64,000 nt of DNA. Origin: a virus (taxonomy: Duplodnaviria > Heunggongvirae > Uroviricota > Caudoviricetes). A program made the position numbers and the translations under genes. The notes under the pieces were generated by a model that saw only the letters and a program-made list of their open reading frames with translations, ran no database searches and was not told where the DNA came from. The DNA lies in the IMG/VR virus record IMGVR_UViG_3300033463_000001, positions 32,001 to 96,000 of that record; one strand, given 5' to 3'. Every line of letters begins with the position of its first letter. The stretch's first letter is position 1. Shown piece by piece: positions 1-64,000 of the stretch.

Positions 1-349
1 CTTCGCCGAGCATGTCGTAGCCGACGAGTTTTGTTGCAAAGCGTGCCTCAGATTCTAGGTAGTATACTTGGTGCCTCATTGGTTCGCCTTGGCTGTCAAG
101 TGCTTGAATGATATCACCTTCGTAGATTTCCTCTCCGTTCTTATCCAGAACGCCAGTGAATTGTCCTACTGTCTCCGGGATGACGTGATACTCACATTGG
201 CAATTACCACCGAGGTTGGTCACTATAAGACCTTCATTTTTATATTTTTCAGGGCATTCCTCATCTGGTTCACAATACCCGCCTGTTGCCCATTGTCCTG
301 CGTACTTACTATCGGCTACGCATTTGCCGCGAAATCGAATTGGTCTCAT
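1..349 (-). CDS. YopX-family phage protein (runs off left edge)
   Basis: Manual translation, not in ORF track: MRPIRFRGK...VIPETVGQFTGVLDKNGEEIYEGDII, the YopX signature. Confidence 0.85.
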   Translation of the reverse strand, partial: MRPIRFRGKCVADSKYAGQWATGGYCEPDEECPEKYKNEGLIVTNLGGNCQCEYHVIPETVGQFTGVLDKNGEEIYEGDIIQALDSQGEPMRHQVYYLESEARFATKLVGYDMLGE

Positions 350-350
350 G

Positions 351-548
351 TCAATCGTCATCGGTTATGTTTAACTTTCTGAGGTCAATCCCATCCACAC
401 TACCGTTCTCTACGGCGCGCCGGGCTTGCTTACTTAGATAGTGTTGTTTCTTCGTCCTACCGTGTTTACTTGGGCAGTAGATGCGTTCCTCTAGTGTATA
501 ACTCTCACTGGGTACGGCGTATATATTTGTTCGTTTGGACTTTTTCAT
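351..548 (-). CDS. hypothetical protein
   Basis: ORF packed in leftward operon. Confidence 0.65.
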   Translation of the reverse strand: MKKSKRTNIYAVPSESYTLEERIYCPSKHGRTKKQHYLSKQARRAVENGSVDGIDLRKLNITDDD

Positions 549-769
549 AGCGTATGAACTTTACTTATGTAGCATGTAACAGATTCGTCGTTATTGAACA
601 ATCTTTTCTCAATCTTATATACCAAGCCATCATTGAAGGTTGGTCTCACGTAGTCGCCGACGTTCGGTATAGTGCACAGGTTGTTTGTACTATAGATGAC
701 ATTGCTACCGTTAACCGGTTCAATTCTCATGTCTTGTTTGTACAAGACAAAATCTATTCTTGTTTTCAT
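545..769 (-). CDS. hypothetical protein
   Basis: ATGA overlaps with neighbours. Confidence 0.75.
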   Translation of the reverse strand: MKTRIDFVLYKQDMRIEPVNGSNVIYSTNNLCTIPNVGDYVRPTFNDGLVYKIEKRLFNNDESVTCYISKVHTL

Positions 770-990
770 TTGTTACTACATTTTTGTCCACCACATACTT
801 TCGCCCGACGAAGTAACTCGTTTCGCATTTCTTCATGCATTTTACTCATAGCCGTCATGCCGTAAGTGTTTGCACCGTAGAATGAATGCATTTGCATTCT
901 CAAAACCCACGAAGGAATTTTCGTTAAATCCACACCTTCTTCGAGGATTTGTTTCTCAAGCGCTTTAACGTCTTTTTCTTGTTTTGCCAT
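766..990 (-). CDS. hypothetical protein
   Basis: ATGA overlap, operon packing. Confidence 0.75.
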   Translation of the reverse strand: MAKQEKDVKALEKQILEEGVDLTKIPSWVLRMQMHSFYGANTYGMTAMSKMHEEMRNELLRRAKVCGGQKCSNK

Positions 991-994
991 TGTC

Positions 995-1393
995 TTAAAA
1001 ATTTAAAAATGGTGAAACACTAAATTGGTTACTATTATTATATTGGTAGTCGTAGTTAACGCACCAGAAGTTCTGACTTGGCCACGTACATTGATTCTCT
1101 AAAAGACCTTTTACTCTACCTTTGCGTAGGCTTTCCTGGTATTCTAAGAACTCATGTATGTAGTTTTGCGAGACATCGCCTTTCTTTTTGAATGCAAAGC
1201 ATCCGTATTTATTCCATGTTGCTACCGTTGGAATTATACCGGAATTGAACACATATGTATCATCTTCACACTTTGTATATCCGAAATAGTAGTAGTCATA
1301 GTCATCCGGATGTTCACTAAAGTATTGTTTGGCTCTACGACCAGCTTCTTCTACTAACTCTTCATATGATGCTGCTATGAAATTATCGTTCAT
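995..1393 (-). CDS. hypothetical protein
   Basis: operon packing. Confidence 0.8.
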   Translation of the reverse strand: MNDNFIAASYEELVEEAGRRAKQYFSEHPDDYDYYYFGYTKCEDDTYVFNSGIIPTVATWNKYGCFAFKKKGDVSQNYIHEFLEYQESLRKGRVKGLLENQCTWPSQNFWCVNYDYQYNNSNQFSVSPFLNF

Positions 1394-1399
1394 ACGTTG

Positions 1400-1825
1400 T
1401 TATTGTTCAACAATTTTGTATTTCCAATCATCCTCGTGCTCGGTGTAGTACGGCTGTTCATACTCAATACCGGTTGGACTGATACAGCTTAGCCTGAAAT
1501 ACAGGTGCCACAGACACGGGTATTCGGAGTTATAGTCAGATAACACTCTCCTGATGTGTGATATGTGCACCTCACCTTCCTTGAAATTCTTGAACAAGTC
1601 ACTGAAGGCAGGTATTGTCTTAGCACAGATATCTATGAATTTTGCGCATAGCACTTTCACAGTGGTAATGTCGTGTCGCACCGCATACACATCCTTTGCC
1701 TTTTTACCTAACTGTTTGTGGATATCCTCGCACTGATTATACAGTCGCTCGTATTTCTCAGCTTCCCGCTTAGAGTTGAATCGGGTGCCATCTGATGCTT
1801 CGTATATTTTTACTTCTCGTATCAT
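1400..1825 (-). CDS. hypothetical phage protein
   Basis: N-terminal YEASDGTRFNSKREAEKYE motif common in phage proteins. Confidence 0.8.
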   Translation of the reverse strand: MIREVKIYEASDGTRFNSKREAEKYERLYNQCEDIHKQLGKKAKDVYAVRHDITTVKVLCAKFIDICAKTIPAFSDLFKNFKEGEVHISHIRRVLSDYNSEYPCLWHLYFRLSCISPTGIEYEQPYYTEHEDDWKYKIVEQ

Positions 1826-2394
1826 ATGCCTTCTTTTAGAATTAAGTTACCTTCTGAGTCAATTCCTGCGTAGCATTTTAGGCTGTGGCAGGATTCCTTC
1901 CAAGCATCGTGCTCGCTGTTCAACTTTGTTATCTGTTCTTCGGTTAGTTCACCATTCTTCTTCTTGATGGCCATATCCATGAAGTATTTCCATCTGTTCC
2001 TGTTTTGTCTATCGAGCTCTCGTGCTTTTCGAATGGCGTTGGTTAGTGATATTAAACGTTCTTGTATATTGCGCGTCTTCTCCTCAACCGGCATTGCGTC
2101 AACAACGTCCTGCGGTATATGTAAATCTTCTACCAGGCACTTATTCACTCCGATATTGAACATATCACTGTCAATACCGTCACTCATATCGTACCCGAAG
2201 TACTCCCAGCGCTCTACAATGAACAACTCAATTGCGTCACATGCCAGGCATACAATTGCCGAACTTACCTTTCCATCCTCGGAAAAATCAGTACGTGAAT
2301 ATTGTTCGCCGCGCCGTATTGTCTTGCCGCAATACATGCACTCATATTCCTTGCGTGCAAACGGCTTGCTTGTATTTATTAATGCTACTCCCAT
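1822..2394 (-). CDS. zinc-finger-containing phage protein
   Basis: ARKEYECMYC...I.RGEQY...CLAC (two CxxC pairs). Confidence 0.75.
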   Translation of the reverse strand: MGVALINTSKPFARKEYECMYCGKTIRRGEQYSRTDFSEDGKVSSAIVCLACDAIELFIVERWEYFGYDMSDGIDSDMFNIGVNKCLVEDLHIPQDVVDAMPVEEKTRNIQERLISLTNAIRKARELDRQNRNRWKYFMDMAIKKKNGELTEEQITKLNSEHDAWKESCHSLKCYAGIDSEGNLILKEGI

Positions 2395-2397
2395 GTT

Positions 2398-2832
2398 TTA
2401 ATTTCCTTTAAAGAAAACAATTACGCGGTACGGAATCTCACAGTATGGTGTTGAGTAATACCGCACGATATCTTTTACTTCTCTGATTTCGTTATCCATG
2501 TCGCGCCACTTGCTGAAACGAATATTGAAATCCGACAATCCAATCGTTCCGTAGCGCCCGCACTCAGCAAAGTCATCCTTCACAGCCTGCATCAGCGAGA
2601 CATTGTACCAATAGAATGTTCGGCCTTTGTGCAGCAGGACTTCCTCTTTATTGAGAATCTTCTCTCTCAACTCCTTAGACAACTCATACTCATCCACTTC
2701 ATCCAGGTCAGGGCACGCCTTCTTCATTGTTGCAGAACACTCGTAGGCGTACTTCCCACCAATCTCAGCCAGTTTCCATCGTTGTTCTTCACTGTCGTAT
2801 ACTTCGACAATCTTGTATAGTTTTACTTCCAT
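2398..2832 (-). CDS. hypothetical protein
   Basis: start moved to MEVK (2832) to avoid overlapping 2837-3151. Confidence 0.75.
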   Translation of the reverse strand: MEVKLYKIVEVYDSEEQRWKLAEIGGKYAYECSATMKKACPDLDEVDEYELSKELREKILNKEEVLLHKGRTFYWYNVSLMQAVKDDFAECGRYGTIGLSDFNIRFSKWRDMDNEIREVKDIVRYYSTPYCEIPYRVIVFFKGN

Positions 2833-2836
2833 GATG

Positions 2837-3151
2837 TCAGTTATTCTTCTTTGGTTTGAAGACGAAATATGCATCAAAGGGTTCATCGCCGTACGATGGC
2901 TTCTCGTACTCAACATCCCAACCCTGTTCGCTATATGTATTTTCAATATCCAACCAGTGTTTCTTAAACACCTCTCCACGCGTTGGCATGCCGTCGTCCG
3001 GGTCGCTACTGCATATCCTTGCGAGAATCTCATCTTGCTTGATATGCGATTGTGTGCCATCCCACTTCTCTTGAATGAGTTTATTCACTGCCTCGATAAC
3101 AAAATCGGGGATAATCAGTTTAACGTCACAGGGACGAATAGGTGTTACCAT
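2837..3151 (-). CDS. hypothetical phage protein
   Basis: operon packing, protein-like composition. Confidence 0.8.
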   Translation of the reverse strand: MVTPIRPCDVKLIIPDFVIEAVNKLIQEKWDGTQSHIKQDEILARICSSDPDDGMPTRGEVFKKHWLDIENTYSEQGWDVEYEKPSYGDEPFDAYFVFKPKKNN

Positions 3152-3352
3152 ATATTATTCTTTATTAACAAGTAATTTGGTTAGTCCACTTTGTTTGAGT
3201 CGACCTATCTTAACCAATTCACGTTCCTTTCTCAACACCTCTGCAATCTTCTTGCAATCCAAAGGCTGGAACGGGCGCTTTCCTGCATCTACATACAATG
3301 CTTTGTAATCAAAATCTTTCATACGTCAATCCGTGCGTTTTTCAATTTCGGT

Positions 3353-3386
3353 TGCAAAGATATGTAAAATTTTCCATATATGCAAA
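3353..3386 (-). promoter_or_regulatory. Bacteroidota sigma-A-type promoter (no upstream palindrome)
   Basis: minus strand TTTG...TATCTTTG. Confidence 0.75.
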
Positions 3387-3836
3387 TCCTTTGGCGTTTT
3401 TATCAACACAATCACCCAATTTGTGCATTTTGCCACACAGGACATTCACCTTTGCTAATATAGTCCCAACGAAGCGAATTGTGTCACACCTGGACTAAAA
3501 AAATATGAAATGTTCACCCATCATACACCGTTCCACGCAACCGAACACCACAACAACACCGAACACCTTAATGGAAAAAATTCCTGTGTAACACTACCCT
3601 TACTCTAAAAAATTCCGTGACACCTGGACTCAAATACCCCAGACATAGAAAATATTCCTTCCCAAATCCACCACAGCCAACACTGATTTGGGAAACTATA
3701 ACCACTACACAATACCGATACCTATCCACCATCCAACATACACACACCATACTTAGACAATTCCAGTAACTACCTGCACAACACATACCACTACACAACA
3801 GATAACGTGGATACTCCAGTGCAATGAGGTCTGAAC

Positions 3837-3911
3837 ACTAGAATACGGAAGACGACAATACTGTAGACTAGAACATAGCAAACTAGAACACAGTAGACTA
3901 GAATACGGCTG
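3837..3911. repeat. degenerate 15-bp tandem repeat x5 in a non-coding block
   Basis: actagaatacggaag/acgacaatactgtag/actagaacatagcaa/actagaacacagtag/actagaatacggctg. Confidence 0.7.
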
Positions 3912-4441
3912 CGTAGCGGGCTGTGATGGCGCAGCGTAAGAGACGTAACGTAGTGAACGTGGCGTAGTGAATAGAATGTATTGTGAAGAAACGCAATATG
4001 CAGAAATACTACTATGGAATTTGTTTGGGTGTGGTATAGTGATTAGCGATAAGGACACAGCGTAATACTACTACGTGGACGGACGAAAATACAGCCGTGG
4101 AAATACTGCTGTAAAAATGGACTTGGAGGCGCCCGTAAAACAGTGAAAATCAGCCAAAATATTGTTCGCCGAGAATTTTTTCCAATTTTTTCCAAAATTT
4201 TCAAAAAATTTTCCCCACTTTTTAAGTCACCTAATGGGACCACCCTTTTGTTGACATTTTGTCACAAAAACACCGGATTTTCGTGCAAAGTGTAAGTTTT
4301 GCCTATAGGGAAATTTTGAAAAATCTGGCATTTTGTCACATTTCTTGGTTTTGGCATGGAAATTAACCCAACGGACGTCTCCTGGCCTATAGAGACAAAA
4401 AAAATGGGAGATGTTCTCTCCCATTCATAATCTCTGTGTTA

Positions 4442-4807
4442 TTAGTCCGGTTCGTTCATGAAGTAACCCTTACCGGTCTTCTGGTAGTTTTGGTATCTCA
4501 AGTTCATTGGGGTTCCAGTAGCGAAGCCTCCGTAGTTGGGGCGTGAGTTCTTAGTTGTCTGGATTGCCTGTTTGATTCGTTGTAGCACGTCCTGTGGTAT
4601 TTCATTCTGTGGAACCTTAGCCACATTGAGTATTTCCTTTGCGTGTTTGATAATCCATTGAGAGCTTGTTTCGTGACGGATGTTATCGTAGAGGTTATTG
4701 ATAGTGTACTCGTTATGGCCTCCTTGGTATTTGCGGTAGGTATCGATTTCGTTGACTACCTTACTGATGCTTTCGTCGATGATGGTGTTAAGTTTATCTT
4801 CTGTCAT
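4442..4807 (-). CDS. hypothetical protein with N-terminal ES motif (candidate virion-internal)
   Basis: MTEDKLNTIIDESISKVVNE; TATTTAT motif upstream. Confidence 0.75.
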   Translation of the reverse strand: MTEDKLNTIIDESISKVVNEIDTYRKYQGGHNEYTINNLYDNIRHETSSQWIIKHAKEILNVAKVPQNEIPQDVLQRIKQAIQTTKNSRPNYGGFATGTPMNLRYQNYQKTGKGYFMNEPD

Positions 4808-4955
4808 AGTTGTGTTATGTGTATCTAGTAATAAATACTCTGTATGGTAGGATTGTGCATATAAAGAGAAAAAGAACACCCGTGCTTCACAGCATGAGAT
4901 GTTCAATGAAAATTAAAAAATACAAAACACTAAATGCCTTTCGACAAGTTTGATA

Positions 4956-5032
4956 TGGTCGGGATAGCGGGATTCGAACCCACGTGCTCTTGATTCCAAT
5001 TCAAGCGAGATAAACCACTCCTCTACATCCCG
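4956..5032 (-). tRNA. tRNA-Pro(TGG)
   Basis: cloverleaf, cttga-AT TGG AA-tcaag, CCA encoded, A32. Confidence 0.9.
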
Positions 5033-5063
5033 TTGATACTGATAATATCATTTCTTTTTTGTT

Positions 5064-5093
5064 GCGGAACGAGCCGCTACTCGTTTCGCTTCT
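5064..5093 (+). terminator. hairpin plus T-run, copy 1 (antisense to tRNA operon)
   Basis: gcggaacgag-ccgcta-ctcgtttcgc-ttct. Confidence 0.5.
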
Positions 5094-5097
5094 TGTG

Positions 5098-5171
5098 CGG
5101 TTCGGGCAAGACTTGAACTTGCGACCCTCTGCTTAACAGGCAGACGCTCTAACCAACTGAGCTACCGAACC
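5098..5171 (-). tRNA. tRNA-Asn(GTT)
   Basis: cloverleaf, tctgc-CT GTT AA-gcaga. Confidence 0.92.
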
Positions 5172-5176
5172 GAATG

Positions 5177-5250
5177 TACCCCGAATGGGATTCGAACCCA
5201 CACTGTCAGGATTCTAAGTCCTGTGCCTCTACCAATTGGACTACCGAGGT
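5177..5250 (-). tRNA. tRNA-Leu(TAG), short variable loop
   Basis: cagga-CT TAG AA-tcctg, A73. Confidence 0.88.
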
Positions 5251-5265
5251 GTTGAGAGCAGGTTG

Positions 5266-5676
5266 TTACGCCTGCTTTACCTCAATGGTCGGATTCCTTT
5301 CCTCAGGTTTGAACGTGGCGAATTGCCAGTCGATAACCCTCTGGATGAATCTGTCTACAGTGCTATCTGACAGTTCTCCGTCGCACAGGTCATTGCCGCG
5401 AGTCCAGTCCTCGAAGGGTCGCTCACAGCGATTATTCACGCCCGCGATTAAGTTCCAATACTGAGTGCCGTCTTGCCTGTAGACGAGTCCCATAACCGCA
5501 GAGAAACGATATCTGTCATTGGCTTCAATGTACATGCGGTATAAACATTCGTCCTCGGTGCTTTTCTCTAAGTAGACTTTCCCGGCGAAGTAATAAGCAA
5601 AGCGTTTGAGTTCCGGATGTTCCAGTACGAAAGCAGTCCAATCTGCTTGTTCAAATCCATCGTGGTTGTTAAACAT
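5266..5676 (-). CDS. hypothetical protein
   Basis: ORF fills gap between tRNAs. Confidence 0.75.
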   Translation of the reverse strand: MFNNHDGFEQADWTAFVLEHPELKRFAYYFAGKVYLEKSTEDECLYRMYIEANDRYRFSAVMGLVYRQDGTQYWNLIAGVNNRCERPFEDWTRGNDLCDGELSDSTVDRFIQRVIDWQFATFKPEERNPTIEVKQA

Positions 5677-5709
5677 ATCTGTTGTTGTTTGTTAGCGTGT
5701 GTATTCCGG

Positions 5710-5783
5710 AGACAACGGCCAGATTCGGACTGGCGAATACTAGTTTTGCAGACTAGCCCCTTAGACCACTTGGGTACGTTGTC
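5710..5783 (-). tRNA. tRNA-Cys(GCA)
   Basis: ctagt-CT GCA AA-actag, U73, T-loop TCCGAAT. Confidence 0.88.
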
Positions 5784-5813
5784 AGCTCTATAAATTTCAT
5801 TTTTTTTCTTGTT

Positions 5814-5844
5814 GCGGAACGAACCGCTATTCGTTTCGCTTTTT
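5814..5844 (+). terminator. hairpin plus T-run, copy 2
   Basis: gcggaacgaa-ccgcta-ttcgtttcgc-ttttt; compensatory change relative to copy 1. Confidence 0.55.
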
Positions 5845-5845
5845 C

Positions 5846-5973
5846 GTGGCAGCGTAGCAAGGATTGGTTATGACGCCTACCAATCAGCTGTTACTCGTCT
5901 ATATGCGAATTCCGCAATCGTTGATGTTATCTCAGCGGCGTGCGCCAGTGACGTAGACTTTCACATGCTCCAC
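5846..5973 (-). ncRNA. candidate small structured RNA
   Basis: closed multi-stem fold with possible ACGCC/GGCGT pseudoknot; strand uncertain. Confidence 0.4.
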
Positions 5974-5979
5974 TCTGTG

Positions 5980-6053
5980 TACCCCGAATTGGATTCGAAC
6001 CAACACTGTATACGCTCTGAACGTATTGCCTCTTCCAGTTGGACTACCGGGGC
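5980..6053 (-). tRNA. tRNA-Leu(CAG), short variable loop
   Basis: atacg-TT CAG AG-cgtat. Confidence 0.88.
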
Positions 6054-6074
6054 ATTGTTGCTTACTCAGCATTG

Positions 6075-6148
6075 TACCCCTGGAAGGATTCGAACCTTCA
6101 CTGGCCAGATTTTGAATCTGGTGCCTCTACCGATTGGACTACAGGGGC
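6075..6148 (-). tRNA. tRNA-Leu(CAA), short variable loop
   Basis: ccaga-TT CAA AA-tctgg. Confidence 0.88.
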
Positions 6149-6156
6149 ATTTTGTG

Positions 6157-6230
6157 TACCCCGCCTGGGATTCGAACCCAGACTGAACAGGGTTTAAGCC
6201 TGATACCTCTACCTATTGGGTTAGCGGGGT
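6157..6230 (-). tRNA. tRNA-Leu(TAA), short variable loop
   Basis: cagg-CT TAA AC-cctg. Confidence 0.85.
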
Positions 6231-6317
6231 GTGTTACAGCACCTCGCATAATCGATTGCACACAGAAAGCTCTGCTGTGGCAACCGTCCTAATATGGTAG
6301 AATTTATATTCCATCGA

Positions 6318-6983
6318 TTATATTAAATTCGTTTCTAGGTATTTGTTTTCTTCTTCATATCCACCCGCGATGAGTATGTCCGTTACCTCTATATCATCCA
6401 GGCCTTGTGTGTGACTAACGCCATCTCTATTGTCCAGGTACCACACCTCTTTGAAGTAACATGCCAGCACCGGTATAATGGGAATCATCTGTGAGTCCCC
6501 GGAGATAACTAGTGTGCGGCCGTTATGTACTCCATTATTGATAATCCTGCTACACTTATGAGGGAATGCGTAGAGGTTATGGTATTGTGTCAATGATTCA
6601 TCTTTGTTCTTCCCATTCCTGATAAAGTCAAAGGACATGTTGCGGAAAAACATATCGTCTGTCAGGTTATACACATCAAACCGTCGTCTTTTGTTTGGTT
6701 CTAGGTAAGATACATCATGTCCTTCGTGGCGCCTCTCGACCAGCTTGAAATCATTAACATTATAACCAAAGTGCAAGAGCTTTTCAATAGTCGGCAACAC
6801 ATAATCGATGTGGTAAAACGGCTTGAAGTGATGCTCGTTGAGTGCATACGTCTTATACATCGAGTTCCTGACAATGGGAAGCTTGGTTGCGTCCGGTGGG
6901 AATAAGTCACAGTTGCGAATCTTATTCTTGCTTGGATAAACGATGTATTTCGTTATGTCGCGGTGTTTGGTTATGTCGTACAT
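6318..6983 (-). CDS. SGNH/AlgX-DHHW-like protein
   Basis: TLVISGDSQMIPIIPVLACYFKEVWYLDNR resembles the GDS block of DHHW/AlgJ-like proteins. Confidence 0.5.
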   Translation of the reverse strand: MYDITKHRDITKYIVYPSKNKIRNCDLFPPDATKLPIVRNSMYKTYALNEHHFKPFYHIDYVLPTIEKLLHFGYNVNDFKLVERRHEGHDVSYLEPNKRRRFDVYNLTDDMFFRNMSFDFIRNGKNKDESLTQYHNLYAFPHKCSRIINNGVHNGRTLVISGDSQMIPIIPVLACYFKEVWYLDNRDGVSHTQGLDDIEVTDILIAGGYEEENKYLETNLI

Positions 6984-7030
6984 AGTGTGTGTTTTACTTC
7001 TACAATAAATAGAGATTCAACACAATTCTT

Positions 7031-7106
7031 TGGTAGTCAAAACGGGATTCGAACCCGTGTTTCCTCCGTGAAAGAGAGATGTCCTAGGCCACTAGACGAT
7101 ATGACT
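7031..7106 (-). tRNA. tRNA-Glu(TTC)
   Basis: cloverleaf, CT TTC AC loop, CCA encoded. Confidence 0.9.
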
Positions 7107-7110
7107 GTTG

Positions 7111-7182
7111 CGGACCGGGATGGAATTGAACCACCGACGCGAGGCTCTTCAGGCCTCCGCTCTACCACTGAGCTACCAGTCC
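7111..7182 (-). tRNA. tRNA-Phe(GAA)
   Basis: gaggc-CT GAA GA-gcctc; G73. Confidence 0.88.
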
Positions 7183-7185
7183 AAA

Positions 7186-7261
7186 TAGTCCCGTGTGGGC
7201 TTTCACCACAGACCTCCGCCTTATCGGTGCGGCGCTCTATTTTACTCTGAGCTACGAGACT
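7186..7261 (-). tRNA. tRNA-Ile(GAT), non-canonical
   Basis: ccgca-CC GAT AA-ggcgg (C33), T-loop TGAAAGC. Confidence 0.65.
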
Positions 7262-7856
7262 ATTGTATTGATTGTGCTGCGGCTCTCCTGGATTTATACC
7301 ATTGATATAGCACATAGCACATTGCGCAAATGAACATCACATATAGACCATCACCGACAGGAGTTGGGTTTTCTGGGTAAACAGTAACAGCACCACTTCC
7401 TGGTTTCTTACCATCTAACGTCCACCAATGATACCATAATCCCAGATAAGTGTTCCATCTGTCCCAAGTATTACCACCGTCGTTTGTACGCCACCAATAG
7501 GTTCCGTCCCACCTATATTCGTACCCATCTTCCCACATCCCGTTTGTCGGATTGCCTTGCGTGGAGTTGCCGGTGTCGTATTCGCTGCCATCTCCCCCAT
7601 ACACTACAACCCGTCTGGACTGCGGCCTTCCACCTCCTGAACCTTGGCCTTGACCATTATCCTGGGGTGTCCCACCGTTGCGCCCGGAACCGTTCATGTA
7701 GTACTGCCGTGATGTCTGACCATACCCATCCATTGTGTGGCCGTATCTATATGTATTCTGTTCTGGTATGCGTTGTTGTTGGTTGTGGATGGGAGTATAG
7801 GATGGAAGTAAAAGTGCCACCAACAACAGGAAAAGTATTTTGTATATTTGTTTCAT
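7260..7856 (-). CDS. exported protein with PID-CTERM-like C-terminal anchor
   Basis: signal peptide, Gly/Gln-rich linker, Trp-rich Asp-box-like segment, PVGDG + TM helix + KSRR. Confidence 0.7.
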   Translation of the reverse strand: MKQIYKILFLLLVALLLPSYTPIHNQQQRIPEQNTYRYGHTMDGYGQTSRQYYMNGSGRNGGTPQDNGQGQGSGGGRPQSRRVVVYGGDGSEYDTGNSTQGNPTNGMWEDGYEYRWDGTYWWRTNDGGNTWDRWNTYLGLWYHWWTLDGKKPGSGAVTVYPENPTPVGDGLYVMFICAMCYVLYQWYKSRRAAAQSIQ

Positions 7857-7860
7857 AATG

Positions 7861-7947
7861 CGGAGGCGGTAGGATTCGAACCTACGGAGCCTTTTACAGC
7901 TCGCCGGTTTAGCATACCGGTGGTTTCAACCACTCACCCACGCCTCC
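7861..7947 (-). tRNA. tRNA-Ser(GCT)
   Basis: long variable arm, ccggt-AT GCT AA-accgg, A32. Confidence 0.92.
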
Positions 7948-7978
7948 TCGTTAGGAGTGCATCCTCATTATAAATATG

Positions 7979-8063
7979 CGGAAGGAGAGGGATTCGAACC
8001 CCCGGACCTTTGCAGGCCTCCGGTTTTCAAGACCGGCGCGATAGACCACTCCGCCATCCTTCC
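7979..8063 (-). tRNA. tRNA-Ser(TGA)
   Basis: long variable arm, ccggt-CT TGA AA-accgg, G73. Confidence 0.92.
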
Positions 8064-8071
8064 AATATGTG

Positions 8072-8145
8072 TACCCCCTGTCAGATTCGAACTGACACTG
8101 TATAGGTTCTTAGCCTATTGCCTCTACCGATTGGACTAAAGGGGT
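8072..8145 (-). tRNA. tRNA-Leu(AAG), short variable loop
   Basis: atagg-CT AAG AA-cctat; A34. Confidence 0.85.
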
Positions 8146-8182
8146 GTGTACAGCACTTTCTGATACGTAATCTCCAGCTGTC

Positions 8183-8259
8183 TGGCGGCCACAACGGGAC
8201 TCGAACCCGTAACCCCCGGCGTGACAGGCCGGAATTCTAGCCAGTTGAACTATGTGACC
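8183..8259 (-). tRNA. tRNA-Asp(GTC)
   Basis: ccggc-CT GTC AC-gccgg, CCA encoded. Confidence 0.93.
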
Positions 8260-8265
8260 AATTTG

Positions 8266-8361
8266 TGGGAGGAGAGAGACTCGAACTCCCCTACTGCTAG
8301 AGTCCACTACGACGATTTGATGAAGCAGACGAGTTTTACAGACTCGTGCCGTTATCCTCCC
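8266..8361 (-). tRNA. tRNA-Tyr(GTA)-like, D-armless with enlarged variable arm
   Basis: perfect 7-bp acceptor, cgagt-CT GTA AA-actcg, T-arm present, 8-nt D replacement, ~38-nt variable region. Confidence 0.7.
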
Positions 8362-8633
8362 AAAATATCTATTATGTCAGCGTGCTCAGGATGGTGCTTC
8401 AGGTAAGCCTCAGCAAGCGATTTGTCGATGTAGTATCTTTTAAAGAAGTCCGGTGCTGCGGCTTCCCATTCCTCTTTATGCGATGTGACGTTACCCTCAA
8501 AAGGCTCCGGCTCATGCTTCTTACAATCCTCAATTGCATCAGGGAGAGTTACCTGCCACACAGTTGGATGTAGGCATACAGGGTCGCCATCCCATACATT
8601 AAAGAACTTACACTCTAAGCATCTTGTTTCCAT
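8352..8633 (-). CDS. hypothetical Cys-rich protein
   Basis: METRCLECKFF...; stop overlaps 5' end of tRNA-Tyr. Confidence 0.7.
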   Translation of the reverse strand: METRCLECKFFNVWDGDPVCLHPTVWQVTLPDAIEDCKKHEPEPFEGNVTSHKEEWEAAAPDFFKRYYIDKSLAEAYLKHHPEHADIIDILGG

Positions 8634-8650
8634 TGTACGCTGTATTTTTG

Positions 8651-8723
8651 CAGGAGTGGTAGGGCTCGAACCCACGACCAACGGTTTTGGAGACCGCTAC
8701 TCTACCAACTGAGCTACACTCCT
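8651..8723 (-). tRNA. tRNA-Trp(CCA)
   Basis: gcggt-CT CCA AA-accgt. Confidence 0.92.
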
Positions 8724-8727
8724 GTGT

Positions 8728-9015
8728 AATATAAAATAAGGGTGTGCTGTTACGCCAAAGCCCTCCCGTAAGTCCTACCAGAAGTGGGTTCATAACCCCG
8801 CCGTACTGCCAACGTACCATTCTCTTGAGGGTGGACTGATTACCCCATTATGGACGGCAGACCATTGAATTACCAATGTCATGTTGTGGATGTCTCCCTT
8901 ACAGTCAATAACACTCTGGGCTATTAACTCCCAGTTGCCTAAGGCTCATAGGGCACTTTCTGCACACTCCTTAGAAGATGGCTGCTTCCAGGCCAACTTT
9001 CCCTTATTTTATATT
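8728..9015 (-). ncRNA. 23S rRNA H43-H44 (L11-binding, GTPase-associated centre) mimic with 210-nt insertion
   Basis: GUUGGCCUGGAAGCAGCCAUCUUCUAAGGAGU...GCGUAACAGCACAC closed by a perfect 15-bp terminal helix. Confidence 0.8.
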
Positions 9016-9017
9016 TG

Positions 9018-9088
9018 TTGCCCCACTCCGATTCGAACGGGGATTCCATGAACCAAAATCATGTGTCCTGCCATTGGACGATAGGGCA
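9018..9088 (-). tRNA. tRNA-Gln(TTG)
   Basis: catga-TT TTG GT-tcatg. Confidence 0.88.
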
Positions 9089-9092
9089 AATA

Positions 9093-9143
9093 AAAACAGG
9101 CAAGGTAATTGAAGTTTGTGCCTTCGATATGCCCTGCCTGTTT
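9093..9143 (-). terminator. intrinsic terminator candidate
   Basis: aaacaggca...tgcctgttt stem then U-run on minus strand. Confidence 0.5.
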
Positions 9144-9161
9144 AGAACCGGTTAGTTGATG

Positions 9162-9626
9162 TTACTCAATAAATGGGAACTCATCTACTACCGTTGCCTC
9201 TTTTACCTTGTTGGGTTGCTCCCGATTTGTAAACCGTCGGTTCACCGAGAACGTGAGGCCTGTTCCAATTTCTTTAACATATCCCTGCACTAAAATATCG
9301 TATGTTCCGGATGCTGCGTTTGCACTGAATCGACTTGCGAGTGAATCGTTAACCGCCTTCATTGCAGCAATCTCTTTCGCATTACCTTTTTCCAACACTT
9401 CCTGTTGCCAGGATACCTGTTGACTATTGAACGGGATGGTATCACCGAGCTTGAGAGCCAGAGTTGCCGTACCGTCCATGGAATACGAACCTTCGGGGAA
9501 TACCACTTCGAACTCGCCGTCACCATCACCAGTGATAGCAACGTTATACGCCAGCCCGAATTGGGTAGACTTACACGATGTTAATGTCAGCGCCGCACAG
9601 AGCAGCATGAAAAGAAACTTCTTCAT
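9162..9626 (-). CDS. lipoprotein
   Basis: MKKFLFMLLCAALTLTSC lipobox. Confidence 0.8.
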   Translation of the reverse strand: MKKFLFMLLCAALTLTSCKSTQFGLAYNVAITGDGDGEFEVVFPEGSYSMDGTATLALKLGDTIPFNSQQVSWQQEVLEKGNAKEIAAMKAVNDSLASRFSANAASGTYDILVQGYVKEIGTGLTFSVNRRFTNREQPNKVKEATVVDEFPFIE

Positions 9627-9665
9627 AATTCAATCTTGTTGTTAATGTTGTTATTGTTTACGTTG

Positions 9666-9737
9666 TTGCGCTAGATGGATTCGAACCACCGACCTCCAGG
9701 TTATGAGCCTGGCAAGCTACCACTGCTCTATAGCGCG
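9666..9737 (-). tRNA. tRNA-fMet(CAT)
   Basis: C1:A72 mismatch, ccagg-CT CAT AA-cctgg. Confidence 0.88.
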
Positions 9738-9774
9738 ATATGTAGTCTCTCAAAGAGCTATTAGTTTCAAAAAA

Positions 9775-9925
9775 CCTCTTGGTTGTGTGTAGCGTTGATG
9801 AAAAAATTAATAAAAACATCAACTTAGACACGAGGTCGTATAACACACATCCCAAGTAGGAACTACGAAAGGGAACGTAGCTGGCTGTGATTATTGTGAT
9901 GCCTCATTCACGCATTTTCTTCAGT
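9775..9925. ncRNA. candidate structured RNA between tRNAs
   Basis: cttgg..tgtgtgt/acacaca..ccaag, gttgatg/catcaac and ctacg/cgtag stems. Confidence 0.35.
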
Positions 9926-9929
9926 TGCG

Positions 9930-10003
9930 AGCCTCCAGCCGGCTTCGAACCAGCGACCTGCTGATTACAAATCAGCCGCTCTGACCAACTGAGCTATGGA
10001 GGC
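9930..10003 (-). tRNA. tRNA-Thr(TGT)
   Basis: gctga-TT TGT AA-tcagc. Confidence 0.92.
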
Positions 10004-10009
10004 ATAAAA

Positions 10010-11200
10010 ACAAAGACTTCTTGACTACCGTGCACGTAGAGTCTTTGCACCTTGCCTATGGTCTACTATGTCCTGACCTACACAAGTCGGTAAAGTACAA
10101 TCCAAACCCGACCACAGCCAGACTGGCGCTATCATCTGAAACCACAACCTCAAGAAAGTTGGGAAAACGGCTCCAGAAGCTCTTGGTGAAGTGTCTAATA
10201 CGCGATAAGTGCTGTACTTTACGGCAATAACACGCACGAGTAAAAATAACACTACACCTCAAACATATCCGGCCATATAGGAGACCGGTACCCTCCGCAT
10301 CGGGTGTTAAGTCGCTGCGGCTCCTAGATTATCTCGACTAGGCTCTAGGCTGCCATGTCTCATCCGGGTCGGTACGAATTGTGAAGCCCCAGTGGGTGTT
10401 GACAGAGCATGCTATCGAGATAGATGCTGACGAGTCGTCACCCGGATGAAATAGGATTGACTGATTGAGTTCAGTCAGTCTATAAGAACCGATGTATGCG
10501 GCCTCTCGCTGCTTTGCGGAAAGGAGGTGGTGCACAAGCCAGACGGAGACGGCGGCCACACCGGTGTTAAATACAAACTATCGTACTGCGTCTTACGGAC
10601 TGGTGAAACTGAAGATTTCATTCAGATATGCCCTCGCGCAATGGCTATATGCTTCGTCGCCTGCGTCCGGGTTTGTCACTGGTCGACATGAAGAAACGAA
10701 TCTCAACATGCCCCATTGGATAATGGTTTACACCGCGTGCGGTTCTACTCACCTGTTGCGTTATTCTCACCCTGTTTTATTCTGCAAATTAGTATCACTA
10801 TATCTACAGGATTGCTCTACGTCCATCAGGAAGCTCCATTGAGCGCCTACCGGGAAACCGGTTAGATGGGGTTACGGAGAGGCAAGGTTCAGCCCCGTGC
10901 GGGTTCTGCCCGCCAGCGGGTTCTACCCGCGAATGATACACTGAACGTGATAGTCTGTAAAGGAGTGTGGGGCGGCGCGGCTTTCGATAGCGAAGCCAGT
11001 GTGCGTAACTATTGAAACAAAGCGCCGCCACCACGGAACCGACTGGTGGGAAAATGATTGATTGGTAAGTATGGGCACGCGCCCGAATGGCACGTGGGAA
11101 AGTGTGGAGCCCGGAGCATGGTGCCGCGATAGAATAGCAGCGAGGCGCCCCTTAGGTCTCCTGGAAATCCAGTCGGTTGGAAATTAGTCTAAGGTACAAA
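10010..11200 (+). ncRNA. large highly structured ncRNA candidate (GOLLD/ROOL-like class or new)
   Basis: no credible ORF; many 8-10 bp long-range helices; G.U pairs and GAAA loops favour + strand. Confidence 0.6.
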
Positions 11201-11219
11201 TTTCAAAGAACGTTTTTAG

Positions 11220-11292
11220 TGGACACAGGTGGGATTCGAACCCCTCTGTCACAGTGCAAATGTGACGTGCTAGCCGTTACACTACCCGGCCC
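11220..11292 (-). tRNA. tRNA-Ala(TGC) with atypical acceptor and T stems
   Basis: tcaca-TT TGC AC-tgtga, G3.U70, A73; 8 nt precede U8. Confidence 0.72.
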
Positions 11293-11296
11293 AGAG

Positions 11297-11635
11297 TTGA
11301 CACAATCCCAGGTTACCCCAGGCTTCCTACTAAGAAAATCTTTTCAGAACCACATCGTGTCATTGTAGTGCCCGCAGATTTCGCTCTGGAGGTCTCGGCG
11401 CCATATTCATGGAGTTGAGCGGTTGGGCGGTAGCCAGCCCCATCTCTGTTCGGGTTTGAACAGCACACTCAGCATGTTGTGCTACAACCGCATGTAAGGG
11501 ATTTCGCGGACGGTAAATGCCGGTACCAAGTTAATTGTTATTGTCTTGATAGGAACCGTGCTTGGGTAGCCAGACCGTCGCCCTTTGCGTTTTTATGGTC
11601 TGACGTAAGTTACAAGCCTCTATGCGTTACCCCTG
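11297..11635 (+). ncRNA. candidate structured RNA
   Basis: gcggttg/caaccgc, ctgttc/gaacag, cagacc/ggtctg, tgacac/gtgtca stems; no ORF. Confidence 0.4.
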
Positions 11636-11813
11636 TGGTCTATAAATATGCGTTACATATCAAAAACCATCACTAATATAGTACTTTTTTTTCATATACG
11701 CAACAATTTCGTTAATTTTTTTGCATTTTTTTTATTTTTTATGTCTGCTGAGGCTCCATGTACTAAATTAAGTACAAGCACCCCCGTGTGTGCGCAGGCT
11801 GTGCGACGCGTGT

Positions 11814-12503
11814 TCAATAATCAATTAGTATGACTTGATTCGAACTGTGGTCGCCGGCGGCAAGTTGTCTGCACTGTATGTGGAATTCACTCAAGGCCTG
11901 TTTGGCGTAGTTGGCTGTCCAGTGTGCCTGACAGAACTCACTCACCGGTCGACTGGTTACGTTCTCCTTAACAATCAGGTGATAGTAGACCCTCTCGTAC
12001 TCCGTGCCGTATTGGCTGAAGGATAGTACTCCAGGGAACCCGTTGTCCTCGTCGAAGTAATAGACGGCTGCGGCTTCGTACTTGTTATAATTGGTGATAT
12101 ATAGCGAGAAGTACGTGTACATATTTACCATCTCGAAGATGACATCACCTCCTGACGCCGGGAATTGGAGGATACTCACCTTGTTGTTCCCGTACTGTCC
12201 ATCATGACGAGGCCAGAACTTATAGCTGTCCCATTGATATCCTATGTAGGCCGTAATCCAGCAGACTCCGTGTTCGTCGTAGTAGACAGTGTACGGGCTT
12301 CCAGGTTTGCCACTTGTGTTGGTTGTCCCAGTGGTGTTGTTGCCTTGCGTGGTGCCTGTGTTATTATTACCTGCAGTGTTGTTGTCACCGGGAGTGGTGT
12401 TACGCTCTGTCCGGTATCCAGTATCTTCAGGTTCGTTATACTGCAGGAATTCGCAGGCGTTGCAGAGGAGTACGATGCTTATACATAGGATGAATCGTTT
12501 CAT
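11814..12503 (-). CDS. lipoprotein with Thr/Asn/Gly-rich linker
   Basis: lipobox LCNAC; GNNT repeats. Confidence 0.78.
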   Translation of the reverse strand: MKRFILCISIVLLCNACEFLQYNEPEDTGYRTERNTTPGDNNTAGNNNTGTTQGNNTTGTTNTSGKPGSPYTVYYDEHGVCWITAYIGYQWDSYKFWPRHDGQYGNNKVSILQFPASGGDVIFEMVNMYTYFSLYITNYNKYEAAAVYYFDEDNGFPGVLSFSQYGTEYERVYYHLIVKENVTSRPVSEFCQAHWTANYAKQALSEFHIQCRQLAAGDHSSNQVILIDY

Positions 12504-12763
12504 TTCTTCTTCTTTCTGAGGTAATAAGGATTAAACGTTGTTCGGTACTCAAGTTCCATGGCCATCTGTTTGCTGTAGCCCTTCTCTTCCATATCGTATT
12601 CGGCGATATCGAGGAAGGCCGCGAACTGTCCGTCATCCATCTTCAGGACTCTAGGTAGACCCATCTCTTTGTTTAGCTCTGAGCGAGATGTCTTGATGGT
12701 ACCATGGCAGGATGTGAATACTGCATCCGGGTCTACTTGTACTCTACTCCTCGTCCTGCTCAT
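12500..12763 (-). CDS. hypothetical protein
   Basis: operon overlap. Confidence 0.7.
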   Translation of the reverse strand: MSRTRSRVQVDPDAVFTSCHGTIKTSRSELNKEMGLPRVLKMDDGQFAAFLDIAEYDMEEKGYSKQMAMELEYRTTFNPYYLRKKKK

Positions 12764-13133
12764 TGTTCTCTGGGATTAATTGAACGTTGGTGTATTCAAC
12801 CTCGCGTACTAAGACGGATTCCTGGTAGAAGGTGTGGCAGATAGTGCGGGCGAGTTTATCCACTGAAGGACCTTTGGTGAAGACCAAGTCGATAGTGTAA
12901 GACTCCTCTTCGTATACCTGACCGGAGTCTGAGCGGTAGAGGCCGGTTCCCTTGGTGAGAGTCATGCCGTCGATTCCACAGGACTCAAGCATCTTATGGA
13001 GAAGCGGCTTGAAGTGGCGCTTGTTCCAGCGAGTCTGCTTGCGCTGCTTATACCAGTTCTTGAACGGGTTCTTGTCAAGCTGGATGGCGTTTACATCCAG
13101 AGAGAAGGTGACGAGTGCGTGCATGTGTTCCAT
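12744..13133 (-). CDS. DUF3574-like small alpha/beta protein
   Basis: DGMTLTKGTGLYR...EES...FYQESVLV pattern. Confidence 0.55.
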   Translation of the reverse strand: MEHMHALVTFSLDVNAIQLDKNPFKNWYKQRKQTRWNKRHFKPLLHKMLESCGIDGMTLTKGTGLYRSDSGQVYEEESYTIDLVFTKGPSVDKLARTICHTFYQESVLVREVEYTNVQLIPENNEQDEE

Positions 13134-13153
13134 ATCGATTCGTAGTTTTTATG

Positions 13154-13363
13154 TTAATACAACTCAACCGGAATGGCCTCACAGCGGTAACCGCGCACCT
13201 CAAGGAAATGCATTGCGTTCTTCAGGGACTGCTCAGACTTGAACACGTGACAGTAGTCAAGATTCCTGGTGAACAGGTTTTGTTTGTAGATGTAGTTGCG
13301 TACGAGATACTTCTCTTTTTTAGTGCCGAGCAACTGAACGGCAAAAAGCTTTTTATTCTCCAT
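13154..13363 (-). CDS. hypothetical protein
   Basis: first gene after promoter 13427. Confidence 0.7.
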   Translation of the reverse strand: MENKKLFAVQLLGTKKEKYLVRNYIYKQNLFTRNLDYCHVFKSEQSLKNAMHFLEVRGYRCEAIPVELY

Positions 13364-13383
13364 AACGATTGATGTTTATGCCA

Positions 13384-13401
13384 TGTACTAAATTTAGTAC
13401 A
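13384..13401. promoter_or_regulatory. 18-bp palindrome TGTACTAAATTTAGTACA (one of 7 copies)
   Basis: perfect palindrome; variants at 11759, 14969, 17137, 28900, 35853, 39325. Confidence 0.75.
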
Positions 13402-13426
13402 ACGGGCGGGTTAATTCAAATTGTGA

Positions 13427-13460
13427 TGCAAAGATAAGTAAAAAATCTGAGATTTGCAAA
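13427..13460 (-). promoter_or_regulatory. Bacteroidota-type promoter (no 24-bp palindrome)
   Basis: TTTG...TATCTTTG. Confidence 0.8.
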
Positions 13461-13478
13461 TCCTTTGGACGATTTTTC

Positions 13479-14201
13479 TCAATCCTTCACCACGGTTACT
13501 GTTGCAATGATATCTCCGGTAGCACGATTCTCGATGACGAACATGCTGTCCGGACTCATCTCGACGACTCCGTTAAGCTCCTTGTTCCTGGTGATATTGA
13601 ATAACGCCCTAAGGGAAGTGCGGGTCGATGGAAGCTTGGACTGCTGTCCTCCTGGAACACTGAAGACCTGACTGGATGATATGAGCGCCTTCCGGAACTT
13701 CTCAAGCTCTTTCTGGTAAGCTCGCTCGGCAGCATCCTTGATGGCCTTATCGTACGTGTTCCACTCCGGGAAACAGCGCAGCGTCTTCATAGCGTCCAGG
13801 AATATTTCCTCTCCTCGTTCAGATATTAGAGCCTGTCCGACGTGAGCGATATCCATCAGTCTCTGGCTAGAGGTAACCATGCGAAGCCCAGGTTTGAACT
13901 CTGAGAAGATTCGTACCAATCCCTTCATGTAGACGATTTGCCCCTTCAGGAATAGTATGGATTCGTCGTATCCGTGAGCCATGGTGAGAGTCCCGTACGA
14001 GACGACTCTGGTGGACAGCATGGACGAAGCAGTGGTGCATGTCTCAGTGTGCAGTTGTGCTACATCGATAGCCTTAGACTCCTGAATATACTCGAATGCA
14101 TCACGGCGTACTTCAGTAATGTCCGTATACGGTCGATGGTCGTGCTTGGCGCGCAGATAGCGATACAGGTTGAGCAGATTTAAATTCTTAGTGTCTGACA
14201 T
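13479..14201 (-). CDS. hypothetical protein
   Basis: 240-aa ORF. Confidence 0.85.
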   Translation of the reverse strand: MSDTKNLNLLNLYRYLRAKHDHRPYTDITEVRRDAFEYIQESKAIDVAQLHTETCTTASSMLSTRVVSYGTLTMAHGYDESILFLKGQIVYMKGLVRIFSEFKPGLRMVTSSQRLMDIAHVGQALISERGEEIFLDAMKTLRCFPEWNTYDKAIKDAAERAYQKELEKFRKALISSSQVFSVPGGQQSKLPSTRTSLRALFNITRNKELNGVVEMSPDSMFVIENRATGDIIATVTVVKD

Positions 14202-14354
14202 ATACGTGTGTGTTTTTATTAACTGACGCGAGCCTCAGCGCTGTTGACGTAGAGCCCAAAGGCGTCCGGTGTTTCAATACCCTTTTGTTGGTCTGCGATA
14301 ATATCGGCTAAACTCTTCTTCATGACAGTGAATCGTTTAAAGGTTATACATTGT

Positions 14355-14555
14355 TTACTTGTTCTGAGCAACGAAGTCCTCGATGAAGCGATAGTAGTCC
14401 AGTGCGCTGTCATCAATGATGTCAGAAAGCCAGTATCCATCCATGTCACAGATGTGCTCTCCGGACGGCTTGTAGACGTTTACGACGTGGGAACCTTGTT
14501 CTTGCTTAACAACGAGTTCGCCAGTTTGCTCTGAGTAAAAATCAATTTGTTTCAT
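14355..14555 (-). CDS. hypothetical acidic protein
   Basis: first gene after promoter 14585. Confidence 0.7.
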   Translation of the reverse strand: MKQIDFYSEQTGELVVKQEQGSHVVNVYKPSGEHICDMDGYWLSDIIDDSALDYYRFIEDFVAQNK

Positions 14556-14584
14556 ATGCGTGATGTGTTTGAATCAAAAACCGA

Positions 14585-14618
14585 TGCAAAGATAAGTAAA
14601 ATTTTTGAAATATGCAAA
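14585..14618 (-). promoter_or_regulatory. Bacteroidota-type promoter (no 24-bp palindrome)
   Basis: TTTG...TATCTTTG. Confidence 0.8.
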
Positions 14619-14673
14619 TCTTTTCGACGATTTTTTGAAAAAAGTTTACAACTTGCTGTATATCAATTGGTTA

Positions 14674-14964
14674 TTATCCAATGAACTTCAGCATCTTCAG
14701 ACGCTTTGCGTAGTCCTCCCGGTCTTCATTCGTTAGCACTGCATGTTTTTGTCCAATGTGGAACATGCCACAGGTTGGACACTTGTATGCGACGGCTTTA
14801 TGAGTCTGGGTTGGTTTCGAGTTTAATCGATAACATTCACGGACGGCGTCTTTCTCTGCGAAGCCAATCTTTGGTTTCGAGTCCTTTGTATAATGGGTTA
14901 GGTTCGCCCTGGTGAGTCGTATACCATTCCCATTCTCCTTGAGGAAAAACACTTGTGTATCCAT
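14674..14964 (-). CDS. small Zn-ribbon phage protein
   Basis: AYKCPTCGMFHIG. Confidence 0.75.
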   Translation of the reverse strand: MDTQVFFLKENGNGIRLTRANLTHYTKDSKPKIGFAEKDAVRECYRLNSKPTQTHKAVAYKCPTCGMFHIGQKHAVLTNEDREDYAKRLKMLKFIG

Positions 14965-14992
14965 ACGTTATACTAAATTAAGTACAAGGGAC

Positions 14993-15199
14993 TCACCGTG
15001 GCGCCTGCAGGTATACCGGTTCTCCCTGGTCGAAGACATACCAATATACCAGACCGGCGTTGAAGTCGACTCTGTTCTTGGTGACCCATATCAGGTGAAG
15101 CCAGGCGCTGACTCTGAGGTAGGACACGAACTCGTCTACGATGTACTGTTTTCCGGTGTAGGCGTTTGATGCATACACGGTAAGCTTATGCGGTTTCAT
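14993..15199 (-). CDS. hypothetical protein
   Basis: ATGA overlap. Confidence 0.65.
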   Translation of the reverse strand: MKPHKLTVYASNAYTGKQYIVDEFVSYLRVSAWLHLIWVTKNRVDFNAGLVYWYVFDQGEPVYLQAPR

Positions 15200-15564
15200 G
15201 CCTTTGCCTCCTTCTTAGCTCGTTTAGCACTTTCTTTGGCAGCTTTCTTGGCTGCGGCTCGTGCTGCCCTATCGCCACCGTAACGCTCTTTGATGATGCG
15301 CAACTCGTAGCAATAGACGCGTGCTGCATTCCGGTAGTCAAAGGAGCGACCACCAACTCGACCCAACACGAGGTCAATCATGTCTGCGCCATCGGCAGCG
15401 TCAAGTGCCGTGTAGATGACTTCGCCATCCTTCTCCTCAAAACTCTCTGCGTAGCCATCCAAGAGATAGCGCAGGTACTTATAAGCCTCTTTGCTTGCAG
15501 GGTTCTCCATGCAATCCGGACGTTTGAATAAACGCAACTGAACCGGTTTTCCTTTTGTCCACAT
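15196..15564 (-). CDS. hypothetical protein with Ala/Lys-rich tail
   Basis: C-terminal AAKKAAKESAKRAKKEAKA. Confidence 0.75.
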   Translation of the reverse strand: MWTKGKPVQLRLFKRPDCMENPASKEAYKYLRYLLDGYAESFEEKDGEVIYTALDAADGADMIDLVLGRVGGRSFDYRNAARVYCYELRIIKERYGGDRAARAAAKKAAKESAKRAKKEAKA

Positions 15565-15576
15565 AGTCTCAAAAAT

Positions 15577-15780
15577 TTAATAGGTTGGTTCACTAATGAT
15601 TTTATCTAACTCCCGAATACACTTCGGTGCGTCTATCGGCAAGCCCAGCAACTCAAGGTCAGCCAAGAGTGTCTCAAGTTTGCGCATGTCCTTGTACCCC
15701 ACTTCGGTGAGGTCACCATTCTCTTTTAAAATATGCTTGTGACCATATGTCTCGGTCAAGATTTGTTCAAGTGATTTCAT
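15577..15780 (-). CDS. hypothetical protein
   Basis: operon packing. Confidence 0.7.
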   Translation of the reverse strand: MKSLEQILTETYGHKHILKENGDLTEVGYKDMRKLETLLADLELLGLPIDAPKCIRELDKIISEPTY

Positions 15781-15903
15781 ACTGATGAAATATTAATGTG
15801 AAACGTTGTTGTGAAAAGAACGCGTCTGAGCGCACGTAACGTATGTGGATGATAAGTTGCTCACCAAATGCGCGAAATGCGCTCAGAACGTCCGAAAAGC
15901 GGG

Positions 15904-16194
15904 TTAGATAGACATTGAGATATAATCCCGTAGCGTGGCTACCAATTCACCGCCTTGTGTTGACATCTTGCGATTGTGCTCGCTGCAAATCACTTTGTAG
16001 CCTTGCTGCTCGCAGTAGGACTTGAATGCACGCATATCCTCTTTGGCATTGAAATATGTTCCCATTTCGTACTCGATGGTGCGTGCGTTATAGCGGTGCT
16101 TGATACCACCTAACATGTGGTTCTCCGCCAACTCCGTAAACTTCTCTCCGGTCATGAGTGTTCCACTCAACTGGATGTCATACATTTTCTGCAT
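15904..16194 (-). CDS. hypothetical protein
   Basis: start reassigned to MQKM downstream of leader pseudoknot. Confidence 0.75.
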   Translation of the reverse strand: MQKMYDIQLSGTLMTGEKFTELAENHMLGGIKHRYNARTIEYEMGTYFNAKEDMRAFKSYCEQQGYKVICSEHNRKMSTQGGELVATLRDYISMSI

Positions 16195-16204
16195 ACGCGA
16201 AAAA

Positions 16205-16230
16205 TCAATTAACCTATACATTGAGAGGTT
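16205..16230 (-). promoter_or_regulatory. 5'-leader H-type pseudoknot (one of ~12 copies)
   Basis: ACCU-c-UCAAU-guau-AGGU-ua-AUUGA; covaries with other copies. Confidence 0.75.
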
Positions 16231-16252
16231 TTAGTTGTTATTTAAATTCGCT

Positions 16253-16341
16253 TGCAAAGATAAGTAAAATTTTTCAAATATGCAAATTTTTCGTGAAAAA
16301 AATGTAAAATATCTGCATTTTGCTAACTTGACTTTGCAAAA
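16253..16341 (-). promoter_or_regulatory. early cassette head: promoter + 24-bp palindrome
   Basis: promoter consensus; palindrome 16318-16341, offset 65. Confidence 0.85.
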
Positions 16342-16342
16342 G

Positions 16343-16415
16343 TGCCCCCATCGGGACTCGAACCCGAATCTAAGACTTAGGAGGTCCTTATTCTATCCAA
16401 TTGAACTATGGGAAC
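16343..16415 (-). tRNA. tRNA-Arg(CCT)
   Basis: aggac-CT CCT AA-gtctt; isolated in early region. Confidence 0.9.
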
Positions 16416-16494
16416 GTGCCACCGGTTACTTCAGTACGAGAACCGCAAGGATGGCGATAAGTAATGCGTTTGTAAGTGACATGGCTCTGTGTGT

Positions 16495-16914
16495 TTATTG
16501 TTCAACATCCGGTACATCAATCTCCTGAATCTGGATGAGCGGACCTTGCTCCTTACAGGTGAGTGTTTCACCCTGATAGACATTCCACTTATCCTTTGGT
16601 CTCTGGCAGGCTTTGAAGTGAAGTATCTGGCGGTAGATTCCATAACTCATGGCGATGGCTCTACGCTGCGCCTCTACCTTACACGAGCCTCCGTTCCAAC
16701 TATAGGAAGCATGCGGTGGTAGGTCTGGCACGACAATCGGTGGTATCTTCTCCTCCAGGGTGTCTTGCAGTTGTCTGCAACGCTCTGGGTGTTCCAATGT
16801 CCATGCTGCGTGGTTCATTCCGCATTGACCGGCGAGGAATCTGCCCCAATCCTCAACAGCGTCTGCTATCAGGTTGAGTTGCTCCTCCGTACAGGTGATG
16901 GTGTATTTCTTCAT
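16495..16914 (-). CDS. hypothetical phage protein
   Basis: 139-aa ORF. Confidence 0.8.
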   Translation of the reverse strand: MKKYTITCTEEQLNLIADAVEDWGRFLAGQCGMNHAAWTLEHPERCRQLQDTLEEKIPPIVVPDLPPHASYSWNGGSCKVEAQRRAIAMSYGIYRQILHFKACQRPKDKWNVYQGETLTCKEQGPLIQIQEIDVPDVEQ

Positions 16915-16926
16915 AATCGCTGTGTG

Positions 16927-17130
16927 TTATTCGGTTATTACTTCGACATGTACAATCTGGAAGTTGTGTCCAAATGGATGTGCTGTCTTCTGTTCTTCGA
17001 TGTGATTGGCTGCGGCTTCCGGTGAAGCGTAGAACACATTACAGGTTGCCGTCTCTTGTGTGTTGTAGTCACCCATCAGTCCTCCCTCGTGCCATTCGTC
17101 GTAGTCGTATTGTATTTGATAGATTTTCAT
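16927..17130 (-). CDS. hypothetical protein
   Basis: operon packing; VFYASPEAA motif. Confidence 0.7.
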   Translation of the reverse strand: MKIYQIQYDYDEWHEGGLMGDYNTQETATCNVFYASPEAAANHIEEQKTAHPFGHNFQIVHVEVITE

Positions 17131-17174
17131 AGTGTTTGTACTTAATTTAGTACACCCGATTGCGGTGGAGAGGA

Positions 17175-18080
17175 TTAGTTCCTCTCCGTCACAATATATC
17201 GGAAGTGCGGTGTTACAAGAATGCTATCCTCTGCCGCCCAGATAAGTCTGGCGTAGATTCTGCGCTTACCACCATCGGTTATTGTCACCTCGAAGCCCTT
17301 GCCGGTGCACTCTGGGTTAGTCACCTGAATGGCTGATTGGTTGAGACCCATCTTCGAGCACTTGGTGGTGAGCGTCTTTATGGAAGTGTCCCAGTATCGT
17401 TCGAGTTCTTCCATCACGTGCTGGTAGATGTATTCTGTCCACGATGGGTAGCGCAGGCACTCATGTCCGAGCATTCGTCTCAACTCACCCTGCTCGTTCT
17501 CGATAACCTTGACGCGTTGGCGTGTTAGGATGTCGTTGTAGTTGTAAACCCCAATCTCTCTACGCTCTGCGGTTAACTCATCCAATTTCTTTTTCCAAGC
17601 CGCCTTGTGGTTCTGGTAGTGGAAGAATAGTTTGGTGTGATACTCAACCATCTTGTTGATGTACGCGTCATGGAACTGACCGAATGCTTGCCGGAATGCG
17701 TCTTCCAAATTATTGTCATATGCTTTAGTCGCAGCCTGCATTGCTCCCTGAACGCGAGCCTTCTCTTGTTCAAGCAATTCCTTCTCTCGCTGGAGATAGT
17801 TGATGTCACGCTGCGAGGACTGCTGCATTTCGATTGCGGAGTGCAGGCTGAACACCTTATCCATGTTCGTGGATGGGTATTTAAACCCAAGTTTGTCACA
17901 TAGAGTATAAGGGTTGGTATTGCCGATGATTTCCTCCGTCAAGTCCTCAAAGCCACACTTGTGGAGATAGGCGATACCCTTTGCGATTGTAGCGGCTCGC
18001 TTTTCCATCGTGGCACGTTTCTTCTCAATCGCTGTGTCCTTTGACTGAATGCGCTTATCCAATGTTTCAATGTTAACCAT
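17175..18080 (-). CDS. hypothetical coiled-coil phage protein
   Basis: 301-aa ORF, C-terminal ARLIWAAEDS...PHFRYIVT. Confidence 0.85.
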   Translation of the reverse strand: MVNIETLDKRIQSKDTAIEKKRATMEKRAATIAKGIAYLHKCGFEDLTEEIIGNTNPYTLCDKLGFKYPSTNMDKVFSLHSAIEMQQSSQRDINYLQREKELLEQEKARVQGAMQAATKAYDNNLEDAFRQAFGQFHDAYINKMVEYHTKLFFHYQNHKAAWKKKLDELTAERREIGVYNYNDILTRQRVKVIENEQGELRRMLGHECLRYPSWTEYIYQHVMEELERYWDTSIKTLTTKCSKMGLNQSAIQVTNPECTGKGFEVTITDGGKRRIYARLIWAAEDSILVTPHFRYIVTERN

Positions 18081-18091
18081 AGCCGTAGGGA

Positions 18092-18355
18092 TTATAGTTG
18101 GTTCAACGTTACTTTCTCAATCTTGCCATCGTAGATGTCCATCATGTCCGTTTCCAAGTGGAAACTATCACATTCGGTGTAGTACTCATACGTACCAAGT
18201 TCTTTGCGACCGATATAGTCGCATGTCTTGTGGAAGAGTGCGTCAAGGCATTCGCCGGCGAGTTTCTTGTTATCGAAGACACCAATCGTCTTGCTGGACG
18301 GAATACCATCGTTCTCGCGCTTTAGAAATGATACTACAAACATTACGTTTCTCAT
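18092..18355 (-). CDS. hypothetical protein
   Basis: start reassigned to MRNV after pseudoknot; IGVFDNKKLA motif. Confidence 0.75.
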   Translation of the reverse strand: MRNVMFVVSFLKRENDGIPSSKTIGVFDNKKLAGECLDALFHKTCDYIGRKELGTYEYYTECDSFHLETDMMDIYDGKIEKVTLNQL

Positions 18356-18407
18356 AATTAAAAATCGGTTGATATGCCGCCACCGAAAGGCTTTAAGTGA
18401 AATACGC

Positions 18408-18497
18408 TGCAAAGGTAAGTAAAAAAAATTGGAATATGCAAATTTTTCGAGGAAAAAGTGCAGAAAATCTCAATTTTGCCAACTCTACTTTACAATT
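18408..18497 (-). promoter_or_regulatory. early cassette head: promoter + palindrome
   Basis: offset 66. Confidence 0.85.
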
Positions 18498-18854
18498 ACA
18501 CCCCTATATGGTCAAGGAAATCATTGATTTCGTACAATGCCGCACCAAGTGTAGAGTGCGTGTGTATCTCCAGAGCAATCACGAAGTTTGCCTGCTCGTG
18601 GCTCATATCAAATGTTTCTATAAGACGATTATAAGTATCGTCGCGAAATTTTGCTAATTCTAACTCACTCATAGGTTGAAGTTATTGGCGGTTGTGTTTC
18701 TTGCGAGCCTTGCGTGCTTTTGCCCGCTTAAATTCTTCACTCATCGCTGTACGCGAACGCATTTTGTCTGGAGTGTTCACAACGAGTGTCTCACTCTTCT
18801 TCTCACCAACTCGATTGATGAGGTCATTGAAAGCATGTAATAACTGCATATCGT

Positions 18855-19034
18855 TTACTTTTGTTGGTTCTTAACTTGCTTGGGCTTGATAATTCTGTAT
18901 GCCCACGCATATCCGTTGTCTATCATAAAGCGAGCGTGCTCCAGAGCCTGACGCTTGCTTGGGAATGTCTCCGGTGCATAGACGTGACCCCACTGGTTAT
19001 TGAGGACTATTGTTGTCTCGATTGCTTTTGCCAT
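18855..19034 (-). CDS. hypothetical protein
   Basis: MAKAIET..., operon packing. Confidence 0.65.
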   Translation of the reverse strand: MAKAIETTIVLNNQWGHVYAPETFPSKRQALEHARFMIDNGYAWAYRIIKPKQVKNQQK

Positions 19035-19036
19035 AG

Positions 19037-19345
19037 TTATTCCTCCGATTTTAGAAGTGGAACAGGAAACCAATAATCATCACCGGTCATTCGCTCCAAG
19101 TCTGTTTTTGAAACATATCTGTGGTCGCGATAGTTATTACCACCGGTTCTGCACCAATAGAAGATTTCATCACCCTCTTCCGGCATGCGCTTGGAACACT
19201 TAATCCATACGTCACTACATTGACTGAATGCGAAGTCTGCCATGCGCAGAAGTGCGTCCATTAGATTGGTGTTATTATTGTGGCGGAAATCCCATGCGAT
19301 GAGTGCTGCATGTTGCACAAACACGTTGCGTTGTTCTTCTGTCAT
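19037..19345 (-). CDS. DUF551-like phage protein
   Basis: WIKCSKRMPEEG...YWFPVP. Confidence 0.6.
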   Translation of the reverse strand: MTEEQRNVFVQHAALIAWDFRHNNNTNLMDALLRMADFAFSQCSDVWIKCSKRMPEEGDEIFYWCRTGGNNYRDHRYVSKTDLERMTGDDYWFPVPLLKSEE

Positions 19346-19347
19346 AA

Positions 19348-19740
19348 TCAGTCCTCCAAAATATAGGTTAAACATTTCTTGATACCTACGAGCAATGCTG
19401 CGTCATGCTCTTTTTGCAATGTGAAACTATCTGCTACAAGGCGGACGTTTCCCTTTTCATCGGTGCGCCAAAGGCCAGGAATATATCCATGCGGCAGTTG
19501 AACCACGTTAATGGAAATATCGTACCCATGTACATCACGTAGCCACTTGTGCGCTACTGCGAGTGTGGGAGCGGAAACCTCATTAGTTGCATTCCAATTC
19601 GACATCAGTAGGCGATTGCAGAGTTCGTCATTACCATTGATACGACAAAAACTATACTGACACTCCCAATTAAAACCAGCCTGCTTTAGCATTTGAGCCA
19701 CTTCAAGGCTTACATACATTTCGTGAAAAATCTCTTTCAT
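19348..19740 (-). CDS. hypothetical phage protein
   Basis: YVSLEVAQMLKQAGF...SAPTLAVAHKWLR pattern. Confidence 0.8.
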   Translation of the reverse strand: MKEIFHEMYVSLEVAQMLKQAGFNWECQYSFCRINGNDELCNRLLMSNWNATNEVSAPTLAVAHKWLRDVHGYDISINVVQLPHGYIPGLWRTDEKGNVRLVADSFTLQKEHDAALLVGIKKCLTYILED

Positions 19741-19763
19741 AATCGTGTGTTGGTAAATTCGAC

Positions 19764-19852
19764 TGCAAAGATAAGTAAAATTTTTGAATTATACAAATTT
19801 TTCACGAAAAATCGTGCAAAAAAGTTTATTTTGCAAAGTCCACTTTACAAAA
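19764..19852 (-). promoter_or_regulatory. early cassette head: promoter + palindrome
   Basis: offset 65. Confidence 0.85.
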
Positions 19853-20177
19853 CGTACCCATTTGTGTCGTGATATGCGAGTTTCTCACCAGCTGCGATGG
19901 TGCGAGCATAGAGACGTTGGTAGTCCAGAACACACTCAATAGCGGGGATAGAAGCGTCCTTAACACCGGTGAGTAGTAACTTCACAGAGTTCTCTTCATA
20001 GGTGACACCGGTCAGTTCAACGGCACAACCGGCATGCAGGACAATCATCGGCTCAATGGCGAGTTGCTTGATGTTGTTCTTCCGGAGTACCTGAACCAAG
20101 TGCTCTGTATAAATCTGTAACGGACGAAGAGACGCTTGCTCTATCTCGCGTTGGTATGCTTGTTCTTGTTTCGTCAT
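19845..20177 (-). CDS. hypothetical protein
   Basis: ATGA overlap. Confidence 0.75.
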   Translation of the reverse strand: MTKQEQAYQREIEQASLRPLQIYTEHLVQVLRKNNIKQLAIEPMIVLHAGCAVELTGVTYEENSVKLLLTGVKDASIPAIECVLDYQRLYARTIAAGEKLAYHDTNGYVL

Positions 20178-20437
20178 AGTGTTTCTTCAAGTTTTTTAAT
20201 CTCATCTGTCAACTTATTGGCAATGTCACGAATACCGGTGATGCGCCGGTTGGCTGCGGCTAAATCGTACAACTCATCCACGATGGACTTCACCGGCGCG
20301 AACTGCCTATCCCTCTTGGACTTATTATATCGCTTACCATCAGCGTTCCGATAGCACCGGCGCGTTGGGTCTCCAAACTCTTCAAAGTAGAGACATGTTT
20401 GACCCTTGTATGGTATTCTGTTTCTATTGCCCTGCAT
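20174..20437 (-). CDS. hypothetical protein
   Basis: start reassigned to MQGN. Confidence 0.65.
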   Translation of the reverse strand: MQGNRNRIPYKGQTCLYFEEFGDPTRRCYRNADGKRYNKSKRDRQFAPVKSIVDELYDLAAANRRITGIRDIANKLTDEIKKLEETL

Positions 20438-20609
20438 GTACACCTCCGATGTAATTACGTTCTGTCTTGCGTACGTCACTATACTTGGCTTGTGCTGCTG
20501 TCTGGATAACGCGCGGCTTTTCGCCGGTATCGGCAACGTGCCATTTCTTTGTCTCGTCTGTGACACCATCGTTCATTGCGTCACAAATAATCTGTCCTAA
20601 CAATCCCAT
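20424..20609 (-). CDS. hypothetical protein
   Basis: follows TATATTAG motif. Confidence 0.6.
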   Translation of the reverse strand: MGLLGQIICDAMNDGVTDETKKWHVADTGEKPRVIQTAAQAKYSDVRKTERNYIGGVHAGQ

Positions 20610-20663
20610 ATCTGTGAGTGTTTTAGTTATTACTAATATAGGGTTTTACCCCCTCTTTTTCAA

Positions 20664-21110
20664 CTAATAGAGGAAGTAAAACGCACCTGCCGCAATACCT
20701 TTTCCGATATTGGTATAGTTCTCGTCCATGAGTTGCTCTTCGGTGAGTATTTGCTCGGTATCGTCAATCTCGTTAATGACGAAGAATGTGTTGTCCACCG
20801 AGAAGTAGGTCATTACCTTGTCGGAGCGCATGCAACCGCCTACGATAAGGAAGAACTCATGGTTCTCATCATCACCGGATAAGATGTCTTTGAGAAGTTG
20901 AATACTATCCACCTTGAATGGGGTCTTCACTTCCTCAATCTCAAATGACTGAACACACCAGCCGTACTTGTTGGAGAGGTAGTCTGCTCCGTCCATCTGC
21001 ACGTCCTCAATGCGTGCGTTATCATCTACCGGCATGATTGCGCTCTCCGGCAGGTTTGCATTCTCACCATCAGTGTCCCATACGATGTTGACTAATTTGA
21101 AAAGTTTCAT
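20664..21110 (-). CDS. hypothetical acidic protein
   Basis: NIVWDTDGE...LP...DYLSNKYGWCV; preceded by pseudoknot. Confidence 0.8.
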   Translation of the reverse strand: MKLFKLVNIVWDTDGENANLPESAIMPVDDNARIEDVQMDGADYLSNKYGWCVQSFEIEEVKTPFKVDSIQLLKDILSGDDENHEFFLIVGGCMRSDKVMTYFSVDNTFFVINEIDDTEQILTEEQLMDENYTNIGKGIAAGAFYFLY

Positions 21111-21153
21111 AATTAAAAATCGGTTTGCCTATACACCGAAAGGTTTTAGAAAA

Positions 21154-21357
21154 TTACTTAAAACTCATCTTTGCCACACTATCCAGCGCGTTCAGGACGT
21201 TCATGTGGTAGTCGTAGTCTGTGATGTAAAACTTGTGTATTGGAAGTTTGCTTGTGGAAGTCTTGTAAACCTCACACAATACTCGGTCTTCCTCAACGTA
21301 CTTCAACTCGATATACACGACCTTGCGTGTCTTATCGTAAGCGTGTATGCGTGCCAT
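21154..21357 (-). CDS. hypothetical protein
   Basis: operon packing. Confidence 0.7.
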   Translation of the reverse strand: MARIHAYDKTRKVVYIELKYVEEDRVLCEVYKTSTSKLPIHKFYITDYDYHMNVLNALDSVAKMSFK

Positions 21358-21361
21358 ATCC

Positions 21362-21781
21362 TTATTTGTTATTCTCGGATAAACGTGTATAGATGTCAGT
21401 CATAATGCGCTCATACGCAAAGAGGTCAGCGAACGCATGTGGGTGAGCCATAGCACTTTCAAAGATTTCGTCTTTGAGACCCATGAACATTTTCTCGATG
21501 TTATCCACCTCTTGCGGATATTCGAAATTGTTTCCGCCAAGCACATAGCGCGTGCCATTGCACAAGTAGCGGTTATGGAAATCAACTGCGGTAGAGATAC
21601 CATAGCGGTCAACGAGAGCCTTGAAGTCATCTTTGTCGGTGATGTCCAAGACTTGTTCTCCGTCCTGCGCACCTCTATCCAACTCCCAGCGGTTGATGAT
21701 TGCTTTCTTATCTGCACCAAAGAATTGGTTTCCGAAGAAGATACGCTTGAAGTCTTCCATAGTTATTTTTACGTCTTTCAT
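21362..21781 (-). CDS. hypothetical protein
   Basis: start reassigned to MKDV after pseudoknot. Confidence 0.8.
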   Translation of the reverse strand: MKDVKITMEDFKRIFFGNQFFGADKKAIINRWELDRGAQDGEQVLDITDKDDFKALVDRYGISTAVDFHNRYLCNGTRYVLGGNNFEYPQEVDNIEKMFMGLKDEIFESAMAHPHAFADLFAYERIMTDIYTRLSENNK

Positions 21782-21837
21782 AACACAAATCCATTGCCTA
21801 TACATGGAGAGGTTTTTAGTGGGTTTTCAAATTCGGC

Positions 21838-21926
21838 TGCAAAGGTAAGTAAAATTTTTGAATTATGCAAATTTTTTGAAAGAAAAATGCAAAATATCTT
21901 CATTTTGTAAACTCTACTTTGCAAAA
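21838..21926 (-). promoter_or_regulatory. early cassette head: promoter + palindrome
   Basis: offset 65. Confidence 0.85.
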
Positions 21927-21935
21927 TAGGGGCGT

Positions 21936-22157
21936 TTATGACCTACACACCTCCAGATTCACCTCATACTGCTCCGGTGATGATGTAGCCCATTGACGGA
22001 CTGCAATCTCTTGTTTCCTTGCGCTGGCTACGTATTTGAACCGGTTTGCGTCCTCTATTTTGTCAACGGCATGGATGTGTCCATGATGGTCGATTGAGAC
22101 GTATTTCTTGGTCTGGTCAGCACCGGTGAGTGACAGAACATACGATAGTGTCTTCAT
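21936..22157 (-). CDS. hypothetical protein
   Basis: ORF within cassette. Confidence 0.7.
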   Translation of the reverse strand: MKTLSYVLSLTGADQTKKYVSIDHHGHIHAVDKIEDANRFKYVASARKQEIAVRQWATSSPEQYEVNLEVCRS

Positions 22158-22271
22158 AAGCGTTGTGTGTTTTCTGTTCGCGAACGGAGAACGTTTTATT
22201 GTTATTACCTTATTTTCAGTTAGTCATACAATCTGGATTACATATCCAGACCATCCAATTTCAAATCTGAC

Positions 22272-22349
22272 TACAAAGATAAGTAAAATTTTTGAATTAT
22301 GCAAATCTTTTGGCGGAAAAATTTATTTTGCTAAGTGGACTTTACAAAA
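22272..22349 (-). promoter_or_regulatory. early cassette head: promoter + palindrome (one helical turn closer)
   Basis: offset 54. Confidence 0.8.
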
Positions 22350-22415
22350 AAAGCACCTACTCTCACGAGCCGGTGCAATTAAATTTTATTAAACTTTAAA
22401 TATGTAAAATAACAT

Positions 22416-22922
22416 TTACCGCTGCTCAACGAGCATACGGATTTTTCTTGTGTACGATTTATCGGCAGCGTACGGCAGTTCCTCCAAGAACTTGATGTAG
22501 TCTCCGCCGGTGTACTTATACTGCACTTTGTTCTTATACCCTCGCAGACAATCAACCCAGTTACTGAATGAATAATAGGTCTTATTGTACGAATCATATA
22601 ACCCAAGCATGTTGTTCTTCTGTTTGAACACAGAACTTGTGAAGTTACCACTTTCAAGGCGAGCCTGTGCATAGACAATCTCTGGGTGTTCAATATCCAA
22701 CTGCTTGCAGACATAGTGGAAGTTGTCCTTGTTCAACGCAAGCGTGTCCAAGATTGTGTCGGGGTAAGCCGGCGGCACGATGTAGATTGTTGTCGTGTCT
22801 GTGGTCTGTTGAACCTCCCAAGCCGGTCGGGTGGTCATGGAATAAGCAGAAATAAATGTTACTGCCATTGCTACGAGTAGAATTACCTCTACCACGCGAA
22901 ATGTGAATTTCTCTTTTGCCAT
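22416..22922 (-). CDS. glucosaminidase-domain (GH73-like) peptidoglycan hydrolase with N-terminal TM
   Basis: AQARLESG, KNNMLGL, YAADKSY motifs. Confidence 0.85.
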   Translation of the reverse strand: MAKEKFTFRVVEVILLVAMAVTFISAYSMTTRPAWEVQQTTDTTTIYIVPPAYPDTILDTLALNKDNFHYVCKQLDIEHPEIVYAQARLESGNFTSSVFKQKNNMLGLYDSYNKTYYSFSNWVDCLRGYKNKVQYKYTGGDYIKFLEELPYAADKSYTRKIRMLVEQR

Positions 22923-22929
22923 AGGTGTA

Positions 22930-23574
22930 CTACATTTGAGTTTTACTATATTCGATGAGTAGTTCCTCGACTTCCCTCATCATCACGCTCTCGTCCTCGT
23001 TGTCGTTAACAGAACCGATGAGCAAGTCGTAGCGTTCTACTTTCTCGTTTGATTTAACATATACGTCAAAGTAGCCTCCGTACCCCTCATCGCGATATAC
23101 GATACTAACTTTGCCGTATTGGGTCTCAACGATGTTATCGTCTGTTTCGTTATAGTCCTCAACAGCCTCCTTTGCCTCTTCAGCGGACATGACGTGCAGG
23201 ACGTAGCCGTTATCCTCCATGTGCTTTTTGAGTTTGGCATACTCGTCCGGAGTTGCCTCCCTGCTCTTATCGTAGATGTCAGCGAAGTCGCAGTTGAACT
23301 GACCCTTTGCCAATGTGTAAGCCGGATATTGGTCGTTCTCATCTGGTAGGTAGCCAGAGAAAAGGGCGATAACCTCACCAGAACCGGTGACGCGGAATGC
23401 AACGTCTTCTGCTGCGATGTCAGCCTCAGCGTGCTCACCCAGCATTACCATGCTCTCCAGACCAATTTTCTTAGACTGCTGCATTACCTGCTGGACGGCT
23501 GTGGCTTTGGTGTCTGCCTCAACGATGGTGAGGAATGCCATATCTCTATGGAGTGTAACTTTGTATTTTGCCAT
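22930..23574 (-). CDS. hypothetical multidomain phage protein
   Basis: N-terminal VEADTKATA domain; GQ...SREATPDEY..L...GY domain. Confidence 0.8.
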   Translation of the reverse strand: MAKYKVTLHRDMAFLTIVEADTKATAVQQVMQQSKKIGLESMVMLGEHAEADIAAEDVAFRVTGSGEVIALFSGYLPDENDQYPAYTLAKGQFNCDFADIYDKSREATPDEYAKLKKHMEDNGYVLHVMSAEEAKEAVEDYNETDDNIVETQYGKVSIVYRDEGYGGYFDVYVKSNEKVERYDLLIGSVNDNEDESVMMREVEELLIEYSKTQM

Positions 23575-23592
23575 TGCTATGTTAATTTCTAT

Positions 23593-24225
23593 TTACTTGT
23601 CAACCACGTACAGGTCACGACAGGCGGAATATGCCATGTACAGAAGTGCCCAGTCGAGGTCAGCCTCAATACTTTCAACATAGAATGTGTGCTCGCCATT
23701 TTCACCAACTTTACGCACAATAAATTCTGCGTCATAGATGTTGAAGTGGAAACGCGGTCGCATGCTGCTATTTTCTGGACGTCTCTTGATTTGAGCAAGG
23801 TGATACTCAAAGTCCGTTCCGTTATCCTCAAAGCACTTGCACCATCCGGTGTCTTCTTTTGGGGTGAAGACTTTCATGTGCTTATTGGCGGTGCTTATCT
23901 CACCATACTTATCGCAGACGTACATGATGATGGTGAGCATTGTACCCTCATCGTAGGCACAGATGTTGATTGCCTGCTGCCCCATAGGGTCAACAAAGAC
24001 AACTCCGTTTCCATATACCTCGCGACCATCAATGATGTCCACGTACTTGCGAGCGTCACAGCCACCAAAGAGGTTATATCGCTCTATCTCTTCCTCGACA
24101 CGGCGAGCATGTTCCTCAATGGTCTGCGCCAGCAATTCCGGATTATTGTCTATCACCGCAACAACCTTGAAGTGGTCAGCCTGCGTGTGGGTGTGATAGT
24201 CTATGGCTACAATACACTTTTTCAT
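23593..24225 (-). CDS. hypothetical protein
   Basis: 210-aa ORF. Confidence 0.8.
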   Translation of the reverse strand: MKKCIVAIDYHTHTQADHFKVVAVIDNNPELLAQTIEEHARRVEEEIERYNLFGGCDARKYVDIIDGREVYGNGVVFVDPMGQQAINICAYDEGTMLTIIMYVCDKYGEISTANKHMKVFTPKEDTGWCKCFEDNGTDFEYHLAQIKRRPENSSMRPRFHFNIYDAEFIVRKVGENGEHTFYVESIEADLDWALLYMAYSACRDLYVVDK

Positions 24226-24533
24226 GCCGATAATTCAGTTGTATCGTCATAACCCTCTACCTGAACGTTCTCTCCGGTGTACGGGTCGAACATTTCGTTT
24301 CCGAGACTTCCTAAAGCCTCGCTCTCTACTGCGAACAAGCCTCTGTCTTTGGAGTAAGCCACTTCAAGGACGAACGGAGTGGTTGAGATAACACGGCGAG
24401 CGTAGTCCTCATCCACGCCACTTAACATAAGGCTTTCAACTGCACGCTTGAATGCAAACGGATGTTTTACCTCATCGAGGAATACCTCTATTATCTCCGC
24501 TGGTTCGTGGAAAATGGTGATGTCTTCGTTCAT
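24222..24533 (-). CDS. hypothetical acidic protein
   Basis: ATGA overlaps. Confidence 0.8.
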   Translation of the reverse strand: MNEDITIFHEPAEIIEVFLDEVKHPFAFKRAVESLMLSGVDEDYARRVISTTPFVLEVAYSKDRGLFAVESEALGSLGNEMFDPYTGENVQVEGYDDTTELSA

Positions 24534-25096
24534 AGCAAACCTCCCTCTTTTAAGCGTTTCTCCAGTACCTCATCGCTATCCGTTTGGATATTGCCGTAGA
24601 TAGTGCCGATGTAATCATCGTAGTTGTCACCAATATACGCGTCAATCGTTCCCGAATTGGTGTCGCAGTCGTACGTTTGCCGCAGCATGATTTCACCATC
24701 GCAGGTATCAAGAATGCGGTGCTCGTCTTTGGTGTCGTGATTGCGCAGGAGCGCAGTCTCTATTGCGTAGCAGTTCTCATCGAACGCAGGGCAATAGTAT
24801 GGGTAGTCGATGTCGGTGTGGTGCTCATAGCATACGTCCTCACCCTGAAAATAGCGGTCGCGAGCAATTTTATAGATGTCTTGGTTGTTGAAGTTACAAA
24901 CCTCACCAGCCACACCTACGTCCTCGCAGTCACGTTCAAGGGCAACGGCAACATTCACGTTGAGTTCATCCCCGGAGAAGTGTACCATGCCGGACTTCTT
25001 ATCACCGATAGAAACGATTTTACCTACCGCTTGTTGGTAGTCTTCGGTAGCGACATATACGCGCTCACCAATGGAAAGATTTCGTGCTGACAACAT
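24530..25096 (-). CDS. hypothetical acidic protein
   Basis: DYPYYCPAFDENCY; preceded by pseudoknot. Confidence 0.8.
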   Translation of the reverse strand: MLSARNLSIGERVYVATEDYQQAVGKIVSIGDKKSGMVHFSGDELNVNVAVALERDCEDVGVAGEVCNFNNQDIYKIARDRYFQGEDVCYEHHTDIDYPYYCPAFDENCYAIETALLRNHDTKDEHRILDTCDGEIMLRQTYDCDTNSGTIDAYIGDNYDDYIGTIYGNIQTDSDEVLEKRLKEGGLL

Positions 25097-25149
25097 AGTC
25101 AAAAATCGGTTGACCTATACCCCGAAAGGTTCTAATTGTTAAAACTGGG

Positions 25150-25238
25150 TGCAAAGGTAAGTAAAATTTCTGACATTTCCAAATTTTTTGAAAGAAAAAT
25201 GTCAAAAATCTCGTTTTTGTAAACTCTACTTTGCAAAA
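25150..25238 (-). promoter_or_regulatory. early cassette head: promoter + palindrome
   Basis: offset 65. Confidence 0.85.
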
Positions 25239-25621
25239 TTGCTCTTTGGGTGGCGCATGATGATGTGCAGGACTTGGTTTTGGTGCTTGCGGCTATGCAG
25301 CATTCGACTGAACTTCACGTAGTCCATGCTGGATAGCGAATACTCTTTGTTGTTGTACACAAGCACAGCCCCTTTGTCGCGATGCGTATGGAAGATGATG
25401 TTGTCCAGCATGTGAACAATCTTACCATCGTTATAGAGCGATACACATACATTCTCAACTTCCGGCTTGCCAACCCCACACTCGCGCAGTTTGGTTAGGA
25501 TTTCCTCTTTGGTAAGCCTGCCGCCATTCCTGACGAAGAACTTCTCGTCGAGTGCGTCTTCCATAGCCAAGAACTGCTGACGAGTGTATTTGACCGGAGT
25601 GGTCGTGTGGTTGTTTCCCAT
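25226..25621 (-). CDS. hypothetical protein
   Basis: stop lies within palindrome. Confidence 0.75.
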   Translation of the reverse strand: MGNNHTTTPVKYTRQQFLAMEDALDEKFFVRNGGRLTKEEILTKLRECGVGKPEVENVCVSLYNDGKIVHMLDNIIFHTHRDKGAVLVYNNKEYSLSSMDYVKFSRMLHSRKHQNQVLHIIMRHPKSNFAK

Positions 25622-25632
25622 AGCCGTAGAAG

Positions 25633-26139
25633 TTAGAGCGGGTGCGTTGCGAGGTACTTATCCAACACCATGAACTTCTCATCGGAGAACAAGTCCAGCC
25701 GGATTTGGTTAAGCGGATTGTCCTTGCGCAATAGAATGAGGTCTCCAATCCAATGACCACCATCGGTGTTGGTTGCGCAAGTGTGACGTTTCGCGTTGCC
25801 GTTCTCGTCCAGCACTACCAGCCAATTACAACGCTCTATGTGGCTCATTCTGCGCAGTATATTGCGCTGGTCGGAAGAGAACTCAAAGTCCTTATCCGTT
25901 ATGAGCGTGCCGACCGGAGACGCTTCTTGGATAAACCAACCCATTTGGTTTCCGTTGAACGATACTGCTGCGCTCTTCTCGTCCATGTGGAATATGGACT
26001 TGTGCATGAGCGCGTTGTAACGCACTTCCTCTTCCATGATACGTTGAAGTGTCTGCAAGCAGGTTGCGGTCTTAACGTGTTTGATACGTCCGTTGATTGT
26101 AACGACCATTGTGTAGGTCTCTGCGAGAATTGCTCCCAT
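25633..26139 (-). CDS. hypothetical protein
   Basis: preceded by pseudoknot. Confidence 0.8.
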   Translation of the reverse strand: MGAILAETYTMVVTINGRIKHVKTATCLQTLQRIMEEEVRYNALMHKSIFHMDEKSAAVSFNGNQMGWFIQEASPVGTLITDKDFEFSSDQRNILRRMSHIERCNWLVVLDENGNAKRHTCATNTDGGHWIGDLILLRKDNPLNQIRLDLFSDEKFMVLDKYLATHPL

Positions 26140-26229
26140 TGTGACAAATCGGTTATGCGTCCTACCAACCGAAAAGGGTAAAATTGGTTACTTGCTGCGG
26201 CTTAGGTTCACTCCCAATCCGAAAGCGAG

Positions 26230-26318
26230 TGCAAAGGTAAGTAAAAATTTTGAATTATGCAAGTTTTTTGAGAAAAAAATGCGAAAAAAGTGCATTTTGC
26301 AAAGTTGACTTAGCAAAA
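26230..26318 (-). promoter_or_regulatory. early cassette head: promoter + palindrome
   Basis: offset 65. Confidence 0.85.
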
Positions 26319-26324
26319 CCGGAG

Positions 26325-27092
26325 TTAATCCTCCGGCTCGCTCATGTCATACCACGCCTCGTCCGGCTCAAACAGCCCATTCTCAATTTGAGCAAGGATT
26401 GCCTCTGCGAGGTCTTCGTCCGCTTGGTTGTACACGTAGTCCGCACTCGTAGTGTACTCTTCCTCCTTATATGGCGAGTAGAGACGCATGTACATGCTCG
26501 TTCCATCTCCGAACTCGATTGAACGAACTGCGCAGTCGATATTGTCCTCATCAGGCACGCTGTACGCAACGTACGGCTCTTCGTCCTTTGGGAAATAAAT
26601 TGTGTTCGTGCCGAACGTCTCCTTGAACAAAGAGATTGTGTGCGCGAGCAGTTTCTTTGCCAAGATACCAGCGTTGGTGCGCAGGCGGTTGATACGTACT
26701 ACCTCTGCTTTGAGGTCATCCAGCGAATGAGGGTCAGTAGGAACGTCATCGTCCCAACGGAAGAACTCAACTACGCGCAGTATGCAGAAATCCTCTTTGG
26801 TTGAGTAGAACCCAGCCTTGTCTCCCTCTTCGAAATCGTAGAGTTGAGATACATCAGGAACGTGCGCGAGCAGTTGCAGGAACTCTCCCAAGCCGTTGCA
26901 GTAGAACATTACCTCATCATCGAATGGGTTGTTTTCGTTGCCGTCCGGATTGGAATTGAGAGCAATCACGTCTTCGTAGTAGCGAACTTCGTTGTGGAAA
27001 CGAACCTCGCAGCGTGCGTAGTTGGGCACAATGCCATTGCGTTGAACGAACTCCGTGAACTGATTGAGTACTTGTTTTTCCAATGTAGTCAT
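26325..27092 (-). CDS. hypothetical acidic protein
   Basis: start reassigned to MTTL after pseudoknot. Confidence 0.85.
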   Translation of the reverse strand: MTTLEKQVLNQFTEFVQRNGIVPNYARCEVRFHNEVRYYEDVIALNSNPDGNENNPFDDEVMFYCNGLGEFLQLLAHVPDVSQLYDFEEGDKAGFYSTKEDFCILRVVEFFRWDDDVPTDPHSLDDLKAEVVRINRLRTNAGILAKKLLAHTISLFKETFGTNTIYFPKDEEPYVAYSVPDEDNIDCAVRSIEFGDGTSMYMRLYSPYKEEEYTTSADYVYNQADEDLAEAILAQIENGLFEPDEAWYDMSEPED

Positions 27093-27146
27093 AGTCAAAA
27101 ATCGGTTGAGTAGCCACCACCGAAAGGCTTTACTTGTGAAACTCGG

Positions 27147-27235
27147 TACAAAGGTAAGTAAAAATTTTGGAATATGCAAATTTTTTTAAAGAAAAATACT
27201 AAAAAACTTCATTTTGCCAAGTGGACTTTGCAAAA
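27147..27235 (-). promoter_or_regulatory. early cassette head: promoter + palindrome
   Basis: offset 65. Confidence 0.85.
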
Positions 27236-27254
27236 TCCACCCAAATCCAGATTG

Positions 27255-27442
27255 GTTTCTTTCTTTTATATTTTCTTTCTTTGAATAATATATCTTATTC
27301 TATTAAATTTATATTATTATTTTTTTTCTTTTTTATTTATATTTTTTTTCTTTGTGAACCTACTCTGAATGGACCCTGTGTGGTTAAGGACTAACACGTG
27401 TGTGCGTGCGTGTGCGCGCGAGGAAAGAGAAAGAGGGAGAGA
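27255..27442. other. low-complexity block: T-rich tract, alternating purine-pyrimidine run, homopurine run
   Basis: direct reading. Confidence 0.7.
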
Positions 27443-27443
27443 G

Positions 27444-28079
27444 TTACTCATCCCCCTTGTCTGTCTTCAAACCAACGAAGTAGTACAGAGCGCAGTCAGC
27501 CTCCAGAACCTCCAGACAGAGGTCGTAGGACATGTCAGCCCAATCCTTGTGGTTTTCCTCTTCAATCATGTAACCAAGCACAATTCCGAAGTAGCGGTCA
27601 TCGTCCAAGAGGCGGTCGAACCAATCATCGTAATTGCTTGATATATAGGACATAAAGCCATCCCTACTCGTCCAATCTTTCCGAATGCGTTCGCGCATGG
27701 TCTGCTCATGGTCTTTCATCCATTGAGACATGACTTCGTACCAACCATCCATAAGGGTAGCCTTTGCGAAGACCTTATCCGTGCTGAAATTGTACATAGC
27801 CGGACTGGATAGGTGGTCAAATTCCAAATTCGAAACTATGTTCTTTGGAATAATTCCAAAGAAAATCTCCACGAACTTCCGGCTCACCGCGTCCTCATAG
27901 TCGCGTACACGAACCTCGATGTCATCGTACTCAACATTCTGTCCGTCATCCTTATAGGACTGAACCGTCTCTTCGATGGTGTCATCAATGTATGACGAAG
28001 ACTCTAAAATGCTTTCGTAAAAGCCTGGGAAAAACAGCACTTCAAAGGTTGCCGCAACCTTAATCTCATCTACTTTCAT
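27444..28079 (-). CDS. hypothetical acidic phage protein
   Basis: FPGFYES...SPAMYNFSTD...TSRDGFMS pattern. Confidence 0.85.
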   Translation of the reverse strand: MKVDEIKVAATFEVLFFPGFYESILESSSYIDDTIEETVQSYKDDGQNVEYDDIEVRVRDYEDAVSRKFVEIFFGIIPKNIVSNLEFDHLSSPAMYNFSTDKVFAKATLMDGWYEVMSQWMKDHEQTMRERIRKDWTSRDGFMSYISSNYDDWFDRLLDDDRYFGIVLGYMIEEENHKDWADMSYDLCLEVLEADCALYYFVGLKTDKGDE

Positions 28080-28098
28080 AACAAACGATTATTAGGGG

Positions 28099-28458
28099 TT
28101 AATCTTGTGCGCGGTAATTTGCGCTATACTCATCATCATATATCCACCAATACGGATAACGCTCTTGCGGTTTCGCCTCCTTGATTGACTTGTAGTCGAT
28201 AGGGAAGAGTGATATTGCCTCCACGAAACCATTCGGTTGGTTGTAACTATCCAAAGGCAACCACCAATAGGTTCGTCTTGTTTCAATCCGGTCAACAACC
28301 TTGCCCTGCGCGGTGAGGATGGTGATGATTTCTTTGTATTCCTCTTCGATGTTGTCGCTATCAAGGGTGAACCCAACAACGTCACCGGAGGTACATATTG
28401 CGATATGTGTCGCGTCCGGCATGGATGTGCCGTAAAGTTCCATCTGTAACATAGCCAT
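28099..28458 (-). CDS. hypothetical protein
   Basis: TAATG coupling. Confidence 0.75.
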   Translation of the reverse strand: MAMLQMELYGTSMPDATHIAICTSGDVVGFTLDSDNIEEEYKEIITILTAQGKVVDRIETRRTYWWLPLDSYNQPNGFVEAISLFPIDYKSIKEAKPQERYPYWWIYDDEYSANYRAQD

Positions 28459-28760
28459 TAGATTTGAAAGCCCAGCGCAGCGCGAGCCTTGTCATACAAT
28501 TCAATCAGTCTGTCCTCGCTCAATGTGGAGAGTTCCACCGACCTGATGTCAAGACTATTCTCGTTGCAGACCCACAAGAGAACGCGTCTGTTGCTCGGCT
28601 CGCCAATCAGTTGAAGACCATCTACCCAGCGGTAGCCACATATACCAACTTCAATCTCTGTCAGGCGGAGACTTCCAACCTCTTCGAAAGATAAGTAACC
28701 ATCCGAATTGAGCCTATCGGAATACCAATGTAACAAAGTTACCAATTCACTTCTGTTCAT
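28458..28760 (-). CDS. hypothetical protein
   Basis: first gene after promoter. Confidence 0.75.
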   Translation of the reverse strand: MNRSELVTLLHWYSDRLNSDGYLSFEEVGSLRLTEIEVGICGYRWVDGLQLIGEPSNRRVLLWVCNENSLDIRSVELSTLSEDRLIELYDKARAALGFQI

Positions 28761-28789
28761 ACTATTTTCCCTCCTTAATTAAAACTGGA

Positions 28790-28878
28790 TGCAAAGGTAT
28801 GTAAAATTTTTGAATTATGCAAACTTTTCGATGAAAAAATGTAAAATTTCTTAATTTTGCAAACTCAACTTTACAAAA
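28790..28878 (-). promoter_or_regulatory. early cassette head: promoter + palindrome
   Basis: offset 65. Confidence 0.85.
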
Positions 28879-28904
28879 TACCCCTATTTGCTATACCATA
28901 GTAC

Positions 28905-29528
28905 TTAATTTAGTACAACAACCTCCCGCTCATCGCCCAGAAACCTCCGTACGACCGCCGTGCGAATGCTGGCAAGTTCATCTGGTTTCATTGCCGCGTA
29001 GTAACGCATACCAACGATGTTTGCGGATGCCTCCAGAGTGTCGAGGAACTCCTTGTATCGTTTCCGGAAGACCACTTCGTAGTTAGGGAATATCTTGATG
29101 TCGGATAGCAAGTCCTTGATGTCCTCATCATTATAACCACGTGATATGCGCAGGCGCAGTTCGATGTCATCAACCAAGTCCTCCATCTGGTCATCGCTGA
29201 ACTCATAGGCACACATGGGTATCGGCAGTTTGTCGAAGAGACTTCTGGTTATCACCAAACCAGCGTTGGACTTGAACTCTTTATCCCTATTCCGGTACAC
29301 CTTTACCGGCTGGTCATCCTCCTGATTGAAGAGCACCTCCGGACGTGCCGTACGTATGGTATAGACTGCATAGAAACATGCAAGGCTTGCGGACGCGAAG
29401 ACGAAGAGATAATCTGCTCCGGTCTCTGCTCCTGCAAAGAGTGCTCCGGAGACCGAACACATTAAGAGTGTGATTGCGAATAACCAAATTGCCAAACCAA
29501 GTTGAAGAATATTAATGCTATGTTTCAT
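28905..29528 (-). CDS. membrane protein (2 N-terminal TM helices)
   Basis: two hydrophobic stretches then soluble domain. Confidence 0.78.
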   Translation of the reverse strand: MKHSINILQLGLAIWLFAITLLMCSVSGALFAGAETGADYLFVFASASLACFYAVYTIRTARPEVLFNQEDDQPVKVYRNRDKEFKSNAGLVITRSLFDKLPIPMCAYEFSDDQMEDLVDDIELRLRISRGYNDEDIKDLLSDIKIFPNYEVVFRKRYKEFLDTLEASANIVGMRYYAAMKPDELASIRTAVVRRFLGDEREVVVLN

Positions 29529-29586
29529 TGTTGTTGATGTTTATGGGTTATACATGATGTGGATTGTTGTCTTTCCAATACCCCAC

Positions 29587-30300
29587 TTAACGCAGGGTAA
29601 AGGAATAACGTGATGTGCTCTCCGCCTTAATCTTACCTTTAGGGGTCTTGATTACGAAGTGCGGGAACGTGTATTGCGTGCCGTAACGCTCACTCTCATA
29701 GTTGCCACGATTACAATCTTCGAACTCGTCCGTCTTCTCCATCTCCATTGAGATAGTGTCTCGTCCGGTTTTGTTAGCGCGCAGCCACTCCAAGATATTC
29801 GTGCAGTAGGTCTCGTTCTCCGCCATGTAGTTGACATTAGAGAGACTATCGTCCGAACGCTTGCGGCAGTTGTCTGCTATGTACATGTCCGTCAAGCCAA
29901 TGGTGGGCAGACCTTGCTTAATGAGCCACTTGTTCAACTTCGTGAATGCCTTACTCTCTTGCAGGCGGACGATAGAAGTGATTATCTCTACTTCATTGTA
30001 GATAGGGCAACGGAATATGTCGGTGCGTCCGCTATCAAGGAACGCTTTGCGCTTGCTCACCACAAGTCCCAACGCTTTGGCTGCTTTCTCAACGTGTTCA
30101 CTCGCCCTATCGTAGCCTAACACCTTGTCTTCGAAAGTCACGTTGCCGACCTTGTTCACGTAGTGGTGCAACTTCGCATCTTTCCATACTGCCCCGATAC
30201 GGCATTCCGAGAAATCTACGTCAACACGCTTTGAAGTCTTGAGAGCGGCATTGATAGCCTGCTTGATATTCTCAATCGTGAAAGTCAGTTTCTTATCCAT
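29587..30300 (-). CDS. hypothetical protein
   Basis: start reassigned to MDKK after pseudoknot. Confidence 0.85.
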   Translation of the reverse strand: MDKKLTFTIENIKQAINAALKTSKRVDVDFSECRIGAVWKDAKLHHYVNKVGNVTFEDKVLGYDRASEHVEKAAKALGLVVSKRKAFLDSGRTDIFRCPIYNEVEIITSIVRLQESKAFTKLNKWLIKQGLPTIGLTDMYIADNCRKRSDDSLSNVNYMAENETYCTNILEWLRANKTGRDTISMEMEKTDEFEDCNRGNYESERYGTQYTFPHFVIKTPKGKIKAESTSRYSFTLR

Positions 30301-30361
30301 AATTTCAGTCGGTTTGAGTACCACCACCGAAAGGCTCTAAAGGGTTGTTTTCAAAAATCTG

Positions 30362-30450
30362 TGCAAAGATAAGTAAAATTTTTGAAATATGCAAATATTT
30401 TGGAAAAAATCGTGCAAAAAAGTTTATTTTGCTAAGTTCACTTTGCAAAA
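30362..30450 (-). promoter_or_regulatory. early cassette head: promoter + palindrome
   Basis: offset 65. Confidence 0.85.
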
Positions 30451-30546
30451 TGGGGGCTTTCGACCCCCATTCGCTCCGGACACTCATTGTATGAAATATT
30501 ATTCAAAATGAGCAAAAACACGGCTTTTTGCGTAATATTTTATACA

Positions 30547-31545
30547 TTAGTACGTACCGGCTGTGTTGTTTTCCCACTTATCAACCAACTCGTCCCAATC
30601 GGTCAGGGAGAAATCCTTGTTTCGGTAGCAATAGCAGCCGAGATAGTTGGAGATTTTGCCCCAAAGGTCATCATCGTCCTCATAAGTAGTGGGGTCTCCG
30701 TCCTTTGCCAAACGCTCTTTGACGAAAGCGATGAACTTCTCTTCCAAGAAGTACGATAGGTCTTCTGCGAAGTCTATCTCATGCAGGAGCGTACTGAAAC
30801 ATTGCCAATCAACCTCTTCCAGCACGAAGTTAGTTACACGCTCAACGAACTCATCAAACCATTGACTATCAGCAAAAGCGGGAAACGTCCACTTAACCAA
30901 CTCTATGGTCTCTTTCAATGCGCTTTGATAGGTGCAGACACCACCCCACTCAATCAGACGTGCGAGGTTGCTATCGTTGATAATTATCTCATCATCGTTG
31001 AAGTCGCATTCGGCTATATAGCAGACGTTGTTCGTCTTGTTCTTAACTTCGTTCATGTCCTTGAACACATAGCCGTTATCGGTATGTCCGGCAGTATAGC
31101 GGACACCGCCCTCTACTTCCTCTCTTGTGCCAACCATAGGCTCGTATTCGTAATCGTACATGAACGATATGAAGTTCACGTCAAGAATGGAGAAACCAAA
31201 GCGTGTGGGACGGAAATAGTAGTCTTTGTCTTCCTGCGTCTCCGTATAGGCTGTAATCTCATTGAGATAGTCAACGCGAGACGTGAAGTCGGCAGGCAGG
31301 AAGTCCACTTGCGAGCAGAGACTAACCACTTCGCCAATGTACTTGACACATTGTGTGCCACCCTCAAATGACTTTCCGTCACGTGTGATGAAGACGCAAT
31401 CGTCCTCAACCGCACCATTATCGTGGCGAACCAGCACGTTGATTGCTATCGGCATGGGGAGATTTCCGTGTAAAACGTGACCCATATCATTCTCAACCAA
31501 AAAGTCCTCAAAAGTCTGCATTAACTTGCGTTCTACTGCATTCAT
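30547..31545 (-). CDS. hypothetical highly acidic protein
   Basis: 332-aa ORF. Confidence 0.85.
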   Translation of the reverse strand: MNAVERKLMQTFEDFLVENDMGHVLHGNLPMPIAINVLVRHDNGAVEDDCVFITRDGKSFEGGTQCVKYIGEVVSLCSQVDFLPADFTSRVDYLNEITAYTETQEDKDYYFRPTRFGFSILDVNFISFMYDYEYEPMVGTREEVEGGVRYTAGHTDNGYVFKDMNEVKNKTNNVCYIAECDFNDDEIIINDSNLARLIEWGGVCTYQSALKETIELVKWTFPAFADSQWFDEFVERVTNFVLEEVDWQCFSTLLHEIDFAEDLSYFLEEKFIAFVKERLAKDGDPTTYEDDDDLWGKISNYLGCYCYRNKDFSLTDWDELVDKWENNTAGTY

Positions 31546-31576
31546 AATCGTATGATTTTAAAAGATGAAACATTGT

Positions 31577-31981
31577 TTAGAAGATAGGTGCGAACTTCCT
31601 ATCTTCCACCTTGTACATTGTGAAGACCACGTTCGCTTGGTCGTAGTTATCGTAGCCGAATATGTCTTGGTAGTTCTCCAAGTTCTGCTCTTCGCGAATG
31701 CTGCGCATGTCCTCTTTGACCAATGCTGCATAATCGTCCCCATAAATCTCATCAGGAATGTATGCGAGCCGGCTCAAAACTCCGTACGTGTTCAAGACAC
31801 CTCTCTTCACGTAGTTCTTCAAGGAACGCATAGCCGCGCGCTTATTCGTGAAAAACGCTACACCCTCGTCATAGTACGCATGCTGCTTATCATATACCCC
31901 AGCATAACTATCATACTCATCATTGTCCTTGCGGAGCAGAACTCCAACCTCCACCTTGTAGATATTGATTACTCTCTTCAT
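31577..31981 (-). CDS. hypothetical protein
   Basis: operon packing. Confidence 0.8.
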   Translation of the reverse strand: MKRVINIYKVEVGVLLRKDNDEYDSYAGVYDKQHAYYDEGVAFFTNKRAAMRSLKNYVKRGVLNTYGVLSRLAYIPDEIYGDDYAALVKEDMRSIREEQNLENYQDIFGYDNYDQANVVFTMYKVEDRKFAPIF

Positions 31982-31995
31982 AGCCGTACGTGTGT

Positions 31996-32217
31996 TTAGT
32001 TGAACATATTGGTATATACACCCTCTTCATCAGCCGCAGCGTGCGCGTCCAAACTCTCAATAGAGATAAACGGAGGAAAGTCCGTTCCAGCCGTTTGACG
32101 AATGGTCACGATAGCGTCAGGACTGAACGCTACCACGTTCTTTAGCAAACGGAGTAAATCTTTTGCAGAGATTTCTTTCATAATCTCCATGCTACTAAAT
32201 GCTTGTTGTTGTGCCAT
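31996..32217 (-). CDS. hypothetical protein
   Basis: start reassigned to MAQQ. Confidence 0.7.
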   Translation of the reverse strand: MAQQQAFSSMEIMKEISAKDLLRLLKNVVAFSPDAIVTIRQTAGTDFPPFISIESLDAHAAADEEGVYTNMFN

Positions 32218-32242
32218 AGTTGTGATGATTTTCAAATTCGAC

Positions 32243-32331
32243 CGCAAAGGTATGTAAAATTTTTGACATACGCAAATTTTTGGCTAAAAATCGTTCGAAA
32301 AACTTCAAATTGCAAAGTCCAGTTAGCAAAA
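32243..32331 (-). promoter_or_regulatory. early cassette head: promoter + palindrome
   Basis: offset 65. Confidence 0.82.
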
Positions 32332-32498
32332 AAAGCACTACACGTCCGGTTTTTTATGTTTTACCTTACGTGTATATGCCTTCTTCGAAACCTCAACCTT
32401 ATTGTGGTTAATTGGTTTCCCATGTGCAGCAATCTCTTCCTCACGGCTTTGTCTCCGTGCCGCCTTGATGATTGCCAATGTCTCCTTATTTGTCTTCG

Positions 32499-32801
32499 TC
32501 ACTCGCATGGCTCTGGTTCGTTTTTTGTCTGGAATGCCAACGCACGCAAGGCAGCGAAGAACTCCGGCGAATTGAGAGGTGCGCTATTGCATAGACGTTC
32601 TGCGCTACACATAGTCCGCAAATCTCCGATGAAGATATTACTCGTCTTCCATGCTTTCGCCAACTCAATAGCGTCCGACTTTGTGTCCGCATAGAAGAAC
32701 ACGCGTGTCTTCGGTTTGAGGTTGGGAGTGATACGATATTCGCCCTCAACGTAGAAGAGGGTCTCGCCTGCGTCCGGCTTATTTACAAAGTAGTGTAGCA
32801 T
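32499..32801 (-). CDS. hypothetical protein
   Basis: YADTKSDAIELA motif. Confidence 0.7.
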   Translation of the reverse strand: MLHYFVNKPDAGETLFYVEGEYRITPNLKPKTRVFFYADTKSDAIELAKAWKTSNIFIGDLRTMCSAERLCNSAPLNSPEFFAALRALAFQTKNEPEPCE

Positions 32802-32835
32802 AGTCTTTCAGTTACGTGTTATACAATTATGTTAA

Positions 32836-33189
32836 TTAGTCCTCATCTGCGTTCTCCGGCTTGATTTTGTCGAGGACGTGCTCCAATATGTCTGCGTAGT
32901 CCGTGTACGGCTCACAAACGAGATAGACGTTACTCTTTGTGTCTCCCAAATCGTCCGAATAGACGGTCGCGTAGAGCGTGTCATTGACGAGGTTCAGTTT
33001 TAAGATTTCCACCAAGTAGTAGCCACTATTAAAAGCCGATGAGACAAATTGCGGTGCGTTATTACGCTCAAAGGTTATCTCTCCACCCAGTTCAGCAATG
33101 AGTGTCTCGCATGCCCTGCGAGTGTTACGTACTGCGGAATTGTAGGTTGCGATGAGGTTTTGACCTAACTTAAAAAGTGCCTTAATCAT
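32836..33189 (-). CDS. hypothetical protein
   Basis: preceded by pseudoknot. Confidence 0.8.
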   Translation of the reverse strand: MIKALFKLGQNLIATYNSAVRNTRRACETLIAELGGEITFERNNAPQFVSSAFNSGYYLVEILKLNLVNDTLYATVYSDDLGDTKSNVYLVCEPYTDYADILEHVLDKIKPENADED

Positions 33190-33234
33190 AGATAAAAATG
33201 TCGGTTGCCCTATACACCGAAAGGTCTTGCGTTA

Positions 33235-34020
33235 TTATTCCTCGTTGACATAGGAACGGAATGCGTCCCAAGAAAACTCCATGCTCGTTTCGCCACAAAG
33301 CGGCTCGCGGTGGCACATGTGGTTGATACCGAATGCGTCCTTGAAGAACGTGAACGTTGAACCGCTATGCCAACCAACGCAACCAAGTTCGTTGCCGTAG
33401 TGCTCCAAGCATAGTGCTGCGTATGGTGGTAAGCCGTTATCGCAGGCTCTCTTGCCTATTGCTATTCTCGCACGAAACTTATCTCCGTACTTATTACCGA
33501 GTATCTCGTTAGCCACCTTGACACATTCGTTCATCAAGTCTTCAATACTCGGCTCGGTAGCACCGCGAGCAATACGTGCCGCATTTGCCTTATTTTGCTC
33601 TGCTACCCATTTCTTAACGAAAGCCACAATAGCCGCACGTTGCTCATCAGTCAAGTCATGTTTCGCGTCTCTATGGAACGTTGCGTAGCCTTGTTTACAA
33701 TCGGTTGGGTCTTGCTCACATAGGGTCTGCTTTTTCCATGAGCGGTTTGTGATTTCAATGCTGAATGTAAATGCTCCCTTGCTCCATTCGTTAGTGCTGA
33801 CGCACCAATACATTTCCGAGACACCCCAATTCGTTGTGACACCATAGGAAGTCTCTTGCACCCTATACCCAAAGGCTGGGTTGAGAGATTGTAGGTTCAT
33901 GCGTCCGTTACGTCCGTCCAATCGTCCGGCAGTAGTGCCATAGAGTGATAGACCCGTGCGTGCGTCATACTTCTCCAAATTGATTGCACTCAATTCTTTT
34001 TTGAACTCTTCGTAAGTCAT
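33235..34020 (-). CDS. hypothetical protein
   Basis: 261-aa ORF after promoter. Confidence 0.85.
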   Translation of the reverse strand: MTYEEFKKELSAINLEKYDARTGLSLYGTTAGRLDGRNGRMNLQSLNPAFGYRVQETSYGVTTNWGVSEMYWCVSTNEWSKGAFTFSIEITNRSWKKQTLCEQDPTDCKQGYATFHRDAKHDLTDEQRAAIVAFVKKWVAEQNKANAARIARGATEPSIEDLMNECVKVANEILGNKYGDKFRARIAIGKRACDNGLPPYAALCLEHYGNELGCVGWHSGSTFTFFKDAFGINHMCHREPLCGETSMEFSWDAFRSYVNEE

Positions 34021-34057
34021 AATCTATACGTGTTTTAGGGTTGAACTTCAAATCGAG

Positions 34058-34146
34058 TGCAAAGGTAAGTAAAAATTTTGATATATGCAAATTTTCGAGC
34101 AGAAAAATGCAAAAAATCTCATTTTTGCAATCTCTACTTTGCAATT
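34058..34146 (-). promoter_or_regulatory. early cassette head: promoter + palindrome
   Basis: offset 65. Confidence 0.82.
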
Positions 34147-34343
34147 TTCTTGTTTTTACTCTTCAACTCTTCCACAATCTCTCCCAGCAGACAACCGATG
34201 ATGAGAAAGAAGTTGAACCCAGCGACCAGCATGTTTGTCACTCCACTAATTATATCAGCGTTGGACAACTGATACAAACCGATGAAGATGAATATCAACG
34301 CGAGCAGTAGGTTTACCCAATAGTATTTGTACATGTACGGCAT
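34134..34343 (-). CDS. small membrane protein (2 TM)
   Basis: two hydrophobic helices, basic tail. Confidence 0.65.
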   Translation of the reverse strand: MPYMYKYYWVNLLLALIFIFIGLYQLSNADIISGVTNMLVAGFNFFLIIGCLLGEIVEELKSKNKKIAK

Positions 34344-34376
34344 AGTGATACGTATTAAAAGTGTTAGTGGTTAATA

Positions 34377-34706
34377 CTACATGAACAAACCCAAATACGG
34401 AGCGAAGTGCTCGCTGATGAGAGAGTTCAGTTTTGCTTCTTGCTTAATCTTCTCTGCGTAAGCCTTGCGGTCTTCCTCGCCCATGTCCATGTACTCCTGC
34501 AAGCGTCTGTTCCAATCTTCGAATTGGTTCAGTTTGTCTCGCATTTCCATTTTCTCCTGCTCGGCTTTCATAGCACGCGCGGAGAGTTCCTTGTTGCGCT
34601 GACGAAGACGTTCGATTTCCTCTTCCAATCGTTCCGTCTTCGCCTTGTACTGCGCAGCGAGTTTGTTACGCATGTTTGCCTCTATGGCTTTGCGTGTTTG
34701 TTTCAT
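34377..34706 (-). CDS. coiled-coil protein
   Basis: heptad-rich charged helix. Confidence 0.8.
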   Translation of the reverse strand: MKQTRKAIEANMRNKLAAQYKAKTERLEEEIERLRQRNKELSARAMKAEQEKMEMRDKLNQFEDWNRRLQEYMDMGEEDRKAYAEKIKQEAKLNSLISEHFAPYLGLFM

Positions 34707-34709
34707 AAC

Positions 34710-34910
34710 TTATGCGGTTACAATTTCATCGTCCGGCTGGTTGCTCCAATGGCAATCTCCGTTGTTATCAATGACGCGAATAGCGTCTTCCTCTGGGTTG
34801 CGCGCTGCGGCTTTTGCTTGTGCGTACTTGATAGCCGCAGCCTTGACCTTATAGACGTGGTTGATGAACTTACAATTCATTTCCACATAGAATTTTGTCG
34901 GTTTATCCAT
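34710..34910 (-). CDS. hypothetical protein
   Basis: operon packing. Confidence 0.7.
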   Translation of the reverse strand: MDKPTKFYVEMNCKFINHVYKVKAAAIKYAQAKAAARNPEEDAIRVIDNNGDCHWSNQPDDEIVTA

Positions 34911-34923
34911 AGTGGCTGGAGTG

Positions 34924-35172
34924 TTAAAGGTTAATAATGTCGTTAATCAGACAAGTGTACGTGCTTTCGCTAATTTCATCAAACCCATAAGGCTCAAAAT
35001 CATTAACATATTCTTCTTTCCCATAAGGACAAGCGTGAACTCCGTCTTTGTCGGCATACTGCGCATAGTATCCGTCATAACTTTCTCCGTTCCAATTTCC
35101 GTCAATAGGAACATTACCACCGAAATCTACGCGACCTGCTTTTGCTTTCTCAATCAATTCTTGTTTACTCAT
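34924..35172 (-). CDS. hypothetical acidic protein
   Basis: start reassigned to MSKQ downstream of promoter. Confidence 0.75.
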   Translation of the reverse strand: MSKQELIEKAKAGRVDFGGNVPIDGNWNGESYDGYYAQYADKDGVHACPYGKEEYVNDFEPYGFDEISESTYTCLINDIINL

Positions 35173-35233
35173 AAGAATAAGTGTTTTAAGGGTTATGCAT
35201 TGTTGCCGACAATGGTTCGTTGTTAAATTCGGC

Positions 35234-35322
35234 TGCAAAGGTAAGTAAAATTTTTGAATTATGCAAATATTTTGGTGAAAAAATGCAAAATTTCTTACTT
35301 TTGCAAAGTCAAGATAGCAAAA
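35234..35322 (-). promoter_or_regulatory. early cassette head: promoter + palindrome
   Basis: offset 65. Confidence 0.85.
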
Positions 35323-35356
35323 TGGGGTGTTTTTGTATATGCACCCCATTCGCTTA

Positions 35357-35842
35357 TCACATGTGCAGACGCGTCTCCGAGATATAGAAAGTAGTGTGTT
35401 TCTCGTTATAGCGACCATTCAAATAGCACTCCCAATGGTTGAGCAAGCCGGTCTGCATATCGGTTGTCTTGCAGATAGTATAATCCTCATCATCTTCCTT
35501 AACGTCACACTCCCAAGTCTCTCCGCTTGCCAGCATTTCATTAACCTTGAACGTTAGGAACTCATAGGCTTTGTCCTTTGAGAGGAAGACACCAAGTGGT
35601 TGTGTGCTGGTCTCATCATCGACTGCGAAGTCCATGATTACCGCATAAGCCTTTGGGAATATATTCTTGTCGAACTCATCGTTAGCCGGAGTTTCGATAA
35701 GTGCCTGGTGTACCACCGCGCTGGACTGACCGGTCTCTTTCATAACCTGCTCGGCTATGTTGAGTGCTTCGACATGATTGGACGCATTAACCGGAAAGCG
35801 GTGTGTGAACTGATATGTTGTTTCTACCAAAAAAGTCTTCAT
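35357..35842 (-). CDS. hypothetical two-domain protein
   Basis: VNASNHVEA and LGVFLSKDKA motifs; start MKTF. Confidence 0.78.
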   Translation of the reverse strand: MKTFLVETTYQFTHRFPVNASNHVEALNIAEQVMKETGQSSAVVHQALIETPANDEFDKNIFPKAYAVIMDFAVDDETSTQPLGVFLSKDKAYEFLTFKVNEMLASGETWECDVKEDDEDYTICKTTDMQTGLLNHWECYLNGRYNEKHTTFYISETRLHM

Positions 35843-35903
35843 AGGTCTTGAATATACTAAATTAAGTACAATAGGGTTCGTTGTTTGCGAGAGAGTGGGC
35901 GGT

Positions 35904-36179
35904 TTATACCAACCCACGTCTCATTAAGTCCATGCGCTTGGCGAGCCGTTCGCTTTGAAACCATTGTGGCTTACCCTCTTGGAGCGCACGATATTTGTCT
36001 GGGTACTGACGTGCCACCTCACGCTCGCACTTATGGGAGCAGCAGTAATCATCTTCACGTCTTTTCCGGAAGTGACGCTCGCATATCGGACAGATACATA
36101 CGGAGTCCACCGGACGCGCCACGTTATTGTTGATTACTCGGATTGCGAATGGAAGTTGTTCTTGCGACTTGTTAGCCAT
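35904..36179 (-). CDS. small Zn-finger protein
   Basis: CPIC...YCCSHKC. Confidence 0.72.
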   Translation of the reverse strand: MANKSQEQLPFAIRVINNNVARPVDSVCICPICERHFRKRREDDYCCSHKCEREVARQYPDKYRALQEGKPQWFQSERLAKRMDLMRRGLV

Positions 36180-36271
36180 AGTTGTGTACGATTGCCTTGT
36201 ATCATCGTGAGGTTGTTAGGGGTTGAGAAAAAAGGTGCACTTAATACGTGTCGTGCGCAACCTCCGGCGGC

Positions 36272-36613
36272 TTATGCCGTGTGCCGCCAATCGACATTGC
36301 GTGTGCCCTCGATGTCGAAGTCATTGACCCACTCGCAACCATTTTGATACCACTTACCGCTCTTGCGTGTGATACCTGCGCCCATAGCGTTCAGGCGGCT
36401 CTTGGTGGTGTTCGTTCCGCACGTCTCGCCCTCGCGTCTGCGTCCAGCGTCCGAAAACTCATAGGTCTTCGTCTTGCGGTCATAGGTGGCTATTAGGTGT
36501 CCGTGCAGGTACACACACGTTGTGTCTCCCTTGGTTGCCACTTGGGTGTTACCCTGCGAAAAGTTGCGTCCACTCTCGATAGCGTTCAGCATTGCAATTT
36601 CGATTTTCTTCAT
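36272..36613 (-). CDS. conserved phage protein
   Basis: MKKIE..M..AI...VYLHGHLIA...TTKSRLNA, a pattern seen in myovirus early genes. Confidence 0.8.
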   Translation of the reverse strand: MKKIEIAMLNAIESGRNFSQGNTQVATKGDTTCVYLHGHLIATYDRKTKTYEFSDAGRRREGETCGTNTTKSRLNAMGAGITRKSGKWYQNGCEWVNDFDIEGTRNVDWRHTA

Positions 36614-36685
36614 AGCGCGTTCATCAATTACCTATACATTGAGAGGTCTTAAAAGGGTTAATTGCCGTTGTTTCTCAAAAGCGAG

Positions 36686-36774
36686 TGCAAAGGTAAGTAA
36701 AATTTTTGACATACGCAAGTTTTTTGCCAAAATTCGTTCAAATTTCTTACTTTTGCAAAGTCGAGTTTACAAAA
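36686..36774 (-). promoter_or_regulatory. early cassette head: promoter + palindrome
   Basis: offset 65. Confidence 0.85.
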
Positions 36775-36790
36775 TAGGGGTGTTTTGTAC

Positions 36791-37036
36791 CTAAATGCCG
36801 CATTCGTAGCGTGCGAGCGTCCGCATTCCGTCTTCCAGCGTAACGCATTTGGAGAGGTCTGGACTATACTCGCTATCGTCTGGGTCTCCGAGTGCCCCCA
36901 TAGCCGCACGGAAAATGTCCCTTATAGCAGTCTCCGATAGGTCATTTTGGTCATAGCGTTCCACCTCATCAAGGAAGTACTCAAACGACTGCTGCATGTC
37001 CACGCGTGTAATATGCACCAATTCCATTCTATCCAT
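36791..37036 (-). CDS. hypothetical acidic protein
   Basis: start reassigned to MDRM. Confidence 0.7.
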   Translation of the reverse strand: MDRMELVHITRVDMQQSFEYFLDEVERYDQNDLSETAIRDIFRAAMGALGDPDDSEYSPDLSKCVTLEDGMRTLARYECGI

Positions 37037-37123
37037 GTTTATTTGCGTTTTAAGCGACTTTCGTTGTTTGGCTGATAAGTTGGCTTGCTGGGACTTAATC
37101 GTCCCACACAAGCCGTTTTGTGG

Positions 37124-37516
37124 TTAGCGGGCTGACATTTTAGATTTGGTCAGGTAGATACCGCATGGGGTGTCTTCCGTTATCTCGTCATAGTCCAGCA
37201 GTTTGGGTTCGCCCTCGTTGAGGAATGCAATGGTGTCATCCACCATTTCTTCCAGCGTGTTGAACTCATACTCATACTGCTTGACCTCTGCCTGCAACTC
37301 AATGATACGCGTCTTATAGTCTCCCTCGCGCTTGTCCGCCTGAACGTCCCTTATGAAGTCGGCGAGCGGCACGATACAGAATGTGAAGTCGGTGCGTACA
37401 TACGGAGCGTGTTCTATATCGTCCGTGAACGTGTGCAGAATGTGCATGTCCTTTGGTGCACCCTCTACTTGCTCAATGGAATAGAGGTCTCTCTCTAAAA
37501 AGTCTTGTTTGTTCAT
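37124..37516 (-). CDS. hypothetical acidic protein
   Basis: operon packing. Confidence 0.8.
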   Translation of the reverse strand: MNKQDFLERDLYSIEQVEGAPKDMHILHTFTDDIEHAPYVRTDFTFCIVPLADFIRDVQADKREGDYKTRIIELQAEVKQYEYEFNTLEEMVDDTIAFLNEGEPKLLDYDEITEDTPCGIYLTKSKMSAR

Positions 37517-37517
37517 A

Positions 37518-37775
37518 TCACTTCTTATCGTAAAAGTCGTTGGTGCTCGGTTTTACTACTACGGTAAACAAAATACCTGTTCCCAGCGCGAGGACAAGAG
37601 CGGTGTCCGCCTTGCGGTTCTTTCCGTGTTCCACGTACGCCACATATCTTTGCAGGGTCTCTTTGTTTCGGTTCATCAAGCGTTTCCAAACCTTTAGAAG
37701 TTGCTTTTCGTGAATGGGGTGGTTCTCCTGCTCGTAAGCGGCAATCAGTTGCTCAATCAATGCTTTCTTTGTCAT
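37518..37775 (-). CDS. hypothetical protein
   Basis: first gene after promoter. Confidence 0.7.
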   Translation of the reverse strand: MTKKALIEQLIAAYEQENHPIHEKQLLKVWKRLMNRNKETLQRYVAYVEHGKNRKADTALVLALGTGILFTVVVKPSTNDFYDKK

Positions 37776-37919
37776 AGACGCAATGTTTTGAATGGTTAGT
37801 ACTCTGTCCGAGAAATGAGTTAGGGGTTTGAAACTTATTCCAGCGGGTGTTGTTATCCTTATCCTACTTTGCGGTGCTCAACTTTTCGCACACTTTCAAC
37901 GCTCATTCTCGAAATTGGG

Positions 37920-38008
37920 TGCAAAGGTAAGTAAAAAAATTGACATATGCAAATTTTTCAGCAAAAATCGTTCGAAAAACCTCAAATTGCAAAGTCCACT
38001 TGACAAAA
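37920..38008 (-). promoter_or_regulatory. early cassette head: promoter + palindrome
   Basis: offset 65. Confidence 0.82.
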
Positions 38009-38077
38009 TGGGCACTTTTGTGGCAATAGGCGAGCGGTTTTTTGTCTCCGCTCACCTATCACAACCCCTTGCGGTGT

Positions 38078-38272
38078 TTAGTCTTCAACCTCAACTGCGT
38101 CAGGCGCACTATCTTCTTGCAGTCCGTCCAGCAGTTCCTTGATGTAGCACTCGCGCGCTGATTCCGCCTGCGCCAAATCAATTGCCTCTCTCTCGCTCTC
38201 CGCCTGCACGTTGATAGAGAGGTTCGTGTGGAAGTAAAGGGTGACGTTATACGTCTTCTTTTGCTTTGTCAT
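38078..38272 (-). CDS. DpnD/PcfM-like small protein
   Basis: YNVTL...INVQAESEREAIDLA. Confidence 0.6.
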   Translation of the reverse strand: MTKQKKTYNVTLYFHTNLSINVQAESEREAIDLAQAESARECYIKELLDGLQEDSAPDAVEVED

Positions 38273-38287
38273 AGTCCAAAAAAGATT

Positions 38288-38491
38288 TTAGTTATCGGTT
38301 TCAAATGTGCCGCAGGGACATTCAAGGTCTTCCTCAATATCTCCCACGTTGTCCTGAATGATGTAGTTCATGTAATCAGCACGAACCTTATCAACTGCCA
38401 ACTCTGCCGCCTTATCGGCTGCGCTCTCGTTGTCCTCAACAACAACGCGCGTTGTAATGACCAAAGTCACAAGTAATGCTTTCTTTGCCAT
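38288..38491 (-). CDS. hypothetical protein
   Basis: operon packing. Confidence 0.7.
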   Translation of the reverse strand: MAKKALLVTLVITTRVVVEDNESAADKAAELAVDKVRADYMNYIIQDNVGDIEEDLECPCGTFETDN

Positions 38492-38503
38492 AGCCGTATA
38501 GAA

Positions 38504-38980
38504 TTAAAATTTAGTCCACCAAAATTCCGTACCCATGAGGGTTTCCGTATAGTCCTTGCACCACTCGTCAAAGCGACCTTGATTCTCCAGAATGTCAAGG
38601 AAGAGCATAGGAGACCAGTCCAGCCGCTTGTTCATAAAATCGTGGCTCGCGCTTACCCAATGCGTTTTCTCCTTTGCGTCATAGTGAATATAGAGGAAAC
38701 TATCAGCAGGGACTACAACGCGTTTCTCTGCGTCAAAGAATGGGAGCAGAATGGGTCGGCACAAATGGTTCGCGTCCTTTGGGTTCGGCTCAAACTCTGG
38801 ATAGTGTTTCTCAAACCACTCATAGACGAGGTGCTGGCTTTCTATCTTGCTGACGAAGTTCTCGTCATGCCGTTTGGCTGCCTGCGACACGTACGTGTGT
38901 GTGTTCAGGCGTTCCTTGATACTTTCTACTGCGCGCAATGCTCTCAAATGCTCGCTCGGAAGACATAAATGGATAGTCAT
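38504..38980 (-). CDS. hypothetical protein
   Basis: first gene after promoter. Confidence 0.8.
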   Translation of the reverse strand: MTIHLCLPSEHLRALRAVESIKERLNTHTYVSQAAKRHDENFVSKIESQHLVYEWFEKHYPEFEPNPKDANHLCRPILLPFFDAEKRVVVPADSFLYIHYDAKEKTHWVSASHDFMNKRLDWSPMLFLDILENQGRFDEWCKDYTETLMGTEFWWTKF

Positions 38981-39004
38981 AATCGTAGGGTGTTAAAATT
39001 CGGC

Positions 39005-39093
39005 TGCAAAGGTATGTATTTTTTCTGACATACGCAAATTTTTAGCCGAAAAAGTGTTAAAAAACTCAATTTTGCAAACTCTACTTTGCAAAT
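39005..39093 (-). promoter_or_regulatory. early cassette head: promoter + palindrome
   Basis: offset 65. Confidence 0.85.
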
Positions 39094-39402
39094 GCCTCTA
39101 TCGTGCTGGGGTGCTGCACAATGCTCCAACTGCGAGGAATGTGCATACAATTGCCAATAAAATTTTGATAGCCATAGTGTCAAAACATTTCGTTATAGTC
39201 AACTCGTTCGTCCTCTGGGTCGCGTCCGAACTGCCGGTGGTCAAAGCGACTTGATGTACCTCCCCACCACCATTCTTCGGTCTCTCTACCCTCATAGTGT
39301 GTTGTTACCATAGTTGTACGTGTTTATACTAAATTAAGTACATTTGTGGTATGGGTGGGAACACGAACCCAACTTGTGAGTTCGCATTCCCTTTCTCAAC
39401 CC

Positions 39403-39960
39403 TTATTGAGCGACCTGCAACTTGCGTGCGCCCTGCTCAATGTATTGCAGACTTTCGAACTTGTAGTCGCGCACCACTACTTCGTCTTCTCCACTCAACC
39501 CTGCTGCGAGTTGCTTTGCCGATTGAGCCTTTGCAGGAATGTACGATAGTATATCGTCAAGGGTCTTTTGGTCGGTTACGACCTTTCCGTCCAACTCATA
39601 TAGGACATTCGCATGTGTGTTAGCACGCATGGTGGTGCGCAGGTACTTCTGCTCCGGGTCCTTGTCGGCACACAAAATAAGGTTATTGATTACCCATGTG
39701 CGCCCTGACGGCTTTTCCACCTGATATTCGGTGTCCATGCCTGCGCGCTCCAAGCGGTTGCGGACCGTGTTGCCAAAGTTGTAACATAGTGCCACATTGA
39801 CCAAGCGCGTGACCTTGCGGACGCGACCGATATAGGGGTTCGCGGTCTTGCGCATGTTGGGTTCGGTTGATGTAATGATAGTTACACCAAAGGTCGCAGG
39901 GGTTAAGGACTTAACGAAGTTGATTACTCGTTCTTGTTGTGCAGCACTCATAGTTGCCAT
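39403..39960 (-). CDS. conserved phage protein
   Basis: PNMRKTANPYIGRVRKV pattern; preceded by pseudoknot. Confidence 0.82.
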   Translation of the reverse strand: MATMSAAQQERVINFVKSLTPATFGVTIITSTEPNMRKTANPYIGRVRKVTRLVNVALCYNFGNTVRNRLERAGMDTEYQVEKPSGRTWVINNLILCADKDPEQKYLRTTMRANTHANVLYELDGKVVTDQKTLDDILSYIPAKAQSAKQLAAGLSGEDEVVVRDYKFESLQYIEQGARKLQVAQ

Positions 39961-40048
39961 AGTCTTTGCGAGCGGTCAGGCACTCGCGCCATTAAGTAAA
40001 ACAAAGGTTGTTCAGTTCTCGCAGGGACACTCCCTAACTGAAATCGAG

Positions 40049-40137
40049 TGCAAAGGTAAGTAAAAAAATTGACATATGCAAATTTTTCAGCAAAAATCGT
40101 TCGAAAAAGTGAATTTTGCTAACTCTACTTTGCAAAA
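40049..40137 (-). promoter_or_regulatory. early cassette head: promoter + palindrome
   Basis: offset 65. Confidence 0.85.
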
Positions 40138-40155
40138 TGGGGTCTTTTGTGCCGG

Positions 40156-40410
40156 TTAGTCCGTCCTATTGACTATCTCTAACTCCCAAGAGATTTTGTC
40201 CACATGGTCGCTTATTGCATGCATGATACGCACACATTCGGCTTGCACATCAGCACCCAGTCCGTCAGCGGCAAATACCGCTCCGTCTTCACACCAATTG
40301 ACAAACGGCTCGCCACCATTCCGGCACACCACGTTATTCTCAATCATGTTGATTAGTTGATTAGCAACGCACACACACGCAATTGCCTTGTAATCGGTCA
40401 TAGTTTCCAT
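40156..40410 (-). CDS. hypothetical protein
   Basis: start reassigned to METM. Confidence 0.7.
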   Translation of the reverse strand: METMTDYKAIACVCVANQLINMIENNVVCRNGGEPFVNWCEDGAVFAADGLGADVQAECVRIMHAISDHVDKISWELEIVNRTD

Positions 40411-40439
40411 TTGAACCACGTTTTTAGTTTGAAATCGGC

Positions 40440-40473
40440 TGCAAAGATACAAAAAAAATTTGATATATGCAAG
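40440..40473 (-). promoter_or_regulatory. Bacteroidota-type promoter, leftward member of divergent pair
   Basis: CTTG...TATCTTTG. Confidence 0.75.
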
Positions 40474-40585
40474 TTTTTGAGTAAAAAAATTTTATGTTGT
40501 AAAACATGTTTTTTCGTAAGTCGTTGTGTTTCAGCCGGTTACGTTGTTTGGCGCACAAGAAAAAAATGAAAAAATGCAGACGGGT

Positions 40586-40619
40586 ATTGCATATATGAAA
40601 AAAATTGCTTACCTTTGCA
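40586..40619 (+). promoter_or_regulatory. Bacteroidota-type promoter, rightward member of divergent pair
   Basis: ATTGCA...TACCTTTGCA. Confidence 0.75.
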
Positions 40620-40678
40620 GGCGAAATCGGTAACGAGACCGATGATGACCCTATTATTCATTATAAACGCATACGCAC

Positions 40679-40810
40679 ATGAAAGCGAAAGACATGGCAA
40701 AAATTCTCATGGAGCACCCAGATGCAGAGGTGGCTACCTACGGCATTCGTGGCAACGTGGAAAGCCACAATTTAATTTTCAACGGAGTGAATTGGTGGAT
40801 AGGCGCATAG
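40679..40810 (+). CDS. small hypothetical protein (43 aa)
   Basis: manual translation MKAKDMAKILMEHPDAEV..., below ORF-track cutoff. Confidence 0.6.
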   Translation: MKAKDMAKILMEHPDAEVATYGIRGNVESHNLIFNGVNWWIGA

Positions 40811-40849
40811 CCGGAGCGACCCAGAGACAAAATAGGGCAATAGACCCTG

Positions 40850-40938
40850 TTTTGTCAACTGGACTTTGCAAAATGAACTTTTTCAGCACTTTTTTGCGTG
40901 AAAATTTGTATATTTGAAAAAAAATACTTACCTTTGCA
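40850..40938 (+). promoter_or_regulatory. early cassette head, rightward: palindrome + promoter
   Basis: same 65-bp offset in inverted orientation. Confidence 0.85.
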
Positions 40939-41001
40939 CAAAATTTGACACGAACCCCTTTTAGAGGTGCAGGCAACACCATAAACACCGCCCCAATACC
41001 T

Positions 41002-41448
41002 ATGGTACGCAATATCTTCAAAGTCGCTGGACACGCTTACGAGTACACCACCAACACCACACGCTCGCACTATTCCACCACCGAGCACGCAACGCTCTAC
41101 CGAGACGGAAACGAGGTCTCTCATGGTACGGACACGTGGCTCAATCGTCCATGGTACGCTTACCGATACCAAAACGCTATCTCTGCCGCAGTCCGCAATT
41201 TCTTCCAAGAGTTAGCAGACCAAGCAGTAGCAGAGTGGAAGACCACCAACGGCAAAAGAGCCATTCCAAGAGCCGTTCGCGAAGAGGTCGAAGAGCCGTT
41301 CCTCGTTGTGGCGCACAAGTTAATGACCAAGATTAACACCGCCAACGGAGTGAGCACACACAAACGCGAGACCCTCAAACAACGAAGGGCAAGGCTCGCA
41401 AGAGAGGAACGAGCAAAGGCGAAAGCCATGAAGGCGCAAGCCAAGTGA
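41002..41448 (+). CDS. conserved phage protein with basic tail
   Basis: WLNRPWYAYRYQNAI; start MVRN after leader. Confidence 0.78.
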   Translation: MVRNIFKVAGHAYEYTTNTTRSHYSTTEHATLYRDGNEVSHGTDTWLNRPWYAYRYQNAISAAVRNFFQELADQAVAEWKTTNGKRAIPRAVREEVEEPFLVVAHKLMTKINTANGVSTHKRETLKQRRARLAREERAKAKAMKAQAK

Positions 41449-41457
41449 ACCGGAACG

Positions 41458-41573
41458 TGGGGAGGGACAGACACCCCTCCCCATGTCCTCCACCGGAGAC
41501 CCCTCCCCATGTACCCCCTCCCTGCGTAACCCCTACCGGAGGAGGGCGGTTTTGGGGGCCGTCATTTGGGGCG
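41458..41573. other. C-tract/G-tract patch with G-quadruplex potential
   Basis: at least seven C3-5 runs; acccctccccatgt repeated twice. Confidence 0.65.
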
Positions 41574-42166
41574 GACTGTTGGCCATAAAAATTTTTTGGG
41601 TCCTTTTTAAATGAGTTCCAGGAGGACCACTATTTTTTGGAATCGCGTAGTTCCATGGTTACAGATGTGCAGCAGATGAGCAATATGCCGAAGTAGTGTC
41701 AATATGGATATTACGTCGTTGTTGTTTTGGAAGTCCACTCGTCCTTTGACAACAGAATGGATTTTGGTACGAGATTCACAGTAGTTTTGTTATTAGGTGT
41801 TCAGGAGCCGGCATGGTATTTTGCTACGGGTGTGATTCGGGTTGTGATGATTAGACGGGAACAGTTCTATCCATAGTAGCCGTATTACTGTATGTTGGTG
41901 TATAGGCTTAATGGAATCGCGTAGTCCGTTTGGCGGTTGGTATGTTACGGATGTGGCCTGGTTTTTTTCTCTATGATTACTGAGGAAGTCCTGGTGTCAC
42001 ACAAGTGCATTTTGTCAATGGGTGTTAGTAGTGTAGGTGATAGTTTGTGGATGAAGTTAACTTCCGTCACAAATGTTGTTCAATTATTGGTGTGTGTTCA
42101 ATAGTTTTTGAACAAGGTTGTACGGTTGGTAGTATTTATTGGTAGCAATTAAATTAAGAATAAGAT

Positions 42167-42415
42167 ATGGCACAGATGTTTTTAATCAAGTATACTGGAA
42201 CGACTATTCAGGCATGTTGCTTCCCGTATGTCTTCTCATCCGCAGAGAAAGCACAGCGGTTTATCGACGAAGCTTGCTACTACCCGGATGAGTTTGTGGT
42301 AATCGAAGCAGAGAACATGGATGAACTGGAAGAGGGTGCAGGTTGCACAAAGGATACAATCGAAAAGGTTGTAGGTGAGAAGGTGGAAAGGCTGCTGCAA
42401 AGTAAACTGCAATAA
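42167..42415 (+). CDS. hypothetical protein
   Basis: TATTTAT upstream, terminator downstream. Confidence 0.75.
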   Translation: MAQMFLIKYTGTTIQACCFPYVFSSAEKAQRFIDEACYYPDEFVVIEAENMDELEEGAGCTKDTIEKVVGEKVERLLQSKLQ

Positions 42416-42439
42416 TTCGCTGTGTATACACAGATTTCT

Positions 42440-42478
42440 GCCGAAGGTAATGGTGAAGTCGTTGCCTTCGGCTTTTTG
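42440..42478 (+). terminator. intrinsic terminator
   Basis: gccgaaggtaa...ttgccttcggc-ttttt. Confidence 0.8.
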
Positions 42479-42505
42479 TTAGACTATATTAGCGTGTATT
42501 TATAG

Positions 42506-42772
42506 GTGATGGATAATTTGAAGCAAAGTAACGGCCAACCAATGGAACAGGACTACATAGACAACAATTACACCCCGGACGGAATTAAGTTCTTCGGGGA
42601 GAAACACCTATGGACTGACCCGGATGCACTGCCGTTCGTATACCTAACCTTCAACGGTATCAATAAACTATTCATCGGTGACTACGGAACGAATCACCAC
42701 AAGATACACCAAGGCGACATCCGTAAGTACATGGAGGAACATGGTATGGAATATCAATGGATTGACCTGTAG
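42506..42772 (+). CDS. hypothetical protein (N-terminal part; in frame with 42806-44074 across one TAG)
   Basis: reading frame continues ...IDL*HRKNRWSHDIEVDGRVW. Confidence 0.6.
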   Translation: MMDNLKQSNGQPMEQDYIDNNYTPDGIKFFGEKHLWTDPDALPFVYLTFNGINKLFIGDYGTNHHKIHQGDIRKYMEEHGMEYQWIDL

Positions 42773-42805
42773 CATCGCAAGAACAGGTGGTCGCATGATA
42801 TTGAG

Positions 42806-44074
42806 GTGGATGGCCGGGTGTGGCGCCTGATTCCTGATGCCAATAGGACACCAAGCAATGTTTTCTCATTCTGGAGTATTGGAAAGGAGATGGACGCTGG
42901 CCTGGTGAAACTGGTTGTTGACATGGTTGTTAAGGCGTTGCACATAGAAGACCAACCTATTTATATTTCGTCCGGGAGCGACGTGGTTCCATACGAAAAT
43001 GTCGGTGTTAACATAGCCGATAATGGAAATGTGTATGCGTCACACCTGCTTCCTCCTGAAAAGAAAAGAGAAGCAACTTCGGACTTTCGCAGTGCAAGAG
43101 ATAGCCGGCTTGGTAAAAAACTGACAATGTCCAACGGAAGCGAAATGACAATGGCACAATACAGAGCGCTGAAACAAACAAGTGAAAATACAATAAAAAA
43201 CATGGATAGAATACAAGGACTCCAGACAATAGTCAACGAAGCCATAACGTGCGTACTCAATGAGGCACCGGCTAAGAATGGTGACGGTTACTACATTGGC
43301 TTCGCATCACAGTTCTACACATTGTGGTACATCACCACAGTACACATCGTAGACAAGCGCGAGGAATACGACCTGACGAGGTTTAGTTATATCTGCAACC
43401 TGTCACATGACTTAGAACAGGCGAAGAGGAACGCAGAGCGTCGTGGCGTGGAAATCATCGCAGTTAACCCGGAACTAAGAGGTACACACTCTTGGGAAAG
43501 CCGCAGCAATGTCAAGGAGAAACTGGAGTTTAGTCCGGATAAGTATCAGTTTGGCAAGTGGGCTGGACAATACCTGTCATTCGGAGATGGCGACTACATG
43601 CTGTGGTACTACGACCAAATCATCAATAGCCCGTACTATGCGGAGAATAGGAAAGAGGTTGAGAAAATCCTACTGGATAACGGCTACCACATGGTGGACG
43701 GACGCGCAGTGAGCGATGAGGTTTATCAGTCAATGATTCAAAAACAGACTGATGCAGACAACGCGAAACAACTCATAGACTCCGGAGAGCCTATTGATGT
43801 CATTGCTCAGTCCAACCTCAAGGACGGATATCCGGAAGACTTTACATATTGTCGTGCAACATTAGGCAGCGAGCCAAGTGACAAATATATATGGTTACAC
43901 TTCAAAGAGTTCAAAGAGATGGTCTACCAGGGATTCCCGTACTACCTACCGGTTATCAATGGCAAGGCAAAGCGTATTAAGAATAAGGCATTGCGCATAG
44001 ACTCGTACACATACGTAGGAGATGCTGCAGACGGAATGCCGGCTATTGAAGTTCACTCATTTACTATGCTGTAA
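42806..44074 (+). CDS. hypothetical multidomain protein with internal ES/EA motif
   Basis: LQTIVNEAITCVLNEA; FGKWAGQ. Confidence 0.8.
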   Translation: MDGRVWRLIPDANRTPSNVFSFWSIGKEMDAGLVKLVVDMVVKALHIEDQPIYISSGSDVVPYENVGVNIADNGNVYASHLLPPEKKREATSDFRSARDSRLGKKLTMSNGSEMTMAQYRALKQTSENTIKNMDRIQGLQTIVNEAITCVLNEAPAKNGDGYYIGFASQFYTLWYITTVHIVDKREEYDLTRFSYICNLSHDLEQAKRNAERRGVEIIAVNPELRGTHSWESRSNVKEKLEFSPDKYQFGKWAGQYLSFGDGDYMLWYYDQIINSPYYAENRKEVEKILLDNGYHMVDGRAVSDEVYQSMIQKQTDADNAKQLIDSGEPIDVIAQSNLKDGYPEDFTYCRATLGSEPSDKYIWLHFKEFKEMVYQGFPYYLPVINGKAKRIKNKALRIDSYTYVGDAADGMPAIEVHSFTML

Positions 44075-45291
44075 TGTCACAATCAACACAGAATATAACA
44101 TGTAGTCCGAGACTTGTTGTTAAAAAGTTGAAGGATATATTCGGCATAAACGATGTCCGTGTACACTCTGACGGCGGTGATAAGTCGTGTCGTACGGTGC
44201 GCATACAATTCCCTGAAGGATTCAACCGAGAAGACGATGTTGTGAAATTCATGGCGTCGTGTGGCTATAATGCCGTTCGGTTAACAAAAGGGTACGCTGC
44301 TATATTTGAGTCAACTAACCAGGATAATATCCGGCAATCGCTAGGTATGCTATTCCATGTCACAACGAAACAGAATTCACTAGAGATTTTACGAAACGGA
44401 TTCGTTGTACATGACAGGCATGATGATTCTGGCTTCTCATATAACGGACGAACATATTTCTTCAAAGGTAAGGATATAACATACGACATTTGGAATGTTA
44501 TTCTTTCCATTATAGAAGATAAAAACTTCAACGACGGAACAAGTTTAACGGAAGACGACTATGTTGCAATCATCGTTGACACACAAAACATTCCGGATAA
44601 TGTACGTTTCTTTACTGATTCAATGACACCGGATGCTGTTTACACAACTGACTATATACCATCGAATGCGATAGTTACAACAATGGAAATTGAGGAACCA
44701 GAGATTGACGAACAAAAGAATATGACACAAATACAACGCATACAAAACACCGTAAATGAGTCTATTAGCAAAGTTCTATGTGAGGGTTCGTGGGGATACG
44801 AGCCAACACAATCAGACTCATTCGGCGACCAGGACTGGACACTCCTTGAGGATATGTCTGAGTTGGTCTACGACAGATGTATCTCAATGCTGAGGAAATA
44901 CGGAAAAAACGCCGTAACAAAAGGTGGTGAATATTGGGATATTATTGGTATTATAGAACATTTCTTTGAAGGCCTTCCTGATATTGACGAGACTTTTGGC
45001 GACGATAAAGGCCAGGAGCGTTACTACGTTTGGTGGAACCTAATCACAAAAAAGAAGAAGAATATCATCAAACTGTATAAAGACGCAGTAACGTATTGTG
45101 CTAATTCAAAAGAGTGGCAAGATGCTTGGGATAAACCTGATAAGATTAAAAAGTCTGCAGAAAGGCGACTAAAAACGGTTGCTAAGTATGAAAAACTGCT
45201 AAAGGATAAAATCAAACAGCTTGAAACTGACCCTGGTTATTCAACTCCGGAAGACCTCAAGATACTCAAGAAAGCCGCAAACGACTTCTAA
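44074..45291 (+). CDS. protein with ADP-ribosyltransferase-like domain
   Basis: LFHVT...ILRNGF...GRTYFF...D..TPDAVYTTDYIPSNAI; internal VNESISKVL. Confidence 0.6.
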   Translation: MSQSTQNITCSPRLVVKKLKDIFGINDVRVHSDGGDKSCRTVRIQFPEGFNREDDVVKFMASCGYNAVRLTKGYAAIFESTNQDNIRQSLGMLFHVTTKQNSLEILRNGFVVHDRHDDSGFSYNGRTYFFKGKDITYDIWNVILSIIEDKNFNDGTSLTEDDYVAIIVDTQNIPDNVRFFTDSMTPDAVYTTDYIPSNAIVTTMEIEEPEIDEQKNMTQIQRIQNTVNESISKVLCEGSWGYEPTQSDSFGDQDWTLLEDMSELVYDRCISMLRKYGKNAVTKGGEYWDIIGIIEHFFEGLPDIDETFGDDKGQERYYVWWNLITKKKKNIIKLYKDAVTYCANSKEWQDAWDKPDKIKKSAERRLKTVAKYEKLLKDKIKQLETDPGYSTPEDLKILKKAANDF

Positions 45292-45324
45292 TAGAAGAGG
45301 TATTTATTGTAAAAGTGACTTTTC

Positions 45325-46413
45325 ATGGCAAAAGATAAATGGATAAATATGAATGTCGAACTCCGTAAGGGTGGCCGTAATGCCGTAAAAATTTCGGAGG
45401 CAGACTTCAAAAAAGAACTGGAACACGCATACAAAGCACTCCAGATGGAAGAAGGCGAAAGAACACTATATCCTTTCACGCCTGGCAATTTCGCATATCA
45501 TTGCTGCTACAACAACAAAAAACTTGAAAAGAACAAAGACCTTTCTACATTACACCATGACATATGGGGTGAGAAATATAAGTTTGATAGCGAAAACGTA
45601 GACTGTTCCGGTGGTATCAAGACATCTAACAAAGGTATTGCATATCTACAATGCTATGCTGGAGGCGACTGGGAGTGTCCGGTATGCTTCTTTGTGTACT
45701 ACGATGGAAGCAAACTCAGGGGATACGTTCCTTTGAAAGGAAACTCCATCAATAGGGACACAAAAATGGCATTCGGCAACGAATCATCAAGTCCGGAAGA
45801 GGATTCGACAGAATATAAATTCCTTCGCAAGGAGTTTGGCGTAAAGACCAATGACGAATTACCAATCACACCTGATGATGTTAAATATAACGTTGACGCT
45901 TGCCTGGAAGATTTCTTAACGAGACTTGATATATCAGGTTCTTATAAAGACCACGACTATAGTGATTTCGATAAGAAATACGAGGAATATAAAGCACAAA
46001 AGAAAGCCGAACGCGAAGAACGGAAGAAACAACAGGAGACTGAGGCTAACAGCCTGAATGAACCAGAAGTTGAGGAGGCACTGGCAGAATCAATCCATGC
46101 CGTACTTGGCGAAAATGATGACGATGATTTCGTACTTATAGGTTTTCCGAATGGCAATCCAATACCTGAGAAGTTTTTCACCTTGACAAAAGACGGTAAG
46201 ATTCTTGCTAACGACAAAGCGCACACCCAAGTTGGCGAATGGGGACACAGGACTGAAGATGAATACACACATCGTAAGACGAATGTTTATTACGGTGGAT
46301 TGTGGTATAGAGGAGAGTGCTCGGCTGAGAGTAAGCATGAGTTCGTTCAAAAACTACATGATTTGATTATGCGTAGAGGTTACGCAATGAGAGACGGTAT
46401 TGTACACGTATAA
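45325..46413 (+). CDS. hypothetical protein
   Basis: AGGDWECPVCFFVYYDG..LRGYVPLKGN motif; LAESIHAVL. Confidence 0.85.
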   Translation: MAKDKWINMNVELRKGGRNAVKISEADFKKELEHAYKALQMEEGERTLYPFTPGNFAYHCCYNNKKLEKNKDLSTLHHDIWGEKYKFDSENVDCSGGIKTSNKGIAYLQCYAGGDWECPVCFFVYYDGSKLRGYVPLKGNSINRDTKMAFGNESSSPEEDSTEYKFLRKEFGVKTNDELPITPDDVKYNVDACLEDFLTRLDISGSYKDHDYSDFDKKYEEYKAQKKAEREERKKQQETEANSLNEPEVEEALAESIHAVLGENDDDDFVLIGFPNGNPIPEKFFTLTKDGKILANDKAHTQVGEWGHRTEDEYTHRKTNVYYGGLWYRGECSAESKHEFVQKLHDLIMRRGYAMRDGIVHV

Positions 46414-46425
46414 TTGATGATAACT

Positions 46426-47217
46426 ATGGATATCAAGATAAACGAAAAAATATTGGATAGTGTACTTAATGAAAGCGTGCACGACGTCATTAAAGAAGAT
46501 GTTGAAGACCAGGCTGTAGAAACGAAGTGTGACGAATATGCACAAATTTTGCGTAACGAGTACGAACAAGCTCAGCGTGCAGTCCGGGCGTCTAGGCCAA
46601 CGTTCCACAATGGATTGAGAGACGCTATGCAACGTCATGGGTTCACGACAGTTGGTCACGGAGACAACTGGACTGGTTTCTACGGACCTAGTAGGCTATT
46701 CTACTTCTCAGCACACCAAGACTATAATGGTGGCTGGCAGTCTCCATGGATTCTGTCTCAGAAGGTAGGAATCTGTATTGAGAAATATGGTTGGTCAAGC
46801 ATCCTGCCGTATAACCGAAGGGCTAACGCAGAGCATGGAATATACGATGTTTCAGTAAACGAGTTTGAAGAGTTCTATACGAACGCATGCAACCGCGTAC
46901 ATGATGTTATTGAAATCAGCAAACACCAAACACCGATGGAGCGCGTTGATACGTTTAGTAAGTTTACCGTATACAAAGGAGGAGGTGGTAGCTACCAAAC
47001 TATTTGGGAGTACGATAATTTCGAGGATGCCAAGAAAAGAGCATACGATTTAGCACAGGAAGAGTGTACTAAAGGCAAAGAGCGGAGGGATGATATTAGT
47101 AGATATTACCATTCAAAACCGGTTGATATCACTAACAACCACCCGCACGACATTATCGCATTTGAGTTCTATCTATACGATGAGCACTCTTATTATGTAG
47201 CAGTATCTGGAGAATAA
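46426..47217 (+). CDS. hypothetical protein with N-terminal ES motif
   Basis: IKINEKILDSVLNESVHDVIKE. Confidence 0.82.
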   Translation: MDIKINEKILDSVLNESVHDVIKEDVEDQAVETKCDEYAQILRNEYEQAQRAVRASRPTFHNGLRDAMQRHGFTTVGHGDNWTGFYGPSRLFYFSAHQDYNGGWQSPWILSQKVGICIEKYGWSSILPYNRRANAEHGIYDVSVNEFEEFYTNACNRVHDVIEISKHQTPMERVDTFSKFTVYKGGGGSYQTIWEYDNFEDAKKRAYDLAQEECTKGKERRDDISRYYHSKPVDITNNHPHDIIAFEFYLYDEHSYYVAVSGE

Positions 47218-47230
47218 GAATAACAAGACA

Positions 47231-47710
47231 ATGAATAAAAAAGTACAAATAGGACAAAACGAATTAACCTACCTCGTTGCCGAGTCAATGATTAGGAACA
47301 TTACCGGAGAGGCAACTATTAACGAAGGCGGTTTCAAAAATGCAATCGGAGCACTTGCTGCTGCAGGAATAATGACAGCATGTGGCCATGGTTCATTCTA
47401 CGGAAATCAGCCAACAGACCCAACAGAACAAACACAAAAACCATACGCAGACCAACAATATGAAAAATTCGACTGGAGTCTGATTACAGATGAACCAAAC
47501 CAGGGTTTTATCTATGACATGTATACAGGCTGTGCTAATAGCGGTAGTAGGACAATTGCATGCATAATTCAAAAGGATAAATACTGCTGGCGCTACTATA
47601 TTCCAGAGGAAATGAATGCAGAAATTGGTGAAAAATACAGGAATCGAGAGCCTGTTGATATTCGTGATTTCGAAGCGTTCATTGGATGGAAACCATACGA
47701 CCAACATTGA
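47231..47710 (+). CDS. hypothetical protein: ES motif followed by hydrophobic, lipobox-like segment
   Basis: ELTYLVAESM...INE-GGFKNAIGALAAAGIMTAC. Confidence 0.78.
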   Translation: MNKKVQIGQNELTYLVAESMIRNITGEATINEGGFKNAIGALAAAGIMTACGHGSFYGNQPTDPTEQTQKPYADQQYEKFDWSLITDEPNQGFIYDMYTGCANSGSRTIACIIQKDKYCWRYYIPEEMNAEIGEKYRNREPVDIRDFEAFIGWKPYDQH

Positions 47711-47806
47711 AACTAACATACTGTGATTGGTTAAATTAACAACATAGGCTATAGACGCAAATCACATAGTCTATATCGTACTACTACTATGTCACAGTAT
47801 CACTCT

Positions 47807-47837
47807 GCGTCAAGAAGCAATTCTTGGCGCTTTTTTA
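47807..47837 (+). terminator. intrinsic terminator
   Basis: gcgtcaagaa-gcaa-ttcttggcgc-tttttt. Confidence 0.8.
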
Positions 47838-47889
47838 TTGATTCTAACTGGTTTTTTGATACATTAAAGTGATTAATAAAAACAACACA

Positions 47890-48255
47890 ATGGAAGAAAT
47901 GTTAAACTGTCCGGCAGAACATTGCCCGGAAACCTTTGAGAACACAGGTGAGAAGAAACTGGATTTCAGTTCATATGCCTACGAAAGAGCAGCAGAAGCT
48001 TGCAATGTAACCAACCCATCCAATGGTATCACAGTCGCAGAAGTTAAAGAGGTTCAATGCCAATCTGATGACAAACAATCGGAGTCGTATTACATTGTAC
48101 ACTATTATGGCGGACGTAACGGACATGGTAGCTGGAATAGCTATCTGAAAGATATTAAAGCCATCTTTGAAGAGTTTAAGTATGCATGGCTGATTGAGCT
48201 GCAGAATGACTGCCTTGATGACGTATGGGATTTGAAAATCGGATTTAGACTGTAA
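47890..48255 (+). CDS. hypothetical protein
   Basis: TAATG coupling to next gene. Confidence 0.78.
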   Translation: MEEMLNCPAEHCPETFENTGEKKLDFSSYAYERAAEACNVTNPSNGITVAEVKEVQCQSDDKQSESYYIVHYYGGRNGHGSWNSYLKDIKAIFEEFKYAWLIELQNDCLDDVWDLKIGFRL

Positions 48256-48464
48256 TGAAAACCCTTTATTTGGTTAAAACGTCTCTTATGAACGGCACCG
48301 TGACTATTAAGACAATGAACACAGTGTTCGCTACGAAAGAGCTGGCAGAGAAAGCGTTAGATTACATCAAAAAACAACAGCCGTCACACGAATTCTTTAC
48401 GTCATATTCGAATATGGAAGAGGTTACGCTTTACGAAACAGAAGATGAACTTCAATTAAACTAA
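48255..48464 (+). CDS. hypothetical protein
   Basis: VFATKELAEKA motif. Confidence 0.72.
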   Translation: MKTLYLVKTSLMNGTVTIKTMNTVFATKELAEKALDYIKKQQPSHEFFTSYSNMEEVTLYETEDELQLN

Positions 48465-48471
48465 AAACAGA

Positions 48472-49548
48472 ATGGAACAGATTATAGAAGTACACGATTT
48501 TTCGACAGAACTTACAAGTCCAGGCCGCATTATACGATGCCCTAATGAATTACCAGCATCTAAACAACAATGGTATGTATTCCTTGCAGGACCTATACAA
48601 GGAGCCCCTGAGTGGCAGAACTCAATCGACATGATTCCTGGCGTCACATTCCTTAGCCCGCGCCGTGTGTCGTACGATAATTTCAACTATAATGAACAAG
48701 TAAACTGGGAAACGGAAGCGATGCGCACTGCAGATGTAATTCTGTTTTGGATTCCGGAAGAGGCTGAACATATCGAAGGCCGTGGGTATGCACAGACTAC
48801 GCGTACGGAGTTTGGTGAGTACATCGCAATGGGTAAAAAGGTTATTATCGGAATCTACGATAAATTCCCAGGAAGACGATATTTTGCATCGAAATGTAAA
48901 CAGTATGGCATCACTGAACTGCATGACAGTTTGCAAGGCGTAATCGGAGAATTGAAAGCATATATCAACGAATGCAACAGACGCAAACTTGAAGAGAAGA
49001 TATTTGTTACGTCAGACACTCACTTCGGTAGTAAACGAACACTCGAATTGTCCAGGCGCCCGTTCCGTAACGTAGATGATATGGACTGGCGGCTCGTAGA
49101 GAACTGGAACCGTGTTGTCCATCCGGGTGATAAAGTATTCCATCTTGGAGACTTCGGCGATACAAAATGGGTGCGCTATCTCAACGGAGACATAACTCTC
49201 CTGTATGGAAACTATGAACGCAAAGATATTGCGGACGGTAAACTCACCAAAGAAGACTTGAGGGTATTCAGGAAGGTTTATGATAAAAAGTATCTGCCGG
49301 TTGCAATCGAAGATGATTTATACATCATGTCACACGAGCCTCTAAATGGTATCGGTGGTAGGACTGACTATATCGAGGATAAACCGATGGTTCTATATGG
49401 ACACATCCACGCGCGACAGAAAATCAAGCCTTTCGGAACAGATGTAGGCGTCGATGGAGCAAACTACACGCCAATGTCTCTAGCAGACGTTCGGTTCTTC
49501 CAAAACGCCCTGGATAAGGGCTACTACGACGAAGAGGTGTGGTGCTAA
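48472..49548 (+). CDS. nucleoside 2-deoxyribosyltransferase-like domain fused to calcineurin-like metallophosphoesterase
   Basis: VFLAGPI..APEWQ...SPRR...QVNWE...ADVILFWIP...TRTEFG; SDTHFG, HLGDFG, GNYE, HEP, GHIH. Confidence 0.85.
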   Translation: MEQIIEVHDFSTELTSPGRIIRCPNELPASKQQWYVFLAGPIQGAPEWQNSIDMIPGVTFLSPRRVSYDNFNYNEQVNWETEAMRTADVILFWIPEEAEHIEGRGYAQTTRTEFGEYIAMGKKVIIGIYDKFPGRRYFASKCKQYGITELHDSLQGVIGELKAYINECNRRKLEEKIFVTSDTHFGSKRTLELSRRPFRNVDDMDWRLVENWNRVVHPGDKVFHLGDFGDTKWVRYLNGDITLLYGNYERKDIADGKLTKEDLRVFRKVYDKKYLPVAIEDDLYIMSHEPLNGIGGRTDYIEDKPMVLYGHIHARQKIKPFGTDVGVDGANYTPMSLADVRFFQNALDKGYYDEEVWC

Positions 49549-49561
49549 ATAAAAGAAAGAA

Positions 49562-49588
49562 AGCGCGGCATGATTGCTGCGCTTTTTG
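49562..49588 (+). terminator. intrinsic terminator
   Basis: agcgcggca-tgat-tgctgcgct-tttt. Confidence 0.75.
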
Positions 49589-49744
49589 TTTTCATCTGTG
49601 TATTCATAAATACACAATCTCTCATTTTTCCCACTAATTCAGTGTTAATTTTATGAAATTATTTTCCTCTCGAAACTGGGTGTAAAACCATATTTATTGA
49701 AGAGGCCTACTAGTGAACTAGACAACTTAATTAAATACATAAAT

Positions 49745-50557
49745 ATGGGTAAGAAAAAACGCTTTCAAGGTCTGTCAGAAGAAGACAAGTTAATGATTGA
49801 AGAAAAGATGTCATACACACATGACGGACAGGAAAACACGAGGTATGTCGACGATTATAAACGAAGAGTAAAAGCCATGTGCTATCGCATCGACATTCAG
49901 TGCCAAACGGAAAAACAAGAGGTGTTTTACAACCACCTTTTAGATACAAGCAAGAAAGTAAATATATGCGACGCGCCTGCCGGAGTTGGTAAATCGTTCT
50001 TGGCGCTAGCTGCCGGCCTTTCACTTCTTAAAGAAGGCACAATATCAAACGTAATCATAGTTGTACCAACCATCGAGGCTAGCGAAACATGCAGAATTGG
50101 ACTTCTTCCTGGCACGATAGAAGAAAAACTAAAGCCATACACCATAGCCGCAATGGCAAACGTAGAAAAGATTTTGCGTATTGGTGGTAGCACGAATCCA
50201 AGGGAAGTAACACAATATCTGTTTAATAACGGTTTAATCCGATTTGAGTTGCTATCATATGCTCGCGGACGTACATTTGACGACTGTTTCTTAATCCTGG
50301 ATGAAGCAGAGAACCTTAGTCAAAAAGAATGCCTCCTTCTGTTAACTCGTATTGGTGACGGTTCATCAAAAGTTGCCTTACTTGGAGATAGAGAGCAATG
50401 CGACAGACGAGATGTTCGAGGAACAAACGCATGTGGACTAATATACGCAGCAGATAAACTTGCAAACTTGGATGAAGTGACTGTAGATGAATTCGAGACA
50501 TCGGATATTGTTCGGAACCCGATTATTACAAAGATTCTCAATGCATGGAACGCATAA
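49745..50557 (+). CDS. phoH: PhoH-family ATPase
   Basis: APAGVGKS, GLLPGTIEEK, RGRTF, ILDEAEN, GDREQCD, IVRNP. Confidence 0.92.
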   Translation: MGKKKRFQGLSEEDKLMIEEKMSYTHDGQENTRYVDDYKRRVKAMCYRIDIQCQTEKQEVFYNHLLDTSKKVNICDAPAGVGKSFLALAAGLSLLKEGTISNVIIVVPTIEASETCRIGLLPGTIEEKLKPYTIAAMANVEKILRIGGSTNPREVTQYLFNNGLIRFELLSYARGRTFDDCFLILDEAENLSQKECLLLLTRIGDGSSKVALLGDREQCDRRDVRGTNACGLIYAADKLANLDEVTVDEFETSDIVRNPIITKILNAWNA

Positions 50558-50560
50558 AGA

Positions 50561-50587
50561 AAACGGAGGTTAATAGCCTCCGTTTTT
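50561..50587. terminator. bidirectional terminator
   Basis: aaacggagg-ttaatag-cctccgtttt between convergent genes. Confidence 0.75.
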
Positions 50588-52671
50588 CATACTTCTTCTG
50601 CATTGAGTGCATATTTAAGTGCTCTACGCAAATTTGGGTCTTCAACTGATAGAATAAGTTTAGATTGCATCCTGCTTAGCATGATGTAAAGCTCATTCAG
50701 CATTACTTTTTTGATATCGGTATTATGGTACAATTTGTTAGCCTCGTATCCATATGTTGACGGGTCGACGATTATGCGTTTCTCTTCCATGCTAAACTTA
50801 TAGCAATCCGGAATGAGTAGATAAAAACAATCAACCTCATTCCCTAACATGTTTGGCGTATAGGCTACGTAATTATTACGTCCATCCATATACATGAATG
50901 AATTAGAACGGCCTATCTTCTCAGGATTCGGGTTCCAGTTCATAAACACGCTGTACTTATTACCATTGGCATCGTACATGAATAGGTTCTCAAAATCATA
51001 ACCGCTTGCATCTTTCGATGTGCTACGCCATTCGTTTTTAGAACTCCATAACGCACCAATTTGGAAACCTTCCTTTTTAGGCCTACCTGCTGGTACCATT
51101 TTGTCTAACTCATCGTACTCAAGGCGCTTCCTTTCGGCAAATGTCAAATCACCGTATTCTTTTGTGATATACACCTCAACGGATGTTCCGGTACGCACTT
51201 TGAAACTTCCGTCATATCCTTCATAAACGAGTTTATGGAGGTCTTCGCAATAATACTCACCACCAAGGAAACGATTCTGCCTTTCGAGGTGGTAGTGTCT
51301 GTAATTGAAATTATTGTCCGCAGCGAACTTCTCAAGCTCGTTGATTGTAAAGAAGTCTTTCGTGCTTATTTTCTGGTCTTCATCACAGAAAAAATATGCT
51401 ACTCGGCCGACACTCTTAATAAGATTGAAAACATGACTGCTTTCAATTTCTTTCGTCTCGTATCGTCTATTGCCTCTTTCGTCTTTTACCTCACACCCGT
51501 TCTCATCGACCACAGCAGTACTAAGATATTTGTTGAGAGTTTGTGCTTCATCAAATATCATTACATCGTGGTTAACGTTTTGTAAAACAGTTGGTGTTTT
51601 AATATAGCGCTTCAACTCATCGAATTTAGCGCCACTCTCATCGTTCTTACTGACATGCCCGTATTTCTCAGTAATTAGCTCACGACACGCCTTGAGCATC
51701 TGTGCGCGGCGCTCCCTGTTCTTAACATAAAAACCAACGTTCACTCCCATAGTAATAAACTCATACAAGAGAGTGTGTGCAGCCATACTCTTGCCACTTC
51801 CAGGACCGCCGGATACTGCAACGATATACCTGTTCGGGAACGTATTCTTGAGCGATGCGTAGAAACACCTCAGGAGTTTAGAGTACGTCACGCTCTGCTC
51901 GTCGTTGAGTGAGTATTTGTCATGGAATGACATATCACCTGTTATTCCAAACTCGTCTTTTTTCTTCGAAAGGGCATCTTTAACCATAGCCAATGAATCC
52001 GGACTAATCGTAATATCCGTAGAAAGGAAATCGTCAGTGAATGTCGATACGTCTGTATACGTCAACACGCCGCTCAAGAAGCTAGCGAATTCCATCGAGT
52101 CTTCTCTATTTCCGGAGTAGGCCATTATATTCTCGTTCGGCTGAATGAGGCTTCGTATATCAGAGACGTCAGTGGCGTTATGCATATAGATAACGCTATA
52201 CAGCTTTACGTTACTCAGGCGCTTGCATAAACACTTAATAATAGCCTCGACCTGGCGTTTGTAATTTCGTATTTGCGGAAGGGGGTGAATGCGTGTATCA
52301 GTCTGACTCAATACAGCATTCAGCATTCCATTTACTTCAACTGCTTTCCACTTCGTCCATTGTTTATTTTCTCCCAGAATCACAACAGGATAGACAGCAT
52401 CTCCACCAATCAAAATCCAATCACACCTACCTCCGGCCAACTCGTATTCACACACCAAAATAACACTATCAGGTATTGAAGACATATTAATAATGTTCAT
52501 CAATGCTGGTAGTGATTTCTCCCATGAACGCAACTCGGATGGATTAATACTTTCCTTAGCCGCTTTGCATTCGTCAACTATAAAACTTGCAATGCTTCTA
52601 CCGGATTTCCTGATATCACCGATGGTCATAGCAAATTTGGCACGTGGTGTGCTTACAACAGTAGTCTCCAT
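50587..52671 (-). CDS. DUF2075 / Schlafen group-3-like helicase with N-terminal nuclease-like domain
   Basis: EYEL...RCDWIL...ENKQW; GGPGSGKS; DEAQ; DEDQ; LERQNR; N..YIMLSR. Confidence 0.8.
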   Translation of the reverse strand: METTVVSTPRAKFAMTIGDIRKSGRSIASFIVDECKAAKESINPSELRSWEKSLPALMNIINMSSIPDSVILVCEYELAGGRCDWILIGGDAVYPVVILGENKQWTKWKAVEVNGMLNAVLSQTDTRIHPLPQIRNYKRQVEAIIKCLCKRLSNVKLYSVIYMHNATDVSDIRSLIQPNENIMAYSGNREDSMEFASFLSGVLTYTDVSTFTDDFLSTDITISPDSLAMVKDALSKKKDEFGITGDMSFHDKYSLNDEQSVTYSKLLRCFYASLKNTFPNRYIVAVSGGPGSGKSMAAHTLLYEFITMGVNVGFYVKNRERRAQMLKACRELITEKYGHVSKNDESGAKFDELKRYIKTPTVLQNVNHDVMIFDEAQTLNKYLSTAVVDENGCEVKDERGNRRYETKEIESSHVFNLIKSVGRVAYFFCDEDQKISTKDFFTINELEKFAADNNFNYRHYHLERQNRFLGGEYYCEDLHKLVYEGYDGSFKVRTGTSVEVYITKEYGDLTFAERKRLEYDELDKMVPAGRPKKEGFQIGALWSSKNEWRSTSKDASGYDFENLFMYDANGNKYSVFMNWNPNPEKIGRSNSFMYMDGRNNYVAYTPNMLGNEVDCFYLLIPDCYKFSMEEKRIIVDPSTYGYEANKLYHNTDIKKVMLNELYIMLSRMQSKLILSVEDPNLRRALKYALNAEEV

Positions 52672-52859
52672 TAACCTTTTAGTGTTTACATCTAATTTCT
52701 CGTTACTAATATAGTCCTTTTAACACGAATCTGCAACTATTTAAGGCTTCTTTTTCCATGCGTGCGAGTATTTATTAGTATAGAAGGATTATGCGCGCAC
52801 ATCAATGCGCAGCGTTGCCATGCCGTGCATGGCCGTATTAAAAGCAATTTAATAAGATA

Positions 52860-54176
52860 ATGAATACTACTGTTACATTAGAAGAAGCTAAACGTGGCAC
52901 TAACATGTTTATCTCGGCAAAGAACAACAAAACGCTATCAATCGTCGAGAGTACACTTTCACAAATTGGCAATGGCGCATATGCAAAGGATAACAAGACT
53001 TTGTATTTGCATGTTAGCCCGGCACAAGGTAAAACTCTGAAAGAATCACTGCTGTTTGCGTTGGAACAAAATGGTGTTAACACAGCAAACGTAAAGATTT
53101 CTAGAATGACAACGAACGAATCACCGTTGACTCGTTTCGCTCTCAAAGAGGGTGTTGTGGCTCCTTCTCGCGATAATGCTAATACGAAACGCATCCGTCT
53201 TACACGCGAAGGATTGAGTCGTCTTGTTACAAAGGCAGTGAATGAGGCATTGAGTAAGCGCGACCCGAAACTCGCGTCGCTTCCGTTTGACCAACAAGTT
53301 TCAATCTTGACCAATGAGGCAAGAAAGCACATGATACAGGAGGGTACTAGCAATTTCTTCCTTATCAACTCAGATACATACCACGCACTACCAGAGCCGG
53401 AAGACGAAAATGGTAATCGGAAAGAATGGGATGATGTGGATTATGACTTCGCTATTGAGGATGTTCGTGAAACATTCCTGAGTAACGGATGGGATACGTG
53501 CGACAAAGATAAACGTTATTCGTACGACTCTTATTCTATAGGTGTCGACAAAACATGCGAACCGGAGAGCTTTGAGACGCCAATCTACATCATCGTGCTG
53601 GTTTGTCCGGGATACTATGAGTCTGCAACTATCGACTACGAAATCGTATGCGACTTTATGAAGCTGTCAGACTTCAACAGCATCGAGGAGTTTGCTGCTG
53701 AGTGTGTTGAATGGTGTGGTTCTTCTGAAACTGATGAGGATAAACAAAAAGAAATCGCAGAGGTTGTAGCAAGTATAAATGCAGGCATTGCTAACTTCGA
53801 AGAGGTAGTAGAAAAATGCACGGTTCCGTATGGTGTTTATGCTCGTTTTAGTAACGGTGAAACAATGTATAAAAACCTGCGCGAAGAGGATGTTGAGCAT
53901 GGAGCTACCGATGAGAATGAAGATATATACAGTTACTCGTATTTTGCTAGCGAATTAGCAAAATTTGGATGGTCATTCCATGACTCATATGTTGACGACA
54001 ACGACGGTAGTGTTATCTTCGCAATCGACAAAGACAGACCCGAAGGAGTTGAGCTTGACGAATTGAAAGCTAAACTTCGCGAGATATACGGTAATAATAT
54101 AAAGTTTGGAACTCGTACAGCAGTACAGGCACCAGAACTAAAATCAACTGTTGTTAAACTGATTTATGCCGACTAA
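52860..54176 (+). CDS. hypothetical acidic protein with repeated L/I-x-E motifs (candidate virion-internal)
   Basis: IRLTREGLSRLVTKAVNEAL; LKE, IQE, LRE. Confidence 0.82.
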   Translation: MNTTVTLEEAKRGTNMFISAKNNKTLSIVESTLSQIGNGAYAKDNKTLYLHVSPAQGKTLKESLLFALEQNGVNTANVKISRMTTNESPLTRFALKEGVVAPSRDNANTKRIRLTREGLSRLVTKAVNEALSKRDPKLASLPFDQQVSILTNEARKHMIQEGTSNFFLINSDTYHALPEPEDENGNRKEWDDVDYDFAIEDVRETFLSNGWDTCDKDKRYSYDSYSIGVDKTCEPESFETPIYIIVLVCPGYYESATIDYEIVCDFMKLSDFNSIEEFAAECVEWCGSSETDEDKQKEIAEVVASINAGIANFEEVVEKCTVPYGVYARFSNGETMYKNLREEDVEHGATDENEDIYSYSYFASELAKFGWSFHDSYVDDNDGSVIFAIDKDRPEGVELDELKAKLREIYGNNIKFGTRTAVQAPELKSTVVKLIYAD

Positions 54177-55146
54177 CCAATACGACATAATAAAAAGAGT
54201 TGTCGACGAGGCGCTTGTGCATGTTTTACACGAAGACTGCGGAGGTGCCACGACGACTTTCTTTGTTGGTGGAGAGGGTGGATTTGCATACGATAAAAAC
54301 GCATTACCACAAACAAAAGACCCGGCATACGTCCATCGCAAAAAAGGTGGTATAGCATGTGACAGAATTGATTCCGGAAAGACAACTGTAGAGGAGTCCA
54401 CAATACCACTAAAAGACGTGGTGGATAAATACTATCAAGATGCAGATGAACAGGGAATTATTGCTGCACTTGATTTAGACCCAACGTCACCAACTGGTGC
54501 ACAATTTAAGCGTACTCCGGACGGAGAGATGGTACTTGACATAGAAGCATCTAAGAAAGGTAGATTTTTCGCTTGGATAATGAAAAACTACGAAATCTAC
54601 TGTGACGATATGATGTGGTGGGAGGACGACCTTAAAGATGCCTTGAGTAAATTCGTAAAAGCGTGCCAGGTGAACTATGACGGTATTGACAGGGATATTA
54701 ACAAATATTCAATTCCAGGTCTCATAGACACCATGTTCGCTATCGACCCTTCTGATTTACAAACTAAGAGCGAACGCTGTGAACAGTTTAAAACGCTATA
54801 CGAGGATGACGAATGGGTTATCTACAAACCACTAACTCATGATGCAGCGCGCTTCCTTGGACACGGTTCACGTTGGTGCACTTCAGCCGGTGATAACGGA
54901 ATCCATAAAGGTACGGAATCATTCAACGCATACGCAGAACAAGGCGGTATATACATCAACATGGATAAACGGACAGATGCGCTTTATCAATTTAATTTCA
55001 CATTTGGTGAATATCGCGACTCAGAAAATACAGAAATCATCCCTAACGAACGTGATTTCACAAAGATAGCGCAAAAAATAGGCATGCCAGAAGGTGCATT
55101 CCAATGGTACATGAATAACATTACAGAACTGCAGAGTTCGAAATGA
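54166..55146 (+). CDS. conserved jumbo-phage protein
   Basis: YEDDEWVIYKP.T..AA..LG.GSRWCTS...YQF domain; N-terminal VVDEAL. Confidence 0.82.
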   Translation: MPTNQYDIIKRVVDEALVHVLHEDCGGATTTFFVGGEGGFAYDKNALPQTKDPAYVHRKKGGIACDRIDSGKTTVEESTIPLKDVVDKYYQDADEQGIIAALDLDPTSPTGAQFKRTPDGEMVLDIEASKKGRFFAWIMKNYEIYCDDMMWWEDDLKDALSKFVKACQVNYDGIDRDINKYSIPGLIDTMFAIDPSDLQTKSERCEQFKTLYEDDEWVIYKPLTHDAARFLGHGSRWCTSAGDNGIHKGTESFNAYAEQGGIYINMDKRTDALYQFNFTFGEYRDSENTEIIPNERDFTKIAQKIGMPEGAFQWYMNNITELQSSK

Positions 55147-55178
55147 AATAACTATTAAACAAATAAACAAACAAGAAT

Positions 55179-55661
55179 ATGGAACAGACGAAAATCGTAC
55201 GCCTTACTGAAGAGGAGTTTGTAGGCGTTATCAAAGAATCAGTAATGGAGATTCTTGCAGAGAATGGTGTTGCCTTGAACGAAGACTTCTTCGACAACCT
55301 AAAGAGCGGTGCAAGGGCTTTCTTCGGAAAAGGACCTGGTGATAATAACGCCACATCCAAAGCTGCTCGCACTCAGTCTGGAGGCCTGAACCTTAAAAAG
55401 CGTTTCGACGCAGCAAAAACTGGTTTTGAGATGCGTAAACAAGGTGACGAAATTGGGCAGGTTGTTCAATTCCTGAAAGATTTGGTTGCAAAGAAAGAGC
55501 TTGACCCATCGTTCACTATCGCCCAGTTGATTGGTGGCAAGTTGAATGGTAACAAGTTTGGTGTTCTTGACGCAATGAAAAACAACCGTTCTGCGCAAGC
55601 TTCGAGGGCAATCAACAAAATCTACCCGAAAGTAGAAAAACAAGCAGCTCCTCAAGCGTAA
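55179..55661 (+). CDS. hypothetical protein with N-terminal ES motif
   Basis: IVRLTEEEFVGVIKESVMEILAE..LNE. Confidence 0.82.
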   Translation: MEQTKIVRLTEEEFVGVIKESVMEILAENGVALNEDFFDNLKSGARAFFGKGPGDNNATSKAARTQSGGLNLKKRFDAAKTGFEMRKQGDEIGQVVQFLKDLVAKKELDPSFTIAQLIGGKLNGNKFGVLDAMKNNRSAQASRAINKIYPKVEKQAAPQA

Positions 55662-55705
55662 TCTTACGCTTACTAACGAATGAACCGGATGGCTGGATTT
55701 CCAAC

Positions 55706-56107
55706 TCATCCGGTTTTTCTTTTCTTATCTGGGAGGTATTTGATGTGTGGATACGTACTTTGGATACCCAACTTATATTTTTTATTGAGGACAGTTTTAG
55801 CTATCCAAAACAGCCCACAATGTTGGAATGAACCACCAATTGGCTCTATTGTTGAATAGACATAGTAGTGAATCATTTCATGCACAAGAACGCTACGGAA
55901 TGATTCTTCATCGAAATCCACATTGTAAGCGATAAATATGGTAGCGTCATAAAGTTTATGCGTTTCCTTATCGCGCTTACATTTAAACATGCCAACATCC
56001 TGGAACCCATCAATTAGACGGAATTTTGGCATCTCTAGTGTGTCTCTGAAATAAAGGTGATTATACTCTTTGAATTTATCCCTTAATAATCTGATTGTAA
56101 CGTCCAT
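55706..56107 (-). CDS. SprT-like zinc metalloprotein
   Basis: YN.LYF..L.P...VLVHEMIH...HC..F. Confidence 0.82.
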   Translation of the reverse strand: MDVTIRLLRDKFKEYNHLYFRDTLEMPKFRLIDGFQDVGMFKCKRDKETHKLYDATIFIAYNVDFDEESFRSVLVHEMIHYYVYSTIEPIGGSFQHCGLFWIAKTVLNKKYKLGIQSTYPHIKYLPDKKRKTG

Positions 56108-56137
56108 AACTACTATCCGATTTCAAGATTAAACACG

Positions 56138-56488
56138 TTAATCTTTATAGAATGCCGGGGCAGCTCCGAGGTACAACCTCTGCTTTAATGTCGTTGCATC
56201 AGTTTTATTCATTTTGAATTCAGAAGCAACCTCACCGATAATTGTACCACTCAACGACTCTTTAATTTTATGGTCATTGAATGGGATATAATAAACAAGA
56301 CCGCGATTAATGCGTTCTTCTTCTGGAAGGTGTGAATCTAGCGTAATTATTTCTTCACTACCACCACGTTTGCAGTATTTGCATGTCGTTGCAATATACT
56401 CGTCCAAATCCAGGCTAGGAGTTGACGCGGCGAACAATCGCCGTAATGCCTCCATCTCTGCCTCAAACCATTTCTTTCTACTTACCAT
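56138..56488 (-). CDS. hypothetical protein
   Basis: operon packing. Confidence 0.75.
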   Translation of the reverse strand: MVSRKKWFEAEMEALRRLFAASTPSLDLDEYIATTCKYCKRGGSEEIITLDSHLPEEERINRGLVYYIPFNDHKIKESLSGTIIGEVASEFKMNKTDATTLKQRLYLGAAPAFYKD

Positions 56489-56700
56489 TCTATTTTAAAT
56501 GTTAATGGGTCTTCTGTTATCTTATATCCATTCCATCTCGCTTGCATCCGGAGGATTGCCATATTGAGAAAATTCGTATTTTTCTTATCAATTTCTACTT
56601 CCCTTCGGCCGGTAAACGCGAGCATTGCGATTTGGTCAGAAATAGGTAGCACTACGCCTTGGCCAGATGCAAGTGCAGATGCTGTTTGTGCACTTATCAT
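56482..56700 (-). CDS. hypothetical protein
   Basis: overlap coupling. Confidence 0.7.
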   Translation of the reverse strand: MISAQTASALASGQGVVLPISDQIAMLAFTGRREVEIDKKNTNFLNMAILRMQARWNGYKITEDPLTFKIEW

Positions 56701-57098
56701 AACGTCTCTAAAAAATTTTGATATTCAATTTCTTTTTGTTTGTAGAAGCTACTACCGAACAATTTTTCCATGAAACGTCCGATATATCCAATCTCATGCT
56801 TGTGGCGCTCAATTTCCAGTTTCTGTTTTTCTATAAATTCACTGATAAGCTTATCTTTCTCGTGATTTGCTTCGTAAAAATCCATTTGTATATCTCCAAT
56901 GTTTGTGAACTCCTTTACGACACCACAATGCACCCAAGGGCTTTTAATATATACAAATTGTCCATGAATCTTGTCAATATAGATTGCTGTAGTGCACTTG
57001 TCAATTAAAGCGCGAGTATTCTCGTCGAAGTCTCCATACGTCACAAACGTGACATTTTTCTTAATCGCCATGTCGGCGTTTGTTAAAATCAAAACCAT
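56697..57098 (-). CDS. hypothetical protein
   Basis: TATATTAG upstream; ATGA overlap. Confidence 0.75.
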   Translation of the reverse strand: MVLILTNADMAIKKNVTFVTYGDFDENTRALIDKCTTAIYIDKIHGQFVYIKSPWVHCGVVKEFTNIGDIQMDFYEANHEKDKLISEFIEKQKLEIERHKHEIGYIGRFMEKLFGSSFYKQKEIEYQNFLETL

Positions 57099-57146
57099 TT
57101 CTAAATGTTTGTCTTAGCTAATATAGTCCCTTTTATCCAAACACAT

Positions 57147-57172
57147 AAAAAAAGAGCGGCACAACACCGCTC
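57147..57172 (-). terminator. intrinsic terminator
   Basis: gagcgg-tgttgtg-ccgctc-tttttt on minus strand. Confidence 0.7.
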
Positions 57173-57177
57173 AATCT

Positions 57178-58266
57178 TCACTTTTTCATTTGCTCAACTC
57201 TCGCATGAGCAACCTTATTCACAATCTCATTGATTTCTTTCTGAGATAGATAATAGGTTTTCTGCTCTGTTACAGGCTCAAGAACGATTGCCTTTGCCGC
57301 ATTTTGGATGACATGGGACAACTCACCCCACTGGATGTACGGGAACTCTTTCACAATCTCAGTGTTAATCCATGTAACAGGTTCAACGCTACCATCCGGG
57401 TGACGTACAGTTGCAACGATGTACAGGATGTTGCTCATCAAGAACTGTTTATTAACAAGGTTCCTGTATGAGTTCAAATCGCTCATTTCTGCCTTGAACG
57501 ATGCCTCCTCCTCGGACACTTCAGCAACCGCCTTATCAACGGCCGGCTTGCCAAAGGAGCCAATCAAGAACTTCATCATTTCCTTATCAAGCTTTTCAAG
57601 CTCACCGTTTTCGTCAGCGAAATACCATTGGCTGCTCTGAAGGTTCTTACTATCTGATGCAAGATTCTGACGGGCAGCAATCTTATTTGCGTCATCTATA
57701 TTTGCATAGAATCCACCACCGAGGTAGTTCTGATATTTTGAACCATTGTTTGCATATCGAGGGTCAGTTACCCTACGCTCTCCGGTTCCACCATAGTTAT
57801 GACGCCAGTCGTCGTCTTTATACTCACTAGCATCTTTGCCGAACCCATGACGGCGCCTAATGTCGAGCTCCTGATTGGTTGCGTTTTCGAAATCTTTTGC
57901 AAGACTCTTGTCGTCGCGCCAGTTAATTTTGTAGCTACCAATTTTTACAATGTGACCATCACCGATATCAAACGGAGTGGTCGCCCTTGACCCTGCTAGC
58001 GCCTGTTGGTATTTCTCGCTATCACGAACCTTGCCAAGTGCCTGGCCGAATTTCGTTTGACCATTGGCGTATGTGCCAAGTTTCTCGTCGTTGTCCTTGT
58101 TGACATACTTCTGAGTCTTAGAGCCATACTTAAACGTGTGGGATGAGAGGCTGTTAGAGTCCTCGATGTACCCAAGGTGAACGAATTGGCCGGGGATAAT
58201 TTCGTTGGTGTTGAAATTCCATTGGCCAGTCAAAATCGTGCGTTCTTTTGCTTCTTCTAGTGTCAT
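57178..58266 (-). CDS. hypothetical protein
   Basis: 362-aa ORF, TATTTAT upstream, C-terminal LSQKEINEIVNKV. Confidence 0.85.
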   Translation of the reverse strand: MTLEEAKERTILTGQWNFNTNEIIPGQFVHLGYIEDSNSLSSHTFKYGSKTQKYVNKDNDEKLGTYANGQTKFGQALGKVRDSEKYQQALAGSRATTPFDIGDGHIVKIGSYKINWRDDKSLAKDFENATNQELDIRRRHGFGKDASEYKDDDWRHNYGGTGERRVTDPRYANNGSKYQNYLGGGFYANIDDANKIAARQNLASDSKNLQSSQWYFADENGELEKLDKEMMKFLIGSFGKPAVDKAVAEVSEEEASFKAEMSDLNSYRNLVNKQFLMSNILYIVATVRHPDGSVEPVTWINTEIVKEFPYIQWGELSHVIQNAAKAIVLEPVTEQKTYYLSQKEINEIVNKVAHARVEQMKK

Positions 58267-58298
58267 ATATAAACAATTTTTTTACTATCAATAAATAC

Positions 58299-59189
58299 CT
58301 ATTTTACTTCGATTTTCTGAAGAGCTTCGAATAAACGGTCTGTTTTGTTGCCTACCCTGATAAGTTCATAGGAACCGTCGTCTTTCAAGTGGATAATACG
58401 TCTGCCAAGTACAGGTATTCCAAGTCCCTTCTCAATTGGAATTTGATAAGCAGCGAGTTGCAATTCATAATGTGAAAACGCCTCATCTACCATATCATCG
58501 AATGGAAATAACAATGTATTGTTGTTCACCCTATTATAGTCACTGTATAGAGTGTCATTCGTCTTGTAGTCCATAATAACAACACCATCTTTCCCGGACA
58601 CAGGGTCTTCATAATACATCATTAAATCGAACATGCCTGCGTACGGGTATATTCCATTTATTTTAGCAGAATACACCTTCGTTTCCACTAACATTGGATA
58701 TAAACCTGGTGTTTGCATTATATCATCCCAAAATTTAATTGCGGCCAACTCTTTACCTGAGTTCGGAACGAAAAAGCCTTTCTCAAGCTGTCGTTTAAAC
58801 ATCGGGAGGATTTTATCATCCTGACATGTGTAATGGTAATAACATGACTCGGCGAACTCATGCACATGTGTTCCGCTGTTCGTAGCAATAACGTTTTTCA
58901 GCGTCCACCACTTTGTTACAGTATCAACACTAACATGATTCTTCTTCGCAAAGTTCTTTTTAATCTTATCCCAGTCTGGCTGCGATTGGAACATATGAAT
59001 CATGCTTGTTACGGGTACCAACTCAACACCATTCAGCAAGTATTTATGAGAACCCTCTATGAAGATGACATCCCCATATGCTTCGACGATTGCGTCTCGG
59101 TATTTGTAAAAATTCTCCGACAGTTCTTTTGTTTTATTCAACTTTCGGATTTCAGCTTCTGTCATCAGCTCTAGATTTTCCTTTGCCAT
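58299..59189 (-). CDS. PD-(D/E)xK exonuclease
   Basis: F.EGSHKY...VT...GTHVH...E...AGMFDL...IMDYKT...YELQLAAY. Confidence 0.85.
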   Translation of the reverse strand: MAKENLELMTEAEIRKLNKTKELSENFYKYRDAIVEAYGDVIFIEGSHKYLLNGVELVPVTSMIHMFQSQPDWDKIKKNFAKKNHVSVDTVTKWWTLKNVIATNSGTHVHEFAESCYYHYTCQDDKILPMFKRQLEKGFFVPNSGKELAAIKFWDDIMQTPGLYPMLVETKVYSAKINGIYPYAGMFDLMMYYEDPVSGKDGVVIMDYKTNDTLYSDYNRVNNNTLLFPFDDMVDEAFSHYELQLAAYQIPIEKGLGIPVLGRRIIHLKDDGSYELIRVGNKTDRLFEALQKIEVK

Positions 59190-59289
59190 GGTTGTTACGT
59201 TTTACGTTGCTAATATAGTCCTTTTATTCGGAATCATATGGTTTTTACGTGTAAAAAGGTATTTATAGTTAGTAACAAAAGAACTAGAA

Positions 59290-59985
59290 ATGGCAAATAC
59301 AGCAAAATTCACACAGGAATTGTTAGATGAAATGGTAGCCCGCTCTCTGGAGAAATATCGTATCAAAGAAGGATATGGTGAACAAGATAAAAAATGGGGT
59401 GATTTAAAGAACCAGGTTGTTGGCCGTATCAAAGATGCATTCCATGGCGTAGAGCAGGAACCACAAGGCACATCACGCAACGTAGGTCAAACGCTTGGTA
59501 ACTACGTAAAAGACAATTTCGGTAAAGACCAAGGATTCGGTTTGAAGAAGAAATTGCGCCAAGGTAAACGTGCATTGCAAGTTGGTGCCGGTGCCCTCGG
59601 AGCTGCAACAATTCCGGCGGCAGCTGCTGCTGGTAAAGTAACACGTGCAATCCAACAAACTCCGAATAAAGCGCGCGAAATTCTTCACAATATTATCGGC
59701 GAGGACGAAGAGAAATTGACAAACTGGACTGTTCCTACAGAGTACACACACTTTGCAATACGTAAACGCGATAACAAAATCGTAAACGGATGGGATTATA
59801 GTGATGTAGAACCTGAACAATTGCGCCAATTCCCGCGTGATTATTTCACAGTAGACCTTGAAGATATGGGCGTCGACCCGAAACTATTTAAAATTGCAAC
59901 GAAGAGAGGCTGTCTCAGCAAACTCGGCATCGACCCGTTTGACCCTGAGAACTGGAGCAACCTTTCTGCCGAAGATGTATTATAA
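59290..59985 (+). CDS. hypothetical protein with N-terminal targeting-like motif
   Basis: FTQELLDEMVARSLEKYRIKE. Confidence 0.8.
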   Translation: MANTAKFTQELLDEMVARSLEKYRIKEGYGEQDKKWGDLKNQVVGRIKDAFHGVEQEPQGTSRNVGQTLGNYVKDNFGKDQGFGLKKKLRQGKRALQVGAGALGAATIPAAAAAGKVTRAIQQTPNKAREILHNIIGEDEEKLTNWTVPTEYTHFAIRKRDNKIVNGWDYSDVEPEQLRQFPRDYFTVDLEDMGVDPKLFKIATKRGCLSKLGIDPFDPENWSNLSAEDVL

Positions 59986-59997
59986 GTTTAAACACAG

Positions 59998-60594
59998 ATG
60001 AGTAAATATCTTGTTATCCTAGACAATGGACACGGGAAGAACACTCCAGGCAAGTGTTCGCCCAAAGATTCTGATGGTAACCAAATCTTTGAGTGGTACT
60101 ATTGCAGACTTATCGCAAATGCGGTTAAAAAAAGACTTGAGGCTAAAAACATCGCGACCTATCTCACTGTTCCGGAAGATGTAGATGTTGCACTGTCAAC
60201 ACGCGCAAGCCGGGCTAACAAACAGATTGCGCTTGCAAAGAACAAAGGCATGAAATCAGTTATGGTTTCAATACACCTGAACGCTGCAGGCACTGGAGAT
60301 TGGAAGAAGGCTACAGGCTGGGAGGTTTGGTCTACTACGTCTAAAAACAACAGTGACAAACTTGCTGATTGTTTCTGTAACGCGTTCAAAGATATTTTCC
60401 CGAAACAAAAACTGCGCGGCGCAAAAGAGAAGAACTTCACTGTTATCTTCAAAACAAACTGCCCATGCGTATTGACGGAGAACTTCTTCATGGACAGTCA
60501 AGACGACTACAAATTACTACAATCAACCGAAGGTTTCAATCAAATTGTTGAATTACATGTACGTGCATTGCTAGATTATATGGCAAAAAACTGA
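59998..60594 (+). CDS. N-acetylmuramoyl-L-alanine amidase (Amidase_3), probable endolysin
   Basis: ILDNGHG, E, SIHLNA, CVLTENFFMD. Confidence 0.93.
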   Translation: MSKYLVILDNGHGKNTPGKCSPKDSDGNQIFEWYYCRLIANAVKKRLEAKNIATYLTVPEDVDVALSTRASRANKQIALAKNKGMKSVMVSIHLNAAGTGDWKKATGWEVWSTTSKNNSDKLADCFCNAFKDIFPKQKLRGAKEKNFTVIFKTNCPCVLTENFFMDSQDDYKLLQSTEGFNQIVELHVRALLDYMAKN

Positions 60595-60597
60595 TTA

Positions 60598-61146
60598 ATG
60601 GCACAAGTTTGTTTTATTGTAGCAATGCTGACAATTGTGTTTTATTATGCATTTTTGTCAAGCAATTTTCAACTGCCGGCGTCGTTTTGCGCCGGTGGTT
60701 CTTTAATGAGGCGTAAGTTCGGTAGGTTTACATTCATACCAAACATTGTTCTTGCTATCATTACAGCGTGTATGGTACCACCTGCGTTACTTATAATCTC
60801 GCACGTCACAACTTGTTTGCTTCTACAGTTTTTGCTATATTGCATCGCTGCAGTCACGTTTATATCATTCATGTTCGTAGCGTGTACGATAGGAGTAAAT
60901 AAAGTTAGCTCAATACATGAGATTCTTGGAACAGCCGGTGAATCATTCCTATGGCTATGGGCAATTCTTGTATCGTTTTATTTCGGAACGGTGTTGATAT
61001 CTCTTGCGACGATTGGTATCATCTTTTCATTACACAGTATCCATAAGGAACAGTCTAGAAAGATGATGCGCTATCTATTCTGGAGGGAAGTAGCGGCTTA
61101 TGCCGTCTATTTTGTGACAAACGCTTGCATTTTGGCTATTTTGTAG
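60598..61146 (+). CDS. multi-pass membrane protein (holin candidate)
   Basis: 5-6 hydrophobic segments, directly after amidase. Confidence 0.6.
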   Translation: MAQVCFIVAMLTIVFYYAFLSSNFQLPASFCAGGSLMRRKFGRFTFIPNIVLAIITACMVPPALLIISHVTTCLLLQFLLYCIAAVTFISFMFVACTIGVNKVSSIHEILGTAGESFLWLWAILVSFYFGTVLISLATIGIIFSLHSIHKEQSRKMMRYLFWREVAAYAVYFVTNACILAIL

Positions 61147-61173
61147 TATTTATTGGTAGTAATTAGCACAAAA

Positions 61174-61791
61174 ATGATTTTAACAGAAAACGACTGGAAG
61201 ACGATATCCGAGCGAGTGGTGAATCGAATCAACGAATCAATGAGTCGCGACGACATCATGCGTGCCGTTGAGCGTCTTAGCAGGTCACAAGGTAAATATG
61301 GACGCCTGCTGCAATTCTTGAACAGCGGCTCAGAGGATGCAGAACTTGTACTGCAAGACCTTGAAGACCAATGTTTCCCTGATGTTGTGTCGATGGTTAT
61401 GTATATTGAAGAGAGTAAAAAGGCAACAAAAGGCCAACAGCTCACAGAAGCGAGTACCATTGATGTGAACCAAGGCATATGGGATGAGTATGATATCCCA
61501 TGGAACGAAGTTGATGATGAACCGGAGAGGTACAATGGTATTTGGTATATCTCTGTAGAGTTCTTCGATTATACAGCATTCCTTGGTGAAATTGATATCG
61601 ATAGACAGTTCGGTACTCTTAAAGACTGTTTGGATTTTGCACAAACAATCGATAGAGAAATGATATTTGATATTTGCAATGAAGAAATCTCAGACGAAGG
61701 ATTTACGTCAATTTCATTGAACATCAACTGTCAGGAAGAGCGCGCTACATATGAAGTAGCAAATACAAAGCTTTTCGTACCGAATAAGTAA
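61174..61791 (+). CDS. hypothetical acidic protein with N-terminal ES motif
   Basis: MILTENDWKTISERVVNRINES. Confidence 0.8.
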   Translation: MILTENDWKTISERVVNRINESMSRDDIMRAVERLSRSQGKYGRLLQFLNSGSEDAELVLQDLEDQCFPDVVSMVMYIEESKKATKGQQLTEASTIDVNQGIWDEYDIPWNEVDDEPERYNGIWYISVEFFDYTAFLGEIDIDRQFGTLKDCLDFAQTIDREMIFDICNEEISDEGFTSISLNINCQEERATYEVANTKLFVPNK

Positions 61792-61796
61792 TGACA

Positions 61797-61830
61797 AAAA
61801 AAAAGAGGGGTTAATTAAACCTCTCTTTTT
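61797..61830. terminator. bidirectional terminator
   Basis: aaaaagagggg-ttaattaa-acctctcttttt. Confidence 0.65.
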
Positions 61831-62123
61831 TCTTTCTCACTTTCTTGCGCTTTCTCAATCGACATCTTCAATTGTTCTTCCGAAACGACGCCTATCAGTT
61901 TCAATAGGACTTCATCATCGTTATCGTCCGGAAGCATAACAAGCGTAGGTATGTTCTTGATTTCGTACTTACTGACTAATTCATCAGTTTTTTCGTCGTC
62001 GATATCAAACTCTGTAAAGGATACTTTTTTGAAACCATCCCAGGAAGCTCGCAACGACTCAATACGTTTTGCCAATTCCGAACACGGCTGGCACCATATT
62101 GCCGAAAATTTCAGGATTCTCAT
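61815..62123 (-). CDS. trxA: thioredoxin
   Basis: KFSAIWCQPC...IKNIPTLV. Confidence 0.88.
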   Translation of the reverse strand: MRILKFSAIWCQPCSELAKRIESLRASWDGFKKVSFTEFDIDDEKTDELVSKYEIKNIPTLVMLPDDNDDEVLLKLIGVVSEEQLKMSIEKAQESEKEKREV

Positions 62124-62833
62124 TGAACAAGCGAGTTTTTCTGCAAATCCGCAACCCAGTTATTCAAGAAAGCATTAAAATCTCCGGAGCGCATCTTCTC
62201 TGCTTTGAACGCATCAAACAGGTTACGCATTTCCTGGCCTTGCTTTGTGAATATCTCCTCACCATCCTTACTCTTTACAGAAATAAAGTTCTCATCGTCG
62301 TCTATGAATACACTTCCGTTCTCTAAGTCGTATTGGCCACTGATTGACTCTGCACCGATACTCTCTTTGAGGATATGCTCATACTCGCTACCAACGACGC
62401 GTTTGAACGTACTTTCGCTGACAATCACCTCACGCGGAGTATGTTTCTTCTGAACGTTTTCGTTTTTCGTCATGTCGCAAAGGTAGATACAAACATTCAA
62501 CTCATGAATGAATCCTTCAACAACACTTCGTACACCGATATACTTAGCATCAGAGATGTGACCATAGTATTGATATACGTCTTGCAAAAGTTCTGCTAAG
62601 AACTCGTTGAGCTTTATTGCCTTCGGAAGCTCTTCCTTAATATCACCCGGTTGGATTTTTCCGTATAGAGTCTGCAGCTCTTCTGCAAGAGAGTCCTCGA
62701 AACCGTATAGTTTATCTGTTACGTCATCACAGAGTTTATGCAAACTCATGTTAGAAGCATCCCAATGGAGCTCTTTAATCCTAATTTTGTAACCTGCAAG
62801 CTTATTCAAAAGCTTAGATGCGTTTTCTTCCAT
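62120..62833 (-). CDS. ferritin/Dps-like (DUF5856-like) protein with C-terminal extension
   Basis: KELHWDA..MSLHKLCD...FEDSLAE helix bundle; internal VIVSESTFKRVV..ILKES. Confidence 0.65.
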   Translation of the reverse strand: MEENASKLLNKLAGYKIRIKELHWDASNMSLHKLCDDVTDKLYGFEDSLAEELQTLYGKIQPGDIKEELPKAIKLNEFLAELLQDVYQYYGHISDAKYIGVRSVVEGFIHELNVCIYLCDMTKNENVQKKHTPREVIVSESTFKRVVGSEYEHILKESIGAESISGQYDLENGSVFIDDDENFISVKSKDGEEIFTKQGQEMRNLFDAFKAEKMRSGDFNAFLNNWVADLQKNSLVQ

Positions 62834-62898
62834 TTTTTGAAATTGTTTATCTTTAAATAAATAGTCTTTCGGTGTATTTATAGGTGACAACATTTGCT

Positions 62899-63234
62899 AT
62901 GAGAGAAGTAGTTATCACACAACATCAATATAACGCTTTGCTTAACGAGGCTGTATCTATGCTTCCGGAGCGTGTTAAACAGATAGTAGCCGCCTTAGAC
63001 TCGAATTTCATGGTCAATAGAGACAAGAATTCGCAGGATTATGGGGCTGTGTATCGTATTGATTCTAGTGGACGCGCTATCGCTAAAGTTGATGATGTTG
63101 AAGTATTTTACAAACTACAGGGACTTTGTCAAACTATTGCAGATAAGGCAACCAGAGATAGCCTTCTTAAAAAAGTCATAAAGGACTGGTATGCCGGCTC
63201 AATTAAAGGCTCTCTGATGTCTGTTGCTCTTTAA
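62899..63234 (+). CDS. hypothetical protein with N-terminal motif
   Basis: [18 protein letters not shown]. Confidence 0.75.
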
Positions 63235-64000
63235 TAGCCTTGCGGCGCTTTGAAGCTACACGGACTTTGATTGTGTCATTGTCAATGTATGCTTCAAATT
63301 TTTTTGCACTACCGTTAAGGAGGATTTCATCAACAAGCTTCTCTTCAACCTCAGTTTCTATTTTGCGAATAATCGGCCTTGCTCCCATTTTGCGTTCTTT
63401 CTTATCAAGCGCCGCGAGTTTTTCGATAACACCATCTCCAATTGCAAGCGTATAGCCTTTCTTCGAGATTCGCTCAATGAATTTGCTTACCTCAAGGTTA
63501 GTAATCCTCTTGATATCATCATCACTAAGACTGTTGAAGTACATAATTGAATCCAGGCGGTTTATAAACTCCGGTTTGAAGTACTTCTTCACACTACTTT
63601 CGATAATCTCCTTATTGCGTTTCTCAACTGTATCTACGTCATTTTCATAGCCGATACCATACATTCCGTTGTTTACTGACGCGGTACCAATGTTTGACGT
63701 TAGGATAATGAAACAATTCCTGAAGTCGACTGTACTACCAATACCATCTGTCAACCGGCCATCATCAAACACTTGAAGGAATACATCGAAAATATCTTTA
63801 TGTGCTTTCTCAACTTCATCAAGTAGAATAACGCAGTTTTTCTTCTGACTTACCTTAGACGTCAACTGTCCGCCGTTGTCATATCCAACATATCCAGGAG
63901 GCGCACCAATTAGTTTTGATACAGAATGCTTTTCGCTGTACTCTGACATATCGAAGCGAACCAACGCATTCTCATCTCCATACAGTTCCCTTGCAAGTTC
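63203..64000 (-). CDS. Clp protease ATP-binding subunit (ClpA/B/C-type), C-terminal part
   Basis: [48 protein letters not shown]. Confidence 0.95.

Follow-up and report, generated by a model that had tools for sequence, protein, structure and literature searches.

The stretch analysed here, which we call the window, spans 64,000 nucleotides of a 327,393-bp phage genome and contains 18 promoter modules within a 24.5-kb block of about 54 small genes, most of them orphans. In every module a 24-bp palindrome with two-fold symmetry (consensus TTTTGCAAAGTnnACTTTGCAAAA, half-sites arranged 11-2-11) precedes a Bacteroidota promoter close to consensus, TTTG-N20-TAnnTTTG. Module 1 (16253..16341, minus strand) is made up of the palindrome (16318-16341), a 31-nt phased spacer, the -33 element TTTG and the -7 element TAtcTTTGCA; tRNA-Arg(CCT) (16342-16415) adjoins its palindrome.

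Phased promoter modules in the phage

An earlier note on this DNA had described 18 palindrome-bearing promoters at a fixed distance. Recomputing the offset from the start of the TGCAAAG box to the palindrome edge gave 65 bp for module 1 and for the following minus-strand modules, listed with their palindromes in brackets: module 3 at 19764..19852 (19829-19852), 4 at 21838..21926 (21903-21926), 6 at 25150..25238 (25215-25238), 7 at 26230..26318 (26295-26318; its -33 element is CTTG), 8 at 27147..27235 (27212-27235), 9 at 28790..28878 (28855-28878), 10 at 30362..30450 (30427-30450), 11 at 32243..32331 (32308-32331), 12 at 34058..34146 (34123-34146), 13 at 35234..35322 (35299-35322), 14 at 36686..36774 (36751-36774), 15 at 37920..38008 (37985-38008), 16 at 39005..39093 (39070-39093) and 17, the final leftward module, at 40049..40137 (40114-40137). 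The same 65 bp separate 40873 from 40938 in the inverted module 18 (40850..40938, plus strand; palindrome 40850-40873), whose rightward promoter forms the divergent boundary of the block. The offset is 66 bp in module 2 (18408..18497, minus strand; palindrome 18474-18497, with 5 mismatches) and 54 bp in module 5 (22272..22349, minus strand; palindrome 22326-22349), in exact agreement with the note. The extra base of module 2 sits in the spacer between -33 and -7 (21 rather than 20 nt) and leaves the gap between palindrome and -33 at 31 nt, while module 5 lacks one 11-nt T-tract unit, shortening its gap to 20 nt. Measured to the -33 element, the gap is thus 31 nt in 17 of the 18 copies and 20 nt in one, and with the TTTG set at -36..-33 the palindrome is centred at -79.5. 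In modules 7, 10 and 13 a GC hairpin stands immediately before the palindrome.

All the coordinates of the note were correct. A pattern search with up to three mismatches returned 14 copies against none in 100 shuffles, and with up to five mismatches 18 copies; in the entire phage genome there are likewise 18, every one inside positions 16318-40873 of the window. The module, about 110 bp long, can be aligned throughout and gap-free across the phage copies. The A/T tracts reported for the spacer are real and phased, with T at +7..+11 and +18..+22 and A at +27..+31. These three tracts are 10 bp apart; conservation of the spacer is limited to them and to its length, the bases in between being variable.

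Promoters lacking the palindrome exist as well, as the note had stated; it counted five, and we find three strong ones in the window (3354, 13428 and 14586). Genome-wide there are about 15 such host-type promoters, with the same core and a CGTCCAAAGGA-type box before -33; some host-type promoters of the phage are therefore outside the reach of the palindrome. The box of this other promoter class, CGTCCAAAGGATTTG, showed no clear enrichment in the host family (19 matches versus 9 for the control, none exact).

The sequence of the palindrome was then weighed as a protein site or as a hairpin. The two arms match each other less well than shuffled arm pairs (155 versus 163.9 +/- 3.6, P=0.002); one perfect half is present in 11 of the 18 copies and two perfect halves in none, and the mean RNA MFE of the copies is -3.6 kcal/mol as opposed to -9.3 for a perfect copy. 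The half-site logos are alike and the half-sites vary independently, with no compensatory changes between the arms among the 18 copies. The T run of the palindrome is part of the stem, and a generic terminator scan found no excess (18 versus 17.8 expected). A reading as intrinsic terminator or RNA/DNA hairpin was rejected, given arms that pair worse than shuffled partners, the weak mean MFE and the lack of compensatory change. Independent variation without covariation makes the palindrome look like a protein site rather than a hairpin, and, judged by its sequence, like the site of a dimer with independently evolving half-sites.

The palindrome in related phages, mobile elements and Bacteroidales

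The palindrome is common to the phage, two related phage contigs, small mobile elements and many rumen and gut Bacteroidales genomes. One of the related contigs (G071:C21) carries 11 sites, which are all those of G071; the nine promoter modules read on it, some with sites of more than three mismatches, all have a 42-nt gap, and their spacer sequence is unconserved. This contig shares two proteins with the phage block, at 27-37% identity. In the other, a phage fragment (G001), the gaps are 20 and 31 nt. An integrase island with HicAB also uses the module. Scans of IMG/VR for further relatives gave mostly chance single matches among the matches listed, and BLAST against cultured phages found no near match to the block, crAss-like phages matching the core promoter only.

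About 75 of 120 genome matches were to Bacteroidales, and the family sample held 26 palindrome sites versus 3 for the control. A site with up to three mismatches occurs in only 18 of the 61 sampled family genomes, and most host genomes have 0-5 strong sites, indicating that the regulon is small or patchy or that the sites are weak; one genome, G072, has 8 sites on 6 contigs versus none for the control. Gaps before the -33 box in Bacteroidales are 10-12, 20-25, 31-33, 41-42 or 62 nt, and other copies overlap -33 or lie just past the -7 box. Promoters of phages, mobile elements and Bacteroidales chromosomes were sorted by hand, on the basis of regex matches, into distance classes and 32 families; across these, gaps fall only in bands spaced by about 10 bp (R=0.80 at 10-10.5 bp, P<5e-5), and this periodicity holds for the host promoters alone.

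Several host placements recur between genomes. The palindrome stands 62 nt before -33 at rpsL in two genomes and 47 nt before the -7 box at nuoA in three of four genomes (48 nt in the fourth, L078), with diverged flanks. It also lies upstream of SusC-like genes and FopS sRNAs; pckA is divergent from FopS and both are targets. Several lone palindromes face two divergent promoters, each gap inside a phased band. At a gene for an EF-G paralog, in five genomes, the palindrome is 6-9 nt past the -7 box, and at a gltD/NfnB-like gene it is just past that box, in operator position. Cur-like sites adjoin the palindrome in FopS and other promoters. The FopS paper makes no mention of an upstream palindrome, and a search of the literature for the motif and for promoters of Bacteroidota phages turned up no description of it.

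Search for the binding factor and known systems

The earlier note had seen no obvious regulator gene, and our searches agree: a six-frame search of the phage for HTH_3, HTH_Crp_2, Rex and ScfR domains gave no match, nor did the 54 ORFs of the block match any DNA-binding Pfam family. A Pfam scan of 72 proteins flanking host sites revealed no recurrent transcription factor gene, so that an autoregulated regulator adjoining these sites was dismissed. AraR and NrtR were set aside on their differing operators. The Rex operator has the consensus TTGTGAA-N4-TTCACAA; Rex was rejected on half-site spacing and on gene content, PF06971 being found in G009 only and absent from G006, G008, G010 and the phage, i.e. 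from three of four host genomes. ATPases of the AAA_14/DUF4143 type were discarded because the palindrome accompanies one subfamily only (0 of 6 other copies checked) and DUF4143 counts as a nuclease fold.

Several likenesses to CRP promoters of E. coli are apparent: the two-fold symmetric site of 22-24 bp, upstream positions whole helical turns apart (here about -60, -70, -80, -90 and -110), a -33-overlapping position near -40, operator positions past -7 and the use of one site for divergent promoters. Sites for E. coli CRP are centred at -61.5, -71.5, -82.5 and -92.5 (class I) or at -41.5 (class II), besides operator positions. The palindrome sequence, however, is unrelated to TGTGA-N6-TCACA and its host phylum has a different sigma-A promoter. 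Matches to the Crp-family domain PF13545 number three in G006, one each in G008 and G010 and none in G072 or the phage; in two of four host genomes just one such gene was found, the MAGs being incomplete. The Crp-like Cur of Bacteroides recognizes TATGTTnTAnAACATA, wwwTATGTTnTAnAACATAwww (PMC3878776). Cur/BT4338 was rejected as binder since this motif differs, co-occurring beside the palindrome without matching it.

The palindrome half-site ACTTTGCAAA is almost identical to the boxes of two regulators, RamB and PrpR. The mycobacterial PrpR box is TTTGCAAA, and pck is a RamB target. Like the RamB regulon, which is central carbon metabolism, the palindrome has pckA among its targets. The RamB box of Corynebacterium glutamicum is AA/GAACTTTGCAAA (PMC4448153). 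RamB boxes are single 13-mers, not 11-2-11 palindromes, and PF09856, the C-terminal domain of the ScfR family, was found neither in the phage nor in four host genomes, so that a RamB/PrpR-type regulator was rejected despite its matching half-site.

Among phages, the site for p4 of phi29 lies upstream of the late A3 promoter, centred at about -82. It resembles the present arrangement, predicted here from sequence, in being an inverted repeat about 80 bp upstream of a phage promoter, with bent DNA and helical-face dependence. The protein p4 is phage-encoded and serves few promoters, whereas here there are 18 promoters, a site common to host chromosomes and no phage regulator found. Early promoters of T4 are strong host-sigma promoters with upstream A/T-rich elements. 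The present phage, large and T4-like, recalls them in the many strong host-type promoters gathered in its block, each with a few small orphan genes, and in their phased upstream A/T tracts; T4 early promoters, in contrast, are not known to have a discrete palindromic factor site.

A proposed composite promoter and its rival explanations

We lean, at slightly better than even, towards the view that the phage has co-opted the site of a host factor; its composite promoters would tie the gene block to a host regulator. The unit would comprise a near-consensus Bacteroidota sigma-A core (TTTG at -33, TAnnTTTG at -7), a 31-nt spacer whose three A/T tracts 10 bp apart predict intrinsically bent DNA, and a 24-bp symmetric site near -80, presumably bound by a dimeric sequence-specific DNA-binding protein. 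Independent half-sites, the centre at -79.5 and phased gaps in 32 families all bear out the earlier suggestion of a dimeric factor some 80 bp upstream on one helix face. The use of the site by host chromosomal genes, small integrated elements and distant phages makes a host-encoded factor most likely, and the -33-overlapping and post-(-7) positions at host genes sit well with the note's mention of a possibly host-derived factor. The host supplying it would belong to the Bacteroidales of rumen or gut, and probably to the Paludibacteraceae or a group close to them. In its genomes the site seems to occupy the three places that are classic for a dual regulator of the CRP type: on one face of the upstream DNA (centred near -60, -70, -80, -90 and -110), as at rpsL, nuoA, pckA, FopS sRNAs and SusC-like genes; overlapping -33, centred near -40; and as operator just past -7, as at the EF-G paralog and gltD/NfnB-like genes. 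In the phage, the factor on bent upstream DNA may contact RNA polymerase in a class I-like manner, perhaps at its alpha-CTD, which would bind expression of the 24.5-kb block to the regulatory state of the host. The analysis shows the sites, how they are placed and conserved, and that a hairpin is not under selection; protein binding, host encoding of the factor, activation and the early nature of the genes are what we infer from these patterns.

Constant spacing could instead reflect ancestry alone, one cassette having been copied 18 times and the palindrome being functionless now or a structural hairpin, terminator or cruciform. The full-length alignment of the module would fit such copying, and in about 4-5 modules the GC hairpin abuts the first TTTT of the palindrome, which might then double as a terminator tail. 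Against this, non-tract spacer positions have diverged while the length was kept, a distant relative holds the palindrome at another but equally constant gap of 42 nt with unrelated spacer sequence, host sites are phased as well, and the arm-pairing and terminator results above speak against a hairpin or terminator. This explanation was already disfavoured and we regard it as very improbable.

Two further explanations accept a protein site. Because the core promoters are already near consensus, an activator may be unneeded, and the site could serve repression or shut-off, a host or phage dimer at -80 looping or wrapping DNA via the bent spacer and silencing strong promoters that should fire unaided, for example if the state of the host is unsuitable or early transcription has to end. 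The operator positions at the host EF-G-paralog and gltD-like genes imply that the factor can repress, and the imperfection of every copy, with one weak half, suits tunable occupancy. A repressor acting from -60 to -110 on a single face of the helix would be unusual, though, and the phased upstream geometry at rpsL, nuoA and pckA together with shared divergent promoters is a hallmark of upstream activators, so we hold silencing to be rather unlikely. Unlikely too, in our estimate a shade more so, is a binder encoded by the phage, from the block or packaged and injected, acting on its own 18 sites, with host and mobile-element sites belonging to homologous regulators on mobile DNA. Eighteen sites in 24.5 kb are far denser than in any host genome, most block proteins are orphans that could conceal a DNA-binding fold outside Pfam recognition, and phi29 p4, binding about 82 bp upstream, is a precedent. 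Yet sites precede the core host genes nuoA, rpsL, pckA and the EF-G paralog and are conserved across genera, the module is in use in tiny elements, such as the HicAB cassette, that have no obvious regulator themselves, and the phage has no HTH_3 or Crp-type domain.

Returning to the co-opted host site, a broader proposal, which we offer tentatively and at less than even odds, is that Bacteroidales of rumen and gut have an undescribed dual regulator, CRP-like and with the palindrome as its site, to which a family of giant phages, and small mobile elements too, have connected the genes they express first. This regulator would be placed upstream of the ribosomal str operon (rpsL), nuo, pckA and the FopS sRNAs, but on the start sites of the EF-G paralog and the gltD/NfnB-like gene. 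To our knowledge, little of the transcription control of Bacteroidales has been mapped apart from sugar-specific systems and Cur, and we know of almost nothing on how giant phages of Bacteroidales start infection. The palindrome offers a handle on the host regulator, as pull-down bait and regulon seed, and the 18 near-identical natural constructs, with one copy a turn shorter and a relative with a spacer one turn longer, are a ready-made test of helical-face dependence. For an uncultured giant phage of gut or rumen, 327 kb in size, the palindrome further suggests a probable host lineage. Under the candidate regulator, an alternative elongation factor appears to be tied to ribosomal, respiratory and gluconeogenic genes. 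If this holds, infection would respond to the growth or energy state of the host, and the numerous copies in the phage could, besides, draw the factor off host genes by titration.

Copy number and anatomy of the promoter modules

Scanning the phage with the TTTTGCAAAGTnnACTTTGCAAAA pattern, we found 14 matches at no more than three mismatches, with none expected from 100 shuffles; at up to five mismatches the palindrome occurs in 18 copies, and the phage genome has none beyond these. The observation of 18 copies is genuine and greatly exceeds chance. On recheck the coordinates and the offsets between palindrome and CTTTGCA box reported in the earlier note (65 bp in 16 copies, 66 bp at 18408 and 54 bp at 22272) were all correct. 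Seventeen of the 18 modules are oriented leftward, while the last (40850-40938) faces rightward, closing the block. The gap between the palindrome and the -33 TTTG is 31 nt in 17 of 18 copies; the single added base of the 18408 copy sits within the -33/-7 spacer, and the 22326 copy, with a gap of 20 nt, is missing exactly one T-tract unit.

Gap-free alignment of the 16 standard modules revealed a weakly conserved CAAAAG..CC.A flank 5' of the palindrome, the strongly conserved 24-bp palindrome, a T tract at +7 to +11 past the palindrome (T invariant at +9 and +10), a second T tract at +18 to +22 (T invariant at +19 and +20), a conserved A tract at +27 to +31, a strongly conserved -33 box (TTTGCATA), a conserved 20-nt inter-box spacer with TTTTAC at its end, a strongly conserved -7 box (TTAcCTTTGCA) and a conserved start region (CgAATTTgAAAA). 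The bases separating the A/T tracts vary freely in this alignment, indicating selection on length and tract phase rather than on sequence. Phased A-tracts bend DNA, and the three tracts at 10-bp intervals should produce a planar bend.

The possibility that the palindrome acts as a hairpin was rejected, as the differences between its arms are not compensatory. Both arms have the same logo (T3, T4, G5, A8 and T11 invariant; positions 6, 7 and 10 variable) and agree at 155 of 198 positions, compared with 163.9 ± 3.6 upon random re-pairing (lower-tail P = 0.002). One perfect half is present in 11 of 18 copies and two perfect halves in none; no phage copy is fully symmetric, though per-position frequencies predict only about one. 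RNA folding energies average -3.6 kcal/mol versus -9.3 for a perfect copy, and a generic terminator scan gave no excess. A G+C hairpin adjoins the palindrome's first TTTT in about four to five modules (22326, 26295, 30427, 35299). Judged by their sequence patterns, the arms look like independent protein half-sites.

The 5'UTRs downstream of the modules carry, directly 5' of the ATG, a conserved element of ~35 nt on the minus strand (~16205-16250, 18360-18405, 21790-21835, 25100-25147, 27100-27144, 30310-30359 and 36640-36682). Base changes in its two interleaved stems are compensatory (CCT/AGG with TCAAT/ATTGA; GCC/GGC with TCGGT/ACCGA), pointing to an H-type pseudoknot. In module 1 the 3' end of tRNA-Arg(CCT) lies 1 nt from the palindrome; this gene (16342-16415, minus strand) stands by itself among the promoters, well away from the main tRNA island at 4956-10003; the window has 18 tRNA genes in all. 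In the 0.7 kb between the last leftward and the rightward palindrome (40138-40849), the only ORFs are weak leftward ones (40156-40452, 40542-40700), which are doubtful, as neither promoter class was found upstream of these two.

The palindrome in bacteria and related phages

A prokaryote scan with one genome per species returned at least 120 loci. About 75 among the 120 matches listed are rumen or gut Bacteroidales MAGs, the Bacteroidales among them comprising Paludibacteraceae, "uncultured Bacteroidales", Prevotella, Phocaeicola and Bacteroidaceae. Whole-genome counts at up to three mismatches, with the reversed pattern as control, gave 14 sites versus 1 in five Bacteroidales genomes, 26 sites (in 18 genomes) versus 3 among 61 genomes of one family, and 8 sites on six contigs versus 0 in one Paludibacteraceae MAG (G072). 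The recurrent neighbours of these host sites, confirmed by Pfam and Rfam, were nuoA, an EF-G paralog, a Fer4_20/Pyr_redox_2 protein (gltD/NfnB-like), SusC-like receptors, a PepSY-like lipoprotein, pckA, UxaC, GpsA, rpsL and FopS sRNAs.

The footprints stand out clearly. In four genomes that belong to different genera, the nuoA palindrome lies 47 nt 5' of the -7 box (48 in locus L078) and is followed by a T tract, the flanks having diverged. At the EF-G paralog in five genomes it lies 6-9 nt past the -7 box, on the start site, and a gltD-like gene (L112) shows the same arrangement. The -33 TTTG of some host promoters is part of the proximal half-site itself. Several single palindromes are flanked by divergent promoter pairs with phased gaps (31+13, 32+23, 21+42 and 12+42). 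The FopS sRNA genes of Paludibacteraceae (Rfam RF04319; L180 3384-3560, L181 3421-3692, L191, L194 and L312) have promoters with the palindrome 42 nt 5' of -33, paired with a Cur-like site (TATGTT..AACATA); at L312 the palindrome is shared with a divergent pckA promoter, 21 nt 5' of its -33 box.

Two further gene groups carry similar sites. An AAA_14 + DUF4143 ATPase subfamily from at least six phyla has a similar 11-2-11 palindrome upstream, whose proximal half forms the -33/-35 box (L064, L066, L069, L093, L101, L102, L105, L114, L121, L130, L150, L151, L155, L158 and L178); AAA_14 genes number 11-16 per ~2.2-Mb Bacteroidales genome, and the majority of checked copies lack the palindrome. 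In Firmicutes and Petrotoga, a 67-aa XRE-type HTH gene has the look-alike palindrome TTTTGCAAAGTACACTTGACAAAA upstream (L075, L077, L084, L152 and L168), which is probably the operator of that gene itself, a pairing that implies that small HTH proteins are able to read such sites. These loci have no lineage relation to the phage.

Among the relatives, a 41.6-kb contig binned in a horse-faeces MAG (G071:C21; loci L120/L143) carries 11 palindromes at up to three mismatches, all those of its genome, and encodes homologues of two block proteins (27-37% identity). The gap is 42 nt in 9 of 9 promoter modules found there, counting some sites beyond three mismatches, and beyond its length the spacer is not conserved in sequence. 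On a 118-kb phage fragment (G001, L009), three palindromes lie at the cut end, their gaps being 20 and 31 nt. Small viral contigs and a 38-kb provirus carry single modules, the gap there being 31 or 41 nt. Across these relatives the palindrome thus persists through deep divergence while the gap shifts by whole turns only. Among mobile elements, an integrase island encoding HicA/HicB and DUF5053 proteins also uses the module.

Helical phasing of the sites

Over 32 promoter families the gaps are only 10-12, 20-25, 31-33 and 41-42 nt, giving a mean resultant length of 0.80 at a period of 10-10.5 bp that was reached by 0 of 20,000 uniform simulations, a P value that is approximate, since family grouping and a 1-nt regex offset were chosen manually. 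The phasing holds equally for the 24 host-only families. At rpsL, in two genomes, the palindrome is 62 nt 5' of -33, a later find that is in phase and stands outside the test. With TTTG set at -36 to -33, upstream sites centre near -60, -70, -80, -90 and -110, those overlapping -33 have their centres near -40, and operator sites cover roughly +2 to +30. CRP-type dual regulators have a positional repertoire of phased upstream, -33-overlapping and operator sites, and the palindrome positions match it. The model of the earlier note, a dimeric factor acting from one face of the helix, is supported by this comparative evidence.

Promoter classes and candidate binders

The window covers bases 32001-96000 of one contig of 327,393 bp, whose ends overlap and whose G+C content is 42%. 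The contig comes from an uncultured giant phage, and a sequence search of cultured phages gave no close match. The promoters in the window follow the Bacteroidota consensus TTTG-N19-21-TAnnTTTG, reportedly described by Bayley and colleagues in 2000 in a paper that PMC11697453 cites; the predicted start sites are 5-7 nt past TAnnTTTG. The core promoter alone (TTTGCATA...TTTTACTTACCTTTGCA, 21837-21878) is 83-92% identical to intergenic DNA of a gut microvirus and of two crAss-like phages, cr111_1 and cr126_1 (MT774387.1 86863-86901, MT774391.1 51449-51484), and the palindrome is absent at these copies. The core is a generic strong Bacteroidales phage promoter. About 15 further promoters across the genome have the module-type core and no palindrome (3354, 13428 and 14586 on the minus strand of the window; about 12 outside it, including G000:C1 25118, 116848, 148581, 169478, 237865, 255783, 263197, 276013, 290376 and 302555), and carry CGTCCAAAGGA, also written (A/T)TCGTCCAAAGGA, immediately 5' of the -33 TTTG. 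Unlike the palindrome, which is enriched in the presumed host family, this box is not clearly enriched there (19 versus 9 in the control; no exact matches), so a phage factor may read it.

The block contains ~54 leftward ORFs of 50-330 aa. Only 8 of them have Pfam matches, among them glucosaminidase, Kyano_Gp96 and DUF551, and none of these is a DNA-binding domain. This composition, together with host-type promoters, would fit an early host-takeover block.

Which protein reads the palindrome was considered among known regulators. The motif of Cur, a Crp-like protein of Bacteroides, differs from it (PMC3878776), although Cur-like sites adjoin the palindrome in FopS and other promoters; AraR operators differ as well (PMC4666351), and three of four host genomes lack a Rex gene. 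The half-site does match AA/GAACTTTGCAAA, the Corynebacterium RamB box (PMC4448153), but the ScfR domain of a RamB-type binder is absent from the phage and from the four host genomes searched. No DNA-binding family recurring beside the host sites was found. A six-frame search of the phage gave no match to HTH_3, HTH_Crp_2, Rex, ScfR or AAA_14; the binder is possibly a phage protein of unrecognised fold, perhaps injected. Among the origins offered by the earlier note (encoded elsewhere, injected or host-derived), the comparative evidence now leans towards a host-derived factor. We infer that the site activates rather than silences, that the factor contacts RNA polymerase and that the block is timed early; the phage would have co-opted activator-type sites. 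In the literature searched, no description of the motif or its arrangement was found, and there is a fair chance that the palindrome will reveal an undescribed Bacteroidales regulon.
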